Part shown: positions 1-64,000 of the stretch, one piece after another
Numbering within the stretch: position 1 is the stretch's first letter
Layout: the number at the start of each line of letters is the position of its first letter
Assembly: GCF_963921235.1 (NCBI RefSeq)
Contig: NC_086128.1
Span: forward strand, 13,268,001-13,332,000
Source: Mobula hypostoma
Taxonomy: Eukaryota
Direction: 5' to 3'
Length of the DNA stretch: 64,000 bases
Program-made: the position numbers and the translations under genes
Notes under the pieces: model-generated
What the model saw: the letters and a program-made list of their open reading frames with translations, nothing else
Told to the model about the DNA's origin: nothing
Database searches by the model: none

Positions 1-1074
1 ACATTGTTAAATCAGAGACGCAGGGTTTTCTCGGGCAGGTCCTGGTTGACAGTCTGAATTACTAATGGAGATCACTCATGCAAAAGTCCAAACTTGCTGA
101 GTGGTTCTTCCTGCAGTTATTCCCACATTGCTCCCTTGTTGGATGCCTTGTGAAGTTCAATGGAGGAGCACCAAATTCCCAATGTTTACAAGTGGGATCT
201 GCCCATTAACGTTGTATCAATCAGGCAATTTCAGTGACTACTCACTACCATGGAGACAAACAGATTCAAGGGGGAAAGGCAAGTTTCAGTTAATGTACAT
301 TAGTTTGAATTTAAATATATTTCATTCTTAACTGCACTTAAAAAAGTGAAACATCAAAAGTGATCACTGGAAGTTCCAAGAAGCTTAGACTGAAAAAGCT
401 ATTACAATTAAATTTCCTGGGGGCATACTGGAAGTACTTTGGATTGTCAATCCTCTGCCCCTAACACAAAGTTGTGCACAATGTCACATTGATTTATATT
501 AAATAATTCCGACATCTCATGTTCAACTCTGTTAAATAAGAATGCAAAAAAGAGCAATTTATATCTAGTGATTGTAATTTCATTAGCTTCAAGGTAATTG
601 TGAAGAAGGACAGTTCTGTTCCTTGGGTTGAGATTCAGAAATGGAGAAAGGCCAATTCTGAGGGCATCAGAAAGGATCAGGCAAGTGTGAATAAGGATAG
701 CTTGTTTTCTGGCAAAAGGATGCTTGGTAAGTAGAAGCATTTCAACGTGAAAATTTGAGAGTATAGAGTTTGTATGTTCCTGCTCAATTAAGAGGCAAGG
801 TTTAGGGAACCTTGGTTTTCGAAAGATATTGAAACCCTGGTTAAGAAGGAGGCACATAGTGGGTATCGACAGCAAAGAACAAATTAGGTGCTTGACGAGA
901 GTAAGAAATGCAAGAGAACACCAGCAGTGCTAAAAGAAGGCATGAGGTTGGGATAGCCGACAAGGTGAAGGAGAACCCCAAGGGCTTCGACAGGTACTTT
1001 AAGAACAAAGGATAGCAATGGAAGATCAGTGGTTCATCTATGCATGGAGCCAAAACAGATGAGGGAGAACTTAA

Positions 1075-1289
1075 GCAACACACATAAAAGTTGCTGGTGA
1101 ACGCAGCAGGCCAGGCAGCATCTCTAGGAAGAGGTACAGTTGACATTTCGGGCCGAGACCCTTCGCCAGGACTCGACGTTTCGGGCCGAGACCCTTCGTC
1201 AGGACTGCTGCCTGGCCTGCTGCGTTCACCAGCAACTTTGATGTGTGTTGCTTGAATTTCCAGCATCTGCAGACTTCCTCGTGTTTGCA
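1075..1289 (+). mobile_element. Mini fold-back Penelope-derived element with tandem hammerheads, inserted in CR1
   Basis: TSD AGGGAGAACTTAA at 1062-1074 and 1290-1302. Inverted arms at ~1075-1121 and ~1206-1251, plus a 3' tail. Confidence 0.85.
1137..1207 (-). ncRNA. Tandem pair of minimal type I hammerhead ribozyme motifs
   Basis: Two copies of the 33-bp unit GTC-CTGACGA-AGGGTCTCGGCCC-GAAA-CGTC-GA. The second core reads CTGGCGA. Confidence 0.75.
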
Positions 1290-3353
1290 AGGGAGAACTT
1301 AAAATGGATTTTTGCCTCTGTATTTACTCAGGAGATGGACACAGAGTCTATAGAACTGAGACAAAGCAAGGTCATGGACGGGGGCTGATTGGGGATAGTC
1401 AGCATGGCTTTGTGTGCAGTAGGTCATGTCTAATTAATCTTATAGATTTTTTTGAGGAGGCTACCAAGAAAGTTGATGAAGGAAAGGCAGTGGATGTTGT
1501 CTACATGGACTTTACCAAGGCTTTTATCAAAGTCCTGCATGGGAGGCTGGTCCAGAAGGTTCACTCGCTTAGTAATCAGGATGAAATAGCAAATTGGATT
1601 CAATATTGGTTTAGCAGGATTATTCAGAGAGTGGTAGTAGATGGTTACTTCGCTAACTGGAGGCCTGTGACTAGTAGTGCAGGGATTGGTGCTGGTTCTC
1701 TTGTTGTTTGTCATCGAATGGACGACATCAAGATTGGGACCGTAATGGACAATGAGGAAGGCTATCAAAGCTTACAGCAGTATCTGGACCATCAGGAAAA
1801 GTGGCTGAAAATTTAATGCAGACAAGTGTGAGGTGTTGTATTTTGTGAGGACAAGCCAGGGTAGGACATATACAGTGAACGGTAGGCCACTGAGAAGTGT
1901 GGTAGAACATAGGGATCTGGGAATACAGGTACATAATTTCTTGAAAGTGGCATTGTAGGTCGATAGGGTTGTAAAGAAAGCTTTTGGCACATTGGCCTTC
2001 ATAAATCAGATAAGTACATGTATGGTCTGGGTGCAGATCGATGGGAATAGGCAAAGTAACAGTTTGGCATGCATTAGATGGGCTGAAGGGCCTGTTTCTG
2101 TGCTGTAGTGCTCTATGAGTCTATGGTCTTTTGCATTAGCCATATGGTCCCTTGAGGATGATCAAGCTTTTAGCTTCAAGACCATTTACCTTCTGGATCC
2201 CCATCACTCTGAATTCCCCTGTACTCCTAATATTTATCTTCATCAGGCTCATGACCCAGCATTCATAGTCCTCTGAGGCGGACAAATTTCATCATCTCAA
2301 GTGGCGAATGTTTAATTCTCAGATCATGCCCCCTACATCTAGACTGTTTCATCAGGGCGCAAAATTCCAAAGCCTCTATCCCCTCAAGATCTCATGTTTC
2401 AGTGAGATCACTTTTCATTTTTTTTAATCTCAAGAGTTTTTACATTCATTTTGCTCAATCTTTTCTCATAGGCCAATTGTCTTATCCATTTGTGGGAGTC
2501 AGTCTAATCTATCTTTTCTGTACTACTACCCAGACAAGTATCCCCTTCTGTAAATAAGCAGCCTAAAATACTCCAGAGGTAGTCTAGCTAATATCCCAAA
2601 CAGTTTTAGCAAGAGTGCCTAACTCTTGTGTTTCATTCTTTTTGTAATAAAGGCACTTCCGTGCTCTGAATATTGCCTGCATACCGTCCCATGTCTGTAT
2701 GTTGTTTAAGCAGGCACCATCTGCTTCATTTGCTCCACAATAAGTTTGGTTCAATCATCTCTTTCCATACTTCAAATATACAAAAGCAAATTACTACTGA
2801 TCTAGAAATCTGAAATAGAAGTAGAAAATGCTGAAAACCCGGCAGGCCAGGCAGTGCCTGTAGTGAGGAAAACCATTTCAGATTGATGAGCTTTCATCAG
2901 GACTGGGTAAAGAAAATTAAACAGGCTTTACAATGCAGACAATAGAACAAAAAGCAAAGTAGGTGACTGGGCAAATTGTTGGAATCAGAATTAGGTTTAT
3001 TAACTGTCTTATATGATGTGAAATTTGTTTTGTGGTGGCAGTTCAATGAAGACATAAAATTGCTATAAATTACAAAATAAATAAATAACACAAAAATAAA
3101 TTAATACTGAGGTAGTATTCATGGATTCATAGACCGTTCAGAAATCTATAGTCTTTAGTCCTCAAACTCTTAATGAAGTAGAGCAATTGGAGTGCTTTGT
3201 TCGTGTTTGCATCAATATGTTGGGTCAAGGACAAATCCTCTGACATGTTGACAGCCAGAAACTTGAAGCTGCTCACTCTTTCCACCACTGACCCCTCGAT
3301 GAGGACGGGTGTGTGTTCTCCCAACTTCCCCTTCCTGAAATCCACAGTCGGTT

Positions 3354-4143
3354 CATAGAAACATAGAAACATAGAAAATAGGTGCAGGAGTAGGCCATTC
3401 GGCCCTTCGAGCCTGCACCGCCATTTATTATGATCATGGCTGATCATCCAACTCAGAACCCAGCCTTCCCTCCATACCCCGTGACCCCTGTAGCCACAAG
3501 GGCCATATCTAACTTCCTTTTAAACATAGCTAATGAACTGGCCTCAACAGTTTGCTGTGGCAGAGAATTCCACAGATTCACCACTCTCTGTGTGAAGAAG
3601 TTTTTCCTAACCTCGGTCCTAAAAGGCTTCCCCTCTATCCTCAAACTGTGACCCCTCGTTCTAGACCTCCCCAACATCGGGAACAATCTTCCCGCATCTA
3701 GCCTGTCCAATCCCTTTAGGATCTTATACGTTTCAATCAGATCCCCCCTCAATCTTCTAAATTCCAACGAGTACAAGCCCAGTTCATCCAGTCTTTCTTC
3801 ATATGAAAGACCTGCCATCCCAGGAATCAATCTGGTGAACCTTCTTTGTACTCCCTCTATGGCAAGGATGTCTTTCCTCAGATTAGGGGACCAAAACTGC
3901 ACACAATACTCCAGGTGTGGTCTCACCAAGGCCTTGTACAACTGCAGTAGTACCTCCCTGCTCCTGTACTCGAATCCTCTCGCTATAAATGCCAGCATAC
4001 CGTTCGCCTTTTTCACCGCCTGCTGTACCTGCATGCCCACTTTCAATGACTGGTGTATAATGACACCCAGGTCTCGTTGCACCTCCCCTTTTCCTAATCG
4101 GCCACCATTCAGATAATAATCTGTTTTCCTATTTTTGCCACCA
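3354..4143 (-). mobile_element. Young 5'-truncated CR1 3' end
   Basis: Uninterrupted RT C-terminal ORF (LYKALVRPHLEYCVQFWSP) and a (CATAGAAA)n tail at 3354-3378. Confidence 0.92.
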
Positions 4144-4734
4144 CTGACATAATGAGCAAACGATAGAAAAAGTGTTGATAGCGCAAGGTAGAAGAGACTG
4201 CTAATGAGATAAGAAAGAGGCAAAAGGTGGACTTGGGAAGCTGTACATAAAATGTATAATTTGTGTTGTTTTTCATTTGATTAAAACTAAACTTGCCTCA
4301 CTCTGATAAATGATTTTCTGCATACCCCTATCTTTTTGCAGATTGTTTAATTTTCATTTGTAGGAATATGTTTTTTAGTTTAGCAAGCTATCGCTTTGTA
4401 TAATGTCTTCCATAAGATAAAAGGGATAAATTGGGTTCAGTAAACTGTCAAATGCAAATTAAGAAAGGTGCCCGCAACAACCAAGACCTGAGAAGTAACA
4501 ATCAGTTCACAGATTAATGCAGGCAATAGAAACCATCAATGAGTGTTAATGCTGTGAATCTCAGTACTTTGGCCATTGTAAGATTGAGTAAGATTTGATG
4601 CATTAGCTCTCAGTAAAGTATTTTCACTTTTTGGAGTTCCAACTGCATCCATTTTGAAACCAAGGATTTGAACGTTTGCGGATAAACAAATGTTTGTTTC
4701 TTTTGATCTTGAAGAAGTGCAGAGTATTTTTTTT

Positions 4735-5133
4735 TTATTCAGGGACTCCTGAAATAACTGTGTGCATTACGTTCCAGGGAATTCTGATATTACTGTAGGT
4801 AGTGCATTCAGAGGGAATCATGAAATAACAATGCATATTGGATTCCAGAGAATCCTGAAATAGGAATACATCCTGCATTCTAATAATCCTGAAGTAACAG
4901 CGTATTCCATCCAGGCAAATTGCATTCTAAGGAATTCTGAAACGGCAATACATATTACACCCAAGGAATATTGAGTTTCATTGCAGAGACTATTGAAATC
5001 AAAGTGTGGTTTGCATTCCAGGGAGTCTTGAAATAAATAATAGTGTGAATTCTACCCAAGCAACTTAGAAGTGCATAATGAATTCAGGGGATGTCTTGAA
5101 GTTATGGTGTGTATTCCAATCAGGGGAGTCTAG
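4735..5133. repeat. Degenerate ~35-bp minisatellite, about 10-11 units
   Basis: Recurring TGCATTCCAGGGAATCCTGAAATAACA-like units. Confidence 0.7.
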
Positions 5134-6539
5134 TAACAGATGTCCATATCCATATGTCCACATGTAAAAATGATCATTCCATTTGGTAAAATCTTGTTGA
5201 GAAAGTTCACAGTTTTCTGCAATAATTCAAAGTCTTCTTTCAGTTTGTTAATTAATCAAGCAAACTTTTCATGAATTTTCCCATCAATCTTGCTATTGAC
5301 ACATGACTTTATGGTAAAATACATTCTTCCCATTGTAAATTGCTGACCGTTACAATTATTGAAGGGTTTTGATGATTTCCCATGCTCTGTTTGGATTTGC
5401 AGTCATTTTCATCCTGTGCTTGCTATGATGTGGCTGGTAGATTCAACTAACACAAGGAGGCACAGAACAAGACCATTTGATCTGTTTAATTTGTTATTTC
5501 CACAGAGTGAGCACAGTTTGTTCAGTTTGCCACATAACCCACATTATTCATCTTTAACCAGATTTGTTTTACTGTGAGCTGACATGGCACTTGGCCTAAG
5601 AACAACTACGTGGCAAAGATATTGTTCCTAACAAAAGAATGATAAAGCTCATCTTGTCTGCAACAGCAACAACTTATATTATCTACTTGGAGCTGCCAGA
5701 ATAGTTTCTAACTAAACACTTACTATTTTATTAAAGACTTAATTTGTTTCTATCAATAATTTATTCCAATTATCTCCCATTGCATGGAAAACACTTTCAG
5801 ATTCATACTGTCACTTTAACCTTGTGAATATCATTCTCATATAATTTAGTTATGTATTCACTAAGCAGGCTGCTTACATAAGCACTTATTAGTGCTTCTC
5901 CAAAGGAAAGCAAGCTTGGCTCTCAAAGTTTCTTTTTGTACAAGATAAAAAATATAACTTCCAGCTCTAAACCAAAAAGATCATTGCTATTATTTGAGTT
6001 CATATCAGTTGAACATGAGGAACCCAAGATTGCAAACATAAATTTTATATGACCTCATAAAATTGTAAAGAAATTAGAACCTACTTTGAATTATAATCAA
6101 ATGGCCCCAAGCAACATCCCTTACATCATTAGTTTTAGAGATAATAGTTTCACGTTGATTTGATATATTTAATGAATGCTCAGAAATGGCATCCGGATCC
6201 ATTTCTTTCACATCTTTGCAAATGCCCATCTCCCATTTTGTTTAGATTTTTATGTTTTCTGTTTAAATATTTAATTCCTTACATTTGTTATCTTACATTT
6301 GTTTATGTTATCTAGGTGCTTGCAGAATTAATTATCATATGAAGGGTGTGAAAAATTACAGATAAACAGGGCTTGATACTTTTGTTGGAGGACCTACATG
6401 AGGATCTCACAGTGAAAGCCTGAATAGCATTAGGCACTTCACTTTCTGTACAGCAATAAGACAACCCTGCCTGCCTGTTTAGTATTTGCTAATTCTATAT
6501 TTCTATCTACTAATGTTAATTCAATTCTTATTCTTATTA

Positions 6540-6650
6540 TTACCTTTTTATTCTGGCTTCTGCCTCCTACCTTTCCAGTCCTGATGAAGGGTCTCGGCCC
6601 GAAAGTCAACTGCTTATCTCCCTCCATAGATGCTACCTGTCCTGTTGAGG
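6540..6650 (+). mobile_element. Penelope pLTR fragment with hammerhead motif (6576-6612)
   Basis: CAGTC-CTGATGA-AGGGTCTCGGCCC-GAAA-GTC-AACTG, then AGATGCTACCTG. Confidence 0.7.
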
Positions 6651-9022
6651 TTGCATGTGCAGAAGCTCTTGTGTCAATGGTAATTCAGTCACTAGTTGCA
6701 CTCCCAATGGAATTAATTACTTTTACAGAAGATACCAAGCCGATAAAAGCAAAATATTTTTGATGAAATCCATCAATTCTTGATGAGGAACTACGTAGGA
6801 TAAGTATAAAATACTGCAGGTGCCAGAATTCTGAATCACCGGCACCTGGAGAGTTGGTGCATTTTTGACCAAGAGACTTAAGTTTCTAAACTTGACTGGT
6901 TTGAGACCCCAATTTCTTAGTCGCACCAGTTTCCAGGATCAACTATTTCAATGAAAAAGCACCCATTGGTAAACAGTCCAACGCAGTATGACAGAACTCA
7001 ACTCCAGATCTTGGATTTCAGTTGAATTTCAACAAGTGAACTATCCAAGGTTCCCTGATTTATAACTGATGACAGAAGCTGTGTTTGGACCTTTAAGAAA
7101 GAACTTTTATTACATTGTACATTTCATAGTACCTCAGAACTCGTGGATTACTTTTGTGTAGAAATTCTGAAGCACAGAATTGATGCTACGCAGGAAGCTT
7201 GCACCAGTTTCTTTCAGGGCAGCAGGACAATAAGTTACTTATACATGTGACTTGAAGTTGTGTGTTTAAGTGTTGCGAATCCTAAGCAGGCAACAGTTGA
7301 GCATGGTGTGGGAGCTCTTAAAGCAGCAGTTCTCATCAGAAGCAACACACACAAAATGCTGGAAGAACTTAGCAAGTCAGGCAGCATCTTTGGAAAGGAA
7401 AAGAAAGTTGACATTACAGGCCAAAACCCTTCATCGGGACCCTCATAGGGAGCCACAGCATCAAATAATGAGCCTCAAAGTGGCTAAAACAGAAAGATCA
7501 GAGAGAGGAAGTGGCAGCAAATGCCTTCTACAGATATTAGGGTATTGTGAAACTGGAGGTGAAGACCCAGGGGCCCAATTCTGATTCAGGGTCTGAAACA
7601 TCAATTTCCAGTAAGAAGGCAGTGCATGCAAACGCAGTGGCCCCTTAGGGGCCAGCCAAATGTGCTTTTTTCTTTGTAAAATTTGTTTTTTACAATCTAA
7701 AGACAAATCTACACCAAGAACTTTGGGTACTGTAAGGCTACTCCATGAGTGAGCTGCTTGCTGATCGGAGTAGTTAACTGATGGTGGTGGAGCCAGCTGA
7801 GATTTTGAAGAGGTCGGCCGGGATGTTGGAGAAGGAGCTGGCCGAGGTGTTGAAAAGGCCGGCCAGTTTGTTGAAGGATATGGTCGGGATATCAGAGGAG
7901 CCCGTCGGGATATCAAGGGACTCTGTTGGACAGTGATAATGTAAGTTGCCGCAGGCCTGTTACTCTGAACTGGTGGAGGAGCAGACGACATGGGAGCTGT
8001 GTAGCCTTGGTTGTAGCAAAAACTAGGCCACAAGCCTTGGGCTTGCCTGCTGCTACAGACCAGGTGAGAAACGCAGAAGTGCCACAGCATGGTGTCCATG
8101 CTCGGTTGGGGCCTGGCCTCTTCCACTGTTCTGTCCTCCTGTGTTCGAGCAGTGGAATGACAGGCTGAACTGCGTGCGTCTGCACACTGCCTGAAGACCG
8201 TATCATTGATTGCTAGACATTGTCGTTCAGGGTCTTGGACTATGTATGTGTTTTTTTTGAGTGAATATGCTTCTTTGCTCACTATTTTGAATGTTTGCTT
8301 GCTATTTTGGTTTTGCACCTTGGCCCCAGAGGAATACTGTCTCCTTCAACTGTATCTATGTATCGCTTGAATGACAATTAAACTTGATATGATTTGATTT
8401 TGATTTAAGCTGCCCCTTTGCTTCTTTAGATGCTACCTGACCTGCTGAGTTCTGAGTTCCTCCAGATATTTATCTTGTTTGAAGCATTAGGATAGTCAGA
8501 GATTTGCCTTCCACTTTCAACCATGGAATAAAAGTTCCTTACTTAGAAAACAATTGGTCCAGAAAAGCTCTCAAGGTAATATTAAGTGTTGACTCCCCCA
8601 TCCGTGACTGAGGTTAGGATAGACCTTCAGCTTACCTTCCCAGCCAGCTCCGTGTGTAGTTTGTGCTGCGTACGACAATGGTTTCACATTGCATGCATAC
8701 AAGTAGTGGTCACATTTCACCCGACTCTCAGCTTCAAACCTATTGTGAAGTGCATAAAGACCTTGCACTGCACAATGGAATCCCGAGGCTGTCAACTTTA
8801 CATGGGGAAGTACAGCAGTCAGTTTTTGCATAAGGACTGCAATGGGATAAAAGGGCAATACTTTGCTTCTGCTGGAGTTTATGGGTTATCAGCATTGGCC
8901 AAAGCATTAAGTGTCCTAATTTCCTTCATGTAAGAGATTGGGTTGTAAGGTTGGGTCCAATCTTGGCCGCATGTCTTCAACTATCTGTGATGAAATTTAC
9001 ATCTCTTGTACCTTGGGAAGCG

Positions 9023-9138
9023 TATCCTTTTTGTTACCTTCCATTAAACAGTGGATGTTGAATAATGCCAAAGAATTATGCTTAGAAACTGATGACAGCA
9101 CTTTAATGGATATTACCTTTTGAGCTAAGGCAAGTTTG
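9023..9138 (+). repeat. 116-bp direct duplication, copy 1 (copy 2 at 12354-12469)
   Basis: Ungapped match with about 4 mismatches. Confidence 0.9.
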
Positions 9139-11364
9139 AACCTTTTAACTGCTGGTTAAATGGTTGTCACTCTAAGCTGGCAATTTCCCACATGAGTCAT
9201 TTTGACTGAAAAATTCATCTTGAAAGGATATTTCACCAGGTGTGAGTTTTATTACTGATTATAATTACCTAAGTGTAAACTGTTTTTGACATCAACATGT
9301 AAATTTGCAACATAAAATTGTAGTTGTTCAGATGCATTGTGAGTGGGCTGATTTTAGAATAGAGTAGAGCTCCCAAATTTGATTTTTGCATCTGGGCCAA
9401 GTTAAAGAATTGCAGAGGAGATCCATTTCCTGATTTCTGTCCAGTGAAGACCCCACTGAGAAGTCTCATGCATGGCCGCTGGATGAACGCAGGACAGCGC
9501 ACAGCTCTTTATGTTCCATGACTGAAAACCCTACTGACAGGTGCTGCTTGGACCAAGCCCCATCCAGGTAGCTTGGTTTTCTGGAGCTTGGAGTGCACAA
9601 CATTAAACAATTTTTTTGAGAGAGGAGGGGAAAACTAAAATGAGATGATATCACTTTAAGTAGTCTACCTATAATTAAAACTCAGAACTACATATAACTT
9701 TAATCCAGCAGAGAAATTCAATAACTAAAGAGGTTTATTATTGTTTTGTTTCCGTGTAATACTCCCAACAACAATAGATTTCATTGGTAAGCACTGTTAT
9801 TGAAGCAAAACAGTTGCAAGTTGCCTCACAGGAGTGCTACCAAACAAAATTTGCCACTGAGCCACAGAAGGGGACATTGGGGAAAATAACCAAAAGCTCA
9901 GGCACAGATGTAGAGTTTAATGAGTCTATTAATGGAGAAAAGGGAAGTTTAGAGTGGAAATTCCAGAACTTGGAGAATGGTTGCCAGTGGTAGAGCATTA
10001 TATTTGGGGGAACAGTCACCAGGCCAGAGCTGGAGGAATGAAGGTATTATATTAGGTTTTGGAGCTAGAGGAGATGACAGAGACAGGGAGACCGTGTGGC
10101 GATTTGAAAACAAGGACAAGAATTTTAAAACCAGGGTGATGTTTAACCATGAGCCAGTGAGCACAAGGGATATAATCAAGAACAGCCTTATTCCTGTTTT
10201 GTTTGTAATGGCCTATTGTTATCAAGCTTGCTTCTCACTTTCTATGGCTGCCATCTTTGTCCTGATTTTCTGCCGATATCAGCCGGTATGAAATGCCCCT
10301 GTGAACACTCGGCAACTAATTTTCCTGACAGTGTGCAGTTACAGTCTCTGGTCTTTGGATGGCAGCGTGGAGCAATTTTCAGTAAAACACCACATTTCCA
10401 TCAACAATTTATATGGAAAAATGCTTAAATTCATCAACTGCCCAGGTCAGCACCATGGGCTGTTTACTAGAGCATTGTAATGTAAATACACATGTATTCA
10501 TTAGAGGGCCCCAAGTGATATTCATTGGCTAATCTGTCGAACATCTGGGCAGTCAGCAAATTAAAACAAAAGCAGCTGAAGGAATAAAAGCAGTGATTTT
10601 GCAAAATTTTGCTTTGCACTTGCTGGTTGTAATTACTTCATCTGTTCCAGAATGAACTGGACTGAGCTAGACAATGGCAACTGCCCAACATAGAACTGAA
10701 ATGCAACAGTACAAAATGCATAGCTCCATGATATCACATTCAAACACAGAGGGCAGCATTTATTCTGAGATGAAATTGCAAAGGACAGTTGAAAGGAGTT
10801 AAAGTTATCTCGGTGTTCATGAACTTTAAGGCTGCTGCTACACTGTGTGCTCAATCCTTGACCTCTACCACCAAAGGCAGGAGCTTCAGGTGCATAGGGA
10901 CACCACCCCCTTAGATTTCCTTCCAAGTCAAGTACTGACAGGGCTCAGAAAATTATTACAGGTTTCAAACTCAAAACCCTTTTGCCCGTTAGCACTGTGG
11001 GAATACTTTCAACACACGGGTTGCAGAAGTTGATGAAGGCAGCCCACCTTCCAAGTCTGACACCGTAAGTAAATAAAGTAAAAGCAAGACTACCTGGTCA
11101 ATGATGCATGTGGGAGCTTGCAATGCAGAAACAGTGTGATTTTTATAACAGTGACTGCCTTTCAAAAACACTACATACGCAGCTGTAAAGTACTACTAAA
11201 TGTTTGAAGGTTCTGAAAAGAGCTAGACAAATGCAAGAGGAACTATTATCTCTTTTAAAGGTTCAGTCCCATTTAACTTAAGTTTTTGTCAAACACTGTG
11301 AAAATTCCCATGTCAACTCATTGAATATAATATTGAAAACTTTTTTGAGTCCCTGGTATTTAAG

Positions 11365-11735
11365 GTAGGTGGCAGGGTGGAGATGCGCCTCTACCAAAGG
11401 AGGTGTAAGGTGCCCCTCCCCTCTGCCAGCCTGCAGGTAAGGTGTAGCACCTGCTTAGCTCCTGATCAGAGTCACGTGAAACCATGGGAGCGGGTGGTGG
11501 ATGGTTGTATGAACAGGTAATGTGTGTCACAAGTCTTGGTTATGCGACTACTGATGCCAGGCAGACAATCTCTGAAGAATATTGATAATGACTGGGGTCA
11601 TTATCTTGTAAAGACACTGCCCAGAAGAAGGCAATGGCAAACGACTTCTGTCGAAAGATTTGCCAAGAACAGTCATGGTCATGGAAAGATCATGATCGCC
11701 CACATCATATGACATGGCACGTAATGAACAAATGA
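11365..11735 (+). mobile_element. Second copy of the short RTE-related element
   Basis: Reverse-complement match to 28633-28970; contains GAAGGCAATGGCAAACGACTTC. Confidence 0.7.
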
Positions 11736-13379
11736 TATACAATCTTATATAATCAGACAGTGTAAATTATCCCTTAGGGTAATGACCAAAAGAAGAGGTT
11801 AATGGGCATGTGAGAGAGAATAAGCTGGAGGGCTGTTGAGAAAATAATGAGAGGGAAAAGGAGATTAACAGGAGACACCATGGACCTAATGGGACAAATG
11901 GACTCCTTCTATGTTGCATTAAGTAAATAATGTTAGCCCTTTGCTCCCTTTTGGTTGGATTGTCACATGGTAAAAGCTGAACAAACAATTTGGAATGTAT
12001 CTGTTAGCTTCAGCACCTGACACAGCCCATTTACAGTAGGTGATCAGCATCTATAATATTCATTCAAATTGAATGTGGCTTGTCACTTCTCAGAACTTTC
12101 AAAGTGTTTGAGAGATAGTTTCAGTAATTATAATGATATCATAAAGACAGAAATAAGGAATCTTAACGATTTCAGTTTTAAATATTGAACAAAGAAAACT
12201 GTCATTTTCAGAAATAGAGGGAATTTCCTGATTACCATAACAAGATTCTCCATTCCTTTGGATCACACTGGATGTCGCCTATGGTTCTGGTCTACACTGA
12301 GAGATATTATTTGACTGTCTTGTTCTGTTTGGAAGCAATGAAGTACCAGTGTCTATCCTTCTTGTTACCTTTCATTAAACAGTGGATGTTGAATAATGCC
12401 AAAGAATTATGCTAAGAAACTGATGACAGCACTTTAATGGATATTACCTTTTGAGCTGAGGCAAGTTTGCAAGGGATTTGTACCTGCCGCCACCCACATG
12501 CTGAATTTGTGATCTATGAAAACAGATCTTGCTCTACTGAATGTCGACAAGCACCAGAGGTAAAGCAGTTCCTACATGAGGGAAAGAAAGAGAAGAAGCC
12601 TTGGTTGTTCTCCTGCAGTTCCTCATGGCCCAATACACAGCAGCACTGGACCCAGCCTTCTAACTCAATCAACGGTCTGCTCCCTGATGTACACTGGCTC
12701 CCTGACACTTAAGCCTCAGTTTATGATTCTCGTGCTCCTGCTTAACTTGCTCCATGTCCTTGCATCCTCCCTTCACAGTTAATGCCCAAGTTCGAAAACG
12801 CAAGGCTGCAATTGACCAGCAAACTAGATAAAATCTGTCCAAATGGCCGCACATCCCTGATCTTTTTGGCAGAGCTGTGATTGTCCACAAACAGACCCAT
12901 ACCCTAGAAAAAGGTAAGGAAATCACCCCAACCATTTGATATTACTATAATAAATACCAGTCTTTATGAAATGGTATTTGTTCCAAGAAGGACAGGTCAT
13001 TCTTCCATGTTTAACCATTCCCAAAAAAAAAACAGGTATTCTCTAAAGTACATTTGAAAAATTTAGTCATTTTCAGGATCTGGGTGTCTCTGGAGAGGGA
13101 GTTCCAGGCTTGGACCCAATGACAGTGAAGGACCAGTGATACTTCCAAGTTAGGATGGTGTGCAACTTGGGGAGAAGTTTACAGGTGGTGGTGTTCCCCT
13201 ATACCTTGCTGCCCTTGTCCTGCTGCCTTCATTCTTCTGATGAGTCCCGATGAAGCACCTTGGCCCAAAATGTTGACTATTTATTCATGTCCATAGATGC
13301 TGCCTGACCTGCTGAGTTCCTCCAGCATTTTGTGTGTGTTACCCTGGACTTCTAGCATCTGCAGAATCTCTTGTGGTTA

Positions 13380-14100
13380 TACAGGGTTAATGGCAGGATT
13401 CATAGCAGTGTGAAGGAACGGAGGGATCGTGAGGTCCACATCCATAGATCCCTCAAAGTTGCCACACAAGTTAAGAAGGTGTATGGTGTGTTGACCTTCA
13501 TTAGTCAGGGGATTGAGTTCAAGAACCGCGAGGTAATGTTGCAGATCTATAAAACCCTGGTTACACCACACTTGGAGTATTGTGTTCAGTTCTGGTTGCC
13601 TCATTATAGGAAGCATGTGGAAGCTTTAGAGAGGGTGCAGAGGAGATTTACTATGATGCTACCTGGATTAGAGAGCATCTTATGTGAATAGGTTGAGCGA
13701 ACTAGGGCTTTTCTCTTTGGAGTGAAGGAGGATGAGGGGTGACTTGATAGAGGTGTATAAGATGATAAGAGGCATTGATCATGTGGACAGCCGGAGACTT
13801 TTTCAAAAAGGTAGAAATGGGTAATCTGAGAGGCTATAATTTTAAGGTGATTGGAGGGAAGTATTGGGGGGATATTAGAGGTAAGACTTTTACACAGACG
13901 TTGGTGAGAGCATAGAACACACTGCCAGGGGTGGTGGTAGAGGCAGCCCTGCCTCTACATTAGGGACATTTAAGAAATTCTTAGACAGATACATGGATGT
14001 TTATGTAGGTGGGAAGGGTAGATTGATCTTAGAATAGATGAACAAGTTGGCACAACATTGTGGGCTAAAGGGCTTGTACTGTGCTATAATGTTCTATGTT
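13380..14100 (+). mobile_element. CR1 3' fragment
   Basis: YKTLVTPHLEYCVQFW, LERVQRRFT, TGTTCTA tail. Confidence 0.85.
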
Positions 14101-15122
14101 AATGCAAGGAGTAACTGAATTTCTTTTCCAAATTGGGCACAGTATTCTGCTTTCTGCACCGAAGAGTGCAGGCTAGGTTTGATATTTCCTCCGGCAATGC
14201 AGCACCTTCTTAGCACCAGTAAGATTCTCCCTAGATAGTCTGCAAATGCCAGGCACTGACTATCTCCAATAAAAAAGAGTTGACGCTTTATCCTTGATAT
14301 TCAACAGCACCAACTGTTGAAATACTGTGGCTACCAACAGCAGGTTAGAGGCTGGATCTCCCACATAGGCTGTGATATGGTTTCACTCCCGGTTACTTCC
14401 TTCCCCTTCACCCCAGCAATAAGCTGCTGGTATTCCACATCTAGGTCAGGACCTTTCACTGGTCATTGTCTCCAACGCCCGACCAGCTACCTCTTCCCAT
14501 CCTCAGCGAAAACCTGAAACAGCACTTCATGAGCAATATATCTGCTCATGATTGTACTTTCGATAGATCAGCGAACAGCAACAGGAGCCTAGCTGATTTT
14601 TGAAAACATAAACATTCACGGGATGTAGATGTTACTTTCTAGGCAAGACCAGGTAAGGCAGATTTTCTTTTACAAAAGACACCAGCAAACAAAATGGGGT
14701 TTGTGCCATTATAGTTGACATTAGCAATTAATTCAATTACCATGATAGTGGAAATTGAACTCACGTCTTTGGATCAGTATTTTAGGCTTCTGCATAATGA
14801 CCTTAACAATTTAACTACTGTGCCATCATCTCTTATGTCTTCCCTAAACCCTGACACTAACATTATTCCCCAACTGCTGATCTGGTGAGATTATCTAAGT
14901 CAGCACTTGTCAGAGTATTTGGTTTACAATTTTCTGGTCTGTATAAATTAGTAATACACTAGCTAGTGCTCTCATCTATGGAACGTCACAGGTGCTAACT
15001 CTAATATATCTTCATAAAGTAATATTTGTGGCCAACCACATGTCTAGCACAGAGTCACAAAAACAATCCCTTTAAAGTCAGGCTACTAACATAAGTGAGA
15101 AGACAGGTGTATCATGTTAATT

Positions 15123-15341
15123 TTAACTGTGGTCCTGCACTTTTGCAGTTGGTTTCACTCGCATTGCGGACTGGGTGACCGTCAGCAATGATGAACGTGA
15201 CACACTGGCCGTTTCCACAATCTCAATATCTTTGCAGGTGATACAGGCAATGAGCTTCTCTTGGGAGGCACTGGAGGCAAAACAGAACTCGTAAGAAATA
15301 CCACCGAGAACAGCACCAAGAATGGGGCCAATCCAGTACAC
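15123..15341 (-). CDS. aqp14: Aquaporin-14-like, exon 5 (TM6 and C-tail, stop TAA)
   Basis: ttgcag|GTG, then VYWIGPILGAVLGGISYEF...KLIACITCKDIEIVETASVSRSSLLTVTQSAMR. The C-tail is recalled as Aqp14-type. Total protein is 278 aa. Confidence 0.92.
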   Translation of the reverse strand: MYWIGPILGAVLGGISYEFCFASSASQEKLIACITCKDIEIVETASVSRSSLLTVTQSAMRVKPTAKVQDHS

Positions 15342-16509
15342 CTGCAAGAACAATGGTAGAAAGCTCCTATTAGCATACAGTATCATATGTGATGGCACAT
15401 CAATGTAATAGACACCAGATAATCTCCATAAAGGTTTGAATTCTAGACTGGTACCTGTCACTTGTTACAAAGCTCCTGTTACCAATCAAATACATATAAC
15501 ACCAATCCAGTGCTAGTGTGGAGACTTGGACTCTAAAAGCACACACTTCACATTATCGAAGTTAACCTGTGTTGTGGGAATGTCGCAGTGGTGTTCGTTT
15601 GTTCCCAGGTCCTTCAAACCTCCTTCCATAACCCAACAGTATAGACAGGGCAGGACCAAAAGCCATGGTGAATCTGCTTTCTCTCTTAGTGGAACTTGCC
15701 TTATGCTTGGCACTTTTCTTAATGACGGGGCTTGAAATCTCACCACAGGAGGAAATAAGGCTAATGCTAATTATAGCTCCCCAACTGTTGGCTTGGTGCA
15801 ATCGAGGAAATCAGTGAATACTGGGGGATTTGATACAACTTTCTATCCTGTATGGAGCTGTATCACACGAACCAGTGCACTCACCAATGGAAACATTTGG
15901 GGATGGAGGGGTTAACAAAAATACTTGTTCCAACCTCTAAATGTAAGTACTGCAGGCATAAAAAAAATGTCTTAAATTTTAAAGCATCAAAAGGCGACTG
16001 CAGTGTATTTTTGAAATGCGAATGAAATTTTTCAATACATAAATATTTAAGGGAAGTAATGCCATGGAAAATTCTGCAGAACATTTGTTATTTCTTTGGC
16101 AGATCCTCCTCAGACTAGGAATTGAAAACTGAAGTGAGGGAAATGACATTTTAAAAAACCCTTTGGATGAGTTGCTTACTGCTATTCAGCAATGATCATT
16201 GTTGTATGATAGGCCATCAATGCCTGACACCAGTCCTGTTGGCTGGTCACCATTTCCCTCAGTCACACCTCTCCCCAAAAGCCCAGAGTATCTTCTTGAA
16301 TGGAGTTGCCTGGTAACTTATTCCACAACTTTGTGTTTTTTACTTGTTCATTTTTACTGAATCTGGGCATCACCTGGCAAGGCCAATGTTTATTGTTTAA
16401 ATTCTCCCTGGGAAGGTGGTGGACAGCTGCGGCCTTCTTGAATCTGCTGGGCGCGTGTTCTGGGATTTAGATGAAGTGATAATGAAAGAATGATGACTTT
16501 TTTCCCCTC

Positions 16510-18190
16510 TTTTTTTCAGCACAATACAGGCTCTTTGGCCCACTATATTGCGCTGACCTTATAACCCACCTACTCCAAGATCAATCTAAACCTTCCCTCC
16601 CACATAGTCCTCCATTTTACTTTCATCCATTGTGCCTATCTAAGAGTCTCTTAAATGTCTCTAATGTATCTACTTCTACCACCACCCACGGCAGAGGGTT
16701 CCACAAACCCACCACACTCTCTGTAAAAACCTACCTCTGACATTCCCCCCTAAATTTGCCGCAACATTACCTCGTGGCTCTTGAACTCAATTCCCCGACA
16801 CACCATACACCTTGTTAACCATCCTATGTGCTGATCTTTGAAGGATCTATGTATGTAAATCCCAAGACCCCTTTGCTCCTCCGCACTGTTAAGAATTCTG
16901 TCATTCTGCCTTCAAGTTGGACCTTCCAAAGTGAATCAATTCTCATTTTTCTGGATTGAACTCCATCTGCCACTTCTCAGCCCAGATCTGCAAGTTATCA
17001 CTGTCCTGTTGTAACCTACGACAACCTTCTACACTACCCACACCTATTCTACGCTGTTCTCGGATCCATCAAGGTCCTCTCACTGGTGAATACTGAAGCA
17101 AAGTATTCACTATGGAACTCCCCTACCTCCTTCGATTCCAGGCACAGTTGAGAGATTTCCAAATCAGGATAGTTTGAAACTTGGAGGGGAACCTGCAGTG
17201 GTGGTGTTGTAGTGTACATGATGTCCTTGTCCTTCTTGGTGATAGAGCCTGAAGAAGCTAGGTGACTATTACAGTGCATTTAAGACCATAAGACCATAAG
17301 ACATAGGAGCAGAATTAGCCCATTTGGCCCATCGAGTCTACTCCTCCATTCAATCATGGCTGATCCTTTTGCCCTCCTCAGCCCCACTCCCCGGCCATCT
17401 TCCCATAACCTTTGATGCCATGTCAAATTAAGAACCTATCAATCTCTGCCTTAAATACACCCAATGACCTGATCTCCACAGCTGCATGTGGCAACAAATT
17501 CCACAAATTCACCAACCTCTGGCTAAAGAGATTTCTCTGCATCTCTGTTTAATGGATACCCTGCTATTCTGAGGCTGTGCCCTCTTGTCCTAGACTCCTC
17601 CACCATGGGAAACATTCTTTCCACATCTACTCTGTCTAGGCCTTTCAACATTCGAAAGGTTTCAATGAGATTCCCCCCTCATCCTTCTGAATTCTAGCGA
17701 GTACAGGCCCAGAAAACGTTCCTCATATGATAACCCTTTCATTCCTGGAATCATCCTTGTGAATCTCCTCTGGACCCTCTCCAATGCCAGCACATCTTTT
17801 CTAAGATGAAGAGCCCAAAACTGTTCACAATACTCAAGGTAAGGCCTCACTAGTGCCTTATAAAGCCTCAGCATCTCATCCTTGCTCTTGTATTCTGGAC
17901 CTCTTGAAATGAATGCTAACATTGCATTTGCCTTCCTCACCACTGACTCGACCTGCAAGTTAACCTTTAGGGTATTCTGCACAAGGACTCCCAAGTCCCT
18001 TTGCATCTCAGATTTTTGGATTTTCTCCCCATTTAGAAAATAGTCTGCACATTTATTTCTACTACCAAAGTGCATGACAATGCATTTTCCAACATTGTAT
18101 TTCATTTGCCACTTTCTTGCCCATTCTCCTAATCTGTCTAAATCTTTCTGCAGCCTACCTGTTTCCTCAACACTGCCCGCCCCGCCACCA
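16510..18190 (-). mobile_element. Cluster of CR1 fragments in aqp14 intron 4
   Basis: RT C-terminal ORF 17662-18105, (TAAGACCA)n tail at 17281, and a second CR1 3' end near 16510. Confidence 0.85.
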
Positions 18191-19494
18191 ATTTTGGTTG
18201 AAAAGATTCAGCTTTCAAAGGATGTCACTTCTTTGAATATGTAATAAACATTGCCACCTTTAAGTGTCAATAAAATGATAGTTTTCACAGATTACTTGCA
18301 AAAAAGCCACTGTCATACTGCTTTAGAAGTAGGAAACTTCCACCATTGCTGAGCTGTGAACAAAATTCCTTCTGACTACAGCAAGCTTTTAAAATTGTGC
18401 TCACTTCATAAACAGTCACAACGGGAACTGAGACATCTTTCCATTCTCTCGCCAAAGTAACTGTCGTTGCAGATGAAGCCAGCTAGCAAATGCTGGAAGG
18501 CCCCTCTAGCACAATGCTAACATTTGCTAATTATTCCTGATCTTTGATTTAACCTGCCAAATTGATGATATGATAGTCCAATACTCCATCAAGGAGTGTT
18601 TTTACCCTTTGAGGCAAGGGCTGTTTCTCAATTGACTTTTGAAATAAACTTTAATCAATGTACAGCAGGGCTTCCCAACCTAGTTAACGGAATGGCTCAT
18701 TGGCATATAAAAAGGCTGGGAACCCCTGGTTTGCAGCCTCACTCTGTTGAGCATCACTCCACTGTTATCAGTTAGCAATAGGGGCTGAGGTCAGGGACTG
18801 AAACCACAGTGTACACTGCACAGTTAGCAACACAGAACAAGAACATGACGAGATCTATTTGTGTTGCATCTGAATTTACAAACGGCCTGAAGTGTTTAGG
18901 TATAAAGAGTAGGAGAACTTCATTTAAGCCCAGGTTGCCCTGCATATAAACGTCAGTGAGTTCCTGATCTTTGCCCCAGGAAGATGCTGTGCCCTGAATT
19001 CACCATAACAAAGAGCAAGCCCCTTTTGGTCTTTGGGAAACTGAGTGCAAAGATATGTTGTTGGATGTTAACTGCAGAATTTTTATGCGCTGCGCATTGT
19101 GTTACTGCATTTTTGCTTTCTCAGTTTTCCAGTCTTGGATGTCTGCTTGCTGCATCTTGCTTTCCTGCACTCACGCATTTATGGAGGGCCGTGTAGGATG
19201 GGATGGGGGCAGGTAGGAAAGAAGACAAACCCTCTCTTGCTCAATAAGCATCCCAAAGAAATAGATACAGTAGGTTATGTTTTACTCCCATAAAATGAAG
19301 GAGTGCTTTATGTGCCCCATCATAAGCCGGTAGATTTAAAGTCTAGCGCTTGCTCTGCTTTTATGCATTCCATTTGCAGCACCTAGGCTTCTGGATTCTG
19401 CATTCCTGAACCTTTGCATTTGTGGTTATTTGCTTGCTGGACTCTTGCTTTCCTGCTGGTTAGGACATTGCTGGCAAAGATTTTTGCATTCAGC

Positions 19495-19870
19495 GCCTTT
19501 TGTGACCTAAGAACATCCCAAAGACAATCAATTGCATTCATTCTTGTAAACCTGAAACACAGTGGCTAATTTGCACTCAGCAACATCCACAGTGTTTGTG
19601 ATAATGACCCAATAATCTTTTTGGTTTAGGAATAAGCGTTAGCTAAGACTCTGGGGAGAACCCCCTAACTCTTCTCTAAAGTAAGACCCTGGGATCTTTT
19701 ACTCAAGAGAGCAAACTATTGTTTAACATCTCATTTAAACACAGCAGCTCTGATGGTGCAGCTGTCAGAGAGTGTTGGACTATTTTGTCCTCTAATTTCT
19801 CAAGCGGGGTTTAAGCACATGATCATCTGGTTCAGAGGAAAAGGTGCTACTCAGAGGCATAGTTGACACC
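19495..19870 (-). mobile_element. Ancient Deu-domain SINE (SacSINE1-like)
   Basis: GTGATAATGACC...GGGGAGAACCCCCT..CTCTTCT..GGGATCTTTTAC..GTTTAACATCTCAT matches the recalled Deu domain. A second copy at ~28590-29220 is split by the RTE-like element. Confidence 0.65.
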
Positions 19871-20034
19871 TTTCCTAGTTACCCTTAGAAACTAGATCAT
19901 GCAAGTCATTTCAGAGAACTCTAAGGTCTAGAGTCATATATACACTAGAATGGTTAAAGACACCACGATTTCCTTCCTAAATGGAACATAAGTGAACTTA
20001 TTTGGTTTTCAACAGCAAACCAACAGTTTCATAC

Positions 20035-20172
20035 CAGGACTGATGAAGGGTCTCGGCCTGAAATATCGACTGTTTATTCCCCTCCGTAGACACTGCCTGA
20101 CCTGCCGAGTTCCTCCAGAATTTTGTGTGTGTTGTTCAAGATTTCCAGCATCTGTAGAATTGCTTGTGTTTC
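20035..20172 (+). mobile_element. Penelope pLTR 3' fragment with hammerhead core, in an aqp14 intron
   Basis: CTGATGAAGGGTCTCGGCCTGAAATATCGACTG...TTCCAGCATCTGTAG tail. Confidence 0.7.
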
Positions 20173-20346
20173 AAACTAACGAATCATTTCCAGATTTTGT
20201 AAATTGAATTAAAATTCTTAATATGCCATGTGCCATCTGAACTCCATTTCTTTAAGTTCTTAGTCCATGAATCCAGGTTCCAGTAACAAATCTTGGTAGT
20301 AGAGTACCCACTTGCTAGCAAAACCACAAGGCACATCTTCCAACTA

Positions 20347-20910
20347 GACACTGGGCCAGACAGCATATACCCCAGGTTACTACGGCAAGCGAGGAAAGAG
20401 ATTGTTGCACCTTTGAAGATGATCTTTGTGTCCTCACTGGCCACAGGAGCAGTTCCAGATGATTGGAGGGTGGCAAATGTTATTCCTTTGTTCAAAAAAG
20501 GGAGTGGGGTTAATTCTGGGAATTATAGACCAGTGAGTCTGACATCAGTGGTGGGCATATTATTGGAGAGGATTTTTAGAGACAGGACTTACGAGCATTT
20601 GGAGAAGCATAGTCTGATTAGGGATAGCCAGCATGGCTTTGTGAGGGGCAGGTTGTGCCTCTGAAGGCATGTATCTAAGGTTTAAAAGAGATGTGTGGGG
20701 CAAGTTATTTTACACAGAGAATGGTGCGTGCTGGAATGTGCTGCCAGGGGTTGTGGTGGAGGCAGATACAATAGAGATGTTTAAGAGTCTGGTAGATTTG
20801 TACATGAATGGATGAATATGTATCATGTACAGGCCGATGGGATTAGTTTAATTCAGCATCATGTTCGGCACAGACATAGTGGGCTGTTGCCTGTTCCTGT
20901 TCTATGGTTC
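20347..20910 (+). mobile_element. Internally deleted CR1 fragment
   Basis: GPDSIYPRLL..NVIPLFKKG..NYRPVSLTS..DSQHGF joined to a CR1 3' end. Confidence 0.8.
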
Positions 20911-21393
20911 TTATCGGAAAATCTGTAGAAATCAAAATCACTGTATAAAATAAAGGGGTTGCCTATTGAAAGCAAAGTTGTGAGTTTTTCCTCTCTCCAT
21001 GGGTCCCAAATCTCGAGCTCTCTTCCTCAAAAGGCGGAGGAAGCAGAGTCATTGAATATTTTTAAGGCATTGACAAATAGATTATTTAAGCAAAGAGTGA
21101 AAGGATACAGTGAGTAGACAGGAATGCACAACCGTCCCCAAATAAACATCTGAAATCTATTTTTCAGAGCTGAATATATTTCAGAATTAAAGACAAAGGA
21201 ATATTATTTTTTACGACCTCTAGAGGGTTGTCATGGGACATTGCACAAAATTGTTTTAAACAAGAACAGAACTTTTCCTTTTACATTGAAACACATCATT
21301 GTTCACTTGTGATGTATGGGCCAAGAGGACCGCTGAAAGCATCTACAGATGATATATTGCATGTGTACTGGTCATTGAAAGCCTCTGAGTTAC

Positions 21394-21474
21394 CCAGTGA
21401 TGCTCCCAGATTCCAGTGATTACTGCTGGTCCAAGTGATCTCGCAGGATTCAGGCTGCCTCCTGAGAACTTTCC
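21394..21474 (-). CDS. aqp14: Aquaporin-14-like, exon 4 (second NPA)
   Basis: Absent from the ORF track. ctctag|GGA...TGG|gtaac, 81 nt, [27 protein letters not shown]. This is the 81-nt exon typical of classical aquaporins. Confidence 0.95.
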
Positions 21475-21940
21475 CTAGAGGACAAAAGCAGAGAGGTCAG
21501 GCAGAAGCGCATCCATTGTGGCACTTGACTGAGTGGGAACTCAGACACACATTTCCTGATCAGCTGTCCAGAATTGCCTGTCGGAATCCCTGTTTCAGAC
21601 ATCCTCGGTGGGAATATAAACCAGTACTGTTCCCCATCAAATCTGAGCTAATGCTAATGAAGGCCCCTGCTGTTAAAAATAGCATACATTGTCACCTTTC
21701 AAACCCTAATGTTTATCAAAGTCTAATGGTGTCATCTAATGGTGTCTTCAATCTCTCCTCACTGCCCTGTCACATGCAAGTTCGACTGGCAGACAGAAAT
21801 GCCTGGCCAAATTTCCAGACATAGATCGACCCAGAAATTATTTCAGTCCCTTTCTGTAAAGGAAGCATTGTTATTTGATGTCATGAGGCTCTCTGTGCCA
21901 TAAATCCGCTGATTAAGCAACGGATAATTATGGTTCTTAC

Positions 21941-22105
21941 CGATGCCAGGATTCCAGTCGTCAGGCTGAAGGCTATTGCCAAATTTCCAGGCTCTCCCAC
22001 TTCCCTGCGTCGATGATCATCCACAGCAAATATTGTGAAAACCAGCTGGAATGTGGCAAAAATCTCCATCACCAGTGCTTGGCCTGCATTTCCATCTTTG
22101 TTGAT
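21941..22105 (-). CDS. aqp14: Aquaporin-14-like, exon 3 (TM4-TM5)
   Basis: Acceptor aagcag, donor gtaaga, 165 nt. Encodes GQALVMEIFATFQLVFTIFAVDDHRRRE...LAIAFSLTTGILAS. Confidence 0.93.
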
Positions 22106-22315
22106 CTGCTTGGAAACATGCAAATGGTTACTCCAGCAGCACTTCCCAAGCCCATGATCTTTACCATGAAAGAGGGCCAGAACCTCAGGCACAGGGGGAC
22201 ACATCCACTGCAAGTTCCCCTCTGAGACACACTCCACCTGAACTTGGAAATGTAGCCCCTGTCCTTCATTGTTGCCTGCTTAAGAATGTTGAAACTGTCA
22301 CCTAGGACTCCATCG

Positions 22316-23540
22316 CATAAGACCATAAGACATAGGAGCAGAATTAGGCCATTCAGCCCATCAAGTCTGCTCCACCATTCCATCATGGCTGATCCTGGAT
22401 CCCACTCAACCCCATATACCTGCCTTCTCACCATACCCTTTGATGCCCTGACCAATCAGGAAATGATCAACTTCCACCTTAAATATACCCACGGACTTGG
22501 CCTCCATCGCAGTCTGTGGCAGAACATTCCACAGATTCACTACTCCCTGGCTAAAAAAAATTCCTCCTTACCTCTGTTCTAAAAGGACGGCCTTCAATTT
22601 TGAGGCTGTGCCCTTTAGTTCTGGATTCCCCTACCACAGGAAACATCCTCTCCACATCCATCTTATCTAGTCCTTTCAACATTCGGTAGGTTTCAATGAG
22701 ATCCCCCCACATGCTTCTAAGTTCCAGTGAATACAGGCCCAAAGCAGCCAAACGCTCCTCACATGTTAACCCCTTCAGTCCCAGAATCATCCTTGTGAAC
22801 CTCCTCTGGATTCTCTCCAATGACAACACATCCTTTCTGAGCTATGGGACCCAAAACTGTTGATAATACTCCAAGTGCAGCCTGACTAGTGTGTTAAAGG
22901 CTCAGCATTATCTCCTTGTTTTTATATTCTATTCCCCTTGAAATAAATGCCAACATTGCATTTGTTGCTTTTACCACAGACTCGACCTGTAAGTTAACCT
23001 TCTGGGGGTCTTGCATGAGGACTCCTAAGTCCCTCTGCACCTCTGATGTTTGAACTTTCTCCCCATTTAGATAATAGTCCGCACTATTGTTCCTTTTACC
23101 AAAATGCATTATCATACATTTTCCAACACTATATTCTATCTGCCAATTTTTTGTCCGATCTTCCAATTTGTCCAAGTCCTGCTACAATCACATTGCTTCC
23201 TCAGCACTACCTACATCTCCACCTATCTTCATGTCATAGAATCATAGAAATCTACAGCATATTACAGGCCCTTCGGCCCACAATGTTGTGCCAACCATGC
23301 AACCTACTCACCTGCAAACTTTGCCACAAAGCCATCAGTTCCATTACCCAGATCATTGACAAACAATGTGAAAAGTAGTGGTCCCAATACTGACCCCTGC
23401 AGAACACCACTAGTCACTGGCAGCCAACCAGAAAAGGCCCCCTTTTTTCCCACTCACTGTCTCCTGTCTGTCAGCCATTCCACTATCCATGCCAGTGTCT
23501 TTCCTGTAACACCATAGGATTTTACCTTGTTAAGCAGCCC
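22316..23540 (-). mobile_element. CR1 3' fragment in aqp14 intron 2
   Basis: RT ORF pieces 22551-22829 and 22894-23175. A short second CR1 tail is inserted at ~23235-23310. Confidence 0.85.
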
Positions 23541-23945
23541 GTGTCAGTAACATCAAATACATTCTACTCCAACTTCAAAATTTATTTCACTGGCTTCATT
23601 GGAATGAATTTTGGAGGTAAAGTACAATGCTCTGATGTTACTGCATATATCATTTGGCACTAGCAACCAATGATGAATATCAAGATGCATGTTTTTAGAT
23701 GTTTTCATAGGTCTCTTTATCGATGTATAGAGGTAGTAAGATTACAAGAGTGTTCAGTGCCCATGTTTTTATGAGAATGCCTGTCAGCAACTCTGTGCCA
23801 TTCCCCAGCTTTCCAATGTCCACCGTGAAGTGATTCGTTTACTTTTGTTTTGTTTTGGCTCCATTCTCCACTTTGGAAAAATGCACCTTTACTGTAAACC
23901 AAGAGAGAAAGCATCATAATGAACTAGCAAGGAAAATGGACTCAC

Positions 23946-24302
23946 CATGTTGACTAAAAGTCTTGATGTTGACTTGGCCGGGAGTGACATGTAGATGATC
24001 CCTGATCCAATCACTGCGCCGAGGCACTGCGCCAGAAGGTAGAACACAAACTGGAGGAAGTCCAGCTTCCTGGTGCACAGGAAAGCGAGGGTGACAGCTG
24101 GGTTCATCTGCGCCCCACTGATTTCTCCAAAGCAGTGGATCAGGCTGAGTGCCGAAAAGCCAGCAGCCACAGCCACCTGCATCAGGTCCGAAGCTCCACC
24201 TTCCTGCCCAGGGGCAGAGGCTCCCAGGATAACTGAAACCAAGATCAGTGAACCGAGCAGCTCTGCTAAGACTGAACGCCAGAACCTGCGACTCCTCAGC
24301 TC
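23946..24302 (-). CDS. aqp14: Aquaporin-14-like, exon 2 (TM1-TM3, first NPA: ISGAQMNPAVT)
   Basis: Acceptor ttgccttag, donor gtgagt, 357 nt, phase 0/0. Encodes FWRSVLAELLGS and SGAQMNPAVT MIP-family motifs. Confidence 0.93.
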
Positions 24303-25129
24303 CTAAGGCAAACACAGACAATGTCACCATGGAAATCCTTCTCTGCTTTTAGATTTTGTTTCCTTGCAATCTTCATTTATGGGATAGTCACATGTACTGG
24401 TTGGACAATTCCTACCTAATGGATTATTACAAATCAGGCCGATTTGGTCTCTGCCTGTATTTAAACTCCACAGAGTCTGCCTCACCTCATCTCATCAAGT
24501 TTGCCTCTCATTCTAATCCAGCTTCTCATTTAAAAGCAAACAGAGGTCAGATGATCTTCTCTGTGCCATTTTCCTCAGTTCCCTTAACATCCATCCTGAT
24601 GGCTTTCGCACTCTTTGCTAACATCATATAGAACACTTCTGCCCCAACACTAGTTTGCCCCACCTACTCACTCACAAGTCAAACCCAACCTCTGTCTTTC
24701 CCAAAAGAATGACTTGGTTTCTGGTGAGAACAGACTTCTTCACCAAATGTGCATTTATATGTCTCAGGTGGAGTCTGCAGGTGTTACTAGAAGAACCCAG
24801 TGCTGCCTTGTGATTCCCTGTTCTGCCCTCTTCCTTTCCAGTCCCGATGAAGGGTCTTGGCCCGAAATGTCGACTGTTTCTTTCCCTCCATAGGTGCTCC
24901 CTGACCTGTTGAGTTCCTTAAGCATTTTGTTTGTTCCGTATGAATTTCCCAAAGACTCCAGCTGTTTTCCATAGATTTCCATATTGAAATATCCCTCAGA
25001 CTGGTGTTTTTTGTTTACCCATTCATGGGACGTGATATTGTTGCTTCATTTTGCCCCATCTTCTTTCTATCCTGCTCTCCACAGACAGGTTTAGACTGGG
25101 TACACAGAGAGAAGCTGCTCTCATTAATG

Positions 25130-25500
25130 TATGGTTCCAGGGTCAGAGTTGGAGATTCAAGGTGAAGGGCAATAGAGGGGTATAGATAGGGTAGATGCAA
25201 GCAGGCTTTTCCACTGAGGTAGGGTGGGACAACAACCAGAGTTCATGGCTAAAGGGTGAAAGGTGAAAAGTTTAAGGGATCATGAGGGGAAACTTCTTCG
25301 CTCAGGGTGTGGAATGAGCCGCCAGCACAAGTGGCGCACGTGAGCTTGATTTCAACGTTTAAGAGAAATTTGGATGGGTACATGGATAGTAGGGGTATGG
25401 AGGGCTGTGGTCAATGTGGTTAGGCAGTTCAAATGGTTTTGGCATGGACTAGATGGGCTGAGGGGCCGGTTTGTGTGCTGCACTTCTCTATGACTCTATA
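25130..25500 (+). mobile_element. CR1 3' end
   Basis: ...AGATGGGCTGAGGGGCCGGTTTGTGTGCTG..TCTATGACTCTAT tail. Confidence 0.75.
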
Positions 25501-27107
25501 GAGAGCACACAAGAAAGACCTTTTACAGAGAGGGCTTATATCCCGTAACTCATGACCTGTGGAAGTAGAATCAATCAAGGCTTTTGAAAGGGATTGGATG
25601 GGTAGTTGAGGGGAAATGGTCTGCAGGGCTGCAGGGAAAGGGCAGTGTGTGGGCTTGAAGAGACTGACTGTAAGGAGGTGACATAGACCCAAGGGACTGA
25701 ATCGAGACTCGATTTTTTTAAACTCTGTTTTTCACCAGACAAGTTGAACACTATTCACGTAACACAGAGTCATTTCACCGGAGGTATCCACAGAGAATTA
25801 ATAGATTCTCCACAATCAGAATCAGAATCTGGTTTATTATCACTCACATATGTCATGAAATTTGTTGTTATGCAGCAGCAGTACAGTGAAATAGATAAAA
25901 AAAACTATACATTACAATAAGAAATATATAATAAATAAATAAATATTGCAAAACAGGCAAAATAGTGACGTAGTGACCATGAGTTCATGGACCATTCAGA
26001 AATCTGATGGCAGAAGATTCTCAAATCGTCTTCGGGCTCCTGTACCTCCTCCTCAGGGGTAGTAATGAGAAGAGGGCATGTCCTGGATGGTGAGGGTCCT
26101 TAATGATGGATGCCACTTTCTTGAGGCACTGTCTCCTGAAGACTCACTACAGACGAGGAAGCCCCCAAACACTATAACTTACCCAGTGTGACTCTGTTCA
26201 GCTGCAATGACGGGGCTGGGCATGAACAGTGAAAAGGAAAGCCTCCAGAGCTGTCTGACAGGAGCCAAGCACCACCTGAACAGCATTTGTACAGGAGAAC
26301 AGGCACCATTTACACAACAACTGCACTCATCCAACAACTTGAAAATGAATACTGGCTTCTCCATCACTAGGACATCTCTTTCAGTAATTACACAGCAATT
26401 CTGTTAAGCTGGCCAGATCAGTTAATTCATTTACAGCATCTGCCCACAGGAGGGAACACTGCATATAACATCCATTCGATCCCACACAAAGCCATGTTGT
26501 TTTGTCACAGCACAGATGGATGTGATTACAGACTTAGTAATTTATACTGTATAAAAACCCATATCTCCCAATGCATGGACTTATGAACATTGTATTTCCA
26601 CCATCAACCTATCAATCACTTGTACTTCTTTCTGCCACTAAATTATTTCCATATATCCATTTCTTTAATAACCTTGTACACCATCTTAATTTATAGTTAC
26701 ACTTCACATTTTAACGTCCATCCATTGTCTGTCTGTTTATACCACCTTGCAGTTTTCTATCCTTGCCTCCTCTTTCAGAAGTAAACCTATCTGCTTGTGT
26801 TTATCCATCAATTGACTTCGTGCAGCAGTGGCTAATTTTCGTTCGCTTTTGATGAATCTTTACTTGTTTGCTCCATCTGTCACTGTCTCTCCACACTATT
26901 TGCCACGCTAAGGCACATCGCTAGTCAGTTCGAAAATACAAGTTTAAAGCTGTAATCTGCAGACAGTGAACACTTCAAACCACTTGTTTAAGCACACTCA
27001 AACAAAATAATTCAGAATCCCATGTCGAGCCATCTAGAAATTACCTGCAGTTGGTAAATTAATTCTCCGATTGATTGGGGAGGGGAGAATTAAACTCTTT
27101 TTCTTAC

Positions 27108-27122
27108 CTCTCGGATGGGCAT
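27108..27122 (-). CDS. aqp14: Aquaporin-14-like, coding exon 1 (MPIRE)
   Basis: ATG CCC ATC CGA GAG is followed by a strong GTAAGA donor. Phase 0 joins to ELRSRRFWRS, giving the N-terminus MPIREELRSRRFW. Confidence 0.8.
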
Positions 27123-27229
27123 GCTGCCTGCTGATGGTTCTGTTGCCTGATTCAACTCCAGAGTATTTCTCAGAGCTGTGTCTTTCAACCACAAGGGACC
27201 CCCAAAGAGCTCAAGAGTGGGACAGACCT

Positions 27230-27272
27230 ATTACTTATAAAAGAAACAAATTAATCCATTTAATTCAGCATC
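27230..27272 (-). promoter_or_regulatory. Candidate aqp14 proximal promoter: TATA-like, GGATTA and TGCTGA sites
   Basis: The minus strand reads TGCTGAATTAAATGGATTAATTTG...TTTTATAAG, 110-150 bp upstream of the ATG. Confidence 0.4.
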
Positions 27273-27649
27273 CAGACCTCCTCCTCTGTTTCCACCGCAC
27301 CCACACTCCCCCACCTCGCTAACCTGCATTGATTTGAGGATTGCAGGACCCACACAGTTCAGCTCTGAATAATTCATTATTGCCTGGTTAACATCATCAG
27401 AAATGTTTTATAAAAACAACAACACTGTTTGTGATTAATTATAAATGCTGAGTAATAATTATTATTTTGACAGATTGAGATGAGAAACAATATAAGGAAA
27501 GAAGACCAGGTTCATTGAATATCCTTCTCATCCACTTGCACAAGTTCTTACTACATCTCTCTTTCCCCACCAAAAATTGACAGTCCTATCACTCTCTCAA
27601 CTCGCGCCCATTCACAGCACATCACCAGAGGACCCCCAAGTATTTTTCT

Positions 27650-27925
27650 TCATCCCCTTTATCTCTTCCACCAATCACCTCCCAGCTTCTTAGTTTATCC
27701 CCACTCCCCCACTCACCCACAAACCCACCTTCCCCCTCACCTGGTCTCACCTATCACCTGCCATCTTGTACTCCTTCCTCTCCCCCAACCTTCTCATTCT
27801 GGCTTCTGCCCCCTTCCTTTCCAGTCTTGATGAAGGGTCTCGGCCCGAAACATCGGCTCTTTATTCCTCTCCATAGATGCTGCCTGGCCTGCTGAGTTCC
27901 TCCAGCATTTTGTGTGTGTTGCAGA
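27650..27925 (+). mobile_element. Penelope pLTR fragment, degenerate hammerhead
   Basis: C-rich tract, then TTGATGAAGGGTCTCGGCCCGAAACATC. Similar decayed copies lie near 2800-2905, 7343-7441, 13240-13375, 24820-24935 and 48622-48712. Confidence 0.7.
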
Positions 27926-28307
27926 GTCTCTTGCAAACTCCAAATATTGCCAAGAGTGTGTCTATGCTCTGTCATTTACATCCCATTGACTTAAACATGT
28001 CTTCTCACTGGGATCCCTATTGGTATTGGTGGATAATGCTGCAATTAGTCTCTTGGATGTTACTTGCACCTCTTACATAAGCATATTCAGAGACACCAAC
28101 ACCGTCCAAACAAACTTCTGCCTTCACGGTGACACCAGGCTTGATCTACTATCAGCAGGAAACAAGACTTGATGCCACCAATCAGGTAGGTGAACTCTTA
28201 GGAGAAGGTCCTCCATCCCTCATCCCTGCTTGCTTAGACATTGGAGGAGATGTTATTTTGCATATGGCCTCCAGGATACAAACCAGTGCAACACAGAGAG
28301 AAGGGAA

Positions 28308-28575
28308 CACTAGCATAGCAGTTAGTGCAACACTAACACAGTTCTGGGTGTTGGGATTCGGAGTTCAATTTCGGTGCCGTCTGTAAGGAATTTACATCCT
28401 TCCTGTGACTGCGTGGGTTTCCTCCCGGAGTCCAAAAGCGTGCTGGTTAGTAGGTTAATTGGTCATTGTGAATTATGCTGTGATTAGGCTAGGGTTAAAT
28501 AAGTGGGTTTCTGGGTAGGACAGCTCATGTGGTCAAAGGACTTGTTCCATGCTGTACCTCTACATTAAATAAAAG
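28308..28575 (+). mobile_element. tRNA-derived V-SINE (HE1-like)
   Basis: A/B-box-like head and CTGCGTGGGTTTCCTCC V-domain. Confidence 0.72.
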
Positions 28576-28632
28576 AAAGAATCCACATTTTGTGCACCTT
28601 TCCTGACTTCACAACACCCCAAAGCACTTCAT

Positions 28633-28970
28633 CATCATCATTATGTTCCGTGTCTATAACGTAGGCGATCATGGTCTCATGATTGTTCTTGGCAAATTTT
28701 TCTACCGAAGTGGTTTGTCATTGCCTTGTTTCTGGGCGGTGTCTTTACTAGATGGGTGACCCCAACCATTATCAATACTCTTCAGAGATTATCTGCCTGG
28801 CGTCAGTGGTCGCATAACCATGGTCCCATGGCTTCACGTGACCCTGATCGGGGGTGGGGGATGGGTTAAGCAGGAGCTACACCTTGCCCAAGGGTGACCT
28901 GCAGGCTAGTGGAGGGAAGGAGCACCTTATATCGCCTTTGGTAGAGACGTATCTCCACCCTGTCATCCCA
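28633..28970 (-). mobile_element. Short RTE-related interspersed element with TSD
   Basis: TSD AAAGCACTTCAT at 28621-28632 and 28971-28982. AGGCAATGACAAACCACTTC resembles an RTE/BovB-type motif. (TGA)n tail. Confidence 0.7.
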
Positions 28971-29329
28971 AAAGCACTTCATATCCCCTTTTAAAATCTA
29001 TTCACTATTGCACACAGCAAGCTCCCACAGACCGTGAAACTATCATGACAAGATAGTGATGTTGGTGACAAAGTAGCTATTAGCCAAGATTCCAGGAAGA
29101 GATTCCCTGCCTTCCTTCAAAGTGGCCCAGGATCTTTTGCATTCGGCTGAGAGGATACATGGGAAGATTGGCTAAACATCTGATCAAAAGGACAATTGCG
29201 GAGCAATTTCTCCATGCTTGCACATACTAATCACACGATACCGTAGCATGTGCATGGTGTCAATCACTATTGTCAGTTATTCTGTGCTCTGCTAGTGTTA
29301 ACCTCAGCAATAATGGGTTATTACCAGCC

Positions 29330-29880
29330 GGCTTAGCGAACAGAGCGGTGGCCACGCCTGCTGAAACCCGGAGGAAAACACACAGAGAGGGATCACAAAG
29401 CCGAGGAAAGAGAACAGAGACTTATGGAGAAGAGGAGTTCGGTGGGTAATACCGTTCCGGCTGACCGGAAGTGCACTGAGAGCGGTAAGCGTAAAGGAGT
29501 TGAGTGCTTACTGATCTGGTTAACAACGGATGGTGCAATCCGGGCCATATTATGATCGAGGAACGTGTTTGCAGACTGGATATTGAACTTTTTACTGTTG
29601 GACTTTGGCCATATTCCACCGTGATACAACACTAGGCGGCACGGGAGGTCGTTCCTGCCTGTGGCCATCGAACTTGCAGCTCCTCCTGTCGAGGGTCAGA
29701 CACCCTGAGCCAATAGACTGGTCCTGGACTTATTTTCCATCTGGCATAGTTTGCATTTTGGTGTTTGATTGTTGGGGTTTTTTGTATTGCTATATTTATG
29801 CTCTATTCTTGGTTGGTGCGGCTGTAACGAAACTCAATTTCCCTCGGGATCAATAAAGTATATCTATCTATCTATCTATC
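29330..29880 (+). mobile_element. Internally deleted Rex1-like LINE (endonuclease piece fused to 3' end) with (TATC)n tail
   Basis: ADRKCTESGKRKG.. endonuclease-like segment, then RSFLPVAI, AATAAA and a TATC repeat. Confidence 0.6.
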
Positions 29881-32045
29881 TTATGAGGTTATTGAACTGA
29901 ACTGTGCAAGTCCTTCAACCTTTAATATCTTTTTCAAATCAATGCAGGTTTGCGAGTTGGGTGAGGTGTGGGGTGGGGTGGGGTGGTGAGGTAGCAAAGG
30001 AGGAAGAGGTTTGGATGCTTTCAAAATTCTCCACAGTGCCAAATTTTGGAACTGCGGCACACCCAACACACGCAGCCAAGGACAAACCTTGAATGCGCTC
30101 CATCAGTTCTGTGCTGGGAGCGTCAGCTGTGATTTTCTTGCTGAGCTCTCAGGAATGGGATCTGAAGTCCAAACCCTGAGCTGAGAGTGCAGCCACATGT
30201 TGCGAGCAATCACGTGGATGGTGAGTGTACTGGCTGCCGATGTGCTTTGGTCACACACGTTAGTTTCCCAGGAGCTCTGTACGTACGGCTGGACATGCCA
30301 GAAGCCGGGCCGTTGCAGGGTCGTGGGGCGTGTCGGGTTGGACACCGGACAGATCAGACATAAAGAACTGGGACAGTCAATGTTGAGGTGGAATCTGAGC
30401 ACAGATTGGACAATAGAGGTTGTTAACACAGAAGCAGACTGCTAACTGTAGCGTGTGGCATCCCACTGTGGCTGCATCAAAAAAAATATTTTTTTTTCCC
30501 CTGCCAATTGTGCCAAGGGGTGCATGGGACACTTGCCCTCATCAGCTGTGGCACAGAATACTAGAGCATTATGTTTCAACTTTATAAAGCATTATTTGGC
30601 CCACTCTTGGAGCACAATGTGCTGTTGCTCGCCACACTATAGGCAGGGCAAGATGGCACTGAAGAGGGTAGAGAAGATTCAAAAGGTTGTTGAATGGGAT
30701 GGAGTGTTTTACTTAAGAGGAGAGATTGGTGATGTTGGGCCTGTTTCTCCTGAAGCAGAGGCAGCTGAGGGAGAACCTGTTAGAGAAATACAAAATCATG
30801 AAGAGACTTAGAGTCTTGGTAAGCATTGGCATGTCAAGGATTGTAAATGACAGAGTAGATAAGAATCTTTTTCCCTTGGTGGGTATGTCTAATGACTCTT
30901 TATGACATTCTTTGATCTGCTCTACTGTGGTAATCCATTTGAAGCTGGCATTGCCTTGGTGTGACTGCCCGCTCCCTCCTACCGTCTGTAATTCTGTCGT
31001 GTATGCCGAAGCGGTTCTAAGATGATTACAGCAGCAATGGTAATGTGAAGATGGAGCTGAAAGTGCAGCCTTCCACTCTCCACAAGGTTGCCATGGTCAG
31101 GTGGCTAAAAACTCATAAGTGAGAACCCTTCAACGGAGAAAATTGGACTGAAATGTAGATTTACGACTAAACCTCGAAAAGATGTACCGTTTTCCCCAGC
31201 TGAAAACAAATGACACAGGCATTTCTCTTGAAGCAAATGAACCCATGATCAGCATTTGATCCATTCTCTGCTTAAATCACGTGATGCGAAACACTGGGAG
31301 CTCACAACAAAAAGTTCTCCATTGGGAGGAGCAGTTCTTTCCAAGTGCAGGGTGCGGAGGTCAGTTTGAGCAGGAACCAGAAATGGCATTGTTGAGTGGT
31401 CAGGAATGGCTCTTTCTCCTTTCCTCTCCTGCTAGTTCAAAACTAGCTAAGCACTCCACCCAAGTAGGTGCCCTCCTACCTACCAGCCTGCTTACTCAAA
31501 GTGAGTAGGTTATTTGCCCTGGAAGTTATCAGTTTAACTCAAACCTGTCCTCAGTCTGAAGCAACATAAACTGCAGCAGGGACAGGGTTTCAGATTTCCG
31601 GATCATTGGGATCTCTTCTGGGAAAGGTTTGGCCTGTACAACAGGGACAGGCTACACCTGAACTCCAAGGGGACCAATATCCTTGTGGGCAGGTTTGCTA
31701 GAGTTGTTTGGGAGGGTTTAAACTAATTTGGCAAGGGGAGGGGAACTGGAGTGATAGGGCTGAAGATGAGGTAGTTGGTTTACAAACAGAGACGCTGTGT
31801 AGTGCGACTGCTAGCAAGGAGAGGCTGATGATAGGGCAACATTGCAGTCAACAGGATGAGTTGCAATGTAAAAGGGGGACAAAATTGAAAAGGGTGATGA
31901 ACACAGGACAGTAGGTGCTATATTTGAATGCGCACAGTATACGGAATAAGATAGACAATCTTGTGGTGCTGTTAGAGATGTTGTGGGCATCATTGTGTCC
32001 TGGCTGAAAGAAGATCATAGTTGGGAGGTTAACATCCAAGGACAC

Positions 32046-33744
32046 TGTTATGTTTTGTAACTCCAAAACATAAAAACTAATTGAAAGGAAAACAAAGGAG
32101 TCAAGAATACGAGTCTAATTTTGGTTTTACTTTAAGTGAGGTACACTCGAATCACATGGTAGCGTCATAATGTATGCAATTCACTTATTTTTACATATAA
32201 TCTGTAATGAATTATTTAAATGAACAAGAATGCTTAATCAAACAACATATTTACAAGATTACTCAAATATTGAAATATTAAATACACAACACTCCTCCCT
32301 GCTTAGCTATAAACTCCAACTCAATGGAGAATGCATCTCAACAGTATACACAGTATATTATATAAAACAACTGCTGTATAGACATCCACAGCGTAGTAAA
32401 TTTTAAATTGTCCCATTCAGGCCTAAAGATTTAATCACGGTGGAGGATTTTGTACTCTTGAGGGATAACATCTTTCCTGACACGGGGGTAGGGGGCACTC
32501 TGCTTGCCAGGTGGAACTTGTGGTTGTGAAACAATCTCAGGTTCTGGGGCTGCCTCCGTGCTGGTCGTAGGAGTTAGTTGACTGGAACTGCAGGAAGTGG
32601 TTCTGAAAGGTCTGGACACCTCTCTTCTCTAACAATTGACTCTGCTCTCCTCAACTGATCAATGTGTTGTCTCCAGATGACACCAGACGCAATCTCCACT
32701 GTAGGACAGTAGTCTAGTTCTGTCCTTAATCTTTCCAATACCCACTTTTGATCACCTCTGTAGTCCCTCACCAGGACTGCTTGTCCAGGAGTGAAACATT
32801 GAACCTCCTTGTTTGAGGAGCATCAATTTGTCTCAGCTGTTTGTCCTGCATACTGCTTCTGAGATTGGGTTTGGGAAGATCCAAGTGTGAGTGCAAATGA
32901 TGACCAGGAACAGCATAGCTGGTGAGTTGTTGGTCATGTAGCATGCTGCATTACGATATGCAAGGAGGAAACTGGTGAGCTTCTGGTTCAGTGTTAGTGT
33001 AGTGTGTTCTGCTGACATTGTGCACAGTATGTTCTCCACACTCTGGATAAACCTTTGCACCAAGACATTTGTAAGCTGGGTGGTATGGTGCAGATGTAAT
33101 CTGTCTTATTCCATTCCTTTTCAAGAATAACTGAAAATGTTCTGCAGCAAACTGTGGTCCATATTGTCACTGACTAAGTGTTCTGGAACACCAGTCCTTG
33201 AGAAGAGGCTTCTCAACACATCAACAGTGAACGAGGCTGTAGTGGAGGCTATTGAGAGCACTTCTGGCCACTTGGTAGCTGCATCCACTGCTATCAAGAA
33301 GTTTGTGCCCATGAATAGTCCAGCAAAATCCACGTGAATCCTCTGCCAGGGTAATGCAGGCCATTCCCAGAGATGGAGAGGCGCTGCTCTTGGCATCTTC
33401 TGGATGTGTTGGCATCCCGAACAGTGCGTGGCAAGTTGCTCGATCTGCTGATCTCTCCCAGGCCAACACTTGCAGGGTTTGAGTCTTGGGTTCATTGCCA
33501 CTGTTGTGTTTTGCAACTCCAAAACATAAAAACCAATTAAAAGAAAAAGAAAAGAGCTGGGAATGTGAAGTCTAACTTCAGTTTTACTTTAGTGAGGCAT
33601 ACTCACACGGTAGCGACATGACTATGCAATTCATTTATTTTTACATATAATCCATAATGAATTATTTAAATGACCAAGAATGCTTAATCAAGCAATATAT
33701 TTACAATATTACTCAAATACTACTGAAATACTAAATCCACAACA
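32046..33744 (-). mobile_element. Internally deleted Ty3/gypsy LTR retrotransposon nested in CR1
   Basis: TG..CA LTRs at 32046-32291 and 33502-33744. TSD GACAC/GATAC. PPT AAGCAGGGAGGAG. Frameshifted integrase remnants (CxxC, WQRIHVDFAG, LVSDN). Confidence 0.88.
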
Positions 33745-36001
33745 GATACACATTATATCGAAAGGAGAGGCAGGTAGGTGGGGGGGGGGGCGCGTGGCTC
33801 TGTTTGTAAAAACAAAATTTAATCTAATCCTTAGAAAGAGCTGACATAGGATCAGAAGGTATTGAATCATTGTGGATAGAGTTAAGGAACTGCAATGGTA
33901 AAAAGGCTCTGATGGGAGTTATACACAGGCCTCTGAACAGTAGCTAAAATGTGGGCTACAGATTACAGCAGGAGATAGAAAATGCATGTCAAAAGTGCAA
34001 TGTTACAATAGTCATGGGAGATTTCAATATGCAGGTAGATTGGGAAAATTAGTTTGGTGTTGGTTCCCAAGAGAGAGAATTTGTAGAGCGCCTATGAGAT
34101 GGCTTTTTAGAGCAGCTTGTGGTTGAGTCCACTAGGAGAACAGCAATTCCAGATAGGATGTTGTGTAATGAACCAGATTTGATTAGGAAGCTTAAAGTAA
34201 AGGAACCCTTAGGAAGCAATGATCATAATATGATAGAATTCACCCTGCAGTTTGAGAGGGAGAAGATAACGTCAGATGTATCACTATTACAGTGGAGTAA
34301 AGAGAATTACAGAGGCATGAGAGAGAAGCTGGCTAAAGTTGTTTGGAAGGGGTCACTGGCAGGGATGACGGCAGAACAGCAGTGGCTGGAGTTTCTGGGG
34401 GCAATTTGGAAAATGCAGGATATATAAATCCCAAAGATGAAGAAGTATTCTAAAGGAAGGATGTGGCAACCTTCGCTGATAAGGGAGGTCAAAGACAGCA
34501 TAAAAGCAAAAGAGAGGGCATATAATATAGCAAAAATTAGTGGGAAGGTAGAGAATTTGGAAGCTTTTAAAAACTACCAGGTGGCAACTAAAAAGCCATA
34601 AAGACAGAAAAGATGGAATATGAAGGTAAGCTAGCTAATAATATTAAAAGGGATACCAAATGTTTCTTCGGATATATAAAGAGTAAAAGAGAGGCAAGAG
34701 TACTGCAAGAAAATGATGCTGGAGAAGTAGTAATGGGGACAAGGAAATGGCGGAGGATCTTCATAAATATTTTGCATCAGTCTTCACTGTGGAAGGCGCT
34801 AGCAGAATGCCAAAATGTGAGTGTCAGTGGCAGAAGTGAGTGTCACTGCTATTATTAAGGAGAAGGTGCTCGAGAAGCTGAAAGGTTTGAAGGTAGATAA
34901 GTCAGCTGGACCAGATAGATTACACCCCAGGGTTCTGAAAGAGGTAGCAGAAGAGATTGTGAAGGCATCAGAAATGATCTTTCAAGAATCACTTGATTCT
35001 GGCATGATTCCGGAGGACTGGAAAATTGCTAATGTCACTCCACTCTTCAAGAAGGGAGGGAGGCAGAAAAAGGAAATTACAGTATATAGGCCTGTTAGCC
35101 TGACGTCAGTGGTTGGGAAGATATTGAAGTCTATTATTAAGGATGAGGTTTCGGGTACTTGGAGACACATGATAAGATAGACCAAAGTCAGTATGGTTGT
35201 CTTTAGGGGAAATGTTGCCTGACAAATCTGTTGAAATTCTTTGAGGAAATAACAGGCAGGATAGACAAAATGGATGTTGTTTATTTGGATTTTCAGAAGG
35301 CCTTTGCCAAGGTGCCACACATGAGGCTGCTTAAAAAGATATGAGCCCATGGTATTACAGGAAAGATACCAGCGTGGATAGAGCATTGGCTGATTGGCAG
35401 GAGGCAAAGAGTGGGAATAAAGGGAGCCTTTTCCGGTTAGCTGGCGGTGACTAGTTGTGTGCCAAAGGGGTCGTTGTTGAGATCCTTTCTTTTCACATTG
35501 CATGTCAATGATTTGGGTGAAGGTATTGATGGCTTTGTAGCCAAGTTTACAGATGATACTAAGATAGGTGGAGGGGCAGGGAGTGTTGAAGCAGCAGGGT
35601 ATCTGCAGAAGGATTTAGACAGATTAGGAGAATTGGCAAAGAAATGGCAGATGGAATACAATGCAGGGAAGTGTACGGTCATGCACTTCAGCAGAAGGAA
35701 TAAAGGCATAGACTATTTTCTAAGTGGGGAGAAAAGTCAAAAGTCAGAGCTGCAGAGGGACTTGGGAGTCCTTGTGTAGAATTCCCTAAAGGTTAATTTG
35801 CAGGTTCAGTTGGTAGTAAGGAAGGCAAATGTGATGTTAGCATTCATTTCAAGAGGACTAGAATACAAAACCAAGGATGTAATGCTGAGGCTTTGTAAGG
35901 CATTGGTCAGACCACACTTAGAATATAGTGAGCCGTTTTGGGCCTCTCATCTAAGAAAAGATGTGGTGGCTTGGAGAGGGTCCAGAGGAGGTTATTAAGA
36001 A

Positions 36002-38319
36002 AACACTCATAACATGCTGGAGGAACTCAGCAGGTCAGGCAGCATCCGTGGAAAAGATTGGTCGATGTTTCGGGCTGGAACCCTTCGTCAGGACTGTAGA
36101 GGGAAGGGGCAGAGTCCCTATAAAGAAGGTGGGGGGAGGGTGGGAAGGATGGTAGGTTCCAGGTGAAAAACCAGTAAGGGGAAAGATAAAGGGGTGGAGG
36201 AGGGGAAGCAGGGAGGTGATAGGCAGGAAAGGTGAAGGAGGAATAGGGGAAAACACAATGGGTAGTAGAAGGAGGCGGAACCATGAGGGAGGTGGTAGGC
36301 AGCTGGGGGAGGGGCAGAGTGACATAGGGATAGGGGAAGGGAGGGGAAGGGAATTACCGGAAGTTGGAGAATTCTATGTTCATACCAAAGGGCTGGAGAC
36401 TATCTAGACGGTATATGAGGTGTTGCTCCTCCAACCTGAGTTTAGCCTCATCATGGCAGTAGAGGAGGCCATGTATGGACATATCTGAATGGGAATGTGA
36501 AGCAGAGTTGAAGTGGATGGCTACTGGGAGATCCTGTCTGTTGTGGCGGACGGAGTGGAGGTGCTCGACGAAGCGGTCCCCCAACCTGCGTCGGGTTTCA
36601 CCGATGTAGAGGAGGCTGCGCCTGGAGCACCGGATGCAATAGATGACCCCAACAGACTCACAAGTGAAGTGTTGCCTCACCTGGAAGTACTGTTTGGGGC
36701 CCTGAATGGTGGCAAGAGAGGAGGTGTAGGGACAGGTGTAGCACTAACGCTTACAGGGATAAGTGCCAGATGGGAGATCCATGGGGAGGGACGTGTGGAC
36801 CAGGGAGTCGCGGAGGGACCGATCCCTGCGGAAGGTGGAGAGGGGTGGAGAGGGAAAGATGTGCTTAGTGGTGGGGTCCTGTTGAAGGTGGCGGAAGTTG
36901 CGGAGGATAATGTGCTAGATCCGGAGGCTGGTGGGGTGGTAGGTGAGGACAAGGGGAGCTCTGTCCCTGTTGTGGTGGCGGGAGGATGGGGTGAGAGCCG
37001 AAGTGTGGGAAATGGAGGAGATGTGGGTGAGGGCATCATTGATGACAGCAGAAGGGAAACAATGATCCCTGAAGAAAGAGGACTTTTGAGATGTCCTGGA
37101 ACGGAAAACCTCATCCTCGGAGCAGATGCGGCGGAGACGGAGGAAGTGGGAATAGGGAATGGCATTTTTGCATGTGGTGGGGTGGGAAGAGGTATAGTCG
37201 AAGTAGTTATGAGAGTCAGTGGGCTTGTAGAAGATGTCAGTGGACAGTCTGTCTCCAGGGATGGAGACCGAGAGATCGAGAAAGAAGAGAGAAGTGTCCG
37301 AGATAGACTAAGTGAATTTGAGGGCTGGGTGGAAGTTAGAAGTAAAGTCGATGAAATTGACGAGCTCAGCATGGGTGCAGGAAGCAGCACCAATGTAGTC
37401 GTCAATGTAGTGAAGGAAGAGTTGGGGAGCAGTACCAGAATAGGTTTGGAGCACCGACTGTTCCACATAACCAACGAAGAGGCAGGCATAGCTAGGGCCC
37501 ATGCGAGTTCCCATAGCTACACCCTTGGTCTGAAGAAAGTGGGAAGAGCCAAAAGAGAAGTTATTGAGTGTGAGAACCAGTTCCGCCAACCGGAGGAGGG
37601 TAGTGGTGGTGGGAAATTGGTGAGGTCTATTATCCAGAAAGTAGCGGAGGGCTTTGAGGCCTTCTTCATGGGGGATGAAACCCGACGCAGATTGGGGGAT
37701 CGCTTCGTCGAGCACCTCCGCTCCGTCCGCCAAAACAGACAGGATCTCCCAGTAGCCACCCACTTCAACTCTGCTTCCCACTCCCATTCAGATATTTCCA
37801 TACATGGCCTCCTCTACTGCCATGATGAGGCTAAACTCAGGTTGGAGGAGCAAAACCTCATATACCGTCTAGGTAGTCTCCAGCCCCTTGGTATGAACAT
37901 AGAATTCTCCAACTTCCGGTAATTCCCTCCCCCTCCCTTCCCCTATCCCAGTTTCACTCTGCCCCCTCCCCCAGCTGCCTACCACCTCCCTCATGGTTCC
38001 GCCTCCTTCTACTACCCATTGTGTTTTTCCCTATTCCTTCTTCACCTTTCCTGCCTATCACCTCCCTGCTTCCCCCCCCCTCACCCCTTTATCTTTCCCC
38101 TTACTGGTTTTTCACCTGGAACCTACCAGCCTTCTCCTTCCCACCCTCCCCCCACCTTCTTTATAGGGCCTCTGCCCCTTCCCTCTACAGTCCTGATGAA
38201 GGGTTCCGGCCCAAAATATCGACTGATCGTTTCCACGGATGCTGCCCGACCTGCTGAGTTCCTCCAGCGTGTTGTGAGTGTTTGCTCTGACCCCAGCATC
38301 TGCAGATTATTTTGTGTTT
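36002..38319. mobile_element. Penelope-like element: inverted RT/GIY-YIG/pLTR segment plus forward GIY-YIG end/pLTR, nested in CR1
   Basis: TSD GAGGTTATTAAGAA at 35988-36001 and 38320-38333. Minus strand encodes GVAMGTRMGPSYA, YIDD and VIYCIRC..LLYIGETRRRLGDRFVEH, with an in-frame TAG at 37308-37310. Inverted arms are ~600 bp. Confidence 0.92.
36061..36094 (-). ncRNA. Minimal hammerhead motif in the Penelope pLTR
   Basis: GTC-CTGACGA-AGGGTTCCAGCCC-GAAA-CATC-GAC. Confidence 0.7.
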
Positions 38320-38974
38320 GAGGTTATTAAGAATGACCCCAGGAATGAAAGGGTTAACATATGAGGTGCATTTGATAGCTCTGGGCCTGTACTCACTGGA
38401 GTTTATAAGAATGTGGGGAATCTCATTGCAACCTAGTTAATATTGAAAGGCCTCGATAAAGTGGATATGGAGAAAATGTTTCTACAGAGGGGGAGTCTAG
38501 GACCAGAGGGCACAGCCTCAGAATTGAGGGATGTCCATTTAGAACATTCTTTAGCCAGAGGGTAGTGGAAAAATTTCTTTAGCCAAAGGGTAGTGAATCT
38601 GTGGAATTCTTTGCCACAGATGGCTTTGCAGGCCAAGTTACTGGTTACATTTAAAGTGGAGGTTGATAGGTTGTTGATTAGTGAGGATGTCAAAGGTTAC
38701 TGGAAGAATGCAGGAAAATGGGTTTGAGAGGGATGATAAATCAGCTATGATGAAATGACGGTGCAGACTTGATGGGCCGAATGGTCTTATGGTAAGCCAT
38801 TGGTGAAGATATGAATGTTGAGCTTTGCTGCGCAGTATTATAGAGTTGTTAGGCATACTATGAGGCTACTTGGCCCATCGAGTTCATGCCAGCTCCAAGT
38901 AGAGCAACCCTACTAGTCCCATTCCTTGCCCTTTTCCCTTGACATTGCAAAGTGTCTATGCACTTCCCTTTTCA

Positions 38975-40105
38975 GAATCTGCTGTATTGTCACTGACATA
39001 TGTCGTACAATTTGTTGTTTTGCAGCAGCAGTATAGTGCAAAGACATAGAAATTACTGCAAGTTACAATAAATAATTTGTGCAAAAGAGGAATAGTGAGT
39101 TTGTATTCATGGGTTCAGAATCAGGATCAGGTTTAACATCACCAGCATATGCCATGAAATTTGTTGTCTTAGTAGCAGTAGTACAATGCAATACATAATA
39201 ATAGAGAAAAATGTGAAGTATCTATGATCCGGGTGATGGATGCTTCCTTTTTGAGGCATCATTCCTTGAAATTGTCCTGGATACCACGGAAGCCAGTGTC
39301 CATGATGGACCTGACTAACTTTATAACTCTACAGATAATTTTGAACCTGTGTAGTGCCTCCCCACCCCCATACCAGACGCTGATGCAGCCTGTTCAAATG
39401 CTCTCCATGGTACATCTGTAGAAATTGTCAAGTGTTTTTGGTGACATTCCAAATCTCCTCAAACTCCTAATGAAATATAGCCGCTGTTGTGTCTTCTTTA
39501 TAGCTGTATCGATGTGTTGGGTCCATGATCGATCCTCAAGGATATTTGACACCCAGAGGAACTTAAAATGGCTTATGCTTTCCACTTCTGATTTTTCTAT
39601 GAGGATTGGTGCGTGTTGTCTTGTCTTACCTTTTCTGAAGTCCACAAACAATTCTTTGAGTGCAAGGTTGTTGCTACACCACCTGACCAGCTGATACATC
39701 TCGTTCCTGTACGGTCCCTCATCACCATCTGAAATTCTGCCAATAGTTGTATTGTCAGTAAATTTATGGATAGTATTTGAGTTGTGCCTAGCCACACATT
39801 AGTGAGTGTACAGAGAATAGAGCAGTGGGCTAAGCACACACCCCTGAGGTGCACCAGTGTTGATCGTCAGTGAGGTAGTGATATCATTTCTGATCCACAC
39901 AGACTGTGGTCTGATTAGGAAGTTGGGGATCCAGTTGCAGAGAGAGGTACAGAGGCCCAGATTCTGTAGCTTGTTGATCAAAACTGTGGAATGGTGTGTT
40001 AACCGCTGAGCTGTAGTCAATAAACAGCATCCTGACATAGGTATTTGTATTGTCCAGGTGATCCAGGCTGCGTGAAGAGCCAATGAGATTACACTAACAA
40101 TTGGG
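38975..40105 (-). mobile_element. Rex1/Babar-like LINE fragment(s)
   Basis: [39 protein letters not shown]. Related 3' fragments lie near 2980-3350, 25815-26140, 40495-41090, 44140-44460 and 46080-46610. Confidence 0.78.
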
Positions 40106-41092
40106 CTAAGTACACATCCTTGAGGTGCATCCTTTATAGAGGATAGTCTTTTGAAGGCCCTGGTTGAGTCTTCCCCTGCAGGCTGAATCATAACTACGGA
40201 AGCTTTCCATACGTCCCTTTGGTATCTTTTTCCAATCTGTGCCCTTTGGGAAGAGCTTCCCTCCACTTACCCTCTCTAAACCTAATATTATCTTATACAC
40301 TCCCCTCAAATCTCCTCTCACACCCAGCAATACTTTTACTCAGAGAGTGAGTGGGTAAAGGCGCGCTCTGCTTGTTGGGAATGTGAGCTGTGGTTATAGA
40401 AGTGACAGGTGACATTAAGCTGGAAACACATGGGATCCACGCACAGCCATGTTGTGTTGTTTAACACCAATCTTAAATGAAATTCATTAAAGATTCAAGA
40501 CTCAAGATTATGTAATGTTATGTCCTGCACACAAGTGCAAAGAGAATGAAATAATTGATACTCCGGGTCCAATGCAGCACAAAAGACACAAAAGATAAAG
40601 AACGGAATAATAACAATAATAATAAAAACACTATAAATATAAATACATAAGATAGATTGTATACATAGATTGATTGTATGTCCATAAATTGATGCTAGAC
40701 TGTACATGAGGTGACTGACAGGAAATGGTAAAGTAGTGGTGGTGGGTTAGTGGCTGGAGGTGTTGATCGGCCTTCCTGCTTGGGAGAAGTAACTGTTTTT
40801 GAGTCTGGTGGGCCTCCGCTGAATGCTATGTAGTCTCCTCCCTATTGTGAGTGGGACAAACAGTCCATGAGCAGGGTGGGTGAGATCCTATATGATGTTA
40901 CCAGCCCTTTTCTGGCACTCTTCTGTATACAGGTTCTTGATGGTGGGTAGGTTGGTGCTGGTGATGAGTTGGGCAGCTTTGACTACCCACTGTCGAGCCT
41001 TCCTGTCCACCCTAGTGCAGTTTTCATACCACACTGTAATGCAGCTTGTTAGGATGTTCCCTACTGCGCATCTGTAGAATGATGTGAGTATA

Positions 41093-41352
41093 TTTATTTA
41101 TTTATTGGGATACAGCACGGAATAGACTCTTCCAGCCCTTCGAGCCACACTGCCCAGCAACCCCTGATTTAATCGTAGCCGAATCACGGGACAATTTACA
41201 ATGACTAATTAACCTACTAGTGGGTATGTCTTTGAACCGTGGGAGGAAACTGGAGCACCCGGAGGAAATGCATGCAGTCGCAGGGAGAACGTACAACTCC
41301 TTGTAGGCTGTGGCAGGAATTGAACCCGGGTGATCTGTACTGTAAAGCACTG
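41093..41352 (-). mobile_element. V-SINE (HE1-like)
   Basis: GGGTTCAATTCC B box, TTTCCTCCGGGTGCTCCAGTTTCCTCCCAC, (AAAT)n tail. Confidence 0.78.
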
Positions 41353-42346
41353 TGGTAATGTGCAGAGTTCAGTTCTTTTCAGTCTCCTCAAAAAGCAGAG
41401 GTATTCCAATGACTATTCCTTGAATTTTTGGTGTCAGTATAAATTAGGTTGCAAGTGACACCACTTTGAATCTCTCAGCTGGATTTTGGCATTGCCGATG
41501 AGACCAGCATTCATTACCTATCACTAACGATATTTGAACTGAATGGGTCAAAAAAAAAATCCACTGAAGGAACTCGGTGAGTCAGACAGCATTTTGGAGG
41601 GAAATGGACAGTCAACATTTCAGGTCAAACCCCTTTATCTAGCCTGAAAGATAAGAGAGGGAGATGGCTGAAATGTCAACAGTCCATTTCTCTCCACAGA
41701 TGCTCTCTGACCTGCTGAGTTCCTCCGGTAGTTTATTTTTGCTCCAAATTCCAGCCTCTCCTGTGTCTGCATTGAACTGAATGGCTTTCTGGACCATTTC
41801 AGGAGGCAGATAAGAGTCACCGTCATTGGTGGGTGTGGAGTCACAAATAGCCCAGAAGAAAGAAGGATGGCAGGTTACCTTCCCTGAAAGACACTAGCAT
41901 ATCAGTTTTTTTTTTAATGATAATTAGATTAAGGCTCCTGATTATTATTACTATTATTATTATTGAGCCATGGTTACTTGAGCATAATAGGAGGAAGATA
42001 TTGAACTCTGTCTTCAGTATGGAGATTGAATGGTGGCCAATTGAATCAGAATGTTTTTTCAAATGGAGACTTCTCTGTAGTCTTTTGTTTATAGTTGTAC
42101 AATTCTGACAACTCGTGCCGGGTGGAAATGAGCCACCTTTATGACACTCGGAGAAAAGGATCGAATTTCCCTGCGCCCTCACTGTCCATGGGTCGGGGGG
42201 GCGGGGGGGGGGATGTCAGCAAACTGTTGGTTAAGGGCAAGGGTCAAAGGATAGGAATAGAAACACAATGTGCATAGCATCAAAAAATAACTGGGTACAC
42301 AGATTTCTTTCACTCCGCAGTTTTCTGAAGTATTACTGATCGTCGC

Positions 42347-42427
42347 GTTGTCATGGTAACAAGGTCTTTTCATTTCAAAGCGCAGGAGTGGCTGCTTCAC
42401 GCCACATGCTGCTGTTACCTTGGCAAC
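42347..42427. promoter_or_regulatory. Pair of RFX X-box motifs
   Basis: GTTGTCATGGTAAC (42347-42360) and GTTACCTTGGCAAC (42414-42427), with a GC box near 42196-42210. Confidence 0.55.
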
Positions 42428-45400
42428 TGTTGTCCAAAGTGTTTTGGCTGAGATTTGAGGGAGAAGCCACTTAATTTACATTGAAGGGAAAGGACTGCTT
42501 TATGAAAAGCAATGACAAGTTTATTAAATAAAGGTTTGAAGTACTCTATTAGTAACGGAGGCCAAATCCATTCGTTTAGAGGGTTAATGAGATAGAGTGC
42601 ATATTGGCTGTGGCAGGATTCCCTTTATTATGCCAACATCTTGTTGTACATTACCTGTGATGTCCACAGCCCTCCTGGGGAGAAAGATTCACCAACAACA
42701 TCTCCCTATCTAAGTTCTGAATGGCCAACCGCTTAGCCTGAGACTGTGACCATTGGTTCTAGACACCCCAGCCAGAGAAACACCATCTCTGTCAGGCCTT
42801 TTACCATTTTGTCTGTTTCAGTGAGATCCTCTCTCATTCATGTGAAGAGTATCTGCACAGTCCGCTTAATCACTCTTTATACAACAAACCTGCCAGCTCA
42901 GACGTCAATCTGGCCAATCTTTGCTGCACTTCCACAATCATAAGTATAGCTTTCCTTAGGGAGACAGACCAGGCCTGTGCAGAGTATTCCTGATGCAGCC
43001 TCACCAGCGTTCTCCTTTATTCCAGTAAGATGTCTTGCCTTGTCAAATCGTCTTGCAATAAAGACCAACATACTGTTTGCCTTCTTATTTCTTGCTGTAT
43101 CTGCATATTAATTTCCAGTGATTTGTGTACAAGTCCCTCTGAACACCAACACGTTACAACCTCTCACTACCTTTACAATCTTGTCCAACTTTTTTCTATC
43201 AAAGATTATATCTCGACATATTTTTCTGATTATATTCCAGCTGCCATATCTTTATCCATTAACAATCTGTTCTGAAGCTTCTCTGCATCCTCCTCACAGC
43301 CCACACTGACACCCAGCTTTGTACCATCAGCAGCCCACTGGTCACAGCCCTCTAACCCGTTTCAAAGCTGCCAGTCTGGCCAAGTAACAGAGTTTGTTGT
43401 GTTTGCAATGTGGTCTCCTGCTGCTACAAATAGCTAATTCTCATGTCATCTACCCATCTACCCTGTTTCAGTAAAGATCAATGAGCAGTTTTAGACTTCA
43501 TTTGTAAATGAGGGCCCACTCAGTTGCTGTTCCTTAGTGTTTCTCATCTTCTCTCTACTTCAGGCCATTTTTCTACAATTCCTTAAAGAGCAAGCCATGT
43601 TAGGACACAGCTTATGAATAGAACTACTCCCCATGAATAGAACTACTCCCCAAAAGTACAGCAGCATCTAAACACAAATGGCACCCATGGTTGTTGTACC
43701 AAGTCTATTGGAGAATAGGATAGGAAGGGGCCAGAGAGGAAACAGACAAACTTGCTTACAGAGGATGCCGGAACTGAAACATAGAAAACCCACAGCACAA
43801 TACAGGCCCTTCGGCCCACAATGCTATGCCGAACATGTCCTTACTTTAGAAATTACCTTGGGTTACGCGTAGCCCTCTATTTTTCTAAGCTCCAACTCCA
43901 AACTCTGATGCCCCACGCTGTAATAATGTCATGTTACCATGGCCCCTACAGTTGTCCTGTCCTGCATTACAGGATGATACCTTAAACCTTGGCTAGATGT
44001 TAGTAACCCAAAATGCATGATGCATCATTATGAGAGATATTATTCAATATACAATCCAAACAGATCTCTGTTGTAGTCACTGACTTGGGTGGTGAGTGCT
44101 CTGGAATCCATTCTACAGCTTCTAACCCACTATTACCAGACTCTTGTACTGGAAATGCACAGTGGATGCAAATAATAAAACGCAAGATCGTATGAGGTAG
44201 ATTATGAGGCCAAGAGTTCATCTTATCATACAAGAGTCCGATAGCAGTGGCATAGAAACTGTCCTTGAGCTTGGTGGTACATGCTTTCAGACTTTTGTAT
44301 CTTCTGCCTGATGGGAGAGGGGGAGAAGAGAGAATATCTGGGGTGGGTGGGGTCATTGATTATGCCGGCTGCTTTACTGAGGCAGCGAGAAGCATAGTCC
44401 ATAAAGGGAAGGCTGTTTTCTCTGATGTGCTGAGCTGTGTCCACAACTCTCTGTAGTTTCTCTCTTCATCCTCCTGTTGAATCATGCCAATATGGTTCTA
44501 AATTACAGAAGGAACCCCCCCCCCCAAAGCAATCCCCCGAGGTGTGGCTGTGTCTTTACTGCTAGCTGTGTTGAGGGATGGGCAAACTAACATTATGGAA
44601 CTGTGACCCCCAACATCAGAACCTGAAATGCAAGGCTAACATTATGAACAATGAATTTGGCTATCATTTCCAGATCTGCTGTGCTGGCTGGACTATGGAG
44701 CTACAGCATGAACAAGTCAGCAGAATGCCACCCCTTGATCCACACAGTGTTTATCCCCCCTTTTGCACAGAGAACAAAAGAGAAAGCAAAAGAAAGCTGG
44801 CGTCACTAACTGCTGACACATCCACTCGTGCCTGAATCTGCATTGTTTACACAGCTCTACATCTCTCTTTGCTTAACATCCACTGCATTTTTTCCCCATC
44901 TAGTTTGCTGACAGCAAGTTTAAAAAAAAACAAGCAACTGATAAGCTGTGTTAAAGATATTCTAACAAAAGAAATGATTTTGAAAGAATGTTTCCAAAAC
45001 CGTGCCATGTGCCACTTGTCAATTTATGTTCAATTCAACATTTAGTCGATTAAACTGATGCTTTTACAAAACCCTGTTGTCCTTCGAGAATCCCTCAGTT
45101 GTACAGACTCACTGCCAAGCTTGCTGTATTACCTGTGAGGGATAATTAAACACTGAACCATGGCTATTTCCTAGGCTTTCACTATGGAACACACACCTGG
45201 CACGAACACTTCACTTTATTCCACACCTCTCACTAATTCACAGCTGTAACAATGCTACCTCAACACTGAGATGTCAGTGAAAGTTAGACAGGTAGCCCGA
45301 GGCAGCAACAGGAGGAGTTGTTCAATACAGACCTCCCCACCCCAACCCAGTCGAACACATGGACACATGAACCATAGCTGTGTAGGTGAAATATTAAGGG

Positions 45401-48400
45401 GTGCTGACAGAAAAAAAAAGTCTGGTGGGGAGAAAACTGGGAGGAAAATATAACATTGAGAAGAAGGCTGGGATAGGTGGGGGTGGGAGGTGTGGAATGA
45501 AGTGATGAGTGAGTGGGGGAGAAATGCTTTGTTCCTCGGGAGCTCTCATACATTTTCAATATTATGCTTGTTCTCCAGATAATTACTCATGAATATGTTT
45601 ATTTGAAGATGGTTTCCACAGAAAGCCTGTTCCCTCTCTCTATGCCTTGGTTTAATTTATTATTGGATTAACATCTGTTTCTGTCATGAACCACTTATCA
45701 GAGACAGGAAAAGCAGAAGGGAGCAGCACGTGTTCCAGACACACAGCAAATACTGATCCACTTTTCTCAACCACCTTTTCTTACTTCAGAAATCATAGAA
45801 ACCCAAGCACGTTTCACAGCCTTAAAACTGAAATCAGCCTCTGTGATCTGTGTAATGTTTTTCATCCATACAACCTGTAGTTCTCTGCACAGATTTGCAC
45901 TTGATAGCAAAGACCTTTGTATTTGAGCTGCTCCTTATGATCTGCATGATATCATTCTGGATTCTCTGCTGATCTCAGACCAAAACTCTCTAACAGTGCT
46001 TCCCTCCGCAGATTTGCACTGCTCACACCAACGTCTCTGTAAACTCTCCCATCCTGACAAGCTCTCTAGATGGTACAGCATTGGAACTGGTTTATTATTG
46101 TCCCATGTACCAAGATACAGTGAAAATCTTGTCCTGCAATCTGTTTCTACAAATCAAATCATTACACAGTGCATTGAGGTAGAATAAGGTAAAACAATAA
46201 CAATACAGAATAAAGTGTAAAAACTACCGAAAGAGTGCAGTGCAGGTAGACAATAAAGTGCAAGATCATAACGAGGTAGATTATGAGGCAAAGAGCCCAT
46301 CTTATCGTATCAGAGGTCAGTTCAAGAGTCTGATAACAGTGGGGTGGAAGCTGCCCATGAGCCTGGTGGTACATGTTTTTAGGTTTTTGTATCGTGTGCC
46401 TGGTGGGGGAGTGGAGACTAGAGAATGTCTGGGGTGTTTGAGATCTTTGATTAGGCTGGCTGCTTTACTGAGACAGTGAGTAGTACAGACTGAGTTTATA
46501 GAGGGGAGGCTGGTTCCTGCAACGTGCTGAGCTGTGTCCACATCTCTCTGCTGTTTCTTGTGGTCACAGGCAGGCCGTTATGCATCCAGATGGAATGCTT
46601 TCTATGGTGCAGGAGGTTGAGCAGCCTAGGACAGGGAGACACAGTTTGAGAATAAGGGGTAGCCATCTAGGGCTGAGATGAGGAGAAATGTATTCATTCA
46701 GCGAGAGATGAACCTTCAGAGTTCTCCACCCTGGAGGCTCAGTCATCAAGTCCTGTAATCAGCGAGCCCTGGGGTCAATCTCGAAGCCCAAAGGATGAAG
46801 ATCAAAGTTGGTGTGTCTGGAAGCCAGAGGCCAGATGATTGAGACTCCTGGGAGTTGGAGACCTGAGATCTGTGAGTTTGGGCCAGAGACTGGCACTTGG
46901 AGACCTGGAGGTGGCCTGTCCTGGGTTTGGAGATGAGGGGAGGGAAGGGGAGATGGGGGGAGGGGAGACAGGGGGGGGACAGGGAGGGGGGAGATGGGGA
47001 GGGGGAAAGGAGACTTGTTTTGCTGTTGTTGTTTTGGTGTTGCTGTGTTATTCTTGCTTGAATTGTTTTACTTGATATGGGTATGCTATGTTGGTGCTGT
47101 AATGTGTGGCAACACTTGTGGGCTATCCCCAGCATATCGTTAGGTTGTGTTGGCTGTCAAAACGAATGATGTATTTCACTGCATGTTTCAATGTACATGT
47201 GATAAATAAATGAATATAAATGTTCATTCAAATCCAGAATTCAATGGATTTCTGGGCATTAAGGGAGTCAACAGATGTGGGGATAGTGCAGGAAGATGGT
47301 GCTGAGGTAGAAGATCAGCCACGATTTTAATGTACAATGAAGAAGCCTCAAAGGAACGGATGTTCTGCTCCTCTTCCTGTTTCTTATGTTTTCTTCCAAT
47401 TTTAACCCTTTCACTATTACAGCCAGCTGCTTGGGACCCAAGCTTTGGAATTTTGCCCCCTATACCTCCCAAACCTCCCCACCTCATTTTCCTGCTTTAA
47501 GATGCTCTTTGAAATTGACTGACAACTAAACTTTATGTTATCAGTCTTGAAATTTAAGGGTGTTTCATGAAGTGAATTTTTTTTTGTGTGTGTGACTCTA
47601 GCCCAGTTTAATGCCTTGGGACATGTAACGTCAAAATTTAGATTGCATTCTGCCTCTTAAACAAAGTAATGTTTAAAATGGATACTCAGGGTCCCAGTCT
47701 GGGAGTTGTGGTGCAGGCTAAGCAGCTCTCACTGCCGTACACTGCAAGCAAGGTTCTCGTCAAAACACAAATTCCTGCTCACTGTGTGAGAGCTGGAATC
47801 ACTTCATGACCCGATTGAAGTAAAAACTGTGTGGAAAATGCATGGATAGCGGTGTAGAAGTGGGTGGGGGGGAAGCTGGATCTTCAAGGGGGAAGAGGGA
47901 ATCTGGGACTGGTACTTTTGAGCTTCAGAAGGATTGATCACCTAACAATTGTGGCAATCAAAACACACAACACCGGAAACACTCAGCAGGTCAGGCAGTA
48001 TCTGGGGAGAGAATCTTACTGCCAACTGTTTCTCTCTCCACAGACGCTGCCTGGCCTGTTAAATATTCCCAGCACCCTGAAACATAATAATCTCAGCTTC
48101 TTTTCTCTGCTGCACTCTTTTCATTTCCCTCATCCTTTTCTCCACCTCGACCATCCATTCAGCCATCTCTTCCTTCCCTCGGTCACCAGTCCAAACTTCC
48201 CCTAGGTCACCTCTTTCCCTGAACCTCATCTGGTCACCTGCCTTCATCCCTTATAGCTCACCTTGGCAACAAATTCCATCTTCTGCTTCCCTGACACTAA
48301 ATTAGTGATTGAGAAACTTCCTGCCATCGAACCAGCTCTCGACCCTTTTGTCCCTGTAAACTACTCCTCCTTCTCCAACCAACCTTTTCTTTCTAAAAAA

Positions 48401-48779
48401 ATCGTGAGTAGGCTGTTGCCTCTCAGATCCGGAACTTGTTCAGGTTTCAATTTGTGCAATAATACAAACATGAACATTTTCAATGTTACAAATAATTCTT
48501 TATGTGAATGCGACAATAGTAAATATTTTGTGATGCCTTGTTATTGTCATACAGCTGGGTGGGTCTCCAATCACATGGTTCTATTTTTATCTCTTCAGTC
48601 ACAGTCCAAAAATCATCTGCAAAACACAAACTGCTGGAAGAACTCAGCAGGTCAGGCAGCCTCCATGGATCTGAACAGTCAACGTTTTGGGGTGAGACCC
48701 TTCTTCAGGACATCTACAATAGCTTGTCTTTCCACACCAGAACCACTCATGTACAAATCGAACACCACTTTTCATTGCT

Positions 48780-48986
48780 ATAACAAGGAACCTTTAGTGA
48801 ATAAATTGAAGTATGCAGCATCCCAAATGTCAAGATCCCTAATGGCTAACTTGAATCCAGCCAACCATCCCAGTCTAATGCACTGTTAGGTTTAAGTAAT
48901 GCTAAGTTTAAGTCTAAGTCAATGCTCTGCAACCGACCAGTAGTGGGACCAATTTATTGGCTCAAGTTATTCCTCAGCAAGGGAGG
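48780..48986 (+). repeat. Diverged direct duplication, copy 1 (copy 2 at ~50519-50678)
   Basis: Shared blocks ATAACAAGGAACCTT, CAAGATCCCT, CTTGAATCCAGCCAACCAT and TTTATTGGCTCAAGTTAT. Confidence 0.8.
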
Positions 48987-49674
48987 GGAAATACAGTATC
49001 ACTGTATTCCCCCTCCTCCCCCAGCCTGTTCTTGGTCTCCTCTCATTTCTTATCCACACGATAACATCATTGTCCAAAAACTCAGCATCAATTTTCACGT
49101 GAAGAATGACATCTAGCTCTACCCCTCTAAAACCTGCCTTCTCCTATCCTTTATATCTGTGTTCTCACTTTGTCTCACAAACAGTACGGGATGAGAAGAA
49201 GCTTCCTCCAATTAGATATTCACAAGACTAAGGCCACTGTCTTCGGACCCCATCAGAAATTCAACCCTGCTGCCATTTGCTCAAAAGTTCTCCTGAGCGA
49301 TCATCTGACAGTGACTTTAAAGTGTGGTGGATTATAAGTATGTTATCTACAACATAAAGTACAAGATATTCTGCAGTAAACTGTTCCAACATCTCAAAGT
49401 CATGAGAGAAGGTATTGTTGAAACAAATACTGGGATATTTGAACTTTTCTTCAAAGTGAATCATTGCGATGTTAACCTTTTTTTTACAATTCTAATCTCC
49501 CCAAGTGAATATAGAAAACAAGGTTTTGGATTGCTAGTTATTTGAATAATAGTTGTGCAGTTATATCAATTCTTGAACATTGTAAAACTCATTTGTTGCA
49601 GGACTTTGAAAGCATCCAATTTACTTATAACAACATAATCAGGTTAGAGGCCAGAGTTAAAAAAGTTGCAAATT

Positions 49675-49688
49675 GCGCCACCTCCTGG
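49675..49688 (-). promoter_or_regulatory. CTCF-like motif
   Basis: Minus strand CCAGGAGGTGGCGC, one mismatch to the CCASYAGRKGGCRS core. Confidence 0.45.
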
Positions 49689-50052
49689 CAAACAGCATCT
49701 TATTTCATTTGAAAATTGGCTGTCATTATGATATGAAGGCAACTCCTAGGTAACATGAGTCACATGGCTATCTAGATACAAAACTTTTAACTGGCATCCT
49801 CAAGGTAGTTTATAATTATCAATCATGAGGCATCCATGTCTTGAATTTCTATAAATGCTGTACTTGGGAGGGAAAAGAATTGATTGGAAATCAAATGAAA
49901 TCCTAATGTGATCTACACAGAGGGAGAAGGGATGTCGACTTTCAACTGATGGTTGATCATTAAAAAGAGGATCTTTAATCAGTTACAATTCTTAAAAACA
50001 GCCAAGGACACCCATTCTTTGAAATTCATACAATATCTTCTTGCTGGCACCA

Positions 50053-50297
50053 CATGGCTACGCTATTACTGCTCAGTGTTCAATTTCGATGTTACCTGTG
50101 AGGAATCAGTACATCTTCCCCGTGGAATGCATGGGGTTCCTCCAGGTGCTCTGGTTTCCTCCCACCATCCAAAGACGTCCTGGTTAGTAGGTTAATGGTT
50201 CATTGTAAATTGTCCTGTGATTAGGCTAGGTTTAAAATCGAGGGTTGCTGGCAATGTGGCTTGAAGGGCCTATTCCGCATTGTATCTCAATAAATAA
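50053..50297 (+). mobile_element. V-SINE (HE1-like)
   Basis: Same family as the two copies above; AATAAATAA tail. Confidence 0.75.
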
Positions 50298-51957
50298 GTT
50301 TAGTATGGTATCTTTCCCTACTCTGAGAGAGCCTTACTGTTTTTAAAACAGACTTAAAAATACTGCATAGGCAACGTACACAAGAATTTATCCTAAAGGG
50401 GTACAGAGGCAAGAGATAAGATTTTATAGTACTTACATGCAGAAACAGGCAGTGCTCAACATCAGCCATACATTTTCTATAGGATTATAGAATGGAATAC
50501 CATCTTTCAGTCAGTGCAATAACAAGGAACCTTAACTGAATTAAGCAGCATCCTTAAAGCCAAGATCCCTGATGGCTAGCTTGAATCCAGCCAACCATTC
50601 AAGTCTAATCACTGTTGCATTCAATGCTCTGTAACTCAACAGTAGTTTATTGGCTCAAGTTATTTCTCAGTAAGGGAGATTAGAATTCAGTTAGTGTTGC
50701 TGTTCCACTATTGTTATCCACTGGCTCTTGTTGGCAAGAATACCAAGTTTGGTTGAAAGTATAGCTGGGTTTGACTCGAAAATAACTTACCAGCATTTAC
50801 TATTCTTATTTCAACGATCTTTTGGGTGAATGATTATGCAAAAGTCACCAACTTCTGGAGAGAAGGTTAGGAGAAAGAAAAATCATTCCCACCCTCAGCC
50901 CATTTGAGTGGGTCTAATATTAATATTTTGAGTAGAACTTACTAGTTCCCTATGAATATTTTTTTTGTGCCAGCAGACGACATGGAATGGTGTTCATTTT
51001 GATTTTAGTTTTGCAGATATTGAATGCTTTTGCTGTACTGTTGTGCTCCTGCTTTATATTAAAGTTATCTTCCTTTGTTGCCTTCTATTTAAATATAAGG
51101 AATGCCTAATGTTCTAATGAGGCAGAATGTTGTGGAAATGGTTACTGAGGCATACAAGTAATTACCTCTTCATTTCCATTCCCAATTTGTGCTTTCAGAG
51201 GGGAAAAAATGCTTACCATTTCCTTATGGGCAATTTCATTACAACCTGTATCAGAGTCAGGGAAGTCATGAGTCCAGAATCCCAAAAATCCACACTGGCA
51301 GCTACAGGACAACACTTGCATAATTTAAATTTATATTTTTCTTGTGAATATTGTATATTGGATGCTGTGTGACTTTGATACTGCTGCAAGTAACTTTATC
51401 ACTTCTGCGTGCATACATGCATTTGTGTGTATGATGATAAACTCGACTTTGACTTTAAAGGAGCTCCACATTCATAGAGACATTGCCTTTGGACAAGATG
51501 TAACTTTCCCTCCTAGGTAGATATAATAAACTATTACAAAGCCCTTGAGGCTATGGGGCCCTATTCATAGATTGTAGATTGTCTTAGCACTGTCAAAATG
51601 AGAAACATCATTAATTTTATGTTATGGAAATGCATCATTAAATCCACTAAGGTGACATAGAGTCCTCCTTAATTGCGAGTTTAATCTCCAGCCAAACAGT
51701 ATTATCTTTCCCCTGCTACCAGATTGAGAACAATAATAGAGAAAATGTGCATTGCCCACCTCAACTGTTGGTATTGCAATTGAGGCTGCTTAAGTCAGGA
51801 AAATCAGGAATCAAATCTAGGCCCTACAAATGATCATTTCTGGGTAATTATTTTCCTCAAACAGTAAATAGACACCACTGTAAGGAAGAGTCAAAAGGAA
51901 AAGACAAGATTGGAATGGTTTAGAAATCATTTAAAACTCAAAATAGTCAAGTGAAAA

Positions 51958-51963
51958 TTTATT
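51958..51963 (-). terminator. Candidate polyA signal (AATAAA) of the troap-like gene
   Basis: Minus-strand AATAAA about 1.2 kb after the stop, at the end of a TE-free AT-rich stretch. Confidence 0.35.
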
Positions 51964-53162
51964 TTAACTTTCAAAACTGCATAAATTACAAGACAAAAGA
52001 ACTTAACTTGTGCCCAAATACAACAGATATAGTCAAGATTTAAGCATATATTGGTTATAAAGTGTAAACAATAGTTTTACTGACATTCAGGGCACCAAGC
52101 CACTGGCTCATCAGTAACTAGTTAATAGGAATTTTGTCAGAAATATTAAAACTCAACCCTGGCACACAAAAGCTCCACTCAATGGGGAAGTGTGCAAAGA
52201 TAACATCTGAATAGTATAATGCCATACTTACATATTAAGTACAAGTCAATATGATGCTGAGTAGTTTTCAGACACACCAAATGATGGAGGAGACTGAGGA
52301 TGGATGTTGTATTTTTAAATTTGCAAACATATTTTGGTGGTGTCGCAAGATTTACAAATAGACTTTGGCTACCTTCACTGTTGAACACTCCTGGTTGAAT
52401 CTGAATCAAATGAGTCACTGGATTTGGGAAACTACTTTTAAACAGGTTATTTTACACTTGGCTAACAATTCAGTTTAAACTGGATACATTACTGCACCAT
52501 GGCATTGTTAGAAAATAAACTGTTGTCCTTGTACTTAAGAAGCAGTCATATGTACCAATATATGCTCTGCATTCTCTAGTTTAAATAGGCATTGCATTCC
52601 CTTAACTTTGTGGCAGTCGCCAAGCTCCTGCAATCAGTTTATAGGGAAATTTCAGTTAACTGGTGTAACTCAAGGTTGTGAAACTGCAGGAGTCCTTTAA
52701 TAATAAAACTGGTAGCTCCAAAAGGATTGTAGTTGCATGCATCATAATGTCTTGTTCATATCAGAGATAACAGGAAACACACCACAACTTATTAATCAAG
52801 TGGTCACAGTGTGTTAGTGTATTGTCAGGTACACTGAAATTTAGACAATTTCCACATTGCTGAAAGACGTTGTTTACAATAGTAGGTAGAAGTGTTACGT
52901 TGCCCGGATGCTTGTGCGAATCAGGCAGTGTATTGAATTGATTAATCACTAAGTGCTTACTTGTACAAATGAGACAGCATATGTAGAGAAAGATTTATGT
53001 AAATAAAGTATGGTCTTTGTGTTTTAGTGTGGAACACTGAAAATTGCTCTCCAACTGGCAATGTAACCAAAGTTCAAAGGGCATCATTTTACTGCAATTA
53101 AACTTGTTTCCTCACTGGAATTAGAACAATAAAACAGAAAATTCCAAACTTCATAAATGCAT

Positions 53163-53264
53163 CTACAGGGCAGGGCTTCCTTGCTCCTCCTGAACAGACA
53201 GTAGACATTCCTTGACAGACTCCTGGCTGGTTATGCGGGGAGGTAGCTCAATTGGGACAAAGTG
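53163..53264 (-). CDS. troap: TROAP/tastin-like last coding exon (HFVPIEL...QGSPAL*)
   Basis: ttcacag|CAC, 102 nt ending in TAG. HFVPI and QGSP echo tastin CFIPV...QGSP. Confidence 0.83.
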   Translation of the reverse strand, partial: HFVPIELPPRITSQESVKECLLSVQEEQGSPAL

Positions 53265-53766
53265 CTGTGAAGCAGAAATATATATAAAAAAATTACAATC
53301 CAAGATTTAGAAGCTTCTAGGCTGAATTTCAGGGTTGCAAATTTGTAAAGTTACAAACCAAAAAAAATGGAAAGCAGCTGCTTCCCACAGTTACAATTTC
53401 ATTACATCTGGGTTCAAGTAATGGAAACTTCTGCAAAGTTCTCTAAAATTTAAAGATGAAATGCAATTAAAGTGGTGGCAATGTGCTTACTTCATGCAAA
53501 TTGGCTTCAGCCAATTTGAAGATTAACTTGGAGTCTGACTTTTGAGTGTCTTCCCTACGATTTGCACCTCACTTTGTGTAAGCCATGCATTGCTTCATTG
53601 TTTACATGTATTTAGGTCGATTTGTAATGTTGTTGTATACAAGCAGGCCACTAATCTAGATCTGGCATGTTGTAAACCATGAATGGGTCAAGGAATATTG
53701 ACCCATTTCTTTCCTTACACTGGGGATAGGACAATATTTTTTTTGTTGGTTGCCAGTATTACTCAC

Positions 53767-53966
53767 CATAACTTCTTGCTGCTCAAGTATTTTGGCCACA
53801 GGGTTGGTGCAGCTTCTTTCTTTCCTCCCATCAAGTGACAGATTGACATGAGGAAAGTAGCAGGCAACCTCTTCATCCAAAAGAGCCTCCTGAAAATGCT
53901 TCCGGCACCCAGAATGGATCTCACCAAACCTCTGTTTCATGTCAGTCAAGTACAGGCTACTTCTCT
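53767..53966 (-). CDS. troap: TROAP/tastin-like penultimate coding exon
   Basis: ttcag|AG...ATG|gtgagt, 200 nt, phase 1/0, matching both neighbours. FQEALLDEEVACY...SCTNPVAKILEQQE parallels tastin FHEARLDDECAFY...VCTNPVATLLEWQD. Confidence 0.87.
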
Positions 53967-54431
53967 CTGAAGGTCAGAATGGACAGGTTTTAAAATTCAC
54001 AGTGCAGCTTCAGTAGTATTCTACTGGAGTCTTTTGGTGACAATATATCCAAGTCAAACATAATTTACTCTCTCCAAGAGTTCTCTAATCAACACTTGCC
54101 TTTACGCTTTCCAAAAGTGGAATGAGTAACTATTTCTAAATTGCATTCAACAGGTTTCACAATTCACAAGTATGGGATTAAACAACAGTTATTCATTGAT
54201 TCACGATCAGGGTAGAAGGTGGAAGTGTTACGGGTTGGAAACTCCACTCCAGGACTCAACCTAGGCCAACACTGGGTGTATTTTAGCTATTCCTCTTCTG
54301 TTACACATTGTGCCAAATCACCACTGTATACACAAACAACAGGAATTCTGCAAATGCTGGAAATTCAAGCAACACACATCAAAGTTGCTGGTGAACGCAG
54401 CAGGCCAAGCAGCATCTATAGGAAGAGGCGC

Positions 54432-54467
54432 AGTCGACGTTTCAGGCCGAGACCCTTCGTCAGGACT
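54432..54467 (-). ncRNA. Minimal hammerhead motif, intact core
   Basis: AGTC-CTGACGA-AGGGTCTCGGCCT-GAAA-CGTC-GACT. Confidence 0.8.
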
Positions 54468-55185
54468 AACTGAAGGAAGAGTGAGTAAGGGATTTGAAAG
54501 CTGGAGGGGGAGGGGGAGATGCAAAATGATAGGAGAAGACAGGAGGGGGAGGGATAGAGCCGAGAGCTGGACAGGTGATTGGCAAAAGGGGATACGAGAG
54601 GATCATGGGACAGGAGGTCCGGGAAGAAAGACAGGCGGGGGGGGGGGGTGACCCAGAGGATGGGCAAGAGGTATATTCAGAGGGACAGAGGGAGAAAAAG
54701 GAGAGTGAGAGAAAGAATGTGTGCATAAAAATAAGTAACAGATGGGGTACGAGGGGGAGGTGGGGCCTTAGCGGAAGTTAGAGAAGTCAATGTTCATGCC
54801 ATCAGGTTGGAGGCTACCCAGACGGAATATAAGGTGTTGTTCCTCCAACCTGATGGCATGAACATTGACTTCTCTAACTTCCGCTAAGGCCCCACCTCCT
54901 CCTCGTACCCCATCTGTTACTCATTTTTATGCACACATTCTTTCTCTCACTCTCCTTTTTCTCCCTCTGTCCCTCTGAATATACCTCTTGCCCATCCTCT
55001 GGGTCACCCCCCCCCCGCCTGTCTTTCTTCCCGGACCTCCTGTCCCATGATCCTCTCGTATCCCCTTTTGCCTATCACCTGTCCAGCTCTCGGCTCTATC
55101 CCTCCCCCTCCTGTCTTCTCCTATCATTTTGCATCTCCCCCTCCCCCTCCAGCTTTCAAATCCCTTACTCACTCTTCCTTCAGTT

Positions 55186-55221
55186 AGTCCTGACGAAGGG
55201 TCTCGGCCTGAAACGTCGACT
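55186..55221 (+). ncRNA. Minimal hammerhead motif, intact core (predicted cleavage after C55217)
   Basis: Stem I AGTC/GACT, CTGACGA, stem II AGG/CCT, GAAA, palindromic ACGT, GTC cleavage triplet. Confidence 0.8.
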
Positions 55222-56143
55222 GCGCCTCTTCCTATAGATGCTGCTTGGCCTGCTGCGTTCACCAGCAACTTTGATGTGTGTCACCACTGTATACACAAGT
55301 CTTTCATTGATGTATTTTCAGACATGGACAATGACATACAATAAAATGCTATACAAGTGCCAGACCTTTCTTTTCTAAAAGAAAGTTTTTTTCCCTGTAC
55401 TGTATTAATTCCAGTCACCTGCAGGGATTTTTTTTTTTACTCCTCCTGTGCTGAGAATGACTATCCCTAATTTTTGCTGTATGCTTTTAATTCAGTGATC
55501 AAACAAAGATTCAAATCACATAGAGGTGCCGTGCATTTTAGTTCAAATTGGAGATTGTAAATCCTGGCAAAATGATGGATTTTACAGAGTGATTTATTCA
55601 ATACCATGTAGAACTCAAAGTCATTTTGCAATTCTAATAGTTATTCACAGAATTGAAACATTCTCACTAGCTTTATAACCAACTAATAAATAAAAGGACG
55701 GAGTTTTAACAGCATAAGCCATTTCATTTAAATTCTAATTTTAAAAGGATATGGAAGGCAGGTGTAGAAAGAAAAGGGGAATAGATCTAATCAATGAAGG
55801 CACATAAGGCCATAAATAAGGAGGCCGCTGTCTATCTTAACGCCATAGCAATTCCCAAGCTCTCAATATATCAGAATATTGCTTCAGACACCCATCCTTC
55901 TAAAAAAGTGTCACAATATAAATAAACAAAGATAGGTAGCCAGTTGGATGTTGACCTGGAGCCATACAGGCGTGTGCCAATCTGAAAATTTAACAATGGA
56001 AATTAACCTTAATTAACAGTAATTACCATTCTGTGGTTTTTACAAAGGGACATGCCAGATTGAACATAGCTACACTTCTGGAGAAGATTCCACTTTAATA
56101 GAACTGTAAAACAGTTCTGCACCTTAACATACAAGTAGCTCAC

Positions 56144-56597
56144 CTGTGTTGCTACTACAGGAGGGAGATTGGCGTTTCAATCCTTGGGCAGTTGGGAGCA
56201 AGTCTGCAGAGTTGTAGCTGACAGATGTGGGTAATGTGCCCATCACATTCAAAGGGTGTTCAGTGGAAGGAAGCAAGATCTCAGACTGCTGCTTGATAGT
56301 ACAAAACTCACTTGCAGCTCCAGAAACAGCATTAATCTTTTCTGAGTCGTGCACCACTGTAGGTTTTTGACTGGAAGTCGGTTCTGTATTGCCGGATGGT
56401 GGAACACATCCTTCAGCTTCTTGCTGATTGGAGGCAGTGGCAATGGGACTAGGTTTCAAGATGGCACCAGACAGTTTGGGACATCCTTCTGACAGGAAGG
56501 GTACACTTGCATCACACCTGCTTTCTGCAAGTGTCTCTTCAATTATCTTCACCTCCTGAATCTCTTTCCGTAGAAGCTGAGCAAGGAGCTCAATTTT
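56144..56597 (-). CDS. troap: TROAP/tastin-like exon (KIELLAQLLRKEI...SSNT)
   Basis: ttatag|AAA...G|gtgagc, 454 nt, phase 0/1. Resembles tastin RIGILQQLLRQEV followed by an S/P/C-rich region. Confidence 0.82.
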
Positions 56598-57171
56598 CTA
56601 TAAAATCAAAATATATCATAACAGTGAGGGCTTGGAGAAAGTAGAACCAAGTGACACAGAAAATCAGTTCCCCTGCTCAGTAAACACATTGCTTCTCACA
56701 GTGAGAAGTAAAGATTAGAATTAGCAGCTGAAAACTGAGCAGCTCTTCAACCTGTACATTTGGCCAGAGAACAGTAGACAGGGAAAGAAGCTCAGTACAT
56801 GAAAAAAAAGATGGGGGGTGGGGGGGGGGGGAGAAGAGAGAGACAGAGAGAAAAAACAAAAAAAATCTCTCCCACTCAGAACTTTAAATTAAGCTAACAA
56901 ATGCAATGGTAGAATAAATTAGCCTAATTTGCTGTTTTCATTTGTTCAAAGCTCTTTTTTTAAAAAAAAGAAAGGAGCAAGAATGTGGTAGGTTAAAAGG
57001 GGCTGAATTTTGCCTCAAGTCTCCCACTAGCCCTGTCTCAATACAAAATTACTGGGGAAAGAAGAAAGTTAACAAAGTACTTATAATACCCAAGGGATGC
57101 CAAGTCAACATCACTGGTAGCAATATTTTTAATCAGGTTTAAATTATGTCATTAAACACTGGTTCTTGTAC

Positions 57172-57318
57172 CTTCAGCTTTTCCAGCTTTAGGTCCACAA
57201 GTGCTGGACTCTCCTGAGACTTTGGTCCTTCTTGTTCTTGCTTCAGGCTTGGTGTCTCTGGTACTTTCTCTTTATTTCCATCCTCAGGATCATTGAAAAG
57301 ACAAATTACTACCTGATC
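57172..57318 (-). CDS. troap: TROAP/tastin-like exon (DQVVICLFND...KLEKLK)
   Basis: ctttag|GAT...AAG|gtac, 147 nt, phase 0/0. Resembles human tastin EQVAVRLFDQE (recalled). Confidence 0.8.
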
Positions 57319-57697
57319 CTAAAGTAGAGAAATGACAAATCTATTATACAGTGCAAAATCATCACACTAATTCTCTGAAAAGATGAACCTCTGTCTATTG
57401 AAAAATAAATTATCAACATGATCGCACATCTGGTTTGAAGTGATTATTTAGTTCAATATTTAACTATATCATTCAACAACTTTGCACCTTGAAGGGGAGA
57501 GCTTACAATGGTGCTTTACAGAGGGAGAGAAAAAAAGATGGATCCAAGCCACAATGCCAGTATTATGATGGGTAACTGAAAGATTGGTAAAAAAAATGTT
57601 CAGAACAACTGTTTCAAACGCCAACTCCCCTCCCACACCTCCACCGAGTTATAATATGGTACATCGTTGAATTGAAATCTAGGTATCAGTCACTTGC

Positions 57698-57793
57698 CAT
57701 TGGATCCTTTTCATTGTCTGATGCAGTCCTGTTAGTATCCTTGCCTTTAACAGAGCAAACATCTGACCATTTCACATATTTGTAATTTGCAAC
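57698..57793 (-). CDS. troap: TROAP/tastin-like internal exon (VANYKYVKWSDV...KDPM), probable GC donor
   Basis: Acceptor cttacag. Only one frame is open. The best phase-0 donor is ATG|GCAAGT. Confidence 0.55.
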
Positions 57794-58221
57794 CTGTAAG
57801 AATGAAATGGAGCTATGTTAACAAAAGATTTGTATTACATTTCTCAATGCCTATGAATGAAAGTGTAACTAGAAATTCGAGATCTCAAATTCTCAATCCA
57901 TTCTTACAAGAAAAGGAAGCATGCATAAAGATCAGGTAGCGAGAATTGTAAAATAAGATCTATTGGTATATGAACTGAAATTGGAACTTGCCAATCATGC
58001 CATTAAATGAGAAATCATTCTGAGAAATGAGAAGTAAGAGGAGCAATAACTTTAAACCAGCAAATGGCCACTTCTAAAGATCTGATGACAAATGAAGTAC
58101 ACATGTAAGAATTCTTTATTAAATCGATGAGACCCCATTGTCACTAAATGCCCATTAATTCAGTGGGCATACTAAAGAGGGAAAAATTATGCTCTCATTT
58201 TAATTAACACAGATGTCAAAT

Positions 58222-61200
58222 GACCATAAAGCCATGAGACATAGGAGCAAAATTAGGCTATTCGGCCCATGAGTCTTCTCCACCATTTCATCTTGGCTGA
58301 TCTATTTTCCTTCTCAACCCTATTCTCCTGCCTTCTCCCTGGAACCTTTCACACCCTGACTAATCAAGAATCTCTCAGCTTCCTCCCTAAATGCACCCAA
58401 TAACCTAGCCTCCAGTCGCCTGTGACAATGAATTCCATGATTTATCACCTTTTTGGCTAAAGAAATTCCTCCTCATCTCAATTCTAAATGGACATCCCTC
58501 TATTCTGAGGCTGTGCCCCCTGGACCTAGACTCCCCCATTATAGGAAACATTCTCTCCACATCCACCCTATCTAGGCCTTTCAACATTTGGAAGGTTTCA
58601 ATAAGATCCCCCCCTCATTCTTTCACATTCTAGCGTTTAAAGACCCAAAGCATCAAATGCTTCTCATATGAAAACCCTTTCATTCCTGGAATCATTTTCA
58701 CAAACCTCCTCTGAACCCTCTCAATGTCAGCACATCCTTTCTGCTCACAATACTCCAAGCGAGGCCTTACCAGTGCCTTAAAAAGCCTCAGAATTACATT
58801 CTTGCTTTTATATTTTAGTCCTCTCAAAATGAATGCATTTGCCTTTCTCACCAAAGACTCAACCTACAAATTAACCTTTAGGGAATCATGCACGAGGACA
58901 AGTCCCTTTGCACCTCAGATTTTTGAATTTTCTCCTCATTCTGAAAATAGTCAATAATTTTATTCCTTTTACCAAAGTGCATGACCATACACCTCCTGAC
59001 ACTGTATTCCATCTGCCACTTCTTTGCCCATTCTCCTAACCTTTCCAAGTCCTTCTGTAGCCTCTCTGCTCCTTCAACACTACTTGCCCCTCCACCTATC
59101 TTTGTACTGTCCGCAAACTTGGCCACAAAGCCATCAATTCTGTCACTAAAATCATTGACATATAATGTAAAAAGCAGTCCCAACACTGACCTTGTGGAAT
59201 AATTCTAACAGATTGGTCAGGCAAAACATCCCCATTAGAAAACCATGCTGACTTTGGCCTATTTTATTATGTGCCTTCAAATACTCCGAAAACACATTGA
59301 ATTTAAGTGAATTGACTTTTATTTCTTCCATCCTTCACATACACGAGGAGTAAAAATCTTTTATGTTATGTCTCCGTCTAAATGTGCAACTTATAGTAAT
59401 TCATAATAAATAGTATGTACAACAGGACAGTCAATATAGCATAGAAATACAATGTATCAGTGTGAATTAATCAGTCTGATGGCCTGATGGAAAAAGCTTC
59501 TCCTGGAGCCTGTTGGTCCAGGCTTTTATGCTGCGGTACCGTTTCCTGGATGGTAGCAGCTGGAACAGTTTGTGGTTGGGTGACTAGGGACCCTAATGAT
59601 CCTTCGAGCCCTTTTTACACACCTGTCTCTGTAAATGTCCTGAGTAGTGGGAAGTTCACGTCTAGAGATGGGCTGGGCACCACTCTCTGCAGAATCCTGT
59701 GATTAAGGGAAGTACAGTTCCCATACCAGGCAGTCATGCAGCCAGTCAGGATGCTCTCAATTGTGCCCCTGTAAAAAGTCTTTAGGATTTGGGGGCCCAC
59801 ACCAAACTTCCTCAACCGTCTGAGGTGAAAGAGGCGCTGTTGTGCCTTTTTCACCACACAGCTGGTGTGTACAGACCCCGTGAGATCCTTGGTAATGTGC
59901 ATGCTGAGGAACTTAAAGCTGTTCACCCTCCCAACCCCAGATCCATTGATGTCAATAGGGGTTAGCCCATCTCCATTCCTCCTGTAATCCACAACCAGCT
60001 CCTTTGTTTTTGCAACACTGGGGGAGAGGTTGTTTTCTTGACACCACTGTGTCAGGGTGATGACTTCTCTGTAGGCTTCCTCGTTATTATTTGAGACAAG
60101 ACCTATCAATGTAGTATCGTCAGCAAATTTAATTAACAGATTGGAGCTGTGGGTGGCGACATAGTCATGGGTATACAGGGAGTAAATGAGGGGTTCAGCA
60201 CACAGCCCTGAGGGGCTCCTGTGTTGAGTATCAGAGCGACAGAGATGAGGGAGCCCACTCTTACCACCTGCCAGCGATCTGACAGGAAGTCCAGGATCCA
60301 GATGCACAGAGCAAGGTGAATGCAGAGGTCTCTGAGCTTCCTGTTGAGCCTGGAGGGAAGTATGGTGTTGAATGCTGAACTGTAGTCCAAGAACAGCATT
60401 CTCACATAAGCATCCTTCTTCTCCAGATGTGCAAGGACGGTGTGTAGAGCTGTGGCTATTGTGCTATCTGTTGAGGCTATTGAGTCATCTGTTATCAGTT
60501 GTGTTGGTAAGTGAATTGCTAGAGACTTAACAATCGACTTCAACATCTTTCCAACCACTGAGGTCAGGCTAACTGGTCTAAAATTTCCTTTCTTCTGCCT
60601 CCCTCTCTTCTTGAAAAGTGAAGTGACATTTGCAATTTTCCAGTCCTCTGGAACTATGCCAGAATCTATTTATTCTTTAAAGATCATTACTAATGCCTCC
60701 ACACTCTTTTCAGCTACCTCTTTCAGAACCCCGGGGTGGAGTCCATCTGGTCCGGGTGACTTACCTACCTTCAGACCTTTCAGCTTCCCAAGTACCTTCT
60801 CAGTAGTAATAGCAACAACACTCACCTGCCCCCTGACACTCTTAAACTTCTGGCATACTGCTAGTATCTTCCACAGTGAAGACTGACGCAAAATACTTAT
60901 TCAGTTCATCCACCATTCCCTTGTCCCCATTACTACTTCTCCAGCGTCATTTTCCAGTGGTCTAACATTTCACCTTTTTCTTTTACTCTTTATATATCTA
61001 AAGAAACTTTTGGTATCCTCTTTGATAGTATTGATTAGCTTACCTTTGTATTTCATCTTCCCCACTCCCCATACGGCTTTTTTATTGCCTTCTGTTGGTT
61101 TTTAGGATTTTCCCAATCCCCTAACTTCCCCACTATGTTTTGCTCTATTATATACTCTCCCTTTTGCTTTTATGTTGGCTTTATGTTGTCAGCCAGGTTG

Positions 61201-62620
61201 CATCATCCTGTTGTTAGAATACTACTGCACTACTTTTTTGGGATGCATCTTTCCTGCACCTTCTGAATTGCTCTTAAAAATAGCTCTGCTGTCATCCCTG
61301 TTAATGTCCCTTTCCAATTAACTTTGGCCAGCTCCTCTCTCATGCCTCTGTAATTCCCTTTATGCCATTGTAATACTGATACATCTGACTTTACCTCCTC
61401 CATCTCAAACTGCAGGGTGAATTCTATCATATTATGATCATTGTTCCCTGTAGGGGTTCATTTACCTTAATTAACCTCCCTAATCAAATCTGATTAATTA
61501 CAAAATACCCAATCCAGAACAGCTGATTTCCTAGTGGGCTCAAACACAAGCTGCTATAAAAGCCAACTTATAGGCATTCTACAAATTCTCTCTCTTGGGA
61601 CCCAAAATCAGCATCAACCTGATTTTTCCAATCTACCTACATATTGAAATTCCCTATGACTATCATAACATTGCCCTTTTGTCATGCGTTTTCTGTCACC
61701 TGTTGTAATTTGTAGCCCACGTCCTGGCTGCTGTTCAGAGGTTTGTATACAACTCCCACCAGAATCTTTTTACCCTTGCAATTTCTTAACTCTACCCACA
61801 AGAGTTCTACATCTTCAAATCCTATGCCAACCTCTTTAAGGATTTGATTTCATTTTTTACCATTAGAGTTTCACCACCACCTCTGCGTACCTGCCTGTTC
61901 TTTCAATACAATGTATATCCTTGGATGTTAAGTTCCAAACTATAATCTTCTTTTAGCCACAACTCAGTGATGCCCAGAACGTCATACCTGCCAATCTCTA
62001 ACTGTACTACAATATCATCCACTTTATTCCTTATACTGTGTGCATTTAAATATAACACCTTCAGTCCTGTATCCGTCACTCTTTCTGGTTTTGTCCCCCT
62101 TTTTTACATTGCAACTCATCACATTGACTGCAATTTTTCCCTACCATCTGCCTGTCCTTCCTGACAGTCTCCCTACACACTGCATCTACTTGTATACCAA
62201 CTGCCCCATCCTCAGCCTTATCACTCCAGTTCCCATCCCACTGTCAAATTACTTTAAACCCTCTACAACAGCTCTAGCAAACTTGCCTGCAAGGATATTG
62301 GTCCCCCTTGGGTTCATGCATAACCCATCCACAGGGGTAATCAGTACTGGCTGCTCATTTCCTTTCCCACTCCTGACAAAGTCACCCATTTTCCTGCCTC
62401 ATACAGCTTGGGGGTAATCACCTCCCTGTAGCTTCTATCTATTAACTCCTCAGTTTCCATTATGAGCTGAAGGTCATCGAGCTGCAGCTCCAGTTCCTTA
62501 ACACGCTCTCTGAGGAGCTGCACCTCAGTGCACCTGGTGCAGATGTGGTTATCCGGGAAGCTGAAGGTCTCCCAGAATTCCCACGTCTCACACAAAGACC
62601 ACAACACAGCCCCGGAGCCA
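58222..62620 (-). mobile_element. Near full-length degenerate CR1 LINE in a troap intron
   Basis: ORF1-like CxxC..CTRC plus coiled coil (62341-62607), endonuclease, and RT fragments (KSPGPDGLHP, KFADSTK). Interrupted by a Rex1-like LINE. Confidence 0.88.
59297..60476 (-). mobile_element. Rex1/Babar-like LINE 3' part nested in CR1
   Basis: [48 protein letters not shown]. Confidence 0.82.
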
Positions 62621-63429
62621 TCCTTATGGCACTAAATACGCACTAACAGACAAAACATGCCATACAAAGTACAGTAAACTCTTAATATGGCATTTTCAGG
62701 CTCGAGTGGTGCCGGACCAGCAGATCTTCTGGATTTTTGGATGCTACTTTATTAATAGTTCAATACAATTTTAATTTTAAAAAAATTTACAAGTAACACT
62801 TCAGTGAACCCTGCAAGTGGAAGAGCAACTAACATAACCAGGTGAGATAGCGTGTGTGGGGGAACTGGCACCCAAGTTGTAATTGCAAGTGTCTTCTGGT
62901 GTGCCAGATGCCGAATTGTCATCCTTTCTGAATGGCAGGATTGTGGATTATCGGAGTTTTACAGCAGAACATGACCTTCTATTTTATCTCAAACAGATTC
63001 CTTTTATCATTCTTCAATCACCATTTTTAAGGATTTCAAATGCTTGCTGCTGTATTGTTCTATACTTCCGGTATCACCCCTAATACCATACAGTGCAATT
63101 CACAGCAGGATGGTCACTATTTAGGGGCTATGGGCAGGTAGGTTAGGAATATTAAAAAACAGATTGAATGAGTATGGATACAATAATATGATCTGCTCCT
63201 TCCCCTGGAGTATCAAGCAACTTAGAAAGCTTGCAAGTAACCAACACTAGGGTAAGAGGCAAGGGTAGATTATTTTCAACGTCAATTTCAATTGAGAGGT
63301 GCAAAACATGCACATCATATCCTTGAAGTTACACATTAATTTTCAGGCTCAGTCCCAATGAATAAGTTAATAATCAAAGAGGAAGTAGCTAATAATTTAG
63401 GAAAGTTCAATATATTCAACAAATTTGCT

Positions 63430-64000
63430 CAAAATCTTTGAGGATGTAACATGGAGGTTTCGAGGGGAACCTGTGGTTTCCAAAAAGCTTTTGACAAGGT
63501 GTCACTTAAGACGCTGGTGCATAAATTAAAAGCCCGGTGAAGGAAGAAGCATGTTAGAATGAACTGAAAGGTGGCAGTCTCATAGAAAACAGTCAGAATA
63601 ACTGGGTCCTATTCAGACTGGAAGGAGGTAACTAGCAGCGTACTGCAGGGATCAGATTCTGGTCCACAATTGTTCACCATTTACAATATTCACCTGGAGG
63701 AAGGAACAGTATGCAAAGTTTCCAAATTTGCCAATGATATGAAAATAAGTGGAAGTGCACATTGTGACTCTGCAACGGATATAGATGGATTGAGTGACTG
63801 GGGAAAAGACTGGCAAATGAAGTTTAATGTGGGGAAGAGCGAGATTGTGCATATTGGTAAGGGAAATCGAAAGGCTAATTATGTATGGAAAGAGACTAAA
63901 AGTGGGTGAAGTTCACAAGGATCTAGGTGTTCTAGTGTATCAATCACAAACATTTAGAGGGCAGGTCTAACAAGTAGATAAATATTTGATGCATCATGTA
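63430..64000 (+). mobile_element. Degenerate CR1 RT fragment
   Basis: FQKAFDKV, KFANDMKI, WQMKFNVGK. Confidence 0.8.

What the first reader, a model, noticed from the sequence alone, without database searches (positions are those of the whole stretch)
1062..55298. Family of hammerhead-bearing fold-back Penelope insertions sharing a fixed ~37-nt unpaired tail
Seen: three independent insertions (1075-1289, 36002-38319, 54336-55280) have 13, 14 and 18-bp TSDs. Each is an inverted repeat whose inverted arm stops at nearly the same pLTR position (..AACACAC / AACACTC), leaving a tail of about 36-38 nt (..CCAGCATCTGCAGA..GTGTTT) on one side only. Older decayed hairpin versions occur at ~41560-41760 and ~47960-48080, and about a dozen hammerhead motifs are scattered over 64 kb. 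Known: Penelope-like elements have pLTRs, inverted 5' segments, a short 3' tail and minimal hammerheads. Inference: a stereotyped two-step priming mechanism, apparently recently active, yields a size series from RT-containing copies down to 215-bp non-coding ribozyme hairpins. These may be an uncharacterised non-autonomous, retrozyme-like family in elasmobranchs.
Basis: partly seen in the sequence, partly recalled or inferred. Interest (0 to 1): 0.8.

Follow-up and report, generated by a model that had tools for sequence, protein, structure and literature searches.

The report
Penelope-like retrotransposon fold-back insertions in ray
These are real but ordinary insertions of a very abundant Penelope-like jumping gene in a ray genome; their inverted-pair shape, one-sided 37-base tail and small hammerhead motif are published hallmarks of this element class, not signs of a new ribozyme-based mobile family.

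Summary
E1 (1075-1289), E2 (36002-38319) and E3 (54336-55280) are single insertions flanked by perfect 13, 14 and 18 bp target duplications. Each has an inverted arm that stops at ..GTGTGTT(GC) and a direct arm that runs 33-38 nt further. A fourth fold-back (41547-41771, 13-bp duplication) and a decayed fifth (~47959-48075) follow the same plan.

E2 keeps a broken RT plus a GIY-YIG endonuclease with the CCHH and CX3CxxC motifs, so the element is a Neptune-type Penelope-like element (PLE).

About 15 hammerhead sites occur in the window, and 6 have an intact catalytic core. Rfam models match none of them.

Everything structural is already published: the one-sided 30-40 bp tail, the adjacent inverted 5'-truncated copy and the minimal hammerheads (Craig 2021, Cervera 2014). 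Frangieh 2024 showed two RT start sites that define the tail, and showed that both DNA strands are cut and extended.

The "retrozyme-like non-autonomous family" reading is not supported. All five fold-backs have different junctions. Other genomic copies diverge exactly at E1's junctions. There are no tandem arrays.

This scan has noted the same thing many times elsewhere in this genome.

Two small extras: 5' ends cluster at the hammerhead's 5' edge, and tail-less ends occur only on inverted arms.

The parts
1062..1074 (.). E1 target-site duplication, left copy (agggagaacttaa)
   Evidence: identical to 1290-1302
1075..1173 (-). E1 inverted arm, tail-less. Sense runs from the hammerhead 5' edge (AGTCC) to ..GTGTGTTGC. 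Its hammerhead core carries A6->G (CTGGCGA).
1174..1206 (-). E1 extra 33-nt hammerhead piece (sense AGTCCTGACGAAGGG..GAAACGTCG) with an intact core. It spans from the hammerhead 5' edge to the predicted cleavage site plus 1 nt.
   Evidence: (TRF period 33, 2 copies, 93% match)
1207..1251 (+). E1 direct arm, the last 45 nt of the pLTR
1252..1289 (+). E1 tail, 38 nt (ttgaatttccagcatctgcagacttcctcgtgtttgca)
   Evidence: hundreds of other genomic copies end at 1286-1288 (loose ends)
1290..1302 (.). E1 target-site duplication, right copy
35988..36001 (.). E2 target-site duplication, left copy (gaggttattaagaa)
36002..37680 (-). E2 inverted arm, tail-less, 1.68 kb. It carries the RT C-terminal half, a CX3CxxC linker and a GIY-YIG/CCHH endonuclease in one frame of 444 codons with 3 in-frame stops, then the pLTR with an intact-core hammerhead at 36068-36091.
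37681..38282 (+). E2 direct arm, 602 nt. It holds the endonuclease C-terminus and the pLTR; its hammerhead has G12->A.
38283..38319 (+). E2 tail, 37 nt
38320..38333 (.). E2 target-site duplication, right copy
54318..54335 (.). E3 target-site duplication, left copy (tcaccactgtatacacaa)
54336..54372 (-). E3 tail, on the left because the element lies in minus orientation
54373..54841 (-). E3 tail-bearing arm, with an intact-core hammerhead at 54440-54463. It ends in the element's own palindrome aggttggagg / cctccaacct (54805-54851), where the turn-around lies.
54842..55280 (+). E3 tail-less arm, with an intact-core hammerhead at 55190-55213
55281..55298 (.). E3 target-site duplication, right copy
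41547..41771 (+). Older 225-bp fold-back. Both arms reach the hammerhead 5' edge and the tail is on the right only. It is flanked by the 13-bp TSD ttgaactgaatgg (41534-41546 / 41772-41784).
47959..48075 (.). Old, decayed short fold-back with arms of about 40-45 nt. Its TSD is no longer clear.
20036..20171 (+). Solo 136-bp unit running from the hammerhead 5' edge to the tail end, with an intact core
13225..13378 (+). Solo 5'-truncated copy with a tail
6542..6675 (+). Solo copy with an intact-core hammerhead (6581-6604), an internal deletion and the second half of the tail
7336..7440 (-). Solo unit that starts at the hammerhead 5' edge. Its tail status is ambiguous.
24800..24950 (+). Solo copy with a decayed tail
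27729..27940 (+). Solo copy with a 'short tail': GTTGC is joined directly to AGAGTCTCTTG
48606..48711 (-). Solo unit that starts at the hammerhead 5' edge, with a 'short tail' (TTTGC|AGATGATTTTTGG)

Best explanation
The window holds many dead copies of a very abundant Neptune-type Penelope-like retrotransposon.

Proposed mechanism for each fold-back, as the product of one integration event:
1. The element's GIY-YIG endonuclease makes staggered cuts 13-18 bp apart in both target strands.
2. Each 3' end primes reverse transcription of element RNA.
3. Synthesis starts not at the RNA's end but at one of two fixed, similar internal sites (template ..GUGUGUUGC and ..GUGUUUGC, 37-38 nt apart).
4. One cDNA therefore carries the 'tail' and the other does not.
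5. Both cDNAs stop wherever synthesis aborts or the RNA ends, and are then joined 3' end to 3' end. The join uses template jump or microhomology; in E3 it lies at a natural 10-12-nt palindrome.
6. The result is an inverted repeat inside one target duplication.

Arm length, and hence junction position, differs from event to event. That gives the size series from 2.3 kb down to 215 bp. The products are dead on arrival.

Shown here: the anatomy, the TSDs, the fixed end points, the variable junctions, the protein domains and the abundance. Inferred: the order of steps and the enzymology, by analogy with the in vitro work on an Anolis Poseidon element.
For: Anatomy and TSDs. Empty-site validation.

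Element identity:
- GIY-YIG hit above the Pfam cutoff and a weak RVT_1 hit.
- Two Cys between GIY and YIG (VIYCIRC..YIGET) plus a CX3CxxC linker. These are the PLE endonuclease and Neptune/Nematis hallmarks of PMC8557442.

Fixed end points:
- Fixed 3' ends in ~20 arms.
- Hundreds of other genomic contigs in three species end at 1286-1288 and continue into diverse AT-rich flanks.
- The tail-less end occurs in 5 of 5 fold-backs, always on exactly one arm, but in at most 1 of 8 solo copies (Fisher p about 0.005, my calculation).

Variable junctions: five different junctions in five fold-backs. Many other low-count fold-back joints appear genome-wide (table 5).

Literature:
- One-sided 30-40 bp tail and adjacent inverted 5'-truncated copy.
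- Two RT start sites that equal the tail, both strands cleaved and extended, AT-rich targets.
- Minimal dimer-type hammerheads in pLTRs.
Against: - The biochemical model comes from a Poseidon-clade lizard element, not this family.
- In vitro, no strand difference in start-site choice was seen. Here the tail-less site is confined to the inverted arm.
- Rfam hammerhead models do not match, and cleavage activity is untested.
- One 85-nt contig (X1 record 5; about 90% identity, depth about 13) appears to cross an E1-like junction. An earlier scan note claims that a similar hairpin was re-copied. So some re-copying of hairpins is not excluded.
- E2's arms differ by 5%. That fits ageing, but two different template RNAs cannot be ruled out.
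Confidence: 0.85

Rival explanations
1. The short hairpins (E1, the 41.6-kb copy) are members of a self-propagating non-autonomous lineage. They would be transcribed from the pLTR and mobilised as units in trans by the PLE enzyme, in a retrozyme-like or SINE-like manner.
For: - The size class of about 215-245 bp recurs: E1, the 41547-41771 copy, and a 242-bp case in earlier scan note s1-141886.
- One diverged contig seems to share an E1-type junction (record 5).
- Seven arms start at one position, the hammerhead 5' edge, which points to a discrete RNA species.
- PLE-derived non-autonomous elements exist in other taxa.
Against: - E1 and the 41.6-kb hairpin have different junctions.
- 326 and 181 X1 contigs leave E1 exactly at 1173 and 1206, and depth dips in the two junction bins.
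- There are no tandem arrays.
- Only one polarity of hammerhead occurs per transcript, except for E1's 33-nt pair, one member of which has a mutated core.
- A copy that ends at the tail lacks the ~20+ nt of downstream RNA needed by the studied PLE.
- A recurrent junction is also expected without replication, if both cDNAs simply run off the same short RNA.
Confidence: 0.1
2. The palindromes arose at the DNA level after a simple insertion (hairpin-mediated duplication or inversion, or gene conversion), or are long-read assembly artefacts.
For: E3's arms are nearly identical (99.3%). The literature warns that PLE structures confuse assemblies.
Against: - The TSDs flank the whole fold-back, not one arm.
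- The same one-sided tail asymmetry is seen in at least four of the five fold-backs, at ages from 0.7% to over 20% arm divergence.
- E2's arms are 5% diverged and unequal in length (1683 vs 639 nt).
- The flanks are unique or paralog-validated.
Confidence: 0.03

Closest known systems
Canonical EN+ Penelope-like elements (Neptune clade; also Penelope/Poseidon), as described by Arkhipova 2006 and Craig et al. 2021 (PMC8557442)
   Same: - RT followed by a C-terminal GIY-YIG endonuclease with CCHH, plus a CX2-5CxxC linker.
- Heavy 5' truncation.
- An adjacent inverted 5'-truncated copy.
- A 30-40 bp tail at one end only.
- Variable-length TSDs.
- A hammerhead in the pLTR.
   Different: Nothing structural. 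This is a ray-specific, extremely abundant family: about 20 arms in 64 kb, and 92,812 matching contigs in one run. No full-length or tandem copy is present in the window.
PAc (Anolis Poseidon) in vitro system, Frangieh et al. 2024 (PMC11167929)
   Same: - Two adjacent internal RT start sites whose spacing equals the genomic tail.
- The priming site is not homologous to the target.
- Both target strands are cut and extended.
- AT-rich targets.
- A hammerhead about 85-100 nt upstream of the start sites.
   Different: A different clade. In vitro, no strand bias of start site was reported, whereas here the tail-less start is confined to the inverted arm. The ray element has not been tested biochemically.
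L1 twin priming (inversion/truncation insertions; Ostertag and Kazazian 2001, cited from my own knowledge)
   Same: The second target strand also primes on the element RNA. The two cDNAs are joined by microhomology inside one TSD.
   Different: In L1 the second primer anneals at a random internal position, which gives an inversion of a different segment. Here both primings start at fixed 3'-proximal sites, which gives an inverted repeat of the same segment.
Metazoan non-LTR retrozymes (Cervera and de la Pena 2020, PMC7229834; Li et al. 2026 preprint 10.64898/2026.07.22.740005)
   Same: Small, non-coding, PLE-related and hammerhead-bearing. Reported in one chondrichthyan as well.
   Different: Retrozymes are direct tandem repeats of 150-450 bp units with canonical type I hammerheads, and are expressed as circRNAs. 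The elements here are inverted pairs with minimal dimer-type hammerheads and no arrays.

Membership tests
Penelope-like element (canonical C-terminal EN+) | GIY-YIG endonuclease C-terminal to the RT | tested here: met
   PF01541 scores 27.4 bits against a cutoff of 22.6 on 36354-36680(-). It lies in the same frame downstream of the RT remnant.
Penelope-like element (canonical C-terminal EN+) | CCHH motif with two Cys between GIY and YIG | tested here: met
   The sequence reads ..GVIYCIRCSRRSLLYIGET..VEHLHSV..HFNSASH. The criterion comes from PMC8557442.
Penelope-like element (canonical C-terminal EN+) | PLE/TERT-type reverse transcriptase | tested here: inconclusive
   Only the C-terminal half is present. 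RVT_1 scores 20.8 bits, below the cutoff of 29.6. A YIDD motif is present. No phylogeny was done.
Penelope-like element (canonical C-terminal EN+) | [quoted passage not shown] | tested here: met
   Tails of 38, 37 and 33-37 nt lie on one side in E1, E2 and E3, and also in the 41.6-kb copy.
Penelope-like element (canonical C-terminal EN+) | Adjacent inverted 5'-truncated copy and variable-length TSD | tested here: met
   The TSDs measure 13, 14, 18 and 13 bp.
Neptune clade (as against Penelope/Poseidon) | CX2-5CxxC Zn-finger linker upstream of the endonuclease | tested here: met
   The motif is C-K-R-(stop)-C-Y-T-C, upstream of the GIY motif. Nematis was not excluded, and no tree was built.
Hammerhead ribozyme, minimal type I (PLE min-HHR) | Conserved core CUGANGA...GAAA with H17, short helix I, and helix II with an unpaired 5' nucleotide | tested here: met
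   Six sites qualify. Helix I is AGUC/GACU, helix II is GGGU/GCCU closed by CUCG, and there is an extra A. This matches the descriptor in PMC4209133.
Hammerhead ribozyme, minimal type I (PLE min-HHR) | Match to curated hammerhead covariance models | tested here: not met
   No Rfam hammerhead hit at the gathering score or at E<=10. Helix III is only the palindrome ACGU, so it can pair only in a dimer.
Hammerhead ribozyme, minimal type I (PLE min-HHR) | Self-cleavage | not testable with these tools
   Only assembled contigs were available. The monomer's lowest-energy fold sequesters the core.
Metazoan non-LTR retrozyme | Direct tandem repeats of hammerhead-bearing units of 150-450 bp | tested here: not met
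   TRF finds only a 33-nt x2 repeat inside E1. All paired copies are inverted.
Metazoan non-LTR retrozyme | Expression as self-cleaved circular RNAs | not testable with these tools
   All runs were kept as contigs and none is confirmed as RNA.

The most novel reading that the evidence does not exclude
The short units and hairpins may be run-off cDNAs of a discrete short RNA. That RNA would start at an initiator-like CCAGTCC / TTAGTCC at the hammerhead's 5' edge.

E1's extra 33-nt piece runs exactly from that start to the predicted hammerhead cleavage site. It could therefore be a fossil of a template jump onto the 32-nt 5' cleavage product. If such junctions recur genome-wide, genomic insertions would give the first in vivo record that PLE hammerheads cleave. 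They would also show where PLE transcription starts.

A weaker variant is that some hairpins are re-mobilised as units.
Probability: 0.2. Interest if true: 0.55.

Novelty: new member of a known kind. Interest (0 to 1): 0.2.

Why it matters
Mostly for annotation. These fold-backs, one-sided tails and scattered hammerhead motifs are the normal debris of a hugely successful Penelope-like element in this ray. They should be masked as such, not flagged as new ribozyme elements, microRNA-like hairpins or retrozymes.

They also give natural, in-genome support from a second PLE clade for the two-start-site model, which has so far been shown in vitro for one lizard element. They add two testable details: the tail-less start is tied to the inverted arm, and 5' ends cluster at the hammerhead edge.

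Tried and rejected
- Rfam at gathering score and at E<=10. There were no hammerhead hits, and the only hits were spurious miRNA-like matches to the E3 palindrome.
- Protein homologue search with the endonuclease remnant. It returned only 14 short hits, including stingray gene models that have exonised a PLE fragment. Their DNA could not be fetched, so no independent loci from other batoids were obtained.
- Metagenome scan for the conserved pLTR core: zero matches.
- Folding of the single-arm 3' ends. They are no more stable than shuffles (z between -1.3 and +1.0), so there is no evidence here for a strong autonomous RNA structure. E1 as a whole folds as a near-perfect hairpin (z = -13.4), but that follows from its being an inverted repeat.
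- Summed contig depth cannot be used as a copy number. It could not settle whether E1's junction recurs, because only the best-supported joints and loose ends are listed.
- Whether E1 or E3 is absent from sister species was not resolved.
- Spliced-exon origin of the common 5' end: rejected, because the copies share no upstream sequence.
- Hammerhead-cleaved RNA as the source of the common 5' end: rejected, because cleavage lies about 32 nt downstream of that point.

Full report
**1. What is there**

- E1, 1075-1289: agggagaacttaa at 1062-1074 and 1290-1302.
- E2, 36002-38319: gaggttattaagaa at 35988-36001 and 38320-38333.
- E3, 54336-55280: tcaccactgtatacacaa at 54318-54335 and 55281-55298.

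Two checks confirm these are insertions. Removing E2 and one repeat copy restores an uninterrupted LINE reading frame. That frame aligns without a gap across the junction to a paralogous LINE at 3400-4300(-) in the same window. For E1, contigs from paralogous copies of the host repeat skip 1069-1308 (joints table).

**2. Anatomy of each fold-back**

Each element consists of two copies of the 3' end of one retroelement, in opposite orientation.

| Element | Arms | Arm identity |
|---|---|---|
| E3 | about 440-510 nt each | 99.3% |
| E2 | 1683 nt (inverted) and 639 nt (direct) | 94.8%; 31 mismatches, 22 of them transitions |
| E1 | 99-nt inverted arm + extra inverted 33-nt piece + 83-nt direct arm | 1 mismatch in 45 nt |

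In every case one arm ends at ..GTGTGTT(GC). The other runs on for 38, 37 or 33-37 nt (ttgaatttccagcatctgcaga...gtgttt). E3 lies in minus orientation, so its tail is on the left.

A fourth fold-back at 41547-41771 has its own 13-bp target duplication (ttgaactgaatgg) and the same asymmetry. A fifth, at about 47959-48075, is too decayed to score fully.

The window holds about 20 arms in all. The rest are solo 3' fragments of 90-210 bp, at 6542, 7440, 8429, 13225, 20036, 24800, 27729 and 48711, plus a more distant family at about 2858.

**3. Identity of the element**

E2's inverted arm reads in a single frame for 444 codons with three in-frame stops. In order it contains:
- an RT remnant with YIDD (RVT_1, weak);
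- a C-x3-C-x2-C linker;
- a GIY-YIG domain (Pfam 27.4 bits, cutoff 22.6) with two cysteines between GIY and YIG.

Craig et al. 2021 give the internal CCHH motif as the hallmark of PLE endonucleases. They give the CX2-5CxxC linker as present in Neptune/Nematis and absent in Penelope/Poseidon. I therefore file the element as a Neptune-type Penelope-like element. No phylogeny was done.

**4. Hammerheads**

About 300 nt after the stop codon each arm carries AGUC-CUGACGA-A-GGGUCUCGGCCY-GAAA-CGUC|GACU. This has:
- the hammerhead core;
- a 4-bp helix I;
- a 4-bp helix II with an unpaired 5' A;
- in place of helix III, only the palindrome ACGU.

That is the minimal, dimer-dependent type described for PLEs.

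Six sites keep the core: 1179-1202(-), 6581(+), 20040(+), 36068-36091(-), 54440-54463(-) and 55190(+). About nine more are mutated, mostly by CpG-type changes. No Rfam hammerhead model matches, even at E<=10. As a monomer the RNA prefers a rod that buries the core. Activity is untested.

**5. Abundance and end points outside the window**

Logan contigs of four runs from three coded organisms were laid on 850-1500.
- In one run 92,812 contigs matched, almost all within 1075-1289. The flanks are low-copy or belong to another repeat.
- Hundreds of contigs per run end their match at 1286-1288 and continue into diverse, T/A-rich sequence. So the tail end is a fixed family boundary with AT-rich targets.
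- Depth does not drop between the pLTR core and the tail, so most copies carry the tail.
- Contigs leave E1 exactly at its two internal junctions: 326 at 1173 and 181 at 1206 in X1, with the continuation expected of ordinary copies. The two bins containing those junctions are the shallowest in the element.
- The listed joints include several other fold-back junctions (1110>1216, 1110>1229, 1123>1244, 1160>1247, 1163>1230 and others), each seen in only one to three contigs per run.
- One 85-nt contig (record 5) at about 90% identity seems to cross an E1-type junction.

**6. Comparison with the literature**

- Craig et al. 2021 describe, as standard PLE features, heavy 5' truncation and an inverted 5'-truncated copy adjacent to the unit. 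They also describe a 30-40-bp tail present at only one end.
- Cervera and de la Pena 2014 describe the minimal hammerheads in pLTRs and their massive genomic spread.
- Frangieh et al. 2024 worked with purified Anolis Poseidon protein. They showed that both target strands are cut and extended. They showed that reverse transcription starts at two adjacent internal sites not homologous to the target, and that the genomic tail is the interval between those sites. Targets were AT-rich. The RNA had to extend beyond the distal start site to act as a template.
- Here the two start sites can be read from the cDNA 5' ends, GCAACACAC and (T)GCAAACAC. They are two similar motifs 37-38 nt apart.

**7. Why this is not a new retrozyme-like family**

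- Retrozymes are direct tandem arrays of 150-450-bp units with canonical type I hammerheads, and they yield circRNAs. A 2026 preprint already links them to PLE pLTRs and finds them in a chondrichthyan.
- This window has no such array. The paired copies are inverted, so a transcript carries only one sense hammerhead.
- E1's minus strand is the exception, with two hammerheads 33 nt apart, one of which has a mutated core.
- The five fold-backs have five different junctions.
- Copies that end at the tail lack the downstream RNA needed as a template in the only system studied.
- I leave about 10% for some hairpins being re-copied, because of contig record 5 and an unverified earlier scan note.

**8. 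Details that go slightly beyond the literature I could read**

(a) The tail-less end is found on exactly one arm of all five fold-backs. At most one of eight solo copies has it (Fisher p about 0.005, small sample). So the proximal start site seems tied to the second, inverted priming. In vitro, no strand bias was reported.

(b) Seven arms begin within 4 nt of the hammerhead's 5' edge, (A)GTCC: both E1 units, 7440, 48711, 20040 and both arms of the 41.6-kb hairpin. The preceding bases (CCAGTCC, TTAGTCC) fit an initiator consensus. A simple reading is that these are run-off cDNAs of an RNA that starts there. The RT start sites lie only about 100 and 135 nt downstream. 'Double run-off' would then produce hairpins of about 225-245 bp with a recurrent junction and without any replication of the hairpin itself.

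(c) E1's extra 33-nt piece spans exactly that 5' edge to the predicted cleavage site plus 1 nt. It differs from its neighbour at 3 of 33 positions. It could be a template jump onto the hammerhead's 5' cleavage product, or just a tandem duplication. It is a single case.

(d) E3's turn-around lies in a natural 10-12-nt palindrome in the endonuclease coding end, which fits joining by 3'-end annealing. E2's junction has at most 3 nt of microhomology.

**9. Verdict**

These are ordinary dead-on-arrival insertions of a known element class, a new member of a known kind. 406 notes mention Penelope and hammerhead, and two followed-up cases reached the same conclusion. I treated those notes as leads only.

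Noticed in passing
window 1075-1206, 7336-7440, 20036-20171, 41547-41771, 48606-48711: Seven pLTR arms start within 4 nt of the hammerhead's 5' edge, (A)GTCC. The preceding bases (CCAGTCC, TTAGTCC) resemble an initiator. This suggests a discrete RNA 5' end (a transcription start) and run-off cDNAs of only about 100-135 nt.
   Followed up: partly
window 1174-1206: The 33-nt extra hammerhead piece in E1 runs exactly from that 5' edge to the predicted hammerhead cleavage site plus 1 nt. It differs from the adjacent copy at 3 positions. It may be a template jump onto a cleaved RNA fragment, or a simple tandem duplication.
   Followed up: partly
window 27876-27940(+) and 48606-48663(-): Two old copies have a 'short tail'. 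The tail-less end GTTGC is joined directly to the last ~15 nt of the tail (AGAGTCTCTTG.. / AGATGATTTTTGG..), skipping about 20 nt between two GC dinucleotides.
   Followed up: no
window 1115-1125 with 1261-1270; 38236-38246 with 38293-38302; also E3 and 13296: The tail motif CAGCATCT is the reverse complement of pLTR AGATGCTG about 60 nt upstream, so the pair brackets the tail-less RT start site. The differences in E2, E3 and the 13296 copy keep pairing as G-U wobbles. There are too few sequences to test covariation.
   Followed up: no
window 54805-54851: The E3 turn-around coincides with a natural palindrome (aggttggagg ... cctccaacct) in the endonuclease coding end of this subfamily. Rfam's only 'hits' in the window are spurious plant miRNA models on this palindrome.
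   Followed up: yes
window 3453-4223(-), 35798-36001 with 38334-38560, 59615-60307(-): LINE reverse-transcriptase C-terminal remnants (..LVRPHLEY..LGLYSLEFRR..). E2 is inserted inside one of them.
   Followed up: partly
window 2790-2910(-): A more divergent pLTR-like copy with CTGATGA..GAAA but a non-pairing helix II. It is probably an older or different PLE family.
   Followed up: no
proteins P0008 and P0014: Stingray gene models (an ATP synthase subunit C3-like isoform in Hypanus sabinus and a VKORC1L1 isoform in Hemitrygon akajei) include 89-95% identical PLE endonuclease fragments. These are probably exonised or mis-annotated PLE pieces.
   Followed up: no
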